A DNA stretch of 63,258 bases, counting the filler, from Perkinsus chesapeaki ATCC PRA-425 (taxonomy: Eukaryota; Protista; Perkinsozoa), in NCBI GenBank assembly GCA_013115145.1. It is 4 parts of 4 records of this genome, joined end to end, with 100 filler letters (N's around TTAATTAATTAA, not from the genome) between each part and the next. Parts side by side here need not be neighbours in the genome. Positions count along the whole stretch, not along the records: positions 3,888 to 32,258 come from JAAPAO010000474.1; positions 32,359 to 63,258 come from JAAPAO010000431.1; 2 more parts are not named here. The stretch is one strand, 5' to 3'. Shown here piece by piece: positions 1-63,258 of this stretch. How positions within the stretch are numbered: the stretch's first letter is position 1; every line of letters begins with the position of its first letter. The notes below the pieces were generated by a model. That model was not told where the DNA came from, made no database searches, and worked only from the letters and a program-made list of their open reading frames with translations. The translations under genes were made by a program, and so were the position numbers.

Positions 1-2112
1 TCACAAGAAGACCGTCCTCGTCCACGGCAAGCAAGCACATAACCGACTTGTAGGGTTGTAGACGAGGGTCAAACCAATCTTCCTGTCTCCACCGGTGACG
101 TTGAAGTCGGCGACGAAGCAGGCCGATTAAGGGATCTTCTCGCTGCTCAGCGACCAGAAGGGACTTCTCGAATGGACAGTTAAACGCTACACGATCACGA
201 GAGGCTTGGCCATGTGAATGAGCCATCTGAAGATCTAACAAAGCAGAACCATCAGCGCGCACAAACGGTCGCACAAAGGAGACAGCAGCAGCAGGACCAA
301 GGGCTTCGGGAATAACTTCATCATTCAAATTACTTGAACGGGCCGAAGGAATCCTTGAAAGAGCATCCGCCACAACATTCTCCTTGCCAGGCCGATATTG
401 CACAGTAAACGAGTACTGGCAAAGGCTTAGTATCCAGCGCTGAACCTTGGGAGTCGTAAATTTCTGCATAAAAGTCAGGGGCTTATGGTCAGTGAACACA
501 ATGAACTCAAGAGGATAACCAAGCAGTACATTCCGGAACTTTTCAAGGGACCGAAAAATCGCAAAGGCTTCACGCTCGTACACAGGCCAACGCTTCTGTG
601 TCTCAGTCAACGATTGACTGAAGAAAGAAACGGGCCGACCATCTTGCTCGAGCACCGAGCCTATAGCTATATCGCTGGCATCAGTAATCAACTGAAAGGG
701 CCGAACAAAATCCGGATAGCTTAACAGCGGGAGCGCTGCTAAACCCTCCTTCACGTCCATGAAGGCAGCCTCGTGAACACTAGACCAAACATCCAAGTCA
801 GGCTTCTTGCTCTTACCACTAACCGTTAGCAAATCATAGAGGGGTCTCGTCCGGGCCGAATAGTGCGGCAAGAAACCACGATAATAATTAGCTAAACCGA
901 GGAGGGAGCGCAACTCCGTCGGTGAAGTAGGCGTCGGCCAACGAAGAATAGTATCCACCTTCTTGATGTCAGGGGTCATCGACGTGCTGAAAATAAGCAG
1001 ATCGTCGAGATAACATTTAACAAAAGGAAAATCGCCGACCATCGAATCCATTAAACGCTAGAAAGTAGCAGGCGCGGAAGACAGGCCGAAGGGCATTCTT
1101 AGCCACTCATATAAGGGAAAACCAGGCCCTGGACAGAAAGCTGTCTTGGGCTGGTCTTCGGGCCGAACAGGAACTTGCCAATAGCCACTTCTCAAATCCA
1201 ACGTTGTAAAGAAGTATTGAGAACAGGCGTTGTTGAGAAGGGCCGAAACTTCTTCTCGCCAGCGATGAGGTAAGGGCCGAACATGTTCACAAAGAGGGGG
1301 ACGAGAACCAGTATTAATAACATGCTCCATAGCTTCACAATAGCCGGGCCGAACCGTAAATAGATCCTAAAATTCTCCACAGAGTTCCGCTACGGGCTTC
1401 TGTTCGACAGTAGGAGAAGAGCAAAAATCAGGTAGCTTGATGGAATCATCTGTGAAATCAGGCACAGCAAATCTCAAAGGATCAGTTATCGGGTCGTCCT
1501 GGTGCTCATCCAAATCCTCAAAACCGGGCGGAGGCCAATGTCTAGGCGAGAGTAGTTCCTCGGGTGCTGGCCGGGCCGAAGCCAAGGCCGAAGGCTTCAG
1601 GTCACTCAAGAGGGGTAAACCTTTGTCACGAAGCTCAGCATCCGTAAGTGGCATCACAGCTACCTTGCGACCGGCACCAGCAGGCAAATACTCAGGACAT
1701 GAAAGGTCGAACGAATCGTTAAGGATCTCGTCGTTGCCATCTGGCTCCTTAGTAGAAGGGGCATAGACTTGCACCCTAGAGCTCAAGTTAGCCGCTTGTA
1801 CAGGATGTTCTGTAAACCATGGAATCCGAGGAGCATCTTCAGAAGGCCACCGACCAACGATTCTCGTGGGCGACTCAGAATACCGAATATCCAATCCAAA
1901 GTGGCTGAGGAAGTCATGACCCAAAATGACGTCGTACGCTAGGGAGTCCACCACTAGAGCCGAAACAGGAAAAGGGATCCTTGGATCGCTCTCGCTAGGA
2001 AGAACACCTTTACGAGCGTCTTCAGCATCATACACTTCAACCGAAAGGGAAACCACACCGAGAATCTTACAAATCGAACGATCGATAGTCATTAGAGCAG
2101 GGCCGACCACGG
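1..2112 (-). mobile_element. Ty3/Gypsy LTR retrotransposon pol, decayed (protease-RT-RNase H; continues past the window start)
   Basis: Minus strand: protease C-terminal VILGHDFL, RT motifs [23 protein letters not shown] and YLDDLLI, then W..VHEAAFMDVK..LSYPDF, TDHKPLTF and ENVVADALSR. TAG stop in ATF(Q>*)RLMD, a frameshift after YLDD, and the RT N-terminal region is missing. Confidence 0.93.
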
Positions 2113-2212
2113 NNNNNNNNNNNNNNNNNNNNNNNNNNNNNNNNNNNNNNNNNNNNTTAATTAATTAANNNNNNNNNNNNNNNNNNNNNNNNNNNNNNNN
2201 NNNNNNNNNNNN
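2113..2212. other. Assembly gap with TTAATTAATTAA six-frame-stop linker (2157-2168)
   Basis: N-run flanking an identical 12-mer; the same structure occurs at 3788-3887 and 32259-32358. Confidence 0.95.
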
Positions 2213-3042
2213 ATAAGGGAATTAACAATACCTGCTGAGGAGGCCCTTCTCAATACCTTGTCTACACAATACCTTCTCGCTACCTTGTCTACGCAATACG
2301 CTCTGTGGGCGCAGTCGTGATCGATACGTCGATTGCGTCGATGCACAATAACTTGAGACCTTGGATACGAAAGATGAAGCGTAGGCGAAGCTAACTTCCC
2401 GCCAACACTGTTGGTCCAACAGCACGGATAAAAGATTCCGCGAATCTTCTCTTTGCGACTCGTACCGTACGCGTGCGCATTCAACTAATTCGCACAAAAA
2501 GCGGCTCGCCTGTGACCGACTGCTCTTGTCTACGCGATACCTTGTTCTACACACAAGACTTAGACAGTGCTTGACACTGTGGTGCTAACCGAGGTTTACC
2601 TCTGCTATTGACGATAAATTCCGGAGTCGATCATCGTATTTTCTTTGCAGTTAGTAGAGAAGCTCAGACGTTTTCACGCTTAGGTTTCGGTGACTCAAGT
2701 TGAGTCGGCTTTCTGAATGCAACGCATATTCCGGATGTACGCGCGCGCATTTGGAACGAAACGAAATGCGCATCATATGCAGCGCATGTAACCAAACGCA
2801 CACGTGAATGCAAACTTACATACCACACCGTTCTCCGGAGATCACCCCATACGAACCTCAATGAACAGTGTACTAATTGACACGGTGGTAACATTGGTCA
2901 CGCCCCAACATTAAAATACGGTGATGGCAACGATCTTCTGTCCCGGGCCTTGTCACAATGGTATTCCCCTTCATCCCTCCTTATCAGCTAAAGAAGTTAT
3001 TTGACGGAGAGATCTAACAACTTTAAGCTTTGTGGCAGCGCC

Positions 3043-3787
3043 ATGAGGAGAGTCGCCTGCGCTGTTGTATTTTCCGTCTCGTATGGTTGGAACCAGGACG
3101 CCCACTACGCTGGAGCAAAGCTGGCCGCTGACCTTATGAAACAGGAAGACATTGATGCACTCCTGCAACCTTTTGGCGATCTCACCTACTATATCTCTTG
3201 GCCAGATGCAAATCATCGTCCAGGGTCCTTCGAGGGAGAACCCGACAGGTTTGGCTGGTCGATGGCGAGTCACTTCATTAATTTTCCCCCGGGCCAGAAA
3301 TACGACCGAGATGCTGCCTACAAGTCGAAGACACCTAACGCAGTGAACTCGATGGTGTTCTTCCGTCAGAGGCTCCTGAACTACAAGATCTTTCATGATG
3401 TGGAATACATATGCCCGAAAATGAAGAAATCGGACGAAGCTTTGTACGAAGAAGCGCCCGGATTTGCCAAACCCTCGGTCTTGGAGAGGTTCAAGAGAGA
3501 ATCAACGTACTCTATATCTTACTTTCTCCAGGATGTTCATAACCCCTTCCACTGTGGCAACGCAGATGATAAAGGAGCTTTTGACCATAAGGTTCGATGC
3601 GAGTTCTGCAAGTCCCAGAAGGAGTCTAACATTCACACTGTGTGGGATGCCGACATGTTCGACCATGAGCTTAGAAAGCTCTTCGGTGATAAGTATGTTG
3701 ATCAAATGGCCTCGTTCGAGATTCAACGCTACCCATTTCAAGAGGCTCTTTACTCTATGGTCAAGAAAAGATATGCTCATCTCAAGT
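3043..3787 (+). CDS. S1/P1 family nuclease, secreted, 3' end truncated by gap
   Basis: Signal-like MRRVACAVVFSVSYG followed by mature N-terminal W(NQDA)H, WPD, HFIN, FLQDVHNPFHCG..D and IHTVWD motifs. Open frame up to the N-gap. Confidence 0.9.
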
Positions 3788-3887
3788 NNNNNNNNNNNNN
3801 NNNNNNNNNNNNNNNNNNNNNNNNNNNNNNNTTAATTAATTAANNNNNNNNNNNNNNNNNNNNNNNNNNNNNNNNNNNNNNNNNNNN
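3788..3887. other. Assembly gap with TTAATTAATTAA linker (3832-3843)
   Basis: N-run plus linker. Confidence 0.95.
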
Positions 3888-3941
3888 AATTAACTACTAG
3901 ATTCATCATTACCCTTTACTCTTCAATATTGCGTTTATATC

Positions 3942-4664
3942 ATGACCGATGATCTGCACACTACACCTGACAAGTATGGTCATGGTACACTGATGGCTGG
4001 TGTGCTAGGTGCTACTATTAATAACACTATCGGTATCGCCGGTGTCATGGACCTTGTTAACATCATGCCCATTTCTCTGGAAAATGATGCTACTGATGAA
4101 CCCGAAGCCGATAGCATAGATTACGCTATTCGTAATAAGGATACGAAAGGTGTCAAAATAATTTTAATGGCCATTTCTGGTGAAGTAAGGAGACCAAAGG
4201 TAACGGAAAAGATCAAGGAAGCTGTAGCGGCGGGGCTCCTCGTGATCGTCACTGCTGGAAACCGTGGCTACGATATCACGAAAGACAAGAGATATCCGTG
4301 CGCTCTTACTGAGCATCTACCAGGTATGTTGTGTGTAGCTGCGACAAGAAACACTGAAATGAAGCTTGATACCGTCTCCAACTATGGTGATTACGTTGAC
4401 ATTGCTGCGCCCGGTGTAGACATTCTAACCACTTTTATACAGCAGCCGTACCTTACTTTTCGTGGAACCTCACCGGCAGCTGCCATTGTCGCTGGTGTGG
4501 CTGCAATGCTTTATAGTATTAATCCAACTCTAACTACTGTTGCTGTCAAGGGCATCCTCAAGGATACCTCCAAGAAGGGTATTAAGCAAGGAGGTTCGAA
4601 GACTACCCTTCCATTTGGCTTGCTCGACGCCGATGCAGCTGTGGCGAAGGTGTTATCAAGATAG
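3942..4664 (+). pseudogene. Subtilisin (S8) copy 1, 5'-truncated (catalytic Asp region absent)
   Basis: HGT, AGN and GTSP motifs present. Identity to copy 2 begins abruptly at about 3961; the 73 bp between the gap and that point are unrelated. Could also be a contig-end artefact. Confidence 0.75.
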
Positions 4665-7432
4665 CTCTCAAGATAGCTCTATTATCTTCAAGCTATCTTG
4701 TGTTAGTCATGTTTCGGTAATTTTTTCCATCGTTAGTCGATACTTAGTAAAGCTATAATGCAACAAAACACTGACAGAGTTGAGTCTGAGTGCTTACCTG
4801 ATTTCGAGGCTCGTAGTTACTCCATGGCTTAAAGTAGCTTCGAGCTACTAGTTCGGGTTTTACATTGGCAGCTAATGATTAGCTGGGACCATAGGCTGGT
4901 TCAACTAGCTTTTCTTGCCCCTCAGTCTGGCGCTACAAGTATGGATGCTTCCATCGGGCTCATCTTTATGTAGTCTCTGATATGGTCACATGATACTCGC
5001 ACTACATGTGGGCGTGTGGTCTGTCTAACAACTTCGAAGCACGCCCGTGCTCTCGCTCTTTCGGAGCGCACGCGTGCTAAGATCCCTGTTGACACCCTCC
5101 CTAACTATACGACTTTCACCAACCGTCCGGGGAAGCGGTGTATACGATAGTGTCTGCTCAGCAGTGCTGAGTCAGAACGGATACTATGATTCCTTCATTC
5201 CCATTGAACTCATCTCACAATCACTCCATACGGGTTCGGTACCCAGGTCGGGAGCATTGATCCCGTCCACACCATATTCTAAGACCATTCACGGAACATA
5301 CCCTCGTTTTTCATCTTCCTCGACGTCCAAGATCCTCCATAGGATATCAAATCCACTTCCGATCTCCGTAACTTCCCATCTGGGTGTCGAACTCTGCGGC
5401 GCAGAAGCGACGTTTAAACGACCAAGCGACAAAAAGGTAGACAACGCACACAACAAGCGTGTGTGCGCGAAGGTACTGCAGCTTAGCTAGCCCCCAAGCC
5501 CGCAGTGTATCAGTGAATCATACTACTTGACTATCAATTTTTTTCATTGCCGAGAGGAGGAGCACTGCGATGGCACATTATGTGTTACTCACAGTGATTA
5601 GTCCTTGCGAGAGAATATCGGTGATAAACTTATTCTCCCACGAGCACTGCAATGTTGACCAATCTCCTCTTCTCTGGCAAAGTATCTCTACTCAACGAAT
5701 CTACCCAACCATCCTTTCCCTACAACTGCTATTGAGTTGAGTGTCGCAAAGGAGTTTAGGTTGTCGGCTCATGTGTCAATGGTCTCTTTGATTAGATCAA
5801 CTCAGAGAAATTCGGAACTGGTTCTGGAATCAAGGTCAGGATCATTACTCGGCCTTCTGTGGCGTCGATAGTAAGACGTGCTCAATCCTACGGTAAAATC
5901 AAGGTAAAGAGCAACCTGTCGAGCATCTTTACATAGTTCATACTACTGGCGCTTTGAGGGTTGTACGGTACAACTTGTACCTTTTCCTGCAGCTCCATTG
6001 AAGTTGCTCCAACTCACGTTACTAATGCAGGTCCGTAAGGTGTTACACGTTACCAGGAATGCATTATCGGAAAGTTGTTCTCAAAGGTGTGGAGATATTG
6101 AAGAGCCCCACATCTTCGGTCTCCGGGTAAGATGAGGGCTTTGTTGAGGTTCAGTCAACCTGCTATCCTTGAGACCCTCATTAATTGATCAGATCAATTT
6201 GATCCAACACATCTCATACATTCCTCAACTAAACTGCCATTAGCTAATGCTAGGGTATCTGGCGGTCCGAGTCTGGCCCTGCGCTGGCATTACTGCTCTC
6301 CACCGTGGAGTACCCACTCATCTGTTGGTAGAGTATCGGAAACGTTCTGCTTCTCTTGGCTGAGTTCAATATCAAACAACCTACGGTTGAGCGCGCTCTT
6401 CCTAAAATATTGTATGACACAAGTCTAACGTGTACTCCCTTAATGGGACAGACTGTTCGTGGCGAACGATACGCTTCACCCAGCAGCTTCTCGAGCCGTA
6501 AACGTTGTATCACAGGACTCATGCGTTAACACGGTCGACTTGACAAAGTTAAAGGTTTCACTTACCGCCGCTACTATACGCTGCTTCTTAGTCTCCTCTT
6601 TCATCACTTCTGTGATCCTCGTAAGATCGTCTGTTCGCTTATGTCCAGAAATTCTGAGCTCTACGATCGGATATTTGCGGTTATCAACCATCAGATATTA
6701 TCATAACTAATGACAAATGATGAACACGAAAGTCGGACTTTCAAAGTCCGACAGCGTCTGCAGCGGTCGAAATCGTTTGCAGTTCACACCATAAAAGGTA
6801 CGCAATATGGAGTGTAGACTCGTGTGTAGATTCGGTAGGAAGGTCGAGTAATGACCTGATAAGGGTCACTTGGCCTTGCGAGATTGTCTCAAGAGTTGAA
6901 GCACTTCCCCAGTATTAAGAGACCTAATCGCAAGCTTGATATTAAAATACGGATACAGATGAACCTGGGGTTTTTAGAGATTCAAGGGGCGATCTTATAA
7001 CATGGGACGAAATTTCGAGCTGGAATGGCGCGCGCTCCTACGACGTGCAAGTAGCGCACCTGTGGAAACTGGGGAATCTGGAGCAGTGCTGTTGGTTCAC
7101 AGTGTGAACTTCACACGCGACATAACCGTGCTTTTCGTTCTGGATGACAAGACTTTTGCTGCTGTCTATATTTCAAACAACAACACATTAGTTGATCTTA
7201 ATTAGTCGGAATCGAATTCCAAAATCCGCTGAATCCCCTGTTGAAGGAGATGTCACGTCTGGTAGAGTAGCAGAGATCTTCTCGAGGGATCTGTTAGCGA
7301 TGTCCTACCAATGCGACCTCGACAAAATCGGAAATATTGGGGCAGCCTGGTCCAGGCTGCCTGGATCCACGAGCATTTCTCGTTGAGGAGGGGATACATG
7401 TTGAACTTCCATAGTCGATTCCCCTGTCATAC

Positions 7433-8431
7433 ATGGCCCGTCGCTTCCTCACTATCATTCATCTCATTTGCCGAATAACCACTTTTAGGCAAGCCGGGAC
7501 GGCTGTGTCCGGTTTCGCAAGTGGCTATCCTGTGAACGACCCTTTATACAGGCGTCAGCAGCCATACTTGGAGTTCGCTGGTGTACCGGCAGCTTGGATG
7601 CGTCTGGCTCCCGTCACAGGGAAGAGAAAGAGAGTCACGGTAGCCCTCATCGATAGTGGAGTCAAACGTGACCATGCCGATCTAGTCAAGAACCTTATCG
7701 AGGGTTATAATGTCATAAAGCATACTACTTCTACACCTGACAAGTATGGTCATGGTACACTGATGGCTGGTGTGCTAGGCGCTACTATTAATAACACTAT
7801 CGGTATTGCCGGTGTCATGGACCTTGTTAACATCATGCCCATTTCTCTGGAAAATGATGCTACTGATGAACCCGAAGCCGATAGCATAGATTACGCCATT
7901 CGAAATAAGGATACGAAAGGTGTCAAAATAATTTTAATGGCCATTTCTGGTGAAGTAAGGAGACCAAAGGTAACGGAAAAGATCAAGGAAGCTGTAGCGG
8001 CGGGGCTCCTCGTGATCGTCACTGCTGGAAACCGTGGCTACGATATCACGAAAGACAAGAGGTATCCGTGCGCTCTTACTGAGCATCTACCAGGTATGTT
8101 GTGTGTAGCTGCGACAAGAAACACTGAAATGAAGCTTGATACCGTCTCCAACTATGGTGATTACGTTGACATTGCTGCGCCCGGTGTAGACATTCTAACC
8201 ACTTTTGTACAGCAGCCGTACCATACTTTTCGTGGAACCTCACCGGCAGCTGCCATCGTCGCTGGTGTTGCAGCAATGCTTTATAGTATTAATCCAGTTC
8301 TATCTCCTGTTGCTGTCAAGGCCATTCTCAAGGATACCTCCAAGAAGGGTATCAAGCTCGACGATTCGGATGCTCTTCTATTTGGTTTGGTCGATGCGGA
8401 CGCGGCTGTGGCGAAAGTGTTATCGAGATAG
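7433..8431 (+). CDS. Subtilisin (S8) serine protease copy 2
   Basis: PVNDP, VALIDSG (Asp), HGT (His), TAGN (oxyanion Asn), GTSP (Ser). The true start may lie in upstream prodomain exons (about 7000-7330), because CACTTTTAG at about 7488 resembles a splice acceptor. Confidence 0.92.
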   Translation: MARRFLTIIHLICRITTFRQAGTAVSGFASGYPVNDPLYRRQQPYLEFAGVPAAWMRLAPVTGKRKRVTVALIDSGVKRDHADLVKNLIEGYNVIKHTTSTPDKYGHGTLMAGVLGATINNTIGIAGVMDLVNIMPISLENDATDEPEADSIDYAIRNKDTKGVKIILMAISGEVRRPKVTEKIKEAVAAGLLVIVTAGNRGYDITKDKRYPCALTEHLPGMLCVAATRNTEMKLDTVSNYGDYVDIAAPGVDILTTFVQQPYHTFRGTSPAAAIVAGVAAMLYSINPVLSPVAVKAILKDTSKKGIKLDDSDALLFGLVDADAAVAKVLSR

Positions 8432-9759
8432 CTCTACTATCTCCAAGGAGCGATTTTTCTGACTCATTGTCTGGTCAATTTTTCCGATCGTTAGTTCATC
8501 TTTCATCTTCGGTAAAGCTGTGATACTGACACGTAACACTGATAGGGTTGTGTTTAAGTGTTTATATGATTTAAACCAAAAGCCTAGGCTTGGCTCTTGG
8601 CCATCAGACGCCCTTAGAGTTGTGTACAGAAGGCTCACAATAGAGAAATGAATGCTTGCTTGCAGGGCAAGGGCAGAGCTGAGGTGAGCGCGCTCCCCAT
8701 GTCCTAGAAAAAGATGGCAAGAGGCGGGAGAGAAAAGCTCCTATGAGAGCGGTCAACATGGAGTTTCTTCTTTGCGCAACCAGCCTGGTTGAACCAGGGT
8801 ATATAAAACCTACGCAGCTTGCACAATTGCTACGTGTGTTTGCACACGATGCGATCAGTTCGCCACAGGGGTGTTCGCTCGCCCCGCGCAGCGGTTTCTG
8901 GGTGCTACCGGATCTCTAGTTGCGGTCGCTGTTTCCATATTTTTTTAACCGGGTCTCTATAGGCCTCACGCCCGTCTCATCTTATATCCCTATACTCTCC
9001 TCTCGGGAGTTCACATGTCCGACTGTGTATATCTATTCCCGCACTCCGGCGTGAAGGTTTCTCATGTGATATATAGTGTCTGTCTTGTGTCACCCCAGTG
9101 GGTACCGGGCTAGTTGGATCAAATCTCGTTCATCTAGGCGGAGCGAAGCGGCCCCTAAAACGAATTTACCCGTGTCATACTTTGCAGGTTGAACTGAACG
9201 GAAACTTTCTTAGCAAAACCTTGGGAAATTCATGTCAGTCATCAGGAAGCAGTTATCAAGGAGTTTCTAGGATCACATGAACTGCAATAGGCATCACCCA
9301 TTTCGTTACTTCACAGTGATCCGATGAAGAAGGCTAGAGATTGATTACTGTGCACCCCTTCACTATTGCTAACACCGTTACCTACCATCCGGAGTATTGC
9401 GCCGTATAGCTGCTAACACAGAAGCCTGTAGAATCTACGATTGTGCTTTAGCTTAACAGTGATGCTGTTATACTCCAAGTCTCTCGGTTTTTGGCTTCAT
9501 CTCCCCCTTTCTTTATCGTGTTACACCAAATATTGTGTGAAGCGTGAAATAGCTCACTATTCATTCGGGTTAGGGCAGTTATCAACTTTGGCGGATCCCG
9601 CTCAACCCGGCGTGCTGCGAGGTATCTATTGGTTGTGCGCGAACTGTGATGCCATCGGCTTGAAATTCGGCGGCTGCCTTATGCAGTAACATGAACTGTA
9701 TGCCACTACAGGCCGCCGTACGCCTGTTTTCCGTGTCGTTTCCGGGAGGTGTCAGTGTC

Positions 9760-9836
9760 GCCTGCCACGCCAGGTTAACACCTATATAGTCCTGTGACTC
9801 GCAGGACTATATAGGTGTCAACCTGGCGTGGCAGGC
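9760..9836. repeat. 77-bp palindrome: 38-bp arms, 1-nt centre, 2 transition mismatches
   Basis: Left arm gcctgccacgccaggttaacacctatatagtcctgtga, centre C9798, right arm its reverse complement. Confidence 0.95.
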
Positions 9837-11482
9837 TGTGACAATTTAATGGCCACCATTGTGGTGTACAGCATTGGCCTACAATGAGCAAGCGGTACGT
9901 CACCCGGTGAGTCACCGGCGGTGACTTACACCACTTGTCTCATCTTCTCCCAAACTCCTCGCAAAGGAAGCGGTTTTAGTGAGCCGCAAAAGCGCATTCG
10001 CCTGCGCGAGCATTTACCCATTATTTCAGTACGGTCCTTGGATGCGCATCACGTGACGTTATTCACGTCGTGAGATGGTGTAGAAAGCTATGAGTGGTGA
10101 AGCCCGAGCCGGGCTTCATGCCGACATGTCGGGCTGTCCGACATGTGCAGCTGGGTTCCTGCATCGCCTGCATGCCTCAGTAACTGCATCGGCTCTCCTC
10201 TCAACTATCGCTTGCACCATTCTCAAGCATAGCCCGGCATTAAGAAAGCTATTCAAAGACAAGTGAAATTTTGCATGTTGTGATGCTGATGAGTGATATT
10301 CTCATATGTACCATGGGATACTCTGTATCTGCTACGTTAATTAACAGTTCAATTCGATTTGGATTTCTGTGCAGCTGGATACATGTAAGATAAGTTCAGC
10401 AGTCGCATCATTTCTAATATTGCGAAAGAGTGGCGCGCAGCAATCAATAGGGCCGGCCACTGCGTCTGCGTGCAAACTCTAAACTCGCTGATAAAGTTCT
10501 GCATGCTCACGGGTCGACTTAGAGCGGAAGATCCATAGTATCGTAACTTATCACCTCAAGCTAGATGATTCGATAGGCTATTAGTAATAGCTTATGACAA
10601 TCCATTCAGCTTTTTCCGCTGTAACGACTCAGGGAACAAGAAAAGTGAAATTGGTGAGTGCCGGTTTTCTGGAAATTCGGTCACCAAGATCGTCAATCGC
10701 GTGAGACTCCTGCAATTGCAGACATGCGCTCATAGTATGATGTACTTAATTGTCACAGTCTTTTTACGTGGTTAGTAATGTGACATTTCACCTACACAAA
10801 CAAACCCAGCACATGGCGCACATCTCCCTCAATGGAACACGCCGCTCCATCCTCATCATGATAGTCGCATTTTATATAGTAAAACAGGATAACCATCATC
10901 CTCGTGGCTCATGCAGGGTGCGAATCTAGAATATCAGACATCGCCACTTCTGGTGGATGGTCAAAATGTGGAGTGCAAGATCGACCATTTTCGAGACAAT
11001 GGATAGAGCCGTGAGGAGATGCGTGCTCCACGAGTTCCATCCACGCGAATGACCTCATTACTCTATAAGAGCCCTCTTCGTCGTGCTGGGCGACACAATT
11101 TATGAGGAATGACGCTTCCGAAACAACGGCAGATAGATTCTTGAGCGTGATCCATAGTTCGGTAACCGAACACCACTGTACCTTAGCTCAGCCTGAACGA
11201 CGAGAGGCTCCATCGTGGAGCAAGAGTGATGTCGGTAAGCCAGTAGTTGGCTCCTCCTTTATGTATGTGGAATCACTTCCTCAACATCGCCTCTCTCATT
11301 TGCCGAATTGCAACTGTTAGGCAAGTCGATAGAGAAGTTAGGCTCGGTGTGCAAGAATAGGCAGTCTACTATGTATGATGACAAACACAATTATTACTGT
11401 CCCCATTTAACACAACACAATTGTCCCTAATTATTATTCTAGCTTGTTATAAAGCTTAGTAGTTGTACACTTACTAAAGTAT

Positions 11483-11771
11483 GTGATTAGAAGGAGTTAG
11501 ACTATTGTTGTTTATTCAAGGTTTTATTCCCATTCGTATATTGTACTAGAATTAGCCAACTCGACTCCACCTTTCCGCTTCGGAATAGTATCACTGAATA
11601 ATGAATTGTTGGACATTACACAGGAGTGATTATACGAATGGGAATAAACACTTGAATAAACAACAATAGTCTAACTCCTTCTAATCACTCCTGTGTAATG
11701 TCCAACAATTCATTATTCAGTGATACTATTCCGAAGCGGAAAGGTGGAGTCGAGCTGGCTAATTCTAGTAC
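11483..11771. repeat. Interleaved inverted repeats A-B-A'-B'
   Basis: A 11483-11540 pairs with A' 11631-11688; B 11543-11632 pairs with B' 11682-11771 (1 mismatch in about 90 bp). Confidence 0.92.
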
Positions 11772-12693
11772 ACTCGGACATGACCCTCCTGTAAATGACC
11801 CGTTGTATAGGCTTCAAGAGCCATACTTGGAGTTCGCTGGTATTCCGGCAGCTTGGAAGCGTCTGGCTTCAGCCGCAGGAAAGAGAGAGAGGGTTACGGT
11901 AGCCCTTATCGATACTGGAGTCCAACCTGACCATCTCGACCTAGTTCAGAACCTTATCGAGGGTTATGATGTCATAAAGCATACTACTGCTACACCTGAC
12001 CGGCAAGGGCATGGTACAATGATGGCTGGTGTGCTAGGTGCTACTATTAATAACACTATCGGTATTGCCGGGGTCATGGACCTTGTTAACATCATGCCCA
12101 TCTCTCTGGAAGGCATTCTGAGGGATGAACTCGAGGCTGATAGCGTAGATTATACCATTCGCAATAAGGATACAAAAGGAATCAAAATAATTTTGATGGC
12201 TATTTCTGATACTGCGATGAGACCAAAGCTAACTGGGATGATCAAGGAAGCTGTAGCGGCGGGGCTACTCGTGATAGTCACTGCTGGAAATCAAGGCGAA
12301 GGTATCACCGAAAATAAGAGGTATCCATGCGCTCTTACTGAGCATCTGCCTGGAATTTTGTGTGTAACTGCGACGGAAAACACTCAGATGAGGCTTACCC
12401 ATTTCTCCAACTATGGAGATTACGTTGACATTGCTGCACCCGGCTCAGATATTGAGAGTACCTGCATTAGCAATCTGTACAATAATGTGCATGGAACCTC
12501 ACCGGCAGCTGCCATCGTCGCTGGTGTGGCAGCAATGCTTTATAGTATTAATCCAACTCTAACTCCTGTTGCTGTCAAAGGCATTCTCAAGGATACCTCC
12601 AAGAAGGGTATTAAGCTCCAAGATTCGGAGTTTACCCTTCCATTTGGTTTGGTCGATGCTGACGCAGCTGTGGCAAAGGTGTTATCGAGATAG
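11698..12693 (+). CDS. Subtilisin (S8) serine protease copy 3; annotated ORF start is probably not the real start
   Basis: PVNDP, VALIDTG, HGT, AGN and GTSP are intact. The first about 70 nt of the ORF derive from the B' inverted repeat; the sequence homologous to the copy-2 5' region sits at 11265-11330. Confidence 0.88.
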   Translation: MSNNSLFSDTIPKRKGGVELANSSTLGHDPPVNDPLYRLQEPYLEFAGIPAAWKRLASAAGKRERVTVALIDTGVQPDHLDLVQNLIEGYDVIKHTTATPDRQGHGTMMAGVLGATINNTIGIAGVMDLVNIMPISLEGILRDELEADSVDYTIRNKDTKGIKIILMAISDTAMRPKLTGMIKEAVAAGLLVIVTAGNQGEGITENKRYPCALTEHLPGILCVTATENTQMRLTHFSNYGDYVDIAAPGSDIESTCISNLYNNVHGTSPAAAIVAGVAAMLYSINPTLTPVAVKGILKDTSKKGIKLQDSEFTLPFGLVDADAAVAKVLSR

Positions 12694-12869
12694 CTCTGTC
12701 ATCTCGGAGAAATGACTGTTTCAGATAGTTCTCGGTCAATTTCTCCGACCAGGAGTTTATCTTCTGTAAAGCTGTTATAGAAGCTCATATGTTGTTATAG
12801 CAGCAATTATATGTTGTTGCGTATTGTCGTGATTGAGTTGCGTCTGAGTGCTTGTATGGGTTCAAGCTA

Positions 12870-14345
12870 ACCGCCTAAAAGTCTAGGCTCCTGGCCACCA
12901 AGCCTGGTCTTGAGCAGCCCCGTATGTCGACACGCCAAGTATAACGCTAGTCGAAACCTCCGATCCCCAGGTTTGGCGTGGGGGTAACGTGCAGCAACAT
13001 GTGCAGTAAGCACGGCACAGCCAATAACCCAGGGCATACGAAAAAGCCCTTGCGGGCAAACCAAATCACAGAAGGCCCCGACGAGCATCAAGATGCTGCA
13101 TCAGGGCCGCGAAGAGACGATTGAAGGCCTTGCGGCGCTTCAAATCGACGACCATTTTATAAAAGTGATAGGGGACACCACCCTTAACGCGCTTCCTGGC
13201 ATGCTCTAAGAGCGGGCAGGAACGCAGGAGGTGCCTTAGGTTCCCTATCGGGGCTCCGCAATCACACTCCGGAGAGTCGATTACCCCACATCTGTGGAGA
13301 TGAGCTGGGGTTGGAGCCCTACCGAACACTACAGCACTACCTGCTGGGGTAACTTCTCCACGACTCCACAGCCTCGCATGCGAGGCACAGTAGAAGAAGT
13401 CGTTGCAGGCAGTGCCAAGACCAGCCCGTTTCTCTGACCACCACTTGCGCAGTGACAGAAGCCCGGCTTCGGCTTGATACCGCCGAAGGGTCCTCACACA
13501 GATTTCCGTCTCCGAGGAGACTTCCGTCATGGAGGCACCCTTGGCTGCCAGTTCATCAGCTCGGTCGTTGGCAGGCATGCCGCTGTGACCAGGTACCCAA
13601 TGAAAGGTGACCTTGTCCGGGAGTCCAGCCAAGAGCAGAGTAATCTGCCTGGCTTTATCCCGCCGAGCTACCGTAGATCACGACGACAAGATCTTGAGTA
13701 CCGCCTGAGAGTCCGTGAAGACTTCCCAGCTTTCCTCTTGATCTGCCGCCGAGACGACCCAGCGGACTGCTTCGAGAACTCCAAGGAGTTCACAGTCCGT
13801 AATAGTAGCGTAAGGGGAGAGCTTCCAGCAACTAGCGTGGAGCTCTACTCCCTTACGATAAACCACCATGCCAGCACCGGCCTTGCGGTCTTTGACCACC
13901 GAGCCATCAGTAAAGATGGCATTTCCGGTTAGGAGAGCCGCCTGCGCAATATATCCTTTTGCAAGGGCTTGGTATATCTGCCCGCGAGGGCTTAGTATAT
14001 CTGCCCGCGAGGGCCAGTTCTGTATATTTGTATTCTGCATGCCGCTGTTGAGAAAAAAAACAACAGCAGCAGCAGATAAGAAGGTCCAAGTTCTCGAGCC
14101 GTCAAGACTCGCCGAGTGTTTCGAGGCCCGACGAAGAAGGAGCAGATGATGATGATTAAGGCCAGTAGCCGTGAAGGAAGACGTGATTGCTGTATCATGT
14201 ATTTGCTCGTTATTAAGGACCGTTTCAATTGCCAAGAACCCAGGGCGTGCGCACCACAAATCAGTGTGAGGATGTCGCTGAATGCTCATCCCTGCAGAGT
14301 GCAACGGTTGATTGTGGTGGAAGACCAATTATTGGCCCGCCAGTG
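12870..14345 (-). mobile_element. 5'-truncated non-LTR retrotransposon (LINE) with RNase H and C-terminal CCHC knuckle
   Basis: IFTDGS, ELLGVLEA, FTDSQAVL, HWVPGHSGMPANDRADELA and CDCG..NLRHLLRSC. The two ORFs are in the same frame, separated by one TGA at 13678-13680. A 23-bp tandem duplication at about 13966-14011 shifts the upstream frame. Confidence 0.9.
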
Positions 14346-17300
14346 AACCATTGCCACTGTCATCCGCACACCTCCTTCGGATCTCGGTTAGGCTGAAATG
14401 ACGTAAGCTATACGCTTTGTCACATAAGAATTAGAAGGTAGATTGCACTATTGTTATATTGATTATTATATTCATAAGTCATACTGACAGGGAGCCTTCA
14501 AACTGGCTGTACAGTTTATCAATTCTTCGCGGAGGACGACCAATAGGGTTACAGTTCTTAGACGTCAATTTCCGGGCGAACATGCTTGGTTACATCCTCG
14601 AGATTTAGTTCTCTTATTAGCACGCGGAGATCAATTTATCCTCCCTCAGATTATTCTGAATAAGCCATGAGCTTTCGAATAGCTTATTTGAAACTCTAAC
14701 ACCGAAAAATATTCAGTTTGCTCTGCGTTTCATTCGACAATGATACTTCACTCTTCTATTCATTATTTGAATGGCAATGAAAAAGTTTTACTTCGAAACT
14801 TGATGACTGGTCATCGGTTGTTCGAGAATGTATGAACTGAAACTCAATTTCACGCTGAGCCAATTACTCGGACCTCCATCACTTTTCACGTTAAGGTGTG
14901 CCGGGTTCATGAAGGGGCTCCAGTTCACCCGCTGGGATCCAGTGTTGATACACCATTTGTACTGAGATGTCAGCATCCAAACCAGATCCGAGAGATTTCG
15001 TAATCGCTGGCAAGAAAGATGAGAAAATTATGCGCAAGCCAGGACAGATCCGAGGATACGATTTCAGTACGGCCCGTCCTTGATCGTCCCGCCGTCATCT
15101 GTGTGCAGGTGTGGAAAGCTGCGAGCGGTGTCAGATCTATTTGGTAGACAATGTGTCGCAGATATTTATTGACGATTGCAAAGACTGTAAGGAAGTTTCA
15201 TAAGATAACAATTTGCAGGAGTATCTTTTTGTAGAGAAAATTCACTCTCGAGCCCTCGGTTTGAGCGATCGTAGAGTAATGTATCTTTTCCCGACCAACA
15301 TAAGAGCGCTATAGTTACTTCATCGCGCCTCACAATCTGTTATCTGATTTTTTTCAACTGCTCAGAAGAGCATTAATGTGTCCCAAGGTCTATTAGGACC
15401 TAACAAAGCGATTTTTTAACTCATAATTCGATTCAGGCACGATATTTGTAGGGCCAGTAGGAGGTTCAGTATTTCTCCGAGACTGTGAGAGGGTTCGATT
15501 AATGACGATTTGCCAACAACTGAGAACTCGCGATTGTAAGTTGCTCATGAAATTCATGATGGTGAACGGCTCTCGTGGATGCAAGGAGTAACCTCAATGC
15601 GTTTAACTCTGCTGAATAGAACCTGCGGTACGCATTATTTAATCACACGGTACATCGAGCAGCGCGCATACAGTATATCCTCCGTCACCTAGGAGCTCGC
15701 AAACTCAGTATACGACTCAGCGGCCACTTGCGTGCGTACGGTAGCTTGATAAAGCTATATAAGCTATTACCAAGCTATTAAAGCTTGGTATTAGCTTTTT
15801 CAAATTTCAATAGCTTCAAGGTAGCTGTACACAACAAGCGACGATCTTATTGCTCGAGAAGCTCGGGTTTGTCATTAGTTTCTCTGATTTTTAATCGTGA
15901 TCTCGACTCGAGATACTTCTGAAGAGAAAGATAGTCTAGTGGTGTGCTTTTGCCACTGTTGGATCTTGGTTACGGAAGATTAACCATAACTTTTTCAAGA
16001 TATTTTCGAGGTAAATTTTTCCGCAGGTACCAACTGTGATATTTTACTGCAAATTCCTGGCCATCCCATTGTAGAGAGCTCGATGGACATGCTCTTTGGC
16101 CCTCTCACCCTGCCGAGGGTAGGGTCCATATTCTCACGCGCCGTGAAAATAACTCATAGGCAATAGAGGACTTGCTCGCCAAGCTGATGAGCGAAGCTGG
16201 TTTGACCGTAACTGACAATGAGTGGAAAAATGTGTTCGACTTCAGCAAGGGACAAGTTAATCATGATTTGTGGTGCGTGAAACTGAGCAACATCAGGAAC
16301 CATTCCCCAGCGATCGTCACTGGCGAGAAATGAGCGAGCAGGAAGTTCAGGAACGTTTCCATGCGAGCTGGGTGACAGATGTCGGAGGATGCCTGGGCAT
16401 AGGTACCAATTTCGTACCGTGCTTTCCTTTTATCGGGCTTGTCTCTCAGACAACGCGAGTCCAGGGGAAGAGAGTGAAATCGAGTAAGTTGAATATGCTC
16501 TACTCTGGTCGTTCTGAAATGGAACTATCTCGGTGGAACTTCTTTTCTATTTTACGTTTTGAAATTTCCAATGTTTCTCGGGCATCGAGGAGTGTTAATA
16601 GATCGATCACCTATTCGATATATTGGAACAAAAGGAGTACTTGTTGACAGAAAAAAACAAATTACAGGATAGTTGAACTTGTCTCCGGTATACGGCTCCT
16701 CGATGATTAAAGAGAGTGATAGCTGGAAATGCTTTGCTGTTCAACCTTACACTGGCCGAGGCTCCAATGATACGTTTTCTTTTGTCCGGCTGAATGTTTA
16801 CGCATAATTATTATTCTCCTGTTAGAGTCGAGCTTGAAGAAGTTGAGACCAGCAGCGAGAGCTCAGTAGGATCATCGGTAGGTCATTTGCCTCAAGCGAT
16901 GCACATGCGTTCAAAATAGGTTGGAGTGGAGGAAGGGACCCTTGACGCGAAAGACCTCTGTGAGAAGATTCTTACCGGCTATGAAGTAGACAAGAATGAC
17001 GTACGCAAAATCTTCGCAGTGAGTTTTGCCTTCGAAATGAGTATCTCGGCGCGGCATGTAGATACCACTCACGCAGGGGGACAAAGACATTGAGGAGCTT
17101 CTCCTGTGTCTGAGGTTCGTGCGTCCCGGCTCGGCTAACGCACGCTCCTGGATGAATCGTTCGGATGGTGCAGCCTCTCTGATTAGGCCGCACTGAATGG
17201 TTTTATAGCACCTTTCGTTTCATTGTAAGTTCTTTTCCGATGGTTTGCTTTCAGGCGCGCGACAGAGCCACCGGAGCGGTCTCATGTACGGCTCTGGTAC

Positions 17301-20300
17301 GTTTGCCGTTCACCCTCTTTTCCAGGTCCAAGACACACTTTTGACTTTCTTCCTTCAAATGCCCGAGGATCTCATTGAGCACATTGAGTCGGCTATGCTT
17401 GATCCAACAAAATCCTGTGGGACATCGGGAATAATAATTTGAGTCTCGCGCATTCGGTTTACTCTCCACCAACCCACTTCATCTTGAACAATGAAGTCGC
17501 CGGCCGTAATTTGAAGAACCCTAGAAAAGGACACATGAATGATTACAGTATAGTGCATACTACATATGCTTTTTACACATCTCCTATGATTGAACGGGAC
17601 CAGCTTAGATCGGGTGTTGGAGCTACATGGCAGAAAGCGTCTGTTTCTATGGGACTTCGGAAAAAAGATGTTCCTCGCTCCTTCATTACCAAAGCTTGAT
17701 GAGCATAAATTAATGGACCTTCAACAAAAAGCCTCGCTTTCGATCATGAGCACGAGACGATATAATGTTCGCAATAAGTTTAATAGCCTCGATCGAATCA
17801 GTGAGCTATTCACCCGGTGACCAGCAGGTTTTTGTATATGATGCGTACTGTAACCGAATGAAAGCAGCACAGCGCTCATGTGTGACATTTCAGCTACCAT
17901 TTCAAGGTTAGAAGATCTAAAAATAATCGAACCATTCGTGGCCGGAGAGTGTTGCAGTGCCAGACTAATGCCATTATTGAGTCAGCCAGAATTGACCAAA
18001 CACGTGCTCATGTAAAACGCCCGGGTTCAAATCCCACTGACGGCGACTATGGTAGTCGCGCTATGGTTGCTAAAGACGGCGAGCTTGCCAAGACATCGCC
18101 GGCGAGCTACCGTGCTGGAGTCAAAGCGCTCGCTACGAAAACGAACAAGGAAGATGTCATGGAAGCTTTGGTGAGATCGAATTCTTGCAAGACTAGATTC
18201 TTCATGCCGCTCAGCATTATAGAACGGAGCGGCTACTGCGCGAGTTCGAGGAGACCTACAATGAGGTGAGCACTTAGATGAAATGCGAGAAGGGGATTTT
18301 AAACCAATAATGATTTTCCAGGGCAAATGCCGTGGAAGTGTATATGGGAAAGAGTGGAAGTTCCTTTAATTGCAATGCATCCTATAGAGATATTAAGTCC
18401 AAATCTTGTTATATCCAAGAGAATAGCGTTCCTCGAAGTCAGATGACCACTGGTCACTGGCCAGTACTACTTGTCGCCAGTTCAAGGATTGGGCTTTCGA
18501 TGATAGCTCTTGCGGTGCTTTCAGAGTGCCGACGTGAAGAGCATTGTGGGCAACCACAAGGTTTTGTTCCGACAAGTACTTCTTTGGGGGCAAGAGAACG
18601 AGCCGGAAGTAAGCATTTGGATTTGATAAGTGATTTAATTGATAATGATATGTCATTGTATTTGAAGCAGTATTTGATATGTGGCTCTATCTGGCAAGAA
18701 TAAGACCCCTGCATTCACGGTAAATACGTGTAGAAAAATGGAAGGTGGAAGGTTCACTTAGTCCCACGGAAAGATAATCCTCAAGGTTCAATAGTTGATC
18801 GTATTGCTGAGGTATAAGAGAACTCTTTATTGTCCCCTGGAACCAGATTGAGTTCCGACGGCTGCCCTACTGGACATGTTGGACGTTTCTCAAAAGCCAT
18901 CTAACTCTCCGACGGGAACCCCGTCCGATTCCTTTAATAATATTCAGAATTGGGAAATGTTCAAGAGGAGGCTCCGCCATTCAGATTGTCGAAGATATTT
19001 TTGAAGCTGTCGCATCAGCCACCGAGGATACCTTACAGTTGCTGAGTGCAGTACTTATGATTGATGGCATTGAGGAAACTCCTGCGTAAGGAAGAATAGG
19101 CTGATTTACTCTTGAAAGTTTTCTACAACAGTTCCGCACCTCACTGTTATCAATGCCATGAGATTTATGCTATGAATGGCTTGAAATTCTTATCATAGTC
19201 GCAGCTAGATAATAGCGCATGCTTTGTAGATCCTAACGTAAAATCCTTCATCGCCACTTGTTCGCGACACTCTGACTATAATTATTGTAGGCCGTCTTTC
19301 AGGCATCACTAACAGGTGAATGTGCCCAACTTAACTCATGGGGTTGTCAATTAAGCAGTTTTCAGTAGGTGTGAATTTGGAATCCGCAATGTGGATTTAT
19401 GATTCGCAGATCAGCTCTGCCATTTCAGTATAAACTTCCTTTTTTGGTACAAATTCCTCCCGCAATCGAGAATTCAATTAAATTAGGCGTGCGCGAGTTT
19501 AATTCCCGGCCATGTTCGTCTCCGGAACAACTCAAGTCAGGTACGAACTTCGAGGTATCAGTAAGCTAATCAGATTCACCTTGGAGACCTCCTTGCTGCT
19601 CCTCCCAGCAGTACTTGATGTCATCGCCCAAGGCGTTGAAAGGACTGCTGAGATGTAAGACTTCCGAAACTGTTAGTGATGACTTGAGAAGGAGTTACGA
19701 TGGAGACACAATCGCTAAAAAAGGACAAACTTCAATTAAAGATGCGTTTTTGAGCGTTTGAAGCTCCTCTTGAAATCCCGCGGACTCGAATGGAGTACTG
19801 CTAAATGTATCGGAACAGCCCGTATTCGGAATACGGTATTCTTATACCTCTGTATATCTTAGCTCAGCCCACCACAATCAGATGTGAAAAGATCCTACGT
19901 ACAGTAGCACCACCGCGTGCCTGTAGAGAAATCTTGGCGAAATAGCAAGTGTGTTTTTGCTCCGAGATCATACCCACAAAAGTAGCTTCTGCTTGGTATG
20001 TGACAATTATAGGTACGAGGTTGAGGATCGAGACGTCCAACCATCGGTTGTAGAGGTCGGCTGGTGTGCATGCGTGCAAATATCTTGTGCCGTTTAGGTA
20101 GACCTCAGCGAGCTCGTGACATTCGTCATGAAATCACGCGAGCCTTTTTGTGTGCGAAATGCTCTCATCGAGGTGAGATATTGGACTTCTATATACTTTC
20201 TAGCATCACCACTATCATACTGGGATAATGTACATCCCACGATATACGGAAACGAATTCGGAATACACCCTACTTGTAAATTCCAAGTCCGAAATTCGGA

Positions 20301-22879
20301 CTCCGAATACGGCTAGATTGTATGAGAGAGTTCCTCCCTTCATGCCATTCCTATTAAGCCTTTCTTCGGGCATTAGTTCTTTGTAAAAATTTTTCTGACT
20401 TAAGTCCCACCAAAGCATTCCCGTCCACTTCGAGTATGACAAGTAAAACCTTTTTTGTAGGTTGAAGAGTCGCAAGGACCCACACCATCAGGGAACCTGG
20501 TTGTCGCTCAAGTTAAACTGAAGGTGGCGCATCAGGATCGTGTTTTGGCTCGTTTGTTGACCTTTCTGCTTGCCATAATGATGACATTCCGTCGAATTTT
20601 CTCTTCGTGAAGTTGCCATGGAATTCTAATTGGTGTTAAGATACAGCCTGGGCACTTTGTGTTGCACGTTGAAGATGGCTATCTACCCTACAAAGACCTT
20701 GCGGCACAGCCAGTGATAATTACCATCACTCCAGTGAAGAATCCAGGGAAAAAGTAGGCTGCTAAGTTGGAAGACGAAATCGGTCATGTCATCGATTTGG
20801 GTGGGAAGTTCTGAAGCTTGGCACTAAGACCGAGATGGTTCAGCATCCCTACCGATTGCAAGACTTGGAGGAAAACAAATACGCCATTTCCTTCTAGTGT
20901 TGACATACGTTGGCAGGAAATCATCCAGCCTCATGAAAAGAATAAGGAACGAAACATTTCCTAGTGCAGAGCTACAATAGCAAACGCGTCCCTAGACCCA
21001 CAAGACCGCATTCTCCGTTGCAACTTTTAAGGCACAAACTTCCTGTTATTACAGCTACGTCATTAGAGCTCGATAAATCTGACGAGATTGAAGTTGATGT
21101 TGAGGACAGCCAGGATGACATGAAGTAGGCTAATCGGGCTTATATACCTCCCGATATCGAGATTATGCATATTACTAACCTCCTGCCAAACGGAATGTAT
21201 CAGTCGAGTGTCCCTAACTGTTCCTTGTGCGGATATATAGTGCACAATTTTGTTACGAAACAAAGTCATTGAAGCACAGATTGACACCACATTCCATCTG
21301 AATGCATTTGATGTTTTCCTATGTCTTCCTGCTGTAGGCTTATTTTATTCACCTCTAAACCCGAAAAAGTACGTAATCACGATTACCTTCAGCAAATCCC
21401 GATTTCTTACCCGCGCTTGACTTGTTTTGAGCAACGTTCGCGTGTAGCTGCTTGTGGGATACATCTTAATATGATGATCATATCACCTTTTACGGGTGGA
21501 TCCTCACTGAGGTTACGCCTTTCGCTGGGGTTACCTCAGCAAAAGGCATCTGCTCGAGTTCATGTCTCCTCCTTGACACACTGTTATTCACATAATACTC
21601 ATTGTGGAATCTCAGTATCATGCCTTGCCAAGGCAGCCTTGGACGCGCATGGTTTTACGGATTTTTCTCAAGGACGTATCCAATGCTATATATTGAATTT
21701 AGATACTTGGTATTTTATAATGGTCAACTAACTCATGACGATTACATTACGTGCAGGTGTGTTTTTTGGGGCGATGCGAATGCGGTAACAGGAGTATTCG
21801 TGTCATTCCCGCCGTCGCTTTCCTAAGTTTTTCTCGTCCTTTTTCAAGTCGAGCACTTGTTCCTATTAGAATTTAATATATCATTCACCACAGTGAGCGA
21901 GGACCGTATACGAACCCACCACCATTGCACGCATTTCCGACACTCCATAGGATAGAAAAACATAGCTGTTTGCTACACATGGTACCAGGATGATAGTGCA
22001 CCAGGTGCACTGCACCTGTTACCGAACTTTTCTCACTCAGGCTTCTCATAGGAGATAAAAGAATACCGGTAGACTGTGTTTGGCATGAACAAGTTCGACT
22101 TCCTCCCTTGGAACTAGACAGCAAAATCGCCTTTGAAGGAGTTGCGGTTTCCGAGATCCCCGGCAGAGCCTGGCAAGACGGTGACATATTCTGCTACAAG
22201 CATCTATGAGTCTGTTGCGATCAGTTACGCATTCAGGATCGGCTACGAGTTTCACAGTAAGCGTTCTGCTGCACTCAATACGAGCAGATCAAATTGGTAG
22301 GTGCTTCAATGGAATCTTCTGGCGCAAGGGCTCAGCTCTGGACCTCCCGGAAGCCCACAACTTGCGCACGGTAAGTCGCGGATACTTCTGGAAAACTTCT
22401 GCCGGGAAACCAATGAATGGCTGAATGGTGAATGGTTTTGCACCATTCAGCCCTTCTTGCACCATTCCCCCTAGCTCGTCAGCGACGAGACGTCACAGAC
22501 TGTGACCGACGGAGGAATCTTCGGCTGTCATCTTTGTTTTCTTGTGACCTAACTCGCACTGATCTAACTGCGGCATTGACGCTGGAGACTGCTTTACTTC
22601 TGTCTATCCCAGTTGGTCATCGAATGACCCAGAAAAGTACGAAGCTGTCGGTTAAGCGATTCATTTCAAGTCTGGGAGATACACTCAAAACTTCTTTTGT
22701 CTCGGGGCTGCTGGCGAGATATATGGTGGATTTGAAAACTTGAAAAAGCTCACAAGAGATTCCCATGTGGTCTTGCAATCTTTGTCATTTCGATGATGAT
22801 AAATATGTCGCTTCAATGTTCTATGTATATCAACGGCTATACCATATACTGAAGCAATACGATACATGTTCCGGGTTTG

Positions 22880-25800
22880 TCCTAGGTGGAACTGACGAAA
22901 TCAAAACACCCTTCCCGCATTCAAATTGTGTTCATCGCGGTAATGATTTCGGCTCATTCACGACGGAGCTCGAAAAGTGGCACAATCGACAGCGGCAGCT
23001 TGTTTCCGTAAGCTGCAGGAGGGAATGCACTGACTATGGTTGATTCTCAATCCACCTTGAAGCTCAGTGAATGGCCAAGTGTATCACGCTTGTCGATATG
23101 CGTGGGAATGAAATCCTGTCTATCTTTCCTGAAATCCAGTTATCAATGCTAACTTCGACAATGTGCTCAGTAACTAGTCACCCACGAAAAATATGACTAG
23201 CATTCTCCTCGTGAGAGCTCTATGAGCGTAACATCAAAGACTTACCAACTTTCGTTGCCCACACACAACGCTAAGACCTCGGCGCTCGCTCAATGTCGTG
23301 TAAAATCGCCATCGCTGCTTGATAGCGTTAGTTGAGCTGATTCCCAGCGGAGCCCGAGGGTTTCAAGTTGAAACATCCAACGATGAGTTTTGCGTGCTGG
23401 TAAAACTCGCAAAGGCCGCCTATATCGATAAAGTGCTACTCCCCGTCTTACATTGCCAACAGGTCATACTGAATGAATCGCCCTCGATAATATGTCTCCA
23501 AGAAGTAGACAGATTCCACGACTGGTTTCAGCCGGTCTTGGCAACGCATGGATACGAAGGAGTCTTCCAGCATAAAATCCGAGCACCTGGCCTCAAGCTA
23601 GGTTGGTTTAGGTAGGTTGTGCCCCGAAGCGAATCGGGGAGGAGCCTCGCCGGCACAGCTGTCAAGACAACCAGACGAAACCGGGAGACTTTCTCCCGCA
23701 CTGCTCGTGAAAAGTTGGTAGGGTTGTTTGTGATGCGTATTTCTGCCGTAGTAACGTATCTCCTAGCAGAGTGCACATCGTGTCATAATTCCCCTCCCCG
23801 AGGGAAGTTCCCATTAATTTCTGTTAGTTGCACTAGTTTTTTTATCCTTATGAGTACATACTCTCGGCATTTTCTCGAAGTGCCTAACTGCAGCTCGGCC
23901 AACAGCTGAAAAAGTTTCCTTTTTTCCTGTCAGTGATGGTACTTGTATTTTCTACAAAACCGAACATTGGAGCCTGGTAGAAGATCTTTCAACCATTGAC
24001 GACGTGCTGCGTGCGCCGCTAGCCCTGGTCGTGCTTGAGCATAGAAATACTCGATCAGTAAGTTCTATGCTGCCTTGATTCTCATTCACGGCGTTGCAGT
24101 AAGTTCTATGCTACCTTGATCATCAACCACGACGTTGATAATAAGTCACTAGTGATTCACTAGTAGTGAAGTCAAGAACTCTCGATGCAGGTATCGTTCA
24201 AGTTGGCTGTTGCATCAATTCACTTGAAAGCTGGAACCTCACAAGAATCTGATGAACGTCGACAGGAGCAACTGCAATGGTTGACCGGCAAGATAGACAG
24301 AGCCTCTGTTGCACACAATTCAGCGGTAAGTTTTCCGAGTAGGAGTGCGTGGAAATGTATGTAGTCGGCTACTTATGTCGGCAGAGGGACTTTCACCAGA
24401 AATCCTGTAGAAGTACCAATTCCTCAGCAAGAGTGAGCTCTCCCTACTCTACTTTATATTATAATAAATTATTTATCATTATTATTATATATTCTCATTC
24501 AGTCTCATACTCTTCTGTACTGTATTTGATGAGGGCGTTGAACTGTAGGGTTTCTTTCGCACAGTAGAGCTCGGCAGAGGAGGGGCTAGAGATACTCTAA
24601 CACTGAGTGGTATCGTAGCACTTCTATAAATATAGTGCTTAATAGCTCTACTGAAGCTAGTGTTGCGCTTTAGAATGACAGTCAAACAATTGCTATCCTT
24701 TGGTCATGACGGGTGGAAATCCTTACTGTTCGTCCGCGAACACGCTACTGTATACAATAGAGAGTTGAGTTCGTATCACGAAAAGCGAACAGCTAGATCG
24801 GAGAACTAGAGGATATCAACTGGATACTATTAGCCATTTAACGACTGATTCTCCCCATTATGGATTCCCATAACTCCAGCGATATAGGTGAAAATGGTTA
24901 TCCAGTTGGCGCTCTTCCGACAATAGGTGGCGCTGGTTTTCGTGATTAAAACAGAAAGCCACATTGGAGGAGTAGCAGCTTATAGGTACTTGTTTGCGGT
25001 GACTTCAATGCAGAACCGACAGAGACCAGCATCCAAAGCATTGTCGAGACTAACGATTGGAAGTCCGTGTAAGTCACTTAGCCATCGCCTCCCAACTTGC
25101 GGTTCCTAGACGCCATTGAGATCAAAAATTGAGCTTTTTTGCTCTGCTACATCTATAATAAAAGTGACATGTCTCAACCCCGATTGATATTCAGTCTCTT
25201 GCTCCATTCCTCTTTGCTTGCGAATTGTTGTTCACAGTTACTCATTCGGAACGTTTTCGGTCTTCCTCTAGGTATCCATTGGGAGATGGTGACCGTCGCC
25301 CTACTACAGTACACCAGCGGAAGGGCATGGCAATAATACGACGACATATTGATTATATGTGGTAGGCTTATACAATTTCCTTGCTAGTCTACTATTTCGA
25401 CTTTCGTAGCTGAAAAATTCACGCGCCAAGATATCAATAGATATGCATGAAACGGTTGATCGATTTAGTGTCATGTTTTCAATTCTCGTTGTAGTACTCA
25501 TGTTTGGAATCTCGCTCGATAATAGTCAATATTGAGTGAGAAATCGAAAAAATGCGAAATATTCTATTTCATTGCGTCGGGCTGTGATAGCGTAGCATCA
25601 CTTTCACTAGTACTAATTCACATAGTCACTAGTAGCATCACTTTCACTAGTACTAATTCACATATTCGCTAGTAGCATCACTTTCACTAGTACTAATTCA
25701 CATAGTCACTAGTAGCATCACTTTCACTAGTACTAATTCACATAANNNNNNNNNNNNNNNNNNNNNNNNNNNNNNNNNNNNNNNNNNNNNNNNNNNNNNN

Positions 25801-26188
25801 NNNNNNNNNNNNNNNNNNNNNNNNNNNNNNNNNNNNNNNNNNTATTCGCTAGTAGCATCACTTTCTTACTATCCTAACTCACTTCCTCGCGCTCCTTCGC
25901 TCCCTGTCTCGATTTTCCTCTGTTATAGCTGTGTCTCTAACAAGATCTTGTAGGTATTCTGGCTCCCTCAATGCAACCGGATACTTCACCTTTCCCGACA
26001 GCTGCCCACTTCTTCCCTCTAAGAACTACCCGAGCGACCATCTGCATCTCGTTGCACGTTTCTCACTTTCGGAAGGTCAATCCGACGACACCCCAAGCGC
26101 TGCCTTTCGCGTAAGACGATCTCGTCGGTGGTCCCAGCTAGCGCGGTTCCAATCAGACTGTTATTTTCCCGGATATCGTACCAGTTAG
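22880..26188 (+). CDS. Nocturnin/CCR4-like EEP-family phosphatase/nuclease, multi-exon (5' exons uncertain)
   Basis: Exons encode EKWHNRQRQL (about 22965), IICLQEVDRF..GYEGVF (23463-23600), IHLKAG (about 24220), VCGDFNAEP (from 24986), HIDYMW (to 25361) and PSKNYPSDHL (from 25954). The junction 25361/25954 is in frame. Confidence 0.88.
24056..24137. repeat. 41-bp direct repeat x2
   Basis: cagtaagttctatgct(g/a)ccttgat at 24056 and 24097. Confidence 0.8.
25593..25863. repeat. 40-bp minisatellite with alternating variants, interrupted by an N-gap (25746-25842), inside intron 25362-25953
   Basis: Unit tagcatcactttcactagtactaattcacata(gtca/ttcg)ctag; at least 4 copies visible. Confidence 0.93.
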
Positions 26189-28651
26189 CAAGGACAAGCC
26201 CGAACGAACGATAATATCTCTACAAGGTGAAGCGACCACGAGTCAAAATGCATGGCACTTGGGCTAGAGGCATCACCCGCTTCCAGGTTGCCTGTGAGCA
26301 GTCGACGCCTCTTAGTGACAGGAATTATCTGCACCATATAGGATTATATAGGAATGCTTTGTGTTGCTCTTACTTTGCGATTTGCCAGGAAATTCCTGGA
26401 ATTCAGCTGCCCTCATTGCTTTCTGGCTCAGAAATTATGAGTACTCCTATTCCTATCCACCGGGAAGCCTGGTCGAGGCCGTGTTGTCCACCTCCGGTTT
26501 CCCTCAAAGTGCTCGATATGAACCTGATTCGTCAAGCTACCAGATTCTATAACCGACATAATATGAACTTCTTGATTGGACAACCTTTTAGTTCTCACCT
26601 TGAACAACCTTATCTTTTAATTATTACTATTTGCTTAGTGGACCGCGACACACAATCGAAGATTCGGGAGATATTGTCGGGCATCGTTGTCGCAGCAAGG
26701 CAACGGGGCATACAGCTAGAGATGGTCGGACGCCTTTCTGAGGTTGTAAATAGTATTTCTGAATAGATACTCGTCCCTCAGCACGACAGTACCGATATTG
26801 GCTCACACGAGCTTCACCAGGCGAGCTCGCTGTTCTAGATTGGTGAGTTGATACTCGTTCTTTTCAGGTGGGCAGCTGGACTGTAGATGCCATAGAACGG
26901 GCTGATATCAACATACTCAGTATTGGAGACAGCAATGTACAGGTAACAGCGGGTGCATTATATCAAGCCTCCAGTCGTAATGTTGGTATCAGGGTAGTTG
27001 GAATATTACTGTGATATGTTCCACTGCTCCAAGGAGTACTCCTTTAACCACCTGGTTAGTATGTGCATCTGGCGCCGTCAGTCAAGCTCTCTTCCGAAAG
27101 GGTCTGCGGACTCTGAAAGAATTATAGAAGGATAGGGAGCTGAATCCGAATTTTTTATTTACCTCCTCAAATTCATTTTATAGTCCTCAAGACAATTAAA
27201 CTCGCATTGGCAGAAATCAGTTAGCCTTATAGCTCTTTTGATAGCCTGTCACAGACTACACGCGTCCCTTTTCTTTTCTCTGCATTCGATTCCGCGTCTA
27301 TTATTTTTCGATTAGGCAATCATCGGCTTCGCCTTAGCCAGAAACCCGGGGTCCGTATTACTGTTGGACACGCAACACGTCTCGGAACGTCCACCCGTAG
27401 TGGAGTATTTCTGTCATCAGCGAAAAGTTCCTCTTATTGGATCTACTGAAGCATTAGCAAGGAAAATGGAGGATATGATTTGGGGAGTAAGAAGCTTTGC
27501 TTCAGGCCTGTCATTTATCGTGGTCTCATTCACTTCGCAACGTGGCACATTTTGTCCCTTTTCAGCTCTTTCAGGCGGCTCGCTCGAAAGGCGCATCAAC
27601 CTCTAGATTTCTTGCTTCTCTCAATAGATCAAGCGTATCGCAGAGCTGCGTATGACTGTTGACATTGCTACGTGAGGGTCTGACGTAGCAGTGTAATCAG
27701 CAGTCCTAAGTTTCCATGTTAACTCCCCGTTTGAAACTCACGGTTTCACAGTTTGGTTGCTTCCAGGTTCGTGAGACCAAGCTTAGCCTCGAGCCTCTAG
27801 CAGTCGCTGGCTGGGTGAAGTACTTCAAACAAGTCCTTAGTTAGCAGAGCGTATCACTTGATACATGCATATATAGTGTCACGCAGCTTTTCTTCTACTA
27901 TTCCCCGCGAGTCGAGTTCCTTTTTCGTTGCGCCAGTCACGCGCCATCCTGGCTTCAATAGAATTGACTAACTACGTTTCGATAGCGCATGTTCTGTTAT
28001 TGTGTTCTGTGCCATGGCTCAAATGAACACTGCGTGTGTTACGCCAACCCGGGAAGCGCAACTAGATGGCCGGTGAGTCAACAAGACTTGACCAAGAGGG
28101 GAAGAAGAACCATTAGACCGTTATTCACTGAAAATCTATATCCTACAGGATAGATCCTATCCTGTACATAGTGGATAGATCCTGTAGGATCAATCTACGC
28201 CAGAAAGACTTTTCGAGCCTCCGAGGCCGGATGAATTCTTGGCTATGGCCCTTTCCTTTCATCCCAGTCGGTCGTTCTGATCGAGAGTGCTGGCGACTAG
28301 TCACTCGGCTGGTGACACTAATGGGGCATTGCTAAACTTCGGAATTCGTGAGGAGCAAGGTTAATCTGACCTTGCGATGGGGGATGAAGAACTGATACAC
28401 TTGGCTTTCGGCAGCAACCGCATTAGAGAGCCGTTTCCCTCGGTGACAGGGCCCTTGAAAGGAAGTCTGCTTAAAAGTGACCATGGAGCTCACCCTAAGC
28501 TCATCCGCGACATACAAGGTTTGAATGATTTACATGATTCACAGGGTGATGCAACGTCCATTGGACGTTGCTTACAAGTGCCAAGCAAACACTTGTAACC
28601 TACAAGTTAAGCTACAACAAGTTGGCCCTTACAAGTTGTAAGGGCCAAGTG

Positions 28652-28701
28652 AACACGTTGTAAAGAAATAAACACGTTGTAAAGAAGTAAACACGTTGTA
28701 G
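28652..28701. repeat. 19-bp tandem repeat x about 2.6
   Basis: aacacgttgta at 28652, 28671 and 28690. Confidence 0.85.
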
Positions 28702-29240
28702 AGTGTCACACTTTCCTCCACCTACTTGGACGTCGTCCAAGGTTGGTGCTTCAATGAAATTGGTGTACTGCAGCATTGCACTAACATTCCTAAACGCCTT
28801 CAGCGTCGCGAAAGCCGCGTCATGCTTGCTGCCGTAGCGGAAGCAAATTCTTTTAATACATTAAGTGTAAAGAGATGTACTGCTGCTATTCTCGGACTAA
28901 TTCTCCAAAGAATTAAGTTATCTACCGTATATTCGATATTGAGGGATAGTACGGGAAGGGTTTTCTCAGAAGAGTGGTAGCCGGTGGTTACTAGCCACCC
29001 ATCTGTTTCGATTTGTGTGGGGGCGCCCAACTGTGGAACTCGGAGCCGTAAGTCTCAGAGAAGTAGAAAAAATCTGACTAGTGCCTCATTTGGTCACTCG
29101 GATATACGCGTAAAGAACGACGAGCACGTCTGTGCATGTTAGAATAGTATCATAATCGCCACAATGCCACTTGGGCAATCAGAGCACAGACTGCACTGCA
29201 TTATTGATGATACCTCCCCAGAGTTGCCACAGGAAAAACT

Positions 29241-30273
29241 TTAGAGAGCAGGGAACTTGGCTAAAGCTGCAGCAACCAAGGACCTTTTATCGGTGGCATG
29301 AAGATCAAATTCGGCACCGATGAAACTGATGCCACGCATTTGGGAATTTATCACTATCTCGGCCTTCTCATTAATCTGGGTTTGAGAGTCATAGAAATAG
29401 CCATTGAACTTGCCATCACCGGTAACGGGAGCCCCATCATAGATAAGGGACCTGTAGAAAATACTGTCCTCGCCAACCTTTCGGCCTAGCGGCATAACCT
29501 GAAGCATGGGCCTTGGTTAATAAATACCACTCAGATATGACTCACTCCGAATTCTAGCATTCTTGAGAAACTGGTGATGTTGTTCCACCTATGAAGTACG
29601 TCCACGGCGAATTGCTTAGTGTTGCTTATTTCAATGGGGCTGACAATATTAAGCAAACACACTGCGAAGTCATAGTGATCAACAGGCTTTGTCGGAGCGA
29701 TCAAGCTCCAGCTTCTCTCTGCAGTGTTGAACCTACACAGAAAATCGCCTTAGATCGCCGTTACAGCAACCACCATTACATCAGTCCAACTCTTCCACGG
29801 CGCCCTCTCCATGATTTAATGCCACGAACTGTATCTCCTATGTATCGTAACCCCTCGGCAACCACTGAGGTCGATGATGAAAGAACCTGAGGATGAACCA
29901 GGGCACCGTCGAGGTGGAACTCGTCGAAGTATTTCTTCAGTTGATTTGTGAGAACTTTCTGGAACTTTTGGGCGGAATCTTCTTTTATGATTGGTGAGAG
30001 CCTCACAAACAGCTCAACGTCAGTGTCTTTGGTGATACCGTGGACCTCATCCATAAGGGCTTTATTTACTCGTTTAAAATCAAGTGTACCATCAGGTCTG
30101 ACGGCGGCTAGTCCTATGACAATCCTTTCCACTCCAGCACTGATCATATCTTTGTAGTCATCTATCTTAACAGCAGCAGGAAAGGTGACTACACTCGTAA
30201 CTCGGTATTGGCGTGTGGCAGCGGAGAGGCAAAGCAGACCAAATAGGAGGACAGACGATGCGTGAATGAACAT
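29241..30273 (-). CDS. Secreted GH18 (chitinase-like) protein lacking the DxxDxDxE motif, 3 exons
   Basis: Signal-like MFIHASSVLLFGLLCLSAA; TIM-barrel-like pattern (IVIGLAAVRPDG, FHLDGALV); C-terminal YRSLIYDGA..GYFYDSQ..INEKA..GISFIG. Two GT-AG introns splice in frame. Confidence 0.65.
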
Positions 30274-30984
30274 TGGACCTGTAACTGAGGGCCCCAACTC
30301 TGACTTGCCCTTTGCAGGGGCATCGTACAAATGTATTCAAAAAAGCGGTTAGCGGTAAGCAATAAACCGATGCAGGTCTCAGAGAGGCGAGATATGTGTT
30401 CCCCGCCGAGAGCGACTATCCACTCCTTACCATTCATTTGGGCGCCGTGACCTTTTATGCGCCAGCGGCGCCGCACATCGTGAGGGACCACAGTACCACA
30501 GAATGCTGCAGTTCACCTGCCATATGCTCGTGGGTTCTTCGATAAAGGCAGCGAACTTATTGTTGGTCCAGTGTATACTTCACACTGCATAGTGACATAA
30601 CAAGTTGTGCTTCGAGGTTCAACTCGGTAATGAATCATTACTAATTATTCATTGTGACGCTTATTGTGTTGGGTTGCGTTAGTCCGACTCTAATTTGCTT
30701 TTGGACTCCATTACCAGACCCCGTCATTGACGGACCGTAAAGATAATTGGACGATACAGTAGTCTGCAGTATCTATGCCGCTGCGCATTGCCGCACTTAT
30801 GTATCTCATTCCAGTTTGTAGTTCATTAGTACCATTCAGCGGTGTGCCTCGGGTCTCAGTGTCTCAGAAAGGTGTTCCTCAACAGTTGTGAATCGTTCCT
30901 TTTGTGGAGATACAATAGAAAAGATTGCTAAGAGCAAAGTGTGGAAGGAAAACTGTCTAGAATGCATCAAGAGTCTCAGCGAGG

Positions 30985-32258
30985 TTGACGTAGGACATAT
31001 CTGCGGTGTGAATTTAGCCAAGTGACATTGTGTACCTTACCAAAATTAATACAGGATTGTGACACTAGTGATTGTGCTGTCCACACTGTTGTTTCTCTGG
31101 CTCTACTCACATATAGAGGATTAGTGTAAGCCACTAGTGTACTACATGTCTTACGATGGTAGAACACGTAAATTAAGTGTAGCGTACTACTGCGTAGCTA
31201 AATGAAGTTAACACAGTAGGTAAGGTTAGTTGGGTGGCTCGCGCTTCTCGCCCTTTTATAGAAGCAGCACACAATGTGTAACTGCGGCGAGCGGCATGTT
31301 GCTCGCTGTCCTTGAGGTGGTAGTCCCAGTTGTGTTAGTTGGAACTCCGGGAACTCGCTTTTGTCCCTTCCTATCCCTGCGGGGAGGTGATGTGTCAGGC
31401 TCGTTGACCTCTAGCCATCATCTCGCAGCGCTGGCCGGCGGAGCGTGAGGCTCGCGCCGTGAGCTTCACTTCATTCGCAGCCGAGACGTTTTCCCGGCCT
31501 GGGCATACTTTTCAGGCTGCCCGAGAGTGGCATGGGATTTCGACCAGGACTTATCTCTTGCCAGAAATACCCTCTTTGCTCTCCGGCTCACGGGTTCCGA
31601 GCTCAGGCGTCTCGGTGTCCAGTCACTCTGCTGCACTCCCCTCCCCCCAGACCCGTAGTTACAGGCTGAATCAAGTACGCCAACTAGCGTTGTTATGCGC
31701 TAGCAGCTAGCTTAAAACAGTCTCACACGTATTGCCGTCACAAGCCCACACAACCACTAACCGAGCTCCCCTAGTAGTGGACCACTGGTTTGCTTACTCT
31801 TCAATGTTTCCCACGGATCATAGGTCACGATAGTTACACAGTTACGATACGTAATGACACTTAGAGGGAACGCAATTCCACGATGTCAGAAGTGTAAGAG
31901 AAAACTCGATTATGGTTCCAGGGTCGGATAAGTGTCTCTATCGCTACCATTAATCATAGCAGTCCGTAGATGCTTCTGCCTTGAAAGGCCACCTTTTGAG
32001 TAAGCATCTCCTACGGAATAGCGGATGAGACTGCATGCCCTTATGGCACACATGTGTAGCAAGTAAAAAAGAGAATACCGTACCAACGTACTAGTATTAC
32101 GACTGTCTACTAACATGGATTGGATAATGCCATCACAATAAACGGGCATCATAGACCAGGGTGAAGACCAAGTTGACCAGGTGTGGGTTCACCACGGACC
32201 TCGCCGAAGTAGAGGGCGAATGTGGCCTTGAGTTCCTCAACCCTTACGCGATCCTCCA
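30985..32258 (-). mobile_element. 3' end of an LTR retrotransposon (ORF tail, 3'UTR, polypurine tract, LTR)
   Basis: Minus strand: ORF ends at about 32150; GGGGGGAGGGGAG (31648-31636) is immediately followed by TG (31635); CTATAAAA TATA-like box at about 31255. The left LTR boundary is approximate. Confidence 0.55.
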
Positions 32259-32358
32259 NNNNNNNNNNNNNNNNNNNNNNNNNNNNNNNNNNNNNNNNNN
32301 NNTTAATTAATTAANNNNNNNNNNNNNNNNNNNNNNNNNNNNNNNNNNNNNNNNNNNN
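32259..32358. other. Assembly gap with TTAATTAATTAA linker (32303-32314)
   Basis: N-run plus linker. Confidence 0.95.
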
Positions 32359-32374
32359 TCGTGTTAGATTTGCT

Positions 32375-32460
32375 TACTCTGGGCGGGACTTGAACCCGCA
32401 ACCTTTGGATTAGAAGTCCAACGCTCTATCCATCGATCTATCCAATTGAGCCATCAAAGC
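32375..32460 (-). tRNA. tRNA-Arg(UCU), probable pseudogene (12-nt duplication in the D arm)
   Basis: TGGCTCAATTGG A-box, TTGGA-CTTCTAA-TCCAA anticodon arm, GCGGG-TTCAAGT-CCCGC T arm; imperfect acceptor stem. Confidence 0.75.
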
Positions 32461-32538
32461 TATATCTTATTAATTCTGGTGCCTTGCGGGAAATATGGAT
32501 CAAATCCAACTATCACACACCATTGTACTTGTTTTCTT

Positions 32539-32610
32539 TACTCTGGGCGGGACTTGAACCCGCACCCTTTGGATTAGAACTTCTGGTCCGGAAGTCCAAC
32601 TCTCTAACTG
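32539..32610 (-). pseudogene. Second tRNA-Arg(UCU)-derived copy: 3' half intact, 14-nt insertion in the anticodon loop, 5' half diverged
   Basis: About 45 nt nearly identical to 32374-32418. Confidence 0.7.
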
Positions 32611-32699
32611 GTTAAGTAAACTTTACCACTTAATTTAATTAACTTAAACTCGCTCATTCTAGCTTCACTCAGTAAAGCTTTCAATGAGCGGGTTTCCAA

Positions 32700-33838
32700 T
32701 ATATTGAATTGAATATTCCCGTTTTTGGGAAGGCGTAATATCGTAAACCGCATTCGAAATTTTATCGTTGGGCCACTGAGTGGGAATCCCACTGTGGGAT
32801 TCCTAGGGGCATTCCCGACTCAGTTGACGCTAACGGCCTTTGACAAAAGCCCTTTGTACGTACTGGTTTCAGATAGTGTAATCCACTCTGACATCCAAGT
32901 GTTTTCTGACACGACCGGAGTAAACGATCATGTTTCATTGTGCGTTGAGCTCAAAACGTTCCCATTAGAGGGATCGGTGCCGTTTTTGTGCACTCAAGGA
33001 GCAGCCGGAAGCCTAACGCATTTTGCGCATGCGGGCACAAACTTTGCGCTGGATCTCAGATGTGACATCGGTGAGTCTCGCCAGGCGGTTTGCCAATCTT
33101 ATGGTGAACTTGAGATTATGTCAACTAGGTACACCTGTAAGATCGGTCTGTGAAGGCCGAGTGCTCGATGTGCGATGTGATAATAAGTGCGGAGGCATCG
33201 ACGTTGATAACCTATATAAATGGAACTCTGTAACTGTACAATGTCTCACTTCGAAGTGAGTGCGATTCCCATTCGACGCTTCCCATCTGCCGATAATCTA
33301 TGTATCCCGGTGTGTCTCTTCTTCAGCACCTGTTTCGATTATGTCCATCTGTCCCACGGCAGTATCACGGTGAAAGTTGGGGACATAGTGACAGAAGGCC
33401 AGATTATTGCTAAATCTGGTGACGTTGGTTTCACTCCAGGTGAGCTACCCTTATATTGTCTTTACATTTAAACTTTTGAAGAGTGGAGTAGGGCATAATA
33501 CTAGACCGGTGGCAAGTTCTGATACCTTAGCCAATTGCTGGGACAGGAGAGTGCGCTGAGGATGCGCATCCTCCTTGTTCGGGACTAGTAGTACAGTATG
33601 CCTTTATGTGATTCAAGGAAGATGAACATCATTTATATCTTGGCTTGAGATCATTGGTATGATTACTGTTATCTTCTCAGAGCCCCATCTACACTTCCAG
33701 TGCTTGCAGTCATCGGCCCCAAATGCGCCCTCCATTCCCATCAAGTTCCGTTTCGGTTCCGATACAGCCGCAGCAATCGTAGCAGAAGCAGGAGAGTACT
33801 ATCCGCCATCGATGGCTCCTGAAGCCCGAACTACCTAA
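32700..33838 (+). CDS. M23 family zinc metallo-endopeptidase, multi-exon (start not resolved)
   Basis: FPL..CTQG..GSLTHFAHAGTNFALD, GTPVRSVCEGRV, YVHL..VKVGDIVTEGQIIAKSGDVGF and PHLHF. Introns 33071-33128, 33256-33326 and 33440-33680 splice in frame. Confidence 0.88.
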
Positions 33839-33849
33839 TTTGACCGTTT

Positions 33850-35790
33850 CTATAATAACAAGTGAACCTCTTTGGTATATAGTAAATCTTCGTTGTTCCG
33901 TGATTCCGTGAAGTATGTATAATTACCTTCAACCATCACATTGGAGACCTTGCTCGTAACTCGCCTTAGCTCAACACAAGTTAAACAGGAAGAATTCAAT
34001 AATATCTTAATATCACTCCACCAAGCCCTCGGTACAACAACAGCGTTACTAGTTCCACTGGAGGCTGGTACTGCCTTATGCCCACTGTTATTATATATAC
34101 AGCAGGCTACGAATCCATTGTGAAGTAACTGAAGAACACCAGGTGAATGGCTAACATCGAACCACACCTACCCGGAAGTCTCCCGACACTCGAGCATCTT
34201 TACGTACAAGGTGACCATCAACCCAAAACGTGACTAGTAGATCAGATTTAGTGAGCTCGCAGGGACTGTCAGTGTCATTTATCCGATCTCGTTTGTTGCG
34301 ACAAGAACACTTCTCCAGAGACGGCCATGTGAAGTCAACCGCAATGTGGTACCTGGCGCTACTAACGATGCCCGGGGTGCCAGGCTAGAGCTCACCATTT
34401 CCGTGGTTCATACGCCCAGCCAGGGCATCCAGTTGCACTTATACCATTCTCCATAAAGCCCATGACAAATGCAGAAGCAACCGGGCATAGTGCTAGAAAG
34501 ACAATTGCTATGCACTACGATACCGTGACTTACATCCCCCTCTCGGAATCAGCTGTGATACAGACATCGTCGGGGCTCCCGCTGCCTGGTAGGGAGAAGT
34601 GTCTGAACAAAAGTGGTAGGTGTTGGTAGGTTACCAAATATTGCACTGCTGAGGCTTACGCTGAGACGTTGGAAGTGTCGACAAGAATGCTAGGCAGCCC
34701 TGACCCTGGTGCATTCGCCCTCCCACTCGACACCGAAATTCCACCTACAAAACAATGACACAAGATTGACAATATCTTTACCAAAACAGCTGTGCCGTGC
34801 TTACTCGCCTCGGTTTGATGCCATTATGTTGTCGTATGGTATGTAGGAATACACCCGAATATGGATGGCACGCTCTGTTTACTGGACCAAGGATCGTGAG
34901 GCATTTGGATGAGGCGAGAGGGCACGGTGATAATGAATTATCAGGATCCTGAGAAATACGACAGTCGTCGCACTTCTCCCTTCAACAGAAGCCTGCACCT
35001 CGTTTTCATCAGGGTTTCTAGGTACCTCAACAACATTACACTCTCGGAGATCAACAGCCTGATTTTGTTCGTCACTAAAAAAGAGCAAGTGGGACGATAT
35101 GACCAAGATTAATTACATGGTCATCGGTCCCCGAAGCCACTTCTTCCCCCAGTCACTCGCGGTGAAGTTTTCCTCAATATAAACCGTTTCCAGGCGATAC
35201 ATAGCCCGCAGCAATTGAGCCTGTGAATATGCGGTCATAAACAAGATACTGTGTAGCCGTCCGCCTCCTACTGTGGTCGGCTTGACCTCCTTCCCGTTCA
35301 TTACAACACTTGTCACCCGGATTCCTCTAGATTTCGCAATCTCTACTATCTCTCCCATCTCCAGCTTGGTCAGCATCATTTTGCACGTGGTTCTCGCTCT
35401 AACCAAACATAGGCGTTCAGCGATCCCCCAACTCAACCTCGGCCTACCGAGCGATGTCCTTCCCACCAAGAAACCAGCAGCAGAAGCTAAGCAGTGTACA
35501 GCCTGTCTCTGTTGACCTCCAATTACGCGGAACGCGATTTCGTAAAGGGAAGGGCCTGTGGTAAAGAGCCGGTGTTTCGATGTGAAGGAGGGTAACTCAC
35601 CCAGATGGCGGTGCTGCAGGCGTGGCTGGGGGCTGGGGAACTCTCCCTACAGCTGAGCCTCGATTAGTAACCAAAACCTAAAGCCAAGGCAGAAGAAGCA
35701 TTTAGCCTGCGTGCGGGTATCGTGAGACCAACGCACCTTGCGTGGCTGCATTCCATACAGTTGCTGAAACTGCTGGTTTGTAAATGCCGC
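33850..35790 (-). CDS. Hypothetical multi-exon protein
   Basis: Successive GT-AG-bounded open segments (MLGQTAAFTNQQFQQLYGMQPRK / VLVTNRG..PPSG / PFPLRNRVPRNW / ..YRLETVYIEENF..); no family recognised. Confidence 0.45.
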
Positions 35791-36315
35791 CGTTTGGCCC
35801 AACATGGCTCCTCCAAACTGCCAGCATTGCCCAACGTTCCCGTAACTTTGACCAACTCTTAAACCCAACTCGCAAAAAATTCATGCAGGTAAAAGGGTTA
35901 TCAACTATTATCGTGCAGAATGGTGGTAGTCTAATAATCCTCCATGTGAGGGGCGCTATAAAACAACAACTGCAGCAAATAAGAGAATTACAACCTGTGC
36001 TATGTCATGGCATACATCTATCGCAATAAGCAAACCAGCGTGAAAAATTGAGACGAATGCTTGGGTTCACGCCTGTGGGATACAGCTCCCCAAGGGAAAC
36101 CTATCACTCTTCGCACTGTCAATCGTGCTGCTGAGTACAGAACTACAGAACTGTTTCAGGTCCTGCTCAGAATTGAGAGGCATTAGACATGCCTAGGATA
36201 ATGACTCGCAAAAAAGACCAGTCAAACAAAATCAATATGTGTTCGTTTACAAAACCTTAAGGTGTCTACTTCTGCCATTTAAATACAGCCATTACTATAG
36301 AGAGTACTTCCAAAC

Positions 36316-37821
36316 TTATCCGGTAATAATCACCCATTCCTCATCCGATGCTACCAGTTCCTCCGGTCGATCCACAGCCTGTTCTTGTGTACCACTAGCA
36401 TCTTCATTTACATCAAAGCTGACGACATGCTCGTTGATGTCCCAATGGGCGGTATCGTTTTCACTTCTGCCTGTCGAGCGATGTGTGCTTGGGCTGTCGG
36501 CGCAGCATCCAGCTCCACATGCAGTCCTAGTAGAAGTACTATCTAAACTCGCAACTCTCTCACGAAGAGAGCAGAATTGGGAGCTCCAAACCAATGTAGC
36601 TTTCTCTCCAGATATAGTAGTGTCATACGCGTAACAAGAAGCCTTGCCATTAACACCGCACACCAGAAGGGTGTTATTGGCGCCAAACTGGAGGACAATT
36701 TCCAGATCTTCAACCGACTGTGGAAGGTCTATGAAGCTCCATATAACGACAGATGTTCTGCTCTTAGTCGAGGGCTTACGCAATGTTGAATTAAGCGAAT
36801 TGAGCCCGAACACTTTACTGGCAATGAACTTCGTGAGATCTGAGCCACTGGAGTCATCTCGCACTGGAGTGGTTTCAATCTTAAAAATAACGATTTGGCA
36901 TCTAGCACCATCGACTCCTGCTATAAACTGCTCACTTGGAGATATTGCCAATTCAGCAAGACCTCTGCGCCTCATAGGTAGCTGATAAAATGTCCCATTT
37001 CGACTTCTCACAGAATTTCCTTCAGCTCCCGGTTTAAATCGGCCTATGATTACACAGCTCTTGGGATCACCATCGTTTAGCCCACCCAGAACCCATAGCC
37101 CACCATCTTCAAATCCACACGCCGTGACACTACCGGTTGATGCAATGCTGAGAATATGGCGATGTCGTCGAACAGGCAGGCTCATTTGAGTTCCATCAAG
37201 ACGGCTACATAATATATGACCTACTGTAGACTCTGGCGCAACTATAATAGGAGGCTTCTTCCGTCCTTGGCTTGGTGCTAAAGCAACAGTGCCGGAGATA
37301 TTCGGACAGGTGTCCTTCTTAAGAATGAGGCCTAGGCTAAATGAATAGATCCTCAATATATCCTCTGACACTACAGCAAAGTATCCGACACCAACCTCCA
37401 AGTTGATAACCGGTGAAGCCATGACGATCTCGGTCACGACAGCGGGAGGCGATCGAATGTCGTACAGCGAAACCATAGTAGGCAAGAAGCGACTGCCTTC
37501 ACCGCCAACGCCCACAAGAGCAAGGATTTTGTCACCACTGGGATTTGAGTCCAGAAGAGACTCTAGAGAAAGTGGTTTGACAATAGTGTAGCCTGTGGGG
37601 CAATCTTTAACTTGAACAACCTTTAACAGGGTGGCATTCGGCGAGTCGACATCATAAAAGGATATTTCACCCGACGTGTGGCCAACTACTGCTACAGCAC
37701 CTGCACGTTTAGCAAGAGACGATAGAGTAGTTGGTGCTACTGACGAATGCCGTCGCTGTAAGATTGTTACGCATGTTATAGGGGCAGAAGATATTGGCAG
37801 GTCATAGAGGCATTGGTGCAT
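36316..37821 (-). CDS. WD40 beta-propeller, divergent ATG18/WIPI (PROPPIN)-like
   Basis: 501-aa intronless ORF; ILALVGVGG..F.PTMVSLYD, SPV..LEV, DTCPNISGTVAL and RRRG..LAISPS match the PROPPIN pattern. Confidence 0.65.
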   Translation of the reverse strand: MHQCLYDLPISSAPITCVTILQRRHSSVAPTTLSSLAKRAGAVAVVGHTSGEISFYDVDSPNATLLKVVQVKDCPTGYTIVKPLSLESLLDSNPSGDKILALVGVGGEGSRFLPTMVSLYDIRSPPAVVTEIVMASPVINLEVGVGYFAVVSEDILRIYSFSLGLILKKDTCPNISGTVALAPSQGRKKPPIIVAPESTVGHILCSRLDGTQMSLPVRRHRHILSIASTGSVTACGFEDGGLWVLGGLNDGDPKSCVIIGRFKPGAEGNSVRSRNGTFYQLPMRRRGLAELAISPSEQFIAGVDGARCQIVIFKIETTPVRDDSSGSDLTKFIASKVFGLNSLNSTLRKPSTKSRTSVVIWSFIDLPQSVEDLEIVLQFGANNTLLVCGVNGKASCYAYDTTISGEKATLVWSSQFCSLRERVASLDSTSTRTACGAGCCADSPSTHRSTGRSENDTAHWDINEHVVSFDVNEDASGTQEQAVDRPEELVASDEEWVIITG

Positions 37822-38007
37822 AAGAGTAAATGCAAAGGGGGTTAATACTGAGGGATATGTTACGACTAAGGTCTGCTTGAACTAGAACGACAATCACATT
37901 ACGCGCACGAGCCGGAAGAAAAGTTGATTTTAAAGAAGCGCGCGCCATTATAATCGATGTGTGAATATCTTCCGGTACACTGAACTTGTCAGCACCATCG
38001 TTCGTTA

Positions 38008-39143
38008 ATGGCCACTCGTCTTATTGCTTCGCGTCTGCGCGGATGTCATGGTGGAGTATTCAGCCCTGCCTTTCGTATGGGGGGTTTGGTGATGTCCCAG
38101 AGGAGGGCGTATAATGGAGGTACGTTAGGGAAAATTTATTGAAAGGAATCTCTCAAGTTCATCACCGTTTTAAATTGTAATGAAGCCCTAGGTGCGGATG
38201 AACCGTGCATAGTGGACTCTACTGGCCTATGGCGTAGAGCTTGAAATGGGAGACTTTTGTGTTGTAGGTTTTCCCTTCCATTACGTGGTGCAGTACGACG
38301 ATCCAAACTATGATTGCGAAGCTGACTTTGAGTTTGAAGAAATCCCAAGAGATGAATTTGGCGTGCCAGCACACATCCCGCCAGAGCTATGTAAGGAAAA
38401 CTCATCCTTTGGTGGCTACCTTCGTTGAAGTTGTCTTTGGATCTGGTGAATCATCCGCCAGCTTTATCATGAAGCTCTTCGTCAACCTAGAATGCCTTTT
38501 GTACCTATTCAGCCACCCAAATTCGTCACACTTATTATATTCCCCCACAGTACTACCCCTTCCTGAAGAAATTGGGGGATGATACACCCGAGCTTAAGCC
38601 ATATACGGACAAGGTGCGTCCCTGTCTGTCGAATGTTGCATTTATGGTGGTTCAGTTGATCATGGGAGATATGACCTATGATGATTATGAGGAAATGTTC
38701 TACAAGTTCGCCAAGCCTCTCAAGATCTACAGGAGCCGTCTGCCTCTGCCGTACAGGACAGATGCGGAGATTGCGCAGGAAAATTATGTAGGGCTTGGAT
38801 TTCACGTGAATGCCTGCTCGATTGAGATGTCCCCTATGGCGGTCGGGGGTGGCTTATTGATTGCTTCGTATGTAGGTGAATTGGTGTGGCAAGTGGTACT
38901 CCTTCCGCCAAAGGGTTCAAAGTGACTATTATTCTCGTCACTACTTCCGTGATTGGCTTATCGGAATTCTCCTAGGCTTCTACTTTGGCAATCTGTGGGT
39001 TCAGCAGCATAGACAGTAAGTAGGCAGGGTGCCTGCACTGGGGATAGTGAGCTTCCTACAGGTACCGTGTGGATATGAAGTTGTTCTACCTGGAGGCGCC
39101 CGAGCACAAGATCAATTGGGTGAAGCCCCGTGGGGATCTCTAG
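38008..39143 (+). CDS. Probable mitochondrial protein, multi-exon, family not identified
   Basis: Exon 1 MATRLIASRLRG..SQRRAY is Arg-rich and acid-free (presequence-like). Later exons: FPFHYVVQYDDPNYD..IPPEL / STQIRHTYYIPPQYYPFLKKLGDDTPELKPYTDK / LIMGD..QENY / VNWCGKWYSFRQR / YRVDMKLFY..PRGDL*. Confidence 0.7.
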
Positions 39144-39559
39144 AAATGATGTCTTAGTGGGGAGCGGTTGTCGAGGCGATAGATAGGAATAATGTTAACC
39201 TTTTTTGTTCACTTACAACGCACAGCGAGCTGGCTGCCCATCCCTACCTTGGGTGACCTCTCGCATTTCACATGTCTGCTGTGAGCCAGTTGTTGTTGTT
39301 ATGGGGCCTTCCGGCCTTGGTGAAGAAGGCTTTATGCAGTAGTTGGCAGTGTCAGCATTAGTCAGTCGAGATTCTCTCCACTGCTTGTTGGCTCGTGTTC
39401 TAGTGGGCACAATTTGGTCAGTGTGTAGGAACTGAATGCCCATGTTAGCTTGTCGGCTCTCTCGTCGGAGGCTTCACATGGGTCGTTGTAATTGGCCTAG
39501 CTTGCGTTAAGGTTATTGGTAACTTCAACCAAGTAACAACCGGTATTCCGTTATATTGT

Positions 39560-41727
39560 TGTTATCTCCAACATGGCCATTACCGAGTTATTCCCAGCTA
39601 CTCTCATGAGCCCAGAGGAGCTCAGTGCAAGGCTCCACGTTGAAGGGGAGGAAGAGGAGCAAGCAATCAAAGGACGACTGGAGAAATGTAGGTAGTGCAG
39701 TCGGGGCATCATGGAATGTGATTCGGCATGGGCTGCACTGGCGGATATCTTTTTTCGCGTAGGCAAAACTATAGGGTTAAGGCGGCGCATTTGTGCGGGC
39801 TTCGATTGAACGAGAGGACGTTCCCGATGGGTGTGCTGACCGTGGCACACCTCAGGAGATTGGACCTGAGCCATAACAACTTCAAGCATCTGCCTGAGCA
39901 GTGAGCATCACTTTAGCGGTGGCAGCGATGTCAGCTTTTGTTGTAGGTTGGTTGAACTCGAGGGACTTCGGGAGTTGTGGCTGGATAGAAATCCTTTGGA
40001 ATCGGTAGGTAAGGTCCACGACTGTTTTGTACCTTAAGTGTCCAGCTCCCAGTATCTCTGCATCGGTTGAAGCACCTTCGGTTGCTGTCCCTGAGAGATC
40101 TTCCGAGGCTTCGGAATGTCCCGCGTGAATACGCAGATCTTCGTTCGAGCTTAGTTGATGTTGGCGATCTTGAAAGTAAGTAGTTATCTCATGGTTCAGG
40201 GGTTGCCTCATTTGGTGTCTAAGGGGGCTCATGGAGCTAGTTGAGATTTACACTTTCACTTCTGTTTGTTTTCCTGTGCTGGAAACATGCGTTACGTACG
40301 CGGTCTGTGGTTTATTTTACTTTGAGAAGCTTCAGAAGTTTCCTGGATGATGTGGAGATGTTTAGATTGCCCTGTAATGAACGAGAAGCTTGCGGCGGCC
40401 CTACAAGCGGAAGGCATGGACGGGTTTTTCAAAGTGCTGGAAATTAAGAACATTCGTAGAGAGCAAGAAAGGAAATTGGTGAGTTTGTTCATGGGTGATG
40501 GTGGAGTGACTTCGGACATTTATTTGCTCGCTCCAGCATCTCAACCCGAAACATCTCATGGATTGCCTCACGTCATGTCGAGGACGACGTGTGTTCAAGG
40601 TGAAGACGTGGTGTGACGATTTGTACCCTTTCGACGACAAGTCGGCCCTTATCACCTCTGCGAAACGACTGACGAAGCGTATCAAGGCTGATGCTGGCTC
40701 TCCTGAAGCTGCGAGGCTTGCTATGTCCCGGCTTATAAAGTGAGGCTCTGCTGCTGCACATAGGGCCTTTTTTGGAAGGCATCATCGGCAGGCATAGCAA
40801 GCGGATCTTCCCGGAGGAGTTCTCAGAGCTAGATGAGGCTACCGTTGTTAATAAGGTTAAGAGCTTTGATGAGGAGGACCAGTTGAGGGGCGAGGTATGA
40901 GTGCGTTTGTAGGAGATCGGTTAGTGTATGTTTGAGGTAACATCTCTACAGCTGAGGATAAAGGCAGCGATGCCGGACCTATCAGGGGAGTTAACGCACT
41001 CTTTAGCATTGGAGGTGATCATCGCTACCTTCGGAACCTACCTGTATAGGGTGTATGGTCAGTTTAAATCCAGCTTGTCACCCACGAGGATAAGGTCAGT
41101 AATGAAGGACTGGAACGACCTATTTCCGCTTTCTCAAATGAGTATGTTCATTCATCCAACCGACTCTCGGGAAGTGGGTCCTTCCTCGAAGTTAGGGGGC
41201 AAATATCTTAGGTACATCGGAGATGCTTGCTAAACAGATGTTTGATCTGCAGTCTATACTGGAACGCCAGGCGACACTTCATCAGCGGCGAGAGCTCGAC
41301 AGCATCAGGTTGGGAGGGTCCCGTTGGAGAGTTCATTGCGAATCTTATTGTCAGACGCGAGTTCTGTAAAGTGTACCCGACGTCAGCTGATGAGGAGATT
41401 AACGGGCTTGTTGATTATGTGGGTATCTGTTGGTGGTTTTGTAGACGGAGCAGCTATGATATGTTATTCGCTCATTGTCAGCTCATGCGGACATCGAGCC
41501 GGGAGGATCGAAAGCGTCTGCTGGTTGATAACGAATTGAGTCGAAGGTTGCCGGGTAAAGGGGGGAGAATCTGATGGGGAGTTCCATACAGCCATTAATA
41601 CTTCAGTACTCATTATGTTGATTTAGGGACAATAGAGGACTGTGTGAGGCTGATGAAGGAGCAGGAGCCCCTTGTGCCCCCATACACAGTGGTGGATGGC
41701 CGGCCATCCGAAGAGACAGAACGCTGA
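39560..41727 (+). CDS. Leucine-rich repeat protein, multi-exon (boundaries approximate)
   Basis: Spliced exons give LRRLDLSHNNFKHLPEQ / LVELEGLRELWLDRNPLES / LPVSLHRLKHLRLLSLRDLPRL. The minus-strand ORFs here are antisense shadows. Confidence 0.72.
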
Positions 41728-41927
41728 CTCGGCAACAACAAGAACTACTCCGTGCGTCTGATCAACGCTTCTTACATGTAGATGATTCATGGCGATTGTT
41801 AATGAGGAGAAGGGTCGTGTTGTGGGGTGAGGGGCTGATCATGTGGAGTGGTGTATTGTACGGGGTTATAGCTTTACCATTGCTTCTCATTGTTGTTGCT
41901 TCCCTTTCATCGTCCCCCTGCTTTGAT

Positions 41928-43016
41928 ATGTCGACGAACGTAGAATCTGGAGCTCTGGAAGGGGCAGTCAATGAGACAGCCGGCGATGCCGTCCAAGTTG
42001 GCGGTGGCGCCGAGGGTGCCGGTGAGCAGCCCATGGATGCCAACAATAACAACGTCGGCGATAATGACCACGACGTTGACGCGGATGACCTCGATTTGGG
42101 CATGGAGGGTGATGATGAGATAATGGAGATGCAGCATAAGATACAGGAACTCGAAGATGAAGCCGAGCGATTGAGGCAGATGACTGAGCAAGGTAGTCCA
42201 GTTGGTAACTTCGCACCACCCGGACTTGGCCTATAGAGCGAATACAATTATTGCGGGTAGGTGCAGAAGGGAATGGAGATGCGGCATCAGATCATGAAAG
42301 CGTGGAAATGACTCCAGAGCAACAAGCTGCTCAGAGTCAGGAGCAAGACAGGCGATCGGTAAGTTCGGATCGCTATGCATTCGGATGTTGATGATGTATT
42401 GGTATCTAGGTTTACGTTGGCAACGTTGATTACGGTTCAGCACCGGAAGAATTACAAGAGCACTTCAAGAGTTGTGGCTCAATCCAACGGTACTAGAAAG
42501 GTTGTCATTCATTACGTGCCACCGGCTAATGCCTTGTTGTTGTATCTAGGATAACAATCATGGTTGATAAGTACACTGGTCATCCTAAAGGTTTCGCGTA
42601 CATTGAGTTTGGAGATGATGCTGCGGTAGGGGGGAAGGGACTATTGCCGGCTTGAGGAGTTTAGCTCCTTATCCCACACTTGGCTATGTGAGACGCTTTA
42701 CTGGTGTCCTCCTCATTGCAGGTACAAAATGCTTTACTTCTGAATGATACAATGTTTCGAGGCCGACAGTTGAAGGTACTCCAAAAGCGAACTAACCTGC
42801 CTGGATACAATGCCAAGGGAGGCAAGGGTTGGGGAAAAGGTAGGAAGTGTGGCCAGGAGATTTCGGTTTCTATAGAATCTGGGAGTTCAAGGCTGTGTGC
42901 TGTCAGGGAAGGGCTACTACGGTAGTTATAGAGGTAGCTGGTATGGTAGCTCGAAAGGAAAGGGCAGCAGCAAGGGCAAGGGAAAGGGTGGCGGCAAGGG
43001 ATGGTCTCCCTATTAA
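41928..43016 (+). CDS. PABPN1: Nuclear poly(A)-binding protein 2
   Basis: Acidic N-terminus, coiled coil [14 protein letters not shown], single RRM ([45 protein letters not shown]) and G/K/R-rich tail; multi-exon. Confidence 0.93.
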
Positions 43017-45549
43017 ATAGTGAGGAGGCTGATAATGTTGATGACGTTTGTGAGGATAAGAAAATAAGAATAGAAAAAAGATATATTAAAGAGGTTGCGT
43101 AAAAAAAGAGAATAGTAGAAGTACCCAAAGCCGTTAAGTTGTTGTTGGGTTTGGTCAATTAATACCTGTGGTAGGAATACACTGGTCGTGCAGAAGGGTA
43201 TTAGTGGGAGAGATCCTTGAAGGGTTGGGGGAAGGAACCTGATGCAGCTCTGTGACACCGTTCATTCACGCAGCAGCATGCCGGAAGCAACTGATATGTC
43301 TGGAAGTTGTAGATAGTGGTATTGAAGCTGAACAAATCGGCATTCATCCGTACGTACCTCACTGTTCAAGTTGGTCACCATTTGTTGCAATCGCTCACAT
43401 TCATATCATTGTCAGTGTTTGGGTTGCATTATGCACGGTATGCAAAGCTCTCGCTCTCGCGGATCTCTTACATCACCCTGTCGGAGGAGCTCTCTGACAC
43501 CCAGACAGTATTCTTCCCCAGCCTTATCCTGTGCCTTCGGGGAAGAAACACACACTGTAGTTCCGGTAAGTCAGGCGGATCTCTTTCTACAGTTGCGGGT
43601 CGAGATCAGAAGTCTTATCACTAAGTTCATTGATCGTTATTAGGTCACTGTGGGCGTTTGTGTGCGGAACGCTCGAGTGTATAAGGAAAGTGCAGATGAT
43701 CGACAATGTACTGTTGGGGGGACCGCTGGTCTGGAACTCAGGCAGGGGGGATCGTGTCGACACGGTCGGCGCAAATTAGGCATAGAGGTTTCACTGCTGA
43801 CCCCAACTGAGACTAACGCAATGCAATAATGGCCACTGTCGCTCTACGTACTCTGTGCTATGGGGTATGGCGGTTTCAGGGAATCAGCCGCGGCGTTGCG
43901 CGTCCAGTAAGAGCCTTTCAAGCGACCAAGACAACGCGGGCAGCACCTGCATGGGGTAAGAGCCTTACCCAACTATAGGCATATGTCATAGTGTTCTCAC
44001 AGTCAAGTAAGCTTGCCTGCTCAGCCTTAATAGGACAGCCTAGGGCCGTAAGCGGATACTGATTTTCGAAGGATCCATGCTACTCATCCAGCTCATTCTG
44101 GAATCCCGATTTATCATTCTCATAACCCGCTGATAAACCGATGATGAGTGCTATCTTGAGAATTCAGGTTCAATCAGAGAGAGTTTCTGATCTTGGATCG
44201 GAACGAAAGATACGGCCCGTAGGAGCCATGGGTGGTCCTACGCTTCCTGCTCTCCGTTCCGTTGCATGCAATGTGGCGCATGTAGCTCATCCAAGCTCAT
44301 CCTAGGTTCGACTTCGTTGAAGATTCAGACTATTCAGATCCTGAAGATTTGATGAGCCGGCTGGGGTTGGCGGAGGCCTGCTCGATGGTGGCGGAAAGAA
44401 GTGTACATGACACTACGATATTGTATACTGACGTGAGCTGTTTGGGAGGGGGCTCCTGAGGAATCCAACTTAGGTTGGCTCATCGCACGAGCTATTATTC
44501 GGCTATGGAGAAGATAAGGGCATAGCTCAGTTGTGTGCTCAAAGAATCTTGTCTGCTGCAGAGAGAGACGAGACGATTATGAATGAGGGAGCAAAGCTGG
44601 TAGTACTCAGTCACATGTTAGAATCAGAGCGCAATCGCCTTGGCGCTCACAACTTGGCACTTCTTCTAGGTTCAGTTAAGCTGTCTGTATATCGATCACA
44701 GTACGGGAGCTGTGGAAGACGCTCTTATTCAAGCTACCAAGAATCTAGGGACGTATCCAGGTATAGCTTTCGTCCTTGCCAACTCGAGTTGTTCCGTTCA
44801 TCCTAGATAGTAGTGTCCATCGTATACTGTGCACGATAAATGAGATGGGTACGAGGAGTCCTGTTGTTGATGTAGGCACTACCATCGAAGGTTCGGATAT
44901 CCCGTGGAGTTGTTCGGAGGATGTTATGACTATCAAAGGCAAAAGCAAGCAGTTTAAGCTCATCAGCGTGTGGAGCCTAGACCATTGCAACCAGCTCCTT
45001 ACAGCAGTGAGACGCTCGGGTACTGTAAGTTGCCGAACTTCTGAGAATCTATGTTGTGTCAGATGTCCCAGGTGATTGTCGCACCTACTTGTTACGCATA
45101 CATTCGAAAGCGCTGCGCCCTAATAAAGCTACTCTTGACGGGTGCATCAACTTCATATCAGTTCTGCGTACTCGATCTGGTTTCAGTGACGTGGGTACGA
45201 TAGCGACGGTTTCCGGGGGCGCTGCGGTTACTGGGGTCACCTCAGCGTCTGCCTCTTCAGATGATACTAGAACGGGAAAAGCTGCCGCGGGTGCCGATTT
45301 TGAATTCCGAGGTTTACTAAGGGCATTACCTGCCGGGGACATACCGCTGTCGGATCGAAGAGGATCTGTAAGCCAGGAACACAGCAGTTTGCTGTCAGCA
45401 ACACTAGCGTGGGATGATGAAAAGAGACTAATTATAATAGTATAGAAATCCTCGGTAGACTCGGGCGACAAGTCCGGTTAGGCCGTCCATATCCAATATG
45501 GAAGTTACGCTCGTTGTGGCACGTCTAGGGAAATAGTAGCCGTACTTAC

Positions 45550-47382
45550 CTCTCTGGGTAGCGAAAGTTCAGACCGGAATGAATGCTCCTATTTGACTGC
45601 TAGCGCTGATTGATGTTCCTTTTTGTGAATGTGCGGTCCTCATTCGCGAAATACATTCTCTGAAAGGTTCGGTACTGTGACTCGCAGTCTGTAAATTTGC
45701 TGATGATTTCACAAGTCCACTGACAAGTTTGAGAAGATTGACAATTTCCCATTGACAAGTGATTTCAGCAGAAAAGCTTATTGAAATTAGAATCTTCGAA
45801 GCAACTTCCTTGCACATGTGTAATTGAGGGAAAATTGATGGTCACCAGATTTGTTCGTTCCCACTTGGATTTCTACTATGTCAGGTAATACCTGGCATAG
45901 TAGAAATCCAAGTTGGTGCGTTGCCCACAGATTAAAACTTGTTTGTAATGGTGCCAACCATGGCGTGACGAATCTTCCCGGGGAACTTCACGGGTTTATG
46001 CATTCTCGGCATGGTAGACAGTATGAAGAGATCGCCGAGATTGCCGAGCGTACTGGTCAGCGATTTTACACACCGACGGGCTTCGGTCCGACCCGCTGGG
46101 CTGCTTCAGAACATCGAGTGTATAGGAATTTTTCACAGAATTATGCACTCCTCGCTACGGTCGCATCACTGAGTGGTACTCTGGAAGCCGACAGTCGGCT
46201 GCCGACTGGATGCTGAAGTTCTTGGTTGCACTCGACGTCATGGATCTCATAGGGAAAACATCGGGAACTGCCCAGACTGTCAATCTGAGACCATTACGAT
46301 TACGGTCATTACGATGCCCTTCGACATTACGAGACAAGCTCATCATTGCAGCTGAGTCTCTCTCGATTCTTGCTGAAGAACTTGGAAGAATCGACGAGTC
46401 TAGGGCAGTCCATAGCACTTTTTCAAATATTGATGTCCTTCCCTGTCTCGGTCTCGCCAAGTTCAACAGTGCTACCAGCGGAGGACAATGGCAGGAAACA
46501 TGTTTCGAGAGAGTGAGCCTCATCCGTTTAAGAGTCGCCACATTCTGTGGCCTACAGAATTCATGGAAGCATGGCTTCGCCAGCTGATCCCGAGCCTTAG
46601 GGGCCGCATACTCGGCTCTCTACCGACTTGGTTGCTGCTTCAAAGCTCTTCAGCGGAAAAGCGCTATTGCGTAGCGTTGTCGACTCGGAATCAATTTTGT
46701 CCGAGATCGATCAATCATTGGAGGATGTTAACTGTCCTGAAGTGGCAGGTGCTCTGGATACGCTCGAGCTTCTCTCCATTATAGGAGACTCGGTGATAGA
46801 TTGCGTATCCCATGATTTGCACATAGAGTCGCTATCTGTGCAATATGGTATCTTAAGTGGAACGACTATGTAGGTCGTCTCAGCGCTGGCTCAACGAGAA
46901 GGGTAAGCTGGACATGGCTCTCCTCTGGGAAACGGCTCACAGTTCGTCGGATTATTACTCGGGTATAGAAGATATACTATTTTGCATCGCTTCGTTAAGC
47001 ATGAAAAGCTAATGGATCGGTAGTGGAAGCCATGTGCAGCACTCTCAACAGCATCGACCCCGGACGCCACTTCAAGCATGAACGCAGGGCAGAAGAGAGT
47101 TTCATAGCATGGAATCGGTTAGGCTTGTCGCGTGAATCACTCGACAAGTTCTTGTCCGATTCAATACGCCGAATGCCACCGACCTATACGGGATGTAGGA
47201 GAAAGAAGACAGTCGAGGCACAAAGAAGGCAGACAAAGTATGATGTGCCCCAGGTCGTAGATCGTATACTTTCTGTCAACCCTCGCTCAGAGCTCTCAGC
47301 CATATCTTCTTCGGACTTTAAACGGGAACGCGTTGCTGACGCTTACGAACTCGACGCTAGCGAGGAAAGCGGGAAGGAATAA
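45550..47382 (+). mobile_element. Degenerate hAT-superfamily transposase
   Basis: CVAHRLKL (CxxH), PTRWAAS, FLVALDVMDLI..S..QTVNL and a C-terminal dimerisation-like segment; several frameshifts; no TIRs identified. Confidence 0.72.
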
Positions 47383-47659
47383 TTTCCGGCATCGAGCTGA
47401 TACGCTTAATTAAATATACGTGCTGATTTCGCTCACATAAGAGAGCTATCGGCATATCACACTCCATGTTCGACGTTGTGCGTTGTCGTTGTGCGCAAGC
47501 CGCTTTTAGTACAGTAAATTCTTAATATAGGAGAGAGGGGTATGCCCAAAATGCCTGCAGTTGGGGCTCACAGCATGTGATTCCTTCCCGGCGGAAGAGT
47601 CCGCTGAGGAAAAGCTGTAGGCTGTGAACTGCTGAGGAAAACTCAGAGGCCACTCGGCT

Positions 47660-49074
47660 GAGGAAGTGATGCAGATTTTCCTACACTGTCAGGTATTCAA
47701 AACTGTGCTCGCCAGTTCTCTTGGTGAAGATGTCGGACTGCGTATTCTTCTGTGCCTAGATGCTCCCGATCCTGAGATTCTGAGGTTAAGCAGTGTAAGT
47801 ACAGGTTCTGTGAGGGTTTAGCGGCCCGCTATTAGCGGGCACATTGCGCTCAGTAGACTGTATCGCAGGGATATCACTGGAGGCGATACTGATAAGGCGG
47901 TTAGTATATTAGGAGGCGAATACTCAGACATATCTTTTGTGACTCTGCAGCAGAGTCTAGCTTGTTGTGCTTACTTGTCTTCATCGACTTGCCCTTGTCT
48001 CAGAACTGCTGCCGAACAGAACGACATGTCGCGAGAAAGTTCATTGATGACGGTGATACTATATCGTGTGAATATCTGGGAGGACTACCTCAGATCGGCA
48101 ATCACTAATGGACAAGCATGAGATATATCGCATGGAGACCTCGGGGTTAGTTCATCTACTGCGGGAACAGAGGAGAGTCATTGGAACATTGGCTCGCTGC
48201 GTCCGAAAGCTCGGACCTGTCGGAGAGTGGGACACAATTATAACGACCTCCTCGACCGCTCATGTTGCATTCAGCTACCTTTATAATCTGTGCAAAGATA
48301 GCGATGATGGCAATGACGTCACATTTGACATCTCTGCGGTCCTGCGTGGCCCAGATGGCACAAGTGTAAGATGGTGAATAGGAAGCCTATTATAAGCCTT
48401 TTGGTAGTTGCTCTAGTTGCCCTGGTATTTCTCATGGATAATGAGCTCTGCTTGCAGGTAAGCCACGAGTGTCTCGGACAGGAGGAGAACTTCGTTTCAG
48501 TGAATGGCGAATATCGCGATGCGTGTAAGAAAGTGATGGTTTGTCGCTTGCAATTGCTGAGGCGTATCCTGGATGGTGTTTTCGTAAAGGTATGTATTAG
48601 CTCTATTTCATCTCAGACCTTCCGTCGGCCTCTGAGATGATTTGTACACGAAATGAGGTGGGATGTATTCTCGAGGACTCCGTGGGCCAGGTGATCATCA
48701 CTGATGGCCACAGTGGTTTACATTCGTTACATTTGGGCTTCGTCGCGGTGCTATCTTGAGTTAGCATCCCCCCGTGCGGAGCTCAAGCTTTAGACCTTGC
48801 AGCGAATTGAGCGGCGCAGATACTGAGGAGACTTGAGAGTGGTGGCCGCCCTTCTCTGGTGTTTAGCAAGGGTTGTCAAACGGAGGAACCGGAGATGGAG
48901 GATCCTCTAGTCGTTGTTGATTGCCCGATAGAGCCTATTGTTGAAACTAGCGACAAGTCCACTGCGACCGATGAGACAGAAGAAGTTGAACGCTTCCCTC
49001 AGGAGATTGATTCTGTTGATCAACAAGCGCAGACAGAAGGGGTGGTAAGAGGGCGTCGTTGCGGGCAAGACTAG
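47660..49074 (+). CDS. Hypothetical multi-exon protein
   Basis: Several splice-bounded open segments and an acidic QT-containing C-terminal part; no family recognised. Confidence 0.35.
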
Positions 49075-49262
49075 CTCCCCAACTGGACACCGGATTACCG
49101 GGATGTCATTGCCTAGTAATCAGAGCGGATGATTCAGGTCATCGTCTCCAGAACTGAAAGCCATTCTGAGATGGACGGAGCGGGATTGAGTGAAGGTAAT
49201 GCGAGAGTTCGTTCGGTGGCACTGAATATTTATCAGATCCATGGGGTTGCCCAGAACTTACT

Positions 49263-49934
49263 GTGAATGGCGACGGTCGTCTAGGAGCTGAAGCGGAAGA
49301 AATCAAGGGTCTCATAACACTCCCTACAGCCTTGGTGAGCTGTAAATTCCTCTTAGCGGGAATAAAGGCCCTCGGGTTCGATCAGATTAAATTAGTCATC
49401 GAGGAGCCAACGATCCTGTCACCTGCGAAAATAGGGACAGTTGCCGTGGAGTATCATCACCAGGCGTCGGCTTTAGTGGAGAACCTTAGACGGCTCACGG
49501 CGAACTTGACTGCAAGCGGCTTAGGGGTTAACCAGTTTTTCTTCGAGATAGTGAACGCGAAAACTGCAGAGAATGCTGCCGAAATGCTTGTAAAACGGTA
49601 TCAGCTCCGCGATAGCGGAAATCTACGTAAAGCTTTCTTGCTCGTTGAAAGCTTGAGTCTGATTCGCCAGATGATGACACTTCTTTATGAGGTGTTAAGA
49701 AGTTTGAGTGTTTATGATAAAGATTTTATGGTTAATAGCGCCGCTTTATCAAGCTATGGTTTTCAGATGAGTGCACTCATATGCATTGCTCTAGAGGACT
49801 TACCTAAAATGATATGCCGGTCTTGCAATACCGTCCGAGCTAACTGTAGCCGAATGGTGGTGAGCTCATTGGAGAGAGTATTGAAGTCGCATGCCGCAGT
49901 TATAGAGAGTCTATGGTATGCTAAACTCTATTAG
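49263..49934 (+). CDS. Hypothetical protein (helical), 223-aa ORF
   Basis: Long uninterrupted ORF with protein-like composition; may be the last exon of a larger gene. Confidence 0.45.
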   Translation: MNGDGRLGAEAEEIKGLITLPTALVSCKFLLAGIKALGFDQIKLVIEEPTILSPAKIGTVAVEYHHQASALVENLRRLTANLTASGLGVNQFFFEIVNAKTAENAAEMLVKRYQLRDSGNLRKAFLLVESLSLIRQMMTLLYEVLRSLSVYDKDFMVNSAALSSYGFQMSALICIALEDLPKMICRSCNTVRANCSRMVVSSLERVLKSHAAVIESLWYAKLY

Positions 49935-50559
49935 CTAGATTTCTGGTCTCATCAACAGCTGCATAGGGAACGTGTTTGAATCTAACGCACGAAGGATCCT
50001 AATTTCTTTGCCGTCATTTGTTTGGAGTGTGTCATCTGTTAGGCTGACGGATGGACTACTACCGAGTCTTGATATACATCTCCCTAGACTGCGTGAGATA
50101 AAGCTATATAGGATTGCTCTGCCGCGCATCCCCACGGACGACGTTGGATACAGCACGGTGCCCTTAGCGATGCTCCGATTAGGCTGGTCCGTGAAGTCAC
50201 TCGCTGGTAATTGTGGAGGAAGCGTCTGATCAGTTTTCTTACTCAGTCCACGAGTCCCGTGAGCTCGTCATGCTGGGAAGCACATCCGATCTGCAGAGCC
50301 CGAAGTCATTAGTGAGGTGATTATAGCCACCACTTGAGTCACGTCGGGCTCCCTTCGCATCATACACTCACACTTGAAGATCCACGAGGATTATTACTCG
50401 CGCAGGTTTCTTAGCGAGCATCCGCTTTGGGTGGGTGTTCGAGATCTCGATCTTTCCTTCAATGCGCTGGAACCAAAGCAATTATTGAGTCTCACGGAAG
50501 ATATACTGAAGTAGGTGCTCATCATGGACCGAGATCCCATCTACAGGACTCACGGGTAC

Positions 50560-50690
50560 ACTCGGAGCTGCAATCATTCTGTTGTAGGATGAAGGACCTT
50601 GAGGCTATCTCTTTCGCTGGCAACCCGATTGGCCGAGACGCAGGTTATTTGCTGATCGGTCTCCTTACCTTACATAAGAGCTTAAGAAGG
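50560..50690 (+). CDS. LRR-like exon
   Basis: DLEAISFAGNPIGRDAGYLLIGLLTLHKSLRR followed by a GT donor. Confidence 0.35.
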
Positions 50691-53202
50691 TAGCTCTATG
50701 TGAGCTATATTCTGTTTCCGTTGTACATGCTGAGGAAAACGGGCACGGTTTATAGTGGTTGTTGTTTAACAACGGTCCAAGGTAGCAGCCCATTGAGAAA
50801 TTCTCAATGAGAATCCTGAGGTCCGAAAACAGGGGACAACCCATTTTGAGAAGAAATCGGAAGGGTCTGAGATGACCCTTCCGGCTGAACTGCAACGGCT
50901 GTAACTTTTTTCAAGCGCCATGGAATTGGTCGAAAGTTAGTGAGCCCCTGGACCCTGATGACTTGATCCTCTCTTCCAAATTTCGTGGCAAAGGAATTCG
51001 CATGCGGCGACGAGTAATCGTTTTTCATAAGTGCTCGCGGTATTTTCAAAAACCCTTTACAGTACTTTAGTTTATGGTACACTTTGTACCAAGAATGTTC
51101 CTGCGTAATTAGCTAATTTAGCCATATATTTTTAGGATAAACTTGAATGGATCGATCCTGTTATCGGCGACAAAGCAAGAATTGCGGCATGCACTGTGCA
51201 AAATGCAATGCCATGGACAAATTGAAAACGATGTTATCATAACCGGTTTATAGCCTTCTGAGTATTGTGTACAGTCACCAAGCAACCAAACCCAGGATAT
51301 TGCTCGAAATGGCGCGTTAGGCGGAGTAGAAACCTCTTCTCTCAAACGTTTCAAGGATGCCCTTGGCTGAACGCGCGCGTCTCGCATCTGTAGGCGACCA
51401 TTTCTTGAACAACTCTATTGGCCAATGGCTTATATGCTTGTTAGATGTCCGAAGTGTTTGTTAGGCCATGTCATGAATGGATCATCCATAATGAATGTAA
51501 TATTCCATTCAGGTCGGGGGAAGATTTGGTGATTTGAAGTGTGGTTCGCAGACAAATGCAGCGAGCCGAACCACACTTCCTTGGTACATGTCTAAGCCAA
51601 TTTTCGGCGTTGGACTATAAACTCACACACACATGTCGATCTTGGTCAGTAGCATCGTACAAAACCACCGGTTGTCAACCAGTCCCCATTGATCATCAAT
51701 GATGCAGCCCCATCCACAAATGATGCCCCCACAAAGCAGTACCCATCCATGATGGGTACTGCTTTGTCCCCGTTTAGTTCATCTGTTGGGCTTGACTTGG
51801 AGCCTCCAGGTTGGAGGAGAGTCTTCCGCTGCGGAAGTTCCGCACGAGAAAGTTCGTTCTTTCATTACGTATTATTCAAGGTCCTTTTCATCATGTTCAC
51901 CCTCCAACATGTTGCGCGCGACGGTGAGTATCCCTATGATACTCGCGCTGACCAGGACAGACGGCAACCGTGGATCCATGGGTTGCGTCCCTGGTCGTAG
52001 CCCGTAGCGGAAGGTAAGCTTGAGTCTGAGATAATCTATTCCTAGCCTTCCTAGCACGAACTTTCCTTATAGCATCTGTGTCACGGTTACGTGGCACTTC
52101 AGCTGACTTTCTCGATCTGGTAACGACCATTCCTTACTAGAAGAACACAAAGCTTGAGCCAGTTGATATACATCGACAAACCGTAGCGACAACCCTTTCC
52201 TCAATGACTCAAAAACCCTAAACTATAAGGGCTCGCAAACAGCAGCGAATGATCCTGCTCAGTAAAGTGCCAACTATGCACACAAGCCATAGCATAACAC
52301 AGCGGACTCTACTATCTATACCACCCAAAGCAGTATAGATCCCTACAAACATATCTAGAACCGTACAGCAATAAAGCTCTAGAACAGTTCGGCACAACGG
52401 GCAACCAACTTGGTTGGTTGAACCAACCACGCAACCATGCGCATACGTACGCACGCATGCGCAACCATATGTCACTGTCTCTTCAGTACTTCAAGCCATA
52501 ACAGTAGAACCACGGCGAATCAGATAACCGTTTAACCGCGATAATCTTACCAAAGGCTTAACCATACTAATAGTAACAGAGAATCCTTCAACGCGCAGTA
52601 CGAACGCGCGCAAAGTACCTATTTAACTTACGTGGGAAGTCTGGTTATGCATCTATTGGCCAACTGTTGCCATTCAAAGTTAAACCGTTCTATGTGCTTT
52701 GCTTGTTATTGATTATATTCTCCTGGTTGAGAACAGTTACTTGTGTTATAAAATGAAGAAGTCTGGATCTCCGGGCAGTGCGGGTAATCAATTGTCCCTA
52801 ACTGTTATTCTAGCCTGTTTTAAAGCTTAGTAGTTGTACCTATTCGGTACAGTTCAGAGTCACGTGACATGACTCATATCACGTGTTGTCTATCACTTTT
52901 TAATAAATTATGCATGGCCGCCTCCAGTTGCGCATTTCCATGCTCACGCATCATGTGTTTTTTCGATTGTACGTCTCGGCTTTCAACTAGCCCCGACCGC
53001 AGCCCTGGACTGTGACGCCGTTACCGCCAGTTAGTCAGTATCAGGTACCCTCGTTCGATATTGTGCTTGCGTACAACATTGGCGCTACCAAGATTTCTTG
53101 ATGTACGCATGTACAACATCCGGCCATTCCCTCGTAGGCTGAGAGTTCTGGTTAAGTTGAGAACCTTGTAGCAGTGGTACTGCTGCAGTGCTGAAGTTTA
53201 GT

Positions 53203-54290
53203 ATGATGCCTATCCTCGGTCTACTCGTCGCTGTGCCAGTGGTAGCGGGTTACACGTTCTACAAAGGACTCAATCTCCCATGGGTCGAATTGGAACATCC
53301 CAGATGTTTCAACCAAACAGAATGCCCCTACAAGGTTAACTATACTTGGGACTTCTATTTCACCAACCTCACTGGCCAGGGAGTGGTGAACTTCGCTCTC
53401 GGTGGATACACCATCATTAACAGCGAGATCGTGGTTGACTTAGCCCCCGAATATCCCCCGTGGGATCCGAAGGACTTCCAGAAGTTACGAACTATGGTAT
53501 CTGCGAAGAATGGGTCGATTCTGGTCGACCTCGGAGCCTACATGGATATTCAATTCAACGAGACTTTGTTCTTATCCAGTGTTTCTAGCTTCCTAGGCAC
53601 GTATAAAGTCGATGGCTTCATTGTTCGTTTATCACCCTACAATATGGATAACATTATGAACTTAACCAAAGTGGTGCACGCCATTTCGAATAGAAGCGTT
53701 GCTGCTTTGGGGTGAGAGCCCTCTGCGAGTCAGAGTCTCTGACTTCCTTCCCCGCTATTTCACATCAGCTTCCGTTCAGGTTCGAAACTTCTTATTGGCA
53801 AGAAGTCAAGAAAGCGAATTTGACAGAACACGCGAATATGAGTTTCGCTTCGTTATGGCCGAACGATAAGGGTGATACTGCGACCTTCAATACGGAAGAG
53901 TATGCCAAAAGTGTCATTAAGAACGCCACTTCGGCTGGCGTGGCTAACCGCTCTTTAGTTGTGGAGGTAAGCTGAACTCGTCGATAGCTTTCGTAAATCC
54001 TTCCGCAGATACCTCTTTTGGCCCGATCAAATTACGGCTCTGATGACGTTGGATACTCAAGCATGATATTCGACTTTAATGCAGATCCCCACGGCAATGG
54101 TACCGTGGTGGTCAATGCCACTACCGGTGACATGTATTATTTTATTTCTCAAAGTCAAGCAGTTAAACGAGGCCAACTAAGTGATGCTCTACATTTACAC
54201 GGTGTTATGCTCCAAGGAAACCAAGAGTTTCAAGAGGACCTTTACCCGTGGGATAATAGATCTGTTTGTTACGGCTTAGCCCATAGATGA
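53203..54290 (+). CDS. Secreted GH18 (chitinase-like) glycoprotein lacking the DxxDxDxE motif, 3 exons
   Basis: Signal peptide MMPILGLLVAVPVVAG; FALGGY, YKVDGFIV and VE/IPLLAR; many N-x-S/T sequons. Introns 53712-53779 and 53967-54010 splice in frame. Confidence 0.7.
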
Positions 54291-55080
54291 TAAATTATTC
54301 AGCAAAGAGTGAGAAGTGGCAATTTGATGTCATCTCACTATGAATGTTTACCGGTATTCATTAGATCAGTTTTTTCGACCTCAAGGTCGAAAAACCGGCC
54401 CAGCTGTTATATACGCTTGGTATTGTTGTGTTTATGTTGTGTTGTCAATATATTCGATAAAGTTAGACCACTGAGCTGGCTCACCTATTGGTAGAGAACA
54501 ACAGGTCGGCGGCGGCAGCGGCCTCTTATCCGTTCCATAGGTGGGACGTCACGAGGCTTGCGGTGCGGCCACCGCCTGGGATCGGCAACCTCAAGGCTGA
54601 CGAGTCACTATATGCCTGCCGCTCCACACTGCGGACCCGCCAGTTGCGTCGCCGACGGACCCCTTCGCTCTCAATCCCCGCAGACAGATGTTTGTGTTTG
54701 CGTGCAACTGAATATTCTATCCGATTTAATAAATCCGTGTCATGCAACCTGAACAGATATTTTGGTTCCGTTTAACCCTTGCGCAGTCGGAACTCAGTAA
54801 AAGATCTAAAGCCATGAAAGTAAGAGTTGCATTTGCCTGCTCTTCCCATGTGAAAATTCAACATCAAACCGTTGTTAGTGCCGCACCACTTCTGCTGGTT
54901 TGGGGGAGCAATGCTCCACGGGAGCCAGTTGTGCTCGTACTTTGTTCCCTTTTTCATCTCGATCGCCTGAAGGTACAACTATACATATTCTACGAAAGAG
55001 GATTTGCATTTATACGCGTAAGTTATGCTATGTTTCTGTTTGTGTTGAGCATCGGGCGCGCCCATTCCAATCACTCTTCT

Positions 55081-55318
55081 TGCAGACGCTCCATACTTCT
55101 GCCGCAGAAGTATGGAGCGTCTGCATGGTACCGTGGTGGTCAATGCCACCACCGATGACATGTGTTATTTCATTTCTCAAAGTCAAGCAGTTGAAAGATG
55201 CCAGTTGAGTGATGCACTACATTTACACGGAATCGCGCTGGAAGCTAACTACGACTTTCAAACTGACCTCCACCCGTGGGATGACGAATCTATTTGTTAT
55301 GGTTTAGCCCACGGATGA
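55081..55318 (+). pseudogene. Partial duplicate of the last exon of the 53203-54290 gene, with a 45-bp palindrome at its 5' junction
   Basis: 55125-55318 is colinear with 54097-54290 (GTVVVNATT.DM.YFISQSQAV..DL.PWD..CYGLAH). Confidence 0.85.
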
Positions 55319-56030
55319 GTATACAGATTGTACCTCGCAATAGATGTTATGAGTGGATTGTCCATCATGTCAGTGCGCCTTTCGATCGCCGAAAATGCTT
55401 TCGCAGTGGATACTCTCCACTGCCAGTGGACCACTGGAGACTCTCCAGTGCCTCCGAGGTGCCGGTATTCAAAGTTTAAATACACGCGAAAAATGTTGTG
55501 TCGGTGCTGTATGGAGTGAGATCACCCAGTTCACTCGTACAGTACGAGTTCTCCTCTGTTCATTATCAAAGTAACTTTGATAATGAACAGAGGAGGCGGC
55601 CTCCTCTGACAGAGACATCTGAGACATCATGTCTCGCCTGGCGAAACCGTTGCACTAAAGGTTTACCGCCATCCGACACGGAGAAACTTGCAAGGTTGGT
55701 TGCAGTTTGAATTACTATTTCCGGTTACCGATATTCATTGAATATCTGTGAGCTGATTATAATTCAACACTTTCGCGTAAAAAGCTGATTTTCAACTGCT
55801 TTTTGGGAACCACAAACCACTGACACAACGGGATGTTAACGATTGGTTACCAATCATTGCCAATTATTGGTAACCAATCATTCATTGGTACCCATACAAC
55901 TTGTATGATACAAGCACGTCCACTTGATGTTTCCATAAATCACGTTTACACTGAACTCGATCACCCGAAACACGTACACAATGATTGTGTACGTCACCAC
56001 AGTAACTGTGAATAGGAGCGATAGGAATAG

Positions 56031-56091
56031 GATTATCTGAATAGGAGCGAACGAACTGTGGCACAGTTCGTTCGCTCCTATTCAGATAATC
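56031..56091. repeat. Perfect 61-bp palindrome (30-bp arms, 1-nt centre)
   Basis: gattatctgaataggagcgaacgaactgtg-G-cacagttcgttcgctcctattcagataatc. Confidence 0.97.
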
Positions 56092-57988
56092 GACAGTTCA
56101 ACTACCAAAAGACCGACGGTCTTGAAGCCTTCACTAATATCTCGTATCCATAACTCAGTACACTCGCGTTCTGTACACAATTTGTGTACCAACTTTGTGT
56201 AACATAAAAAGTTCGTACACTTTCATTCCGTTCACCCAAATTCCGTACACCAAAATCTCAATTCACACTTTTTTCACACATGCTTATCTCGTACACTTTC
56301 ATTTCGTACACTCGAAAAGTTTAAAAAGGACTACCTTCTGTACTTATAAAATTTTTAAAACCTGCGAGTTACCTGCGAGTCACTCGCAGCGAGTGTCACA
56401 TGACTCGTGCGGCACGAGTCGTGACCAAATTCTGGTATTCCGGGATTCCATTCCTTATCTAACAAACGCCCGAATTCAGGCTTGCAGTCGGATGCGGTCC
56501 TTTACCAGCCGTTCTCTACGGCATCCTCTCAGCGAAAACAACCGGCTCAACTAACCCACAGATGAATCTCTTCTGCACCGTGCCTTCGGCGGCATCGAAG
56601 TCGGCTTCTACGAATACACCTTTCGCTAGTTTTGCTTTTCACTTTTTACTTCAAGTTCGCTATTCGTGGGCGTGATAGTGTTCTCTAGCACTCACGCTCG
56701 GCTTGTATCCAGTACGATAAATCTGACACCTTGCCATATTTTCGCCGTCCGTACAGAAATCCCATCTCGAGGAGAGAAGTACGCTTGAAAACCTTGCATG
56801 AAATGGCCACTGGCGTAGCAGCGAGGTGCGAGATCGAAGTGAGACGAATTAGCTCAGATACTCTAACCACCACTCTGCCCCCTAGTAATAGACTGAGGTA
56901 AGGAAGAAATTGCGTTCGTGATTACCGACACTGTTCATGTCTCAGCAGTCTGTCTTTAGGAAATGTTGATTTAGTTTCTGTGGTTGTTGCTGCAGCAGCA
57001 GCAGTGCTTCATTACTGATGAAACATCAGTTTCATCATCGAGAATGTTGACAGTTTAAAATATCGACTCACGGCCCTCAATTTAAACTATCAGAGACTGC
57101 GGCTCGCAATCACAACAATTAGTTTCGCATCCAGGCCAGTTCTTCGGGCTAGATGCGGACGAGTTGCGTTCCATAGGGAGGTAATCTTGCTGTGGTTTCG
57201 CCGTCAGAGGGTTCCCGGGCAAGCCAACAGCAACCAAAGGAAGAGGGCGAAGAGATGGACATCTATAAACCGCTCCTTTTCTGAGAATATGCAAATGCCT
57301 CGCGAGTCGCGACTTGTTTCCGTGAGCCGATCCCCCGCATGACTGGTCACTTACAATGTGATCCGCGGAGGTTCAAGTATGGTGACGGATATATCGTATT
57401 CCGGGCTTCAGTGGAAAATGCTTTCCTGGCCCAACTAGTCCCACCGTGGGACTCCCACGGACAACTATTCTTCGTTACTTAGCTTAGCCCGGCAGAAACG
57501 CTGACAATATTAGTTCATCAGAGCATCTGATGGACAGAACAACAGTGTTCAGATGACAATGTGCGAGCCGCTTCACATCATAGTCTATGCCAAGTTGCTC
57601 TACATCGGTAGAGCTAATGCCATTAGGAACTCTCAGCCCGTTCCACTAGTATACAATGGGATATGCGCATATGGGGAGTTTCAAGGCATAAATAGCCTCA
57701 ATCGGCGATCTACTATCGTGCCCGATACAGAGCTACTGTATGGCAAGCTTATATGCTGATGATGCTTTTGCTCTGCTTTCCTTTTCCCATTAAGATCTAA
57801 CCAGACTCAGTGTACAAGGGAAGGACAAATGGAGGCTGAAATGACATCTGACTAGGTCAAATAATCAGGGTTCGGGCTCCACTCTGGGATAATTGTGAGT
57901 ATTAACATTACAGGAAGTTGATATATGAACCTGAATGGGAGAGATATCGACCGTCACAGTGTTTGCAATGATAATAATGCCTACCTTG

Positions 57989-59230
57989 CTAACCAGCTCT
58001 TTTTATGATGAGGTCTCAGCTCTTCATCAATCATCTCCTCGGGAGTAGGCGAAGATCCGTACAACTTCTGGTATATCTGAAATTTAACTGAAATCAACAC
58101 ACGAGCAAAGAGGGAGAGATCGAGAATGATTATATCGTACGGAGATATTTGGGATTCACAGTAGGAGCTAGAGCAGGGAGAACAACAGCAGCAGCGGCCC
58201 TTACCCGTTCCCGTTCCTCGGTGGTGTTGTCCATATCTGAGCCGTCTGAAGGTTTCCCTTGGCTTTTCATCTCCTCATTAACTGCCGCAGACCGTTTTTC
58301 TTTTTCTTGCTCCACTAATTCATCACGCTTAGCGCGCCTTTGCTGTAAACGGTCGAGCTTATTCAGCTGAAAAAGGAAAACAATTTCCAAGTCACCGGAA
58401 AAATTTCGAATCAAGGGAGATTTCAGAACTATGAGTCATGGCCGGCCACACCGATGAAGTAGAGTACGGATGCCGCCTATCTAACTGTGCCTAAAGAGGA
58501 TGCCTTAGACACCGTGCCTATGAGAATGACAGAGAACGTATTCCGGTATGAGCTCACCTGCACATCAAGTGATGGCCTTGCACCGATTCCAGCGCCAGGA
58601 GCTCCTCTAGACTGCCAAAACTTCTTAACAAACTCATCCAGTCGCATGAGATAAAGAACACTCACAGCCAATACAAGGTAATAGCCATTGATAGCTGAGA
58701 AATGCAACGATATAGCCCACAAGCCTACGAAGGATGATGATGACAGCTACTATTATTACAGATATCCAAAACAAAAGCGAGGAAGAAAACCCGCAGAACC
58801 ATAGACAGTCTGCGCCGCATTTCAGCTCCTGCCTCTGAAGGAAGACTGCTAGTTAGACCGGTACCGAGAATCCGCTTACCTATTGCTTGCTGCGCTGCCT
58901 CGGCCTGCTGACGCTGCCGAGCTCCATCTGAGATTAGCACACCAATACCGAAACCTGAACGTCATTAGAGACTGCATGAGCTACCTGCTTCATTTGGACG
59001 ACGACCTCCTTCAGCCTCGGAAGTAGAACCGCCTGAAAGCACAAAAGCTTCCCACAACTCTTCGCTGGTCTGGCAGCCAGTAGTGTTCACTTGAGCACCC
59101 CACAGTGTGCTTAAAGCAGCAGGTAGTTTTGAGATACGCAATGATACAGTAGTTGGCATCCTCGCACTCATCAATACTAGTACCAAGCAGAAAACCCAAG
59201 TTCTACACGGAAGCGATTCCTTCTCCAAAA
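57989..59230 (-). CDS. Hypothetical multi-exon membrane protein
   Basis: Exons with a TM segment (YYLVLAVSVLYLM), a charged coiled coil (LDRLQQRRAKRDELVEQEKEKR) and terminal ..HHKRAG*; 5' end unresolved. Confidence 0.45.
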
Positions 59231-60097
59231 TACGGCACGCGTCATCTGGCGACCGGGATTCAGTACGGCTAACTTGACCATCAGATTTTAGGCCCCATTT
59301 TCCCTTCTAATATATTCCTGATGCAGCCTCTACCTTCAGCATGACGGATTTGCACAAGTATAGAGGATGTGACCGATTCCTGATTGTCGCCCATCGCAGC
59401 GTTGAGGAAGGCTAGGCCCTGGACGGACAGTATATGGTAACTTGGAAAAGGTTATAAGCTTACCTGGGCGTTATGAAGAGCTTCAACAGTCTTCAGTTGA
59501 CTGAGGATTAAACGCCATAGCTGCCCCTAAAACAGCCCTGTCGAATGAATGCAGAATTTGCCGTGCTAAACCATGCGTTGATGGTCAACTGTGATCTTAC
59601 ATATAGCATGACCGATACGATTATTTTTTGATAGACACAAGAAACGACATTGGTAATGCTATTAGGAAATTGCCGAAACTAAATGAAGTACCCTCTTTAT
59701 TACCTGAGACTCGCACAACATCATCATCTGTTTACAATATCTCACATTATCATCACTCAGATTCATGCTGCCCTCCTTAGCCCGATAGGCTGCTGGTGAC
59801 GATGGCATAAAAAATGGTGAAGGGTAACTTGGACCGTTATGTGACATCCAAAAACTACTCCAACAGGTTGATGCATGATTGCTATGTATGATAGGACGAT
59901 CCATTCACCATTTCCCTTATCTTCACTCATTATTATCCACACCTTCTCCCTTCGATCACTGTATTAACGCTATAGACCACAACCACAACTGGAAACGGTT
60001 GATAAAGGTGACAGTGAAGTAGAACAACAACAATCGAATCGAAGAATCTTTGTATACTGTCTTGTATCATCATCATCATCATCATCAAGTGGTGGCC

Positions 60098-61730
60098 TCA
60101 GTTGCCGTTGGTAGCAGGTAAGCTTCTCGTCAACTTCTGTTCCGCCGTCCAAGATTCGTGTGGAGCAACCTTGATGGGATCAACTGCTGCTGCCGACTCA
60201 ACACACACGTATCTGAGTAAAGATGATACACGGTAAAGAGGCAAACTAGTAACTAGTACTGTGACTAGTGCAGCACTAGTATACTAGTACAGCACACTGC
60301 TACCATACTACCTGACAGCACTGCTGTCAATAATCACTACTCTATAAGCGAGGTGAGGACAAATGGCATGCAAGCCATTGATGCGACTCGAGACCCCGAC
60401 CGAGTTATTGCAAAGCAGAAAACAGCCTGTGATAACGGACCCTACTTTTTATAGTCCCCAGCAGGCATGTCACCCAGGGAATCGCTGCCGATATTCCAAA
60501 CCACAGTATCGGGGAACGAGGCGCTCTTCTCGATAGTGAACCTGTTCGAAGAATAATACGCAGGTCGGTTCCATGAAAATCCCTCCTACACTAGGGTGCC
60601 GTTGGATAGGATATGAGCTGGTCCAGCAGCCTGTTTGTATACCCTGTCTACCATGCCACCAGTGAATGCTATAGCAGTATTAGGATCATAACCTGAACGC
60701 ATGTGATGGACAGTAAGGACGATTCACTAGGGAAAACAGTGCACCTGGTCCCGCCGAGGCGACTTCGCTACCAACTACATGCTATCCAAAGTTTTCCCAA
60801 AAAAGCAAATGAAAAGCTTGGATTCCGAACCTTCATGGGAATTTGGGTTAGTTTAAGACATTATAAGGATATAGCAAGCCGTGCAAATGGCGCCAGTGCA
60901 CGACACTGAGTATCCATTTTACGACCTACAGTCTCTGCCGCCCTGAGCCGTGTCATTGTAATGATGCTCGCCAACTCCCTCTACCGAGGTCTTGGATATA
61001 TCATCAATAGAGAAGTAACTAAAGACAATATAGACCCCTTCAATCAGCTATCATTACGTATGAAGTGCAGTAGTGAAGTGCATATCCTCATCACCAGTGT
61101 TTTTAACATTCATTTCCATTTTCAAATAGTCTCCTCCAAGAGTAACAGTATACCTCAGCTCAAAGTCAAATGGACAATCCATCGTCTTCTTAGTGAACTC
61201 GCTCGGCACAAGTTTCAAAGTCACCTGTACGAAATAGCATAACACCCCCAAACCCGACCGCAGCGGTAATACACAGGGATCCTCTTCAGTGCTGTAGCTG
61301 TCGAGCTCCCACTCAGTATTCCTAGCAAAGCCATGCTTGTGGAAGGGACCATTGCCGGCAAATTGAGGCCAGCAAACCTAACAAGAGCCACTGCTGCTGC
61401 ATGAAAGCATCACCGCTACTACCGGAACACCACCTCTGAGAGCCTTGCCGTTACCGTACTCGGCCGTGGGTGACATGTACAGATTCGAGTTGCCTGTATG
61501 AAGATTATCAACTAGTGAATTGCCTTAGAGTAGCACCTTCTTTATCGGTCCATTTGGCTACATGAGCACCGTAGATATATATCTCACAAGATGCTTTAGG
61601 ATACTTTGGATGTCGCAAGGTGACCATAGGGAGATCTGATTACGGCAACCATCCCCACCAACTGGGCCCTATGTGGCTTACCTCCTTTGCCTTTGGAAAC
61701 GATGAAGTTGCCCGGTAATGATGATGCCAT
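60098..61730 (-). CDS. Glucose-6-phosphate 1-epimerase (aldose 1-epimerase family), multi-exon
   Basis: KALRGGVP / VCWPQF..KHGFARN..W / FTTALHTY / FPDTVVWN..DM..DYKK / YVCVES motifs occur in order. Confidence 0.9.
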
Positions 61731-61821
61731 AATGCTAGTATCGAACAAGCCTATCGTGTGGTGTGGACTATAACGCAATAAAACAAACAGATAGCAAATA
61801 TAATATTATGATAATACGGTA

Positions 61822-63060
61822 TCAATTACACACCCAATCAGCATCAAGCCCCGAAGGCACTGTTACACTAGCGCCTTTACCATGGTGCTCATCATCGCCA
61901 GAATGCACGTCAATGTCTACCACTTGCTCTCCACCAAAATCTAACATCTGTTCGGGCGGCTGTGGAACAGCCTTTGCCGCGGCCGACAATATACCGCCAG
62001 TAGCGTGGGCTAAGTCGTTCTTAGCTTCGGCAGAGGTCTCCCTAATGGGTCCAACTGTATAGCAGGATTCACCACTAACAATGATAACACCAACATAAGC
62101 ACTAGTAAGCTCATTCTCAGATATAGGCGTCACCACCCGTCCTACTCCAGAACATAGTAATATACTCTCATTAATAGGACGGTTCCCGCGAGTGTCAGGA
62201 GGGCTCGTCAAGCCCATAGCCGCCTGGTAGTCATCACCAGCGGCCACAATAGTCCGCCTGGGAGGTCCCAGAATATGTATCCGATGGGCGTCGGCTCGCT
62301 GGTATGCCACAAATGCATTTCCGAGGCCACCAATTGATACAAGCATGACCCCCTCTGGCAGATGTTGCGCAGCGGGGGTGTGCAGAGTTTTACCAGTACC
62401 ATCAGAATCGACGCCACAAAGTGCGGCGGCGGCCGCTGCAGCCTCGGCAGCCTGATGACCTTGTAGAGCGTCTCGGCGCATCTTCATGAGAGCGGCCTCA
62501 CTGGGCATCTCAACACGATGATGGTTGTGCTGATCATCGTCAATAGGGTGTTCCGGCCGCTTTCTTCCGCGGCTGCGGCGACCATCACCATCGTCAACTT
62601 CTGCGCGGAGCTCGGCAGCCAATGCCTCGAGGGCAGGGATGTCTCCACCGAGTTGTTCCAGTCTTAGACGGTCTGATAGGGCTTCTTCAATGGTTTTACG
62701 AGTTGGCCCAGAGAATCTTCTTCCTTTGCTGCAGAACCCTCCGACAAATGCCTTCCTCGAGCGCTGAACTCCCTTGGGTAGAGGAATTCCAGGCAATTCA
62801 ATTCCCCCTGGAGCGTTACCAGTTCTATCATGGTGTATCACATGTCGTTGTTTCTTACGTGGGGGAGGGGTTGTGTTGGCAACCGCAGCTTGAGAGAGCA
62901 TAGAGTGGGAGAAGCTCTCCATAGTTGCTGCGGCGGCAAGAGCAGCGACCGCCGCTTGATCATCCGGGTTTACCCCGTTCGGCCCGGCATCTATCCCAAG
63001 ATGACCGGTTAGGCCACATACAGCTGCAACTGCGTTCGCTGTTGAAAGGTCGTTGTCCAT
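61822..63060 (-). CDS. Protein with three AP2-like (GPxRxT..A..D) repeats; probable DNA-binding factor
   Basis: Intronless ORF, likely ATG at 63060; basic NLS-like patches (PPRKKQR, RSRGRKR); three related segments GPTRKTIEEALSD, GPPRRTIVAAGDD and GPIRETSAEAKND. Confidence 0.6.
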   Translation of the reverse strand: MDNDLSTANAVAAVCGLTGHLGIDAGPNGVNPDDQAAVAALAAAATMESFSHSMLSQAAVANTTPPPRKKQRHVIHHDRTGNAPGGIELPGIPLPKGVQRSRKAFVGGFCSKGRRFSGPTRKTIEEALSDRLRLEQLGGDIPALEALAAELRAEVDDGDGRRSRGRKRPEHPIDDDQHNHHRVEMPSEAALMKMRRDALQGHQAAEAAAAAAALCGVDSDGTGKTLHTPAAQHLPEGVMLVSIGGLGNAFVAYQRADAHRIHILGPPRRTIVAAGDDYQAAMGLTSPPDTRGNRPINESILLCSGVGRVVTPISENELTSAYVGVIIVSGESCYTVGPIRETSAEAKNDLAHATGGILSAAAKAVPQPPEQMLDFGGEQVVDIDVHSGDDEHHGKGASVTVPSGLDADWVCN

Positions 63061-63258
63061 TATGCAGGAAAAGTGCAGGTTCCTAAACTTGCACAAAATG
63101 CTTTGTTCTACCGGCCGGACTGAGATCGATGTGAAACGCACGCGCCCGCATAAACGCGACAGGGGCGAGCGAGATATTTTTGAGTGCATGGCGATTCACT
63201 ACGCTCCGTCGAGCGCATCCATTGTCTCGCTCGCCAAGTAACGCTCGTAAGATATCTC

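Follow-up and report, generated by a model that had tools for sequence, protein, structure and literature searches.

Recurrent 22-bp units in non-coding DNA of Perkinsus chesapeaki are probably footprints of hAT-type transposon excision

The mechanism by which hAT transposons excise through hairpins is already known. Footprints of Ac/Ds have been studied in Candida albicans, budding yeast, Arabidopsis and sugar beet, where P-nucleotide palindromes are centred on the complement of the element-adjacent base (PMC5873905, PMC2921059; cited, like other sources marked "in part", from portions of the text). Joining at microhomologies stands at 85-100% in Arabidopsis and 88-89% in yeast, with yeast arms of at most 20 nt (PMC5873905, in part), and the footprints themselves vary, most of them being short, with 28 types among 128 Candida clones and 1-bp changes in beet (PMC5873905, PMC2921059, in part). 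Varied short footprints are typical of the assays and not defining for hAT excision. A target preference for nTnnnnAn is described for Hermes (PMC6900584, in part). Because excision footprints usually differ too much from one another to be recognised later, counts of past cut-and-paste activity rely on surviving copies alone.

The stretch of P. chesapeaki DNA analysed here (the window; 63,258 nucleotides, filler included) had been described, in a sequence-only reading, as rich in palindromes with one unpaired central base, attributed to opened hairpins or to a snap-back repair mode. An exhaustive scan found 36 perfect spacer-1 palindromes with arms of at least 8 bp and 10 with arms of at least 10 bp; the claimed excess is upheld, and the by-eye counts of 14 and 6 were too low. 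For spacers of 0 to 12 nt, the palindromes with arms of at least 8 bp number 4, 36, 1, 5, 1, 4, 1, 2, 0, 3, 2, 3 and 2, a clear peak at spacer 1 over Markov controls (orders 1, 3, 5 and 6; 20 sequences per order), which at this spacer gave means of 0.65-1.3 (maximum 4) at arms of at least 8 bp and at most 0.1 at arms of at least 10 bp. The spacer-1 excess is genuine. Base composition, considered as a source of the excess of palindromes and of the units described below, is ruled out by the Markov controls. Arm lengths have their maximum at 7-8 bp (40 and 22 palindromes), with only 4 at 9 bp. Thirteen of the fourteen perfect palindromes listed earlier match in position and arm; the exception, placed at 52412, has a 9-bp arm and begins at 52411. 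The two older cases (near 9760 and 15761) are likewise present, with long arms and a mismatch beside the centre, and where a single 0-nt-spacer case with an arm of at least 8 bp had been noticed, the scan finds four.

Most spacer-1 palindromes with arms of at least 7 bp (54 of 76) are halves of a larger unit of 22 bp, in which an 8-bp word T appears as T1-7, then as the reverse complement of T, then as T2-8; the other 22, including 6 of the 10 with arms of at least 10 bp, are not unit halves. The window holds 18 perfect units and 36 with one or two changes, given here without strand. Unit search combined with contig comparison placed perfect units at 5960..5981 (T = GTTGTACC; in zero-difference contigs of both studies discussed below), 6728..6749 (GAAAGTCC, holding the palindrome listed earlier at 6732), 7095..7116 (GTTCACAC), 7344..7365 (AGCCTGGA, listed earlier at 7341), 8777..8798 (CAACCAGG), 9904..9925 (CCGGTGAC, in a multi-copy repeat), 50793..50814 (TTGAGAAT), 51823..51844 (CTTCCGCA), 55893..55914 (CATACAAG), 56374..56395 (TGCGAGTG, earlier 56373) and 57438..57459 (GTCCCACG, earlier 57444). 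Unit search further gave 20287..20308 (GTCCGAAT), 21621..21642 (TGCCTTGG), 21996..22017 (GTGCACCT), 24149..24170 (CTAGTGAA) and 32779..32800 (AGTGGGAT); with the palindrome scan, 55416..55437 (TCCACTGG, within a palindrome stack at 55403-55450); and, with an alignment to the homologue P0004, 46186..46207 (AGCCGACT, earlier 46192), which lies in a transposase remnant. In the mismatch search, the 14 one-change units (span 2401..56425; none in shuffles or Markov controls) start at 2401, 4863, 5157, 6184, 10048, 19821, 21462, 30627, 31443, 32836, 47818, 51796, 53170 and 56404, and the 22 two-change units (span 2767..58520; 0.4 in shuffles, 0.2-0.5 in Markov controls) at 2767, 4834, 5991, 10577, 18443, 22475, 23360, 26420, 28977, 30720, 32627, 45381, 46537, 51476, 51661, 52859, 55614, 55841, 55858, 56397, 57008 and 58499. 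The whole decay series, of which the first three terms are units with 0, 1 and 2 changes, reads 18/14/22/33/113 against 0/0/0.2-0.5/6/58-61 in the Markov controls.

The grammar of the unit is strict. In exact searches of the window, setting T to 7 or to 9-14 bp gave no perfect unit, nor did an 8-bp T losing 0 or 2 bases per side, and 9-bp units are absent from the window even with up to two changes allowed. A search for triple 6-bp cores, which leaves the pivots unconstrained, is a non-circular test of this grammar: among 25 spacer pairs, 22 triple cores fall at (1,1), one at (3,3) and none at the 23 others. The central base, of which the 76 palindromes have 22 G, 21 A, 19 C and 14 T, shows no base preference, as had been claimed, yet it is dictated by the site: of 44 pivots, 40 are complementary to the outer base of T, where chance predicts one in four. 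Position 2 is T or position 7 is A in 46 of 106 half-sites, a weak bias (43% vs 26%; p=1e-4, uncorrected), and central TA is scarce (15/106 per position). Short plant-type footprints occur in the window at background level only; the single long form dominates. A 6-bp class (4 perfect units; 9 triple 4-bp cores) was not accepted because just 10 of 18 pivots follow the rule and some of its words are trinucleotide-like.

This regularity bears on whether replication itself, by template switching or snap-back synthesis with two U-turns, could have built the units without a transposon. Perfect stems do arise from template switching (PMC8794818, in part), which would also accommodate the roughly twofold enrichment of short direct repeats seen at many gap sizes, and some long or nested palindromes that misfit an 8-bp duplication. 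What it predicts, however, are variable tracts and spacers, with 4-nt loops favoured (PMC8794818, in part), whereas here unrelated words share a tract length of 8, the spacer pair (1,1) and the pivot rule. For the 22-bp class this origin is largely refuted and is highly improbable overall; the general snap-back repair mode proposed earlier is likewise disfavoured by the constant period of 8 and the rule-bound pivot.

At three sites the unit can be compared with a sequence that lacks it, and at each it amounts to a net insertion of 14 bp. Other copies of the multi-copy repeat that contains the 9904 unit hold T a single time; in 6 contigs (X1) and 11 (X2), the loose ends before 9919 show the word once in place of the window's letters. 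The other two sites are frameshifts in the transposase remnant. Around the 46186 unit, P0004 leaves frame +2 at 46192 and resumes in frame +1 at 46201, with two residues repeated on both sides; at the two-change unit 46537..46558 it switches from frame +1 to +3 with no residues missing. The subtilisin 3' flanks and the 54/55-kb gene pair gave alignments too diverged for clean empty sites.

The units might in principle have arisen in the library, during amplification or in assembly: the window is draft sequence with gaps and linker-filled runs of N. They were sought in assembled contigs of two studies, one of which may itself be the source of the assembly. At least 22 of 26 palindromes with arms of at least 8 bp in two stretches lie inside the listed zero-difference contig pieces, 18 of them in both studies. 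For perfect units the corresponding count is at least 12 of 13, with 9 shared by the two studies. The remaining four palindromes and one unit sit in multi-copy parts, the unit at 55416..55437 being outside the listed zero-difference pieces. Recurrence of the palindromes in independent data thus extends to contigs of two studies with zero differences; as the units have moreover been aged by point changes and avoid ORFs, an artefact is refuted, with a residual likelihood that is practically negligible.

The dozens of 22-bp units, with +14 bp at the three comparable sites, are most plausibly read as footprints of hAT-type transposon excision, a reading to which a probability of about 0.84 is assigned; the hairpin-scar part of the earlier proposal holds, most palindromes being the two halves of a double-hairpin footprint of an 8-bp duplication. 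Such scars could form in the following manner: Insertion of the element would duplicate 8 bp of target. The excising transposase would then nick one base into each flank and seal both flanks as hairpins, the unpaired tip being complementary to the outermost base of the duplication. Host enzymes would open both hairpins on the 3' side, leaving overhangs that are complementary because the same 8-bp word lies on both flanks; their annealing and fill-in would yield an identical 22-mer whenever the summed openings exceed 8 nt. Openings at many different positions would converge on a single product, and this would account for the uniformity of the scar. Hairpins on both flanks are supported by the (1,1) spacers of 22 of 23 triple cores, and annealing at microhomology may have joined them; an origin in 8-bp target duplications fits the perfect units, found at 8 bp only, and the single 8-bp word at the three empty sites. 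Loss of classical end joining was considered as a cause of the uniformity and rejected: in the congener P. marinus, Ku70, Ku80 and Lig4 are scored present (PMC6635534, Table S1). Scars would accumulate and decay in non-coding DNA, and selection likely purges them from genes since they shift the reading frame. None of 53 units was observed within 11.2 kb of long ORFs, where 9.4 were expected; the earlier term pervasive is supported, the term diversifying is not. Clustering of units inside scar-bearing blocks is not significant (p 0.12-0.70).

Hairpins opened far off and joined at other microhomologies would leave long one-sided palindromes. The palindrome comparison gives a candidate at 9760..9842, where a long one-sided inverted arm (35-38 bp) is followed by a 7-bp direct remnant; the arm is missing from other repeat copies, with loose ends behind 9799 in 5+5 contigs, and a hairpin opened far from its tip is the likely origin. 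The pivot base is wrong for its own 7-bp remnant. A cluster of long-arm, 1-nt-spacer palindromes from the palindrome scan (55081..56091), not halves of perfect units, has arms of 22 bp at 55081, 22 bp at 55551, 11 bp at 55972 and 30 bp at 56031; a paralogous contig is without arms at 55539-55573 and 55598-55645, and the long pair with centres at 55541/55573 implies a 4-bp, not an 8-bp, overlap. A further palindrome with 28-bp arms and a 1-nt spacer (45860..45916) marks the 5' end of the transposase remnant, where similarity to transposase homologues starts.

Comparison with homologues and with Atlas entries identifies this remnant (45911..47337, plus strand) as the probable C-terminal half of a dead hAT-like transposase with several frameshifts, itself hit by scars. 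It has CxxH and TRW motifs and the last acidic-residue region, D418, W445, H449 and T504-R505 are invariant in the homologue alignment, and its Atlas matches (scores 0.91-0.94) belong to FAM200, DUF4371 and Dimer_Tnp_hAT clusters. A low-confidence model (pLDDT 52) of the Perkinsus homologue P0005 has Hermes at Foldseek ranks 1-11 (E 9e-4, ~10% identity). Pfam and PDB sequence searches with the remnant and its homologues named no family, and word-index protein searches with its first piece and with the ORF 53188-53712 gave no match. Three named Perkinsus species have hAT-like transposases, as does the window. The remnant's look-alikes, of FAM200/ZBED8/GTF2IRD2 type, presumably represent the Buster branch. 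TcBuster prefers central TA (nnnTAnnn) in its targets (PMC3499496, in part), in contrast to the scar words, which are poor in central TA, so the remnant may not be the scar-maker. The truncated, decayed copy has no convincing termini (inverted repeats plus 8-bp duplication), searching the window for intact elements (inverted ends flanked by an 8-bp duplication) yielded only chance-level pairs, a filled site for any scar is absent from the window and from the listed contig joints and loose ends, and scanning a metagenome for a high-copy repeat word gave no match.

A different superfamily might have used the same chemistry. In MULEs, too, hairpins form on the flank. If the scars came from an element of MULE, Merlin or P type that duplicates 8 bp, this would be compatible with the 8- or 9-bp duplications of Muta1 (PMC5225508, in part) and with the Merlin-related ORFs of P. 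marinus, Merlin duplications being 8-9 bp (PMC8101967, in part). A MULE footprint, however, would be expected to mix 8- and 9-bp units, and the window has no 9-bp unit; Muta1 with its duplication excises precisely in ~90% of cases, which would be invisible here, and shows little target preference (PMC5225508, in part), whereas the scar words lean weakly towards nTnnnnAn. With a hAT-like gene in the window besides, and no source element of these other types seen there, this source is quite unlikely.

Another view keeps the hAT-type enzyme and removes the transposon: a domesticated enzyme, presumably like RAG or Kat1, would cut or move short passengers, the scars recording a host process instead of selfish hopping. 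In its favour are some 135 scars beyond the chance level in 63 kb, a window in which no intact element was found, and open hAT-like ORFs of 702-963 aa in two named Perkinsus species. The window's transposase copy, on the other hand, is a pseudogene and scarred itself, many scars may come from few hopping copies, and the words vary widely, show no clustering inside scar-bearing blocks and do not occur in long ORFs, as with ordinary insertion plus selection; this view is very unlikely. That a domesticated hAT-type activity stamps a +14-bp scar on every ~0.5-1 kb of non-coding DNA with no transposon family left is a long shot; if true, it would be a host mutational process in itself and a main builder of intergenic sequence.

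On the preferred reading of hAT-type excision, the strict grammar of the Perkinsus scar makes past events countable, and datable through mismatches. The ~135 units above chance make up ~3% of the DNA at 14 bp apiece, and a steady state would imply 0.006-0.008 scars per base substitution, with indels and selection ignored. The frequency of DNA transposon movement, the choice of landing sites and the amount of non-coding DNA built in this way thus become testable even with few elements remaining. The 22-bp scar is also a repair outcome in a genus scored with classical end joining; because it shifts the reading frame time and again, it can disrupt gene models of these shellfish parasites. Scars of such density and uniformity were not found in the literature, where an earlier assay report is possible.

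Among known systems, short-range template switching also yields perfect local inverted copies but, unlike the Perkinsus unit, has no fixed length and no one-base pivot rule and favours 4-nt loops (PMC8794818, in part). Hermes (PDB 4D1Q, 2BW3) resembles the proposed Perkinsus mechanism in its flank hairpin, and is the top Foldseek match of the predicted P0005 structure; the scar words show only a weak bias towards its nTnnnnAn target, and the homologue is ~10% identical in a low-confidence model. Ac/Ds is alike in its complement-centred palindromes and 8-bp duplication and, presumably, in microhomology joining. Its footprints are varied, mostly short and come from assays, whereas the scars of Perkinsus have a single long form, with short forms not enriched, and are natural, dense and common to both compared samples.

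Inverted repeats separated by a single nucleotide are overrepresented in the window, and this excess is a real feature of the DNA. Scanning for maximal perfect inverted repeats with arms of at least 8 bp and spacers of 0 to 12 nt yields 4, 36, 1, 5, 1, 4, 1, 2, 0, 3, 2, 3 and 2 cases, respectively. Against the 36 cases at spacer 1, Markov controls (orders 1, 3, 5 and 6; 20 each) contain a mean of 0.65-1.3, with a maximum of 4, confirming the peak proposed by the sequence-only reading. All 14 perfect palindromes listed there are present, although one has an arm of 9 bp, not 8. Exact arm lengths of 6, 7, 8, 9 and 10 bp occur 29, 40, 22, 4 and 5 times at this spacer; the peak at 7-8 bp arises because most of the palindromes are halves of a fixed 22-bp unit, which consists of the first seven bases of an 8-bp word, the reverse complement of the word and its last seven bases. 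Such halves account for 9 of the 14 listed palindromes and, when up to three changes per unit are allowed, for 54/76, 22/36 and only 4/10 of those with arms of at least 7, 8 and 10 bp, respectively.

The unit is narrowly defined. It occurs 18 times in perfect form in the window, where the same pattern built on words of 7 or 9-14 bp has no perfect instance and variants of the 8-bp form that keep all eight bases or lose two per side are likewise missing. Units with 0, 1, 2, 3 and 4 changes number 18, 14, 22, 33 and 113, the corresponding counts in Markov controls (orders 3 and 5; 10 each) being 0, 0, 0.2-0.5, approximately 6 and 58-61. A search for triple 6-bp cores that left the pivots (the central unpaired bases) free returned 22 cases at spacers (1,1), one at (3,3) and none at 23 other spacer pairs; 40 of 44 pivots are complementary to the outer base. 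Template switching could also build units of this kind, but it yields variable lengths (as described in PMC8794818). We consider it likely that the 22-bp units are footprints of hAT-type transposon excision, each with a net gain of 14 bp.

Comparison with empty sites shows such a gain. The unit at 9904-9925 sits in a multi-copy repeat, and six public contigs of one study and 11 of another run into the window sequence at 9919, the flank that they come from being equal to that preceding the unit; those repeat copies therefore carry the 8-bp word once. Two further sites lie in a decayed transposase-like gene at 45911-47337 (+ strand). Aligned to its P. marinus homologue P0004, this gene is read in frame +2 up to 46192 and resumes in frame +1 at 46201, where two residues appear a second time; past 46537 the alignment turns to frame +3 with no residue missing. 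Each shift is what 14 additional base pairs give. At all three sites, the unit is thus inserted where the 8-bp word otherwise stands once.

The units also avoid long ORFs. Of 53 non-overlapping units with at most two changes, not one lies wholly within 12 long ORFs (11,178 bp; picked by Pfam hit or length), where 9.4 would be expected; outside this test stand the dead transposase gene and short ORFs of doubtful status, a number of them with units. Blocks 33000-45000 and 12000-18000, which hold a conserved gene and apparently intron-rich genes, are free of units with up to two changes, consistent with selection against scars. In the two stretches compared with assembled contigs of two studies, one of which possibly supplied the assembly, at least 22 of 26 palindromes with arms of at least 8 bp lie inside the listed zero-difference pieces (18 in both studies), as do at least 12 of 13 perfect units (9 in both studies). 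The contigs, the decay series and the avoidance of ORFs together rule out an artefact.

The chemistry of the proposed scars is already known. hAT transposases are described as cutting the non-transferred strand first and leaving the flank as a hairpin (PMC6900584, PMC8151067), their target duplication is given as 8 bp (PMC2921059), and their reported footprints are palindromes whose centre is the complement of the element-adjacent base, with joining mostly at microhomologies (PMC5873905). Both flanks would carry the 8-bp word, and the opened hairpins may expose its reverse complement and the word itself, which could anneal. One product would dominate because any two openings summing to more than 8 nt would be filled in to the identical 22-mer. 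Loss of classical end-joining was rejected as a reason for the uniformity: P. marinus is scored as possessing Ku70, Ku80 and Lig4 (PMC6635534, Table S1). MULE or Merlin elements, with reported duplications of 8-9 bp (PMC5225508, PMC8101967) and Merlin ORFs in P. marinus (PMC8101967), are rival scar-makers, but the 9-bp class is absent from the window and Muta1 excision is described as mostly precise (PMC5225508). Dada elements do not fit, duplicating 6-7 bp in tRNA genes of P. marinus (PMC3706591). A partial literature search, hence a weak negative, returned no published account in which the 22-bp unit occurs naturally across a genome, and none of excision footprints in Perkinsus.

Some palindromes fall outside this scheme. 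Eight spacer-1 repeats have arms of at least 14 bp with up to two mismatches (at most two at any other spacer); two are unit-related, and the eight fit as candidate products of one hairpin opened far away. The long-arm case at 9760 retains a 7-bp direct remnant, and its pivot differs from the predicted base. Another long pair, with its centres at 55541 and 55573, points to an overlap of 4 bp, and the join that one paralogous contig makes across it seems to agree. At 55533-55646, at least five spacer-1 palindromes are stacked, and the inverted arms are absent from a paralogous contig; the 4-bp overlap of the first pair may reflect either stacked events or a second scar-maker. The window yielded neither a filled site nor an intact element. 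Short high-copy repeats at 5365-5800, 8740-9190, 9640-10090, 51600-52700 and 56060-56420, with contig depth several- to 50-fold over single copy, are candidate non-autonomous elements; a search there for inverted ends flanked by an 8-bp duplication was negative.

The surrounding draft sequence is eukaryotic (GC ~47%), interrupted by N gaps, and contains three subtilisin genes, one S1/P1 nuclease gene and retroelement remnants. Three matches were obtained for the single-exon gene at 36319-37821, all from Perkinsus (P. olseni, 61% and 60%; P. marinus, 59%); they place the source organism in this genus of mollusc parasites, well diverged from both species. The subtilisin (S8) genes form a tandem array at 3942-12693 (82-89% mutual identity); copy 1 bears both a 12-bp tandem duplication and a small inverted copy directly beyond its stop, and a nested inverted duplication of ~230 bp at 11483-11772 (arms 87% and 74% identical) covers the 5' end of the third gene. 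Positions 11418-11468 and 52789-52839 share a 51-bp segment. Neither the LTR-type RT-RNase H remnant (1-2110, - strand) nor a frameshifted RNase H, probably of non-LTR origin (13066-14328, - strand), contains units with up to two changes. Two partial tRNA-like pieces (32374-32579; 42 bp, 98% alike, likeness judged by eye) are not called as tRNA by ARAGORN. The TTAATTAATTAA linker within N runs at 2157-2168, 3832-3843 and 32303-32314 carries stops in every frame and is a non-biological spacer from the assembly.

The scarred gene at 45911-47337 is hAT-like. HMMER finds eight relatives; the five looked up comprise four named Perkinsus proteins and one Ciona protein. The gene fragment and a further homologue, P0005, adjoin FAM200, GTF2IRD2, DUF4371 and Dimer_Tnp_hAT clusters in the Atlas, and a weak model of P0005 (pLDDT 52) places Hermes at fold-search ranks 1-11 (best E 9e-4). 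Sequence searches of Pfam and PDB with the gene and its homologues were blank; the copy is dead, and recognisable element ends were not found around it. In run X1, depth is raised at 45956-47947 and another, diverged contig covers part of the remnant; hence a related copy exists elsewhere in that sample. The gene shows that hAT-like enzymes exist in the Perkinsus lineage, the remnant itself being only a candidate scar-maker.

Footprints and target words may be compared with those of known hAT systems. Short footprints of the plant type, which add 1-3 bases, occur only at background level in the window. The scar words show a weak preference for T at position 2 and A at position 7 (46/106 half-sites, p=1e-4, uncorrected), resembling the Hermes target pattern, and are poor in the central TA that TcBuster is described as preferring (PMC3499496).
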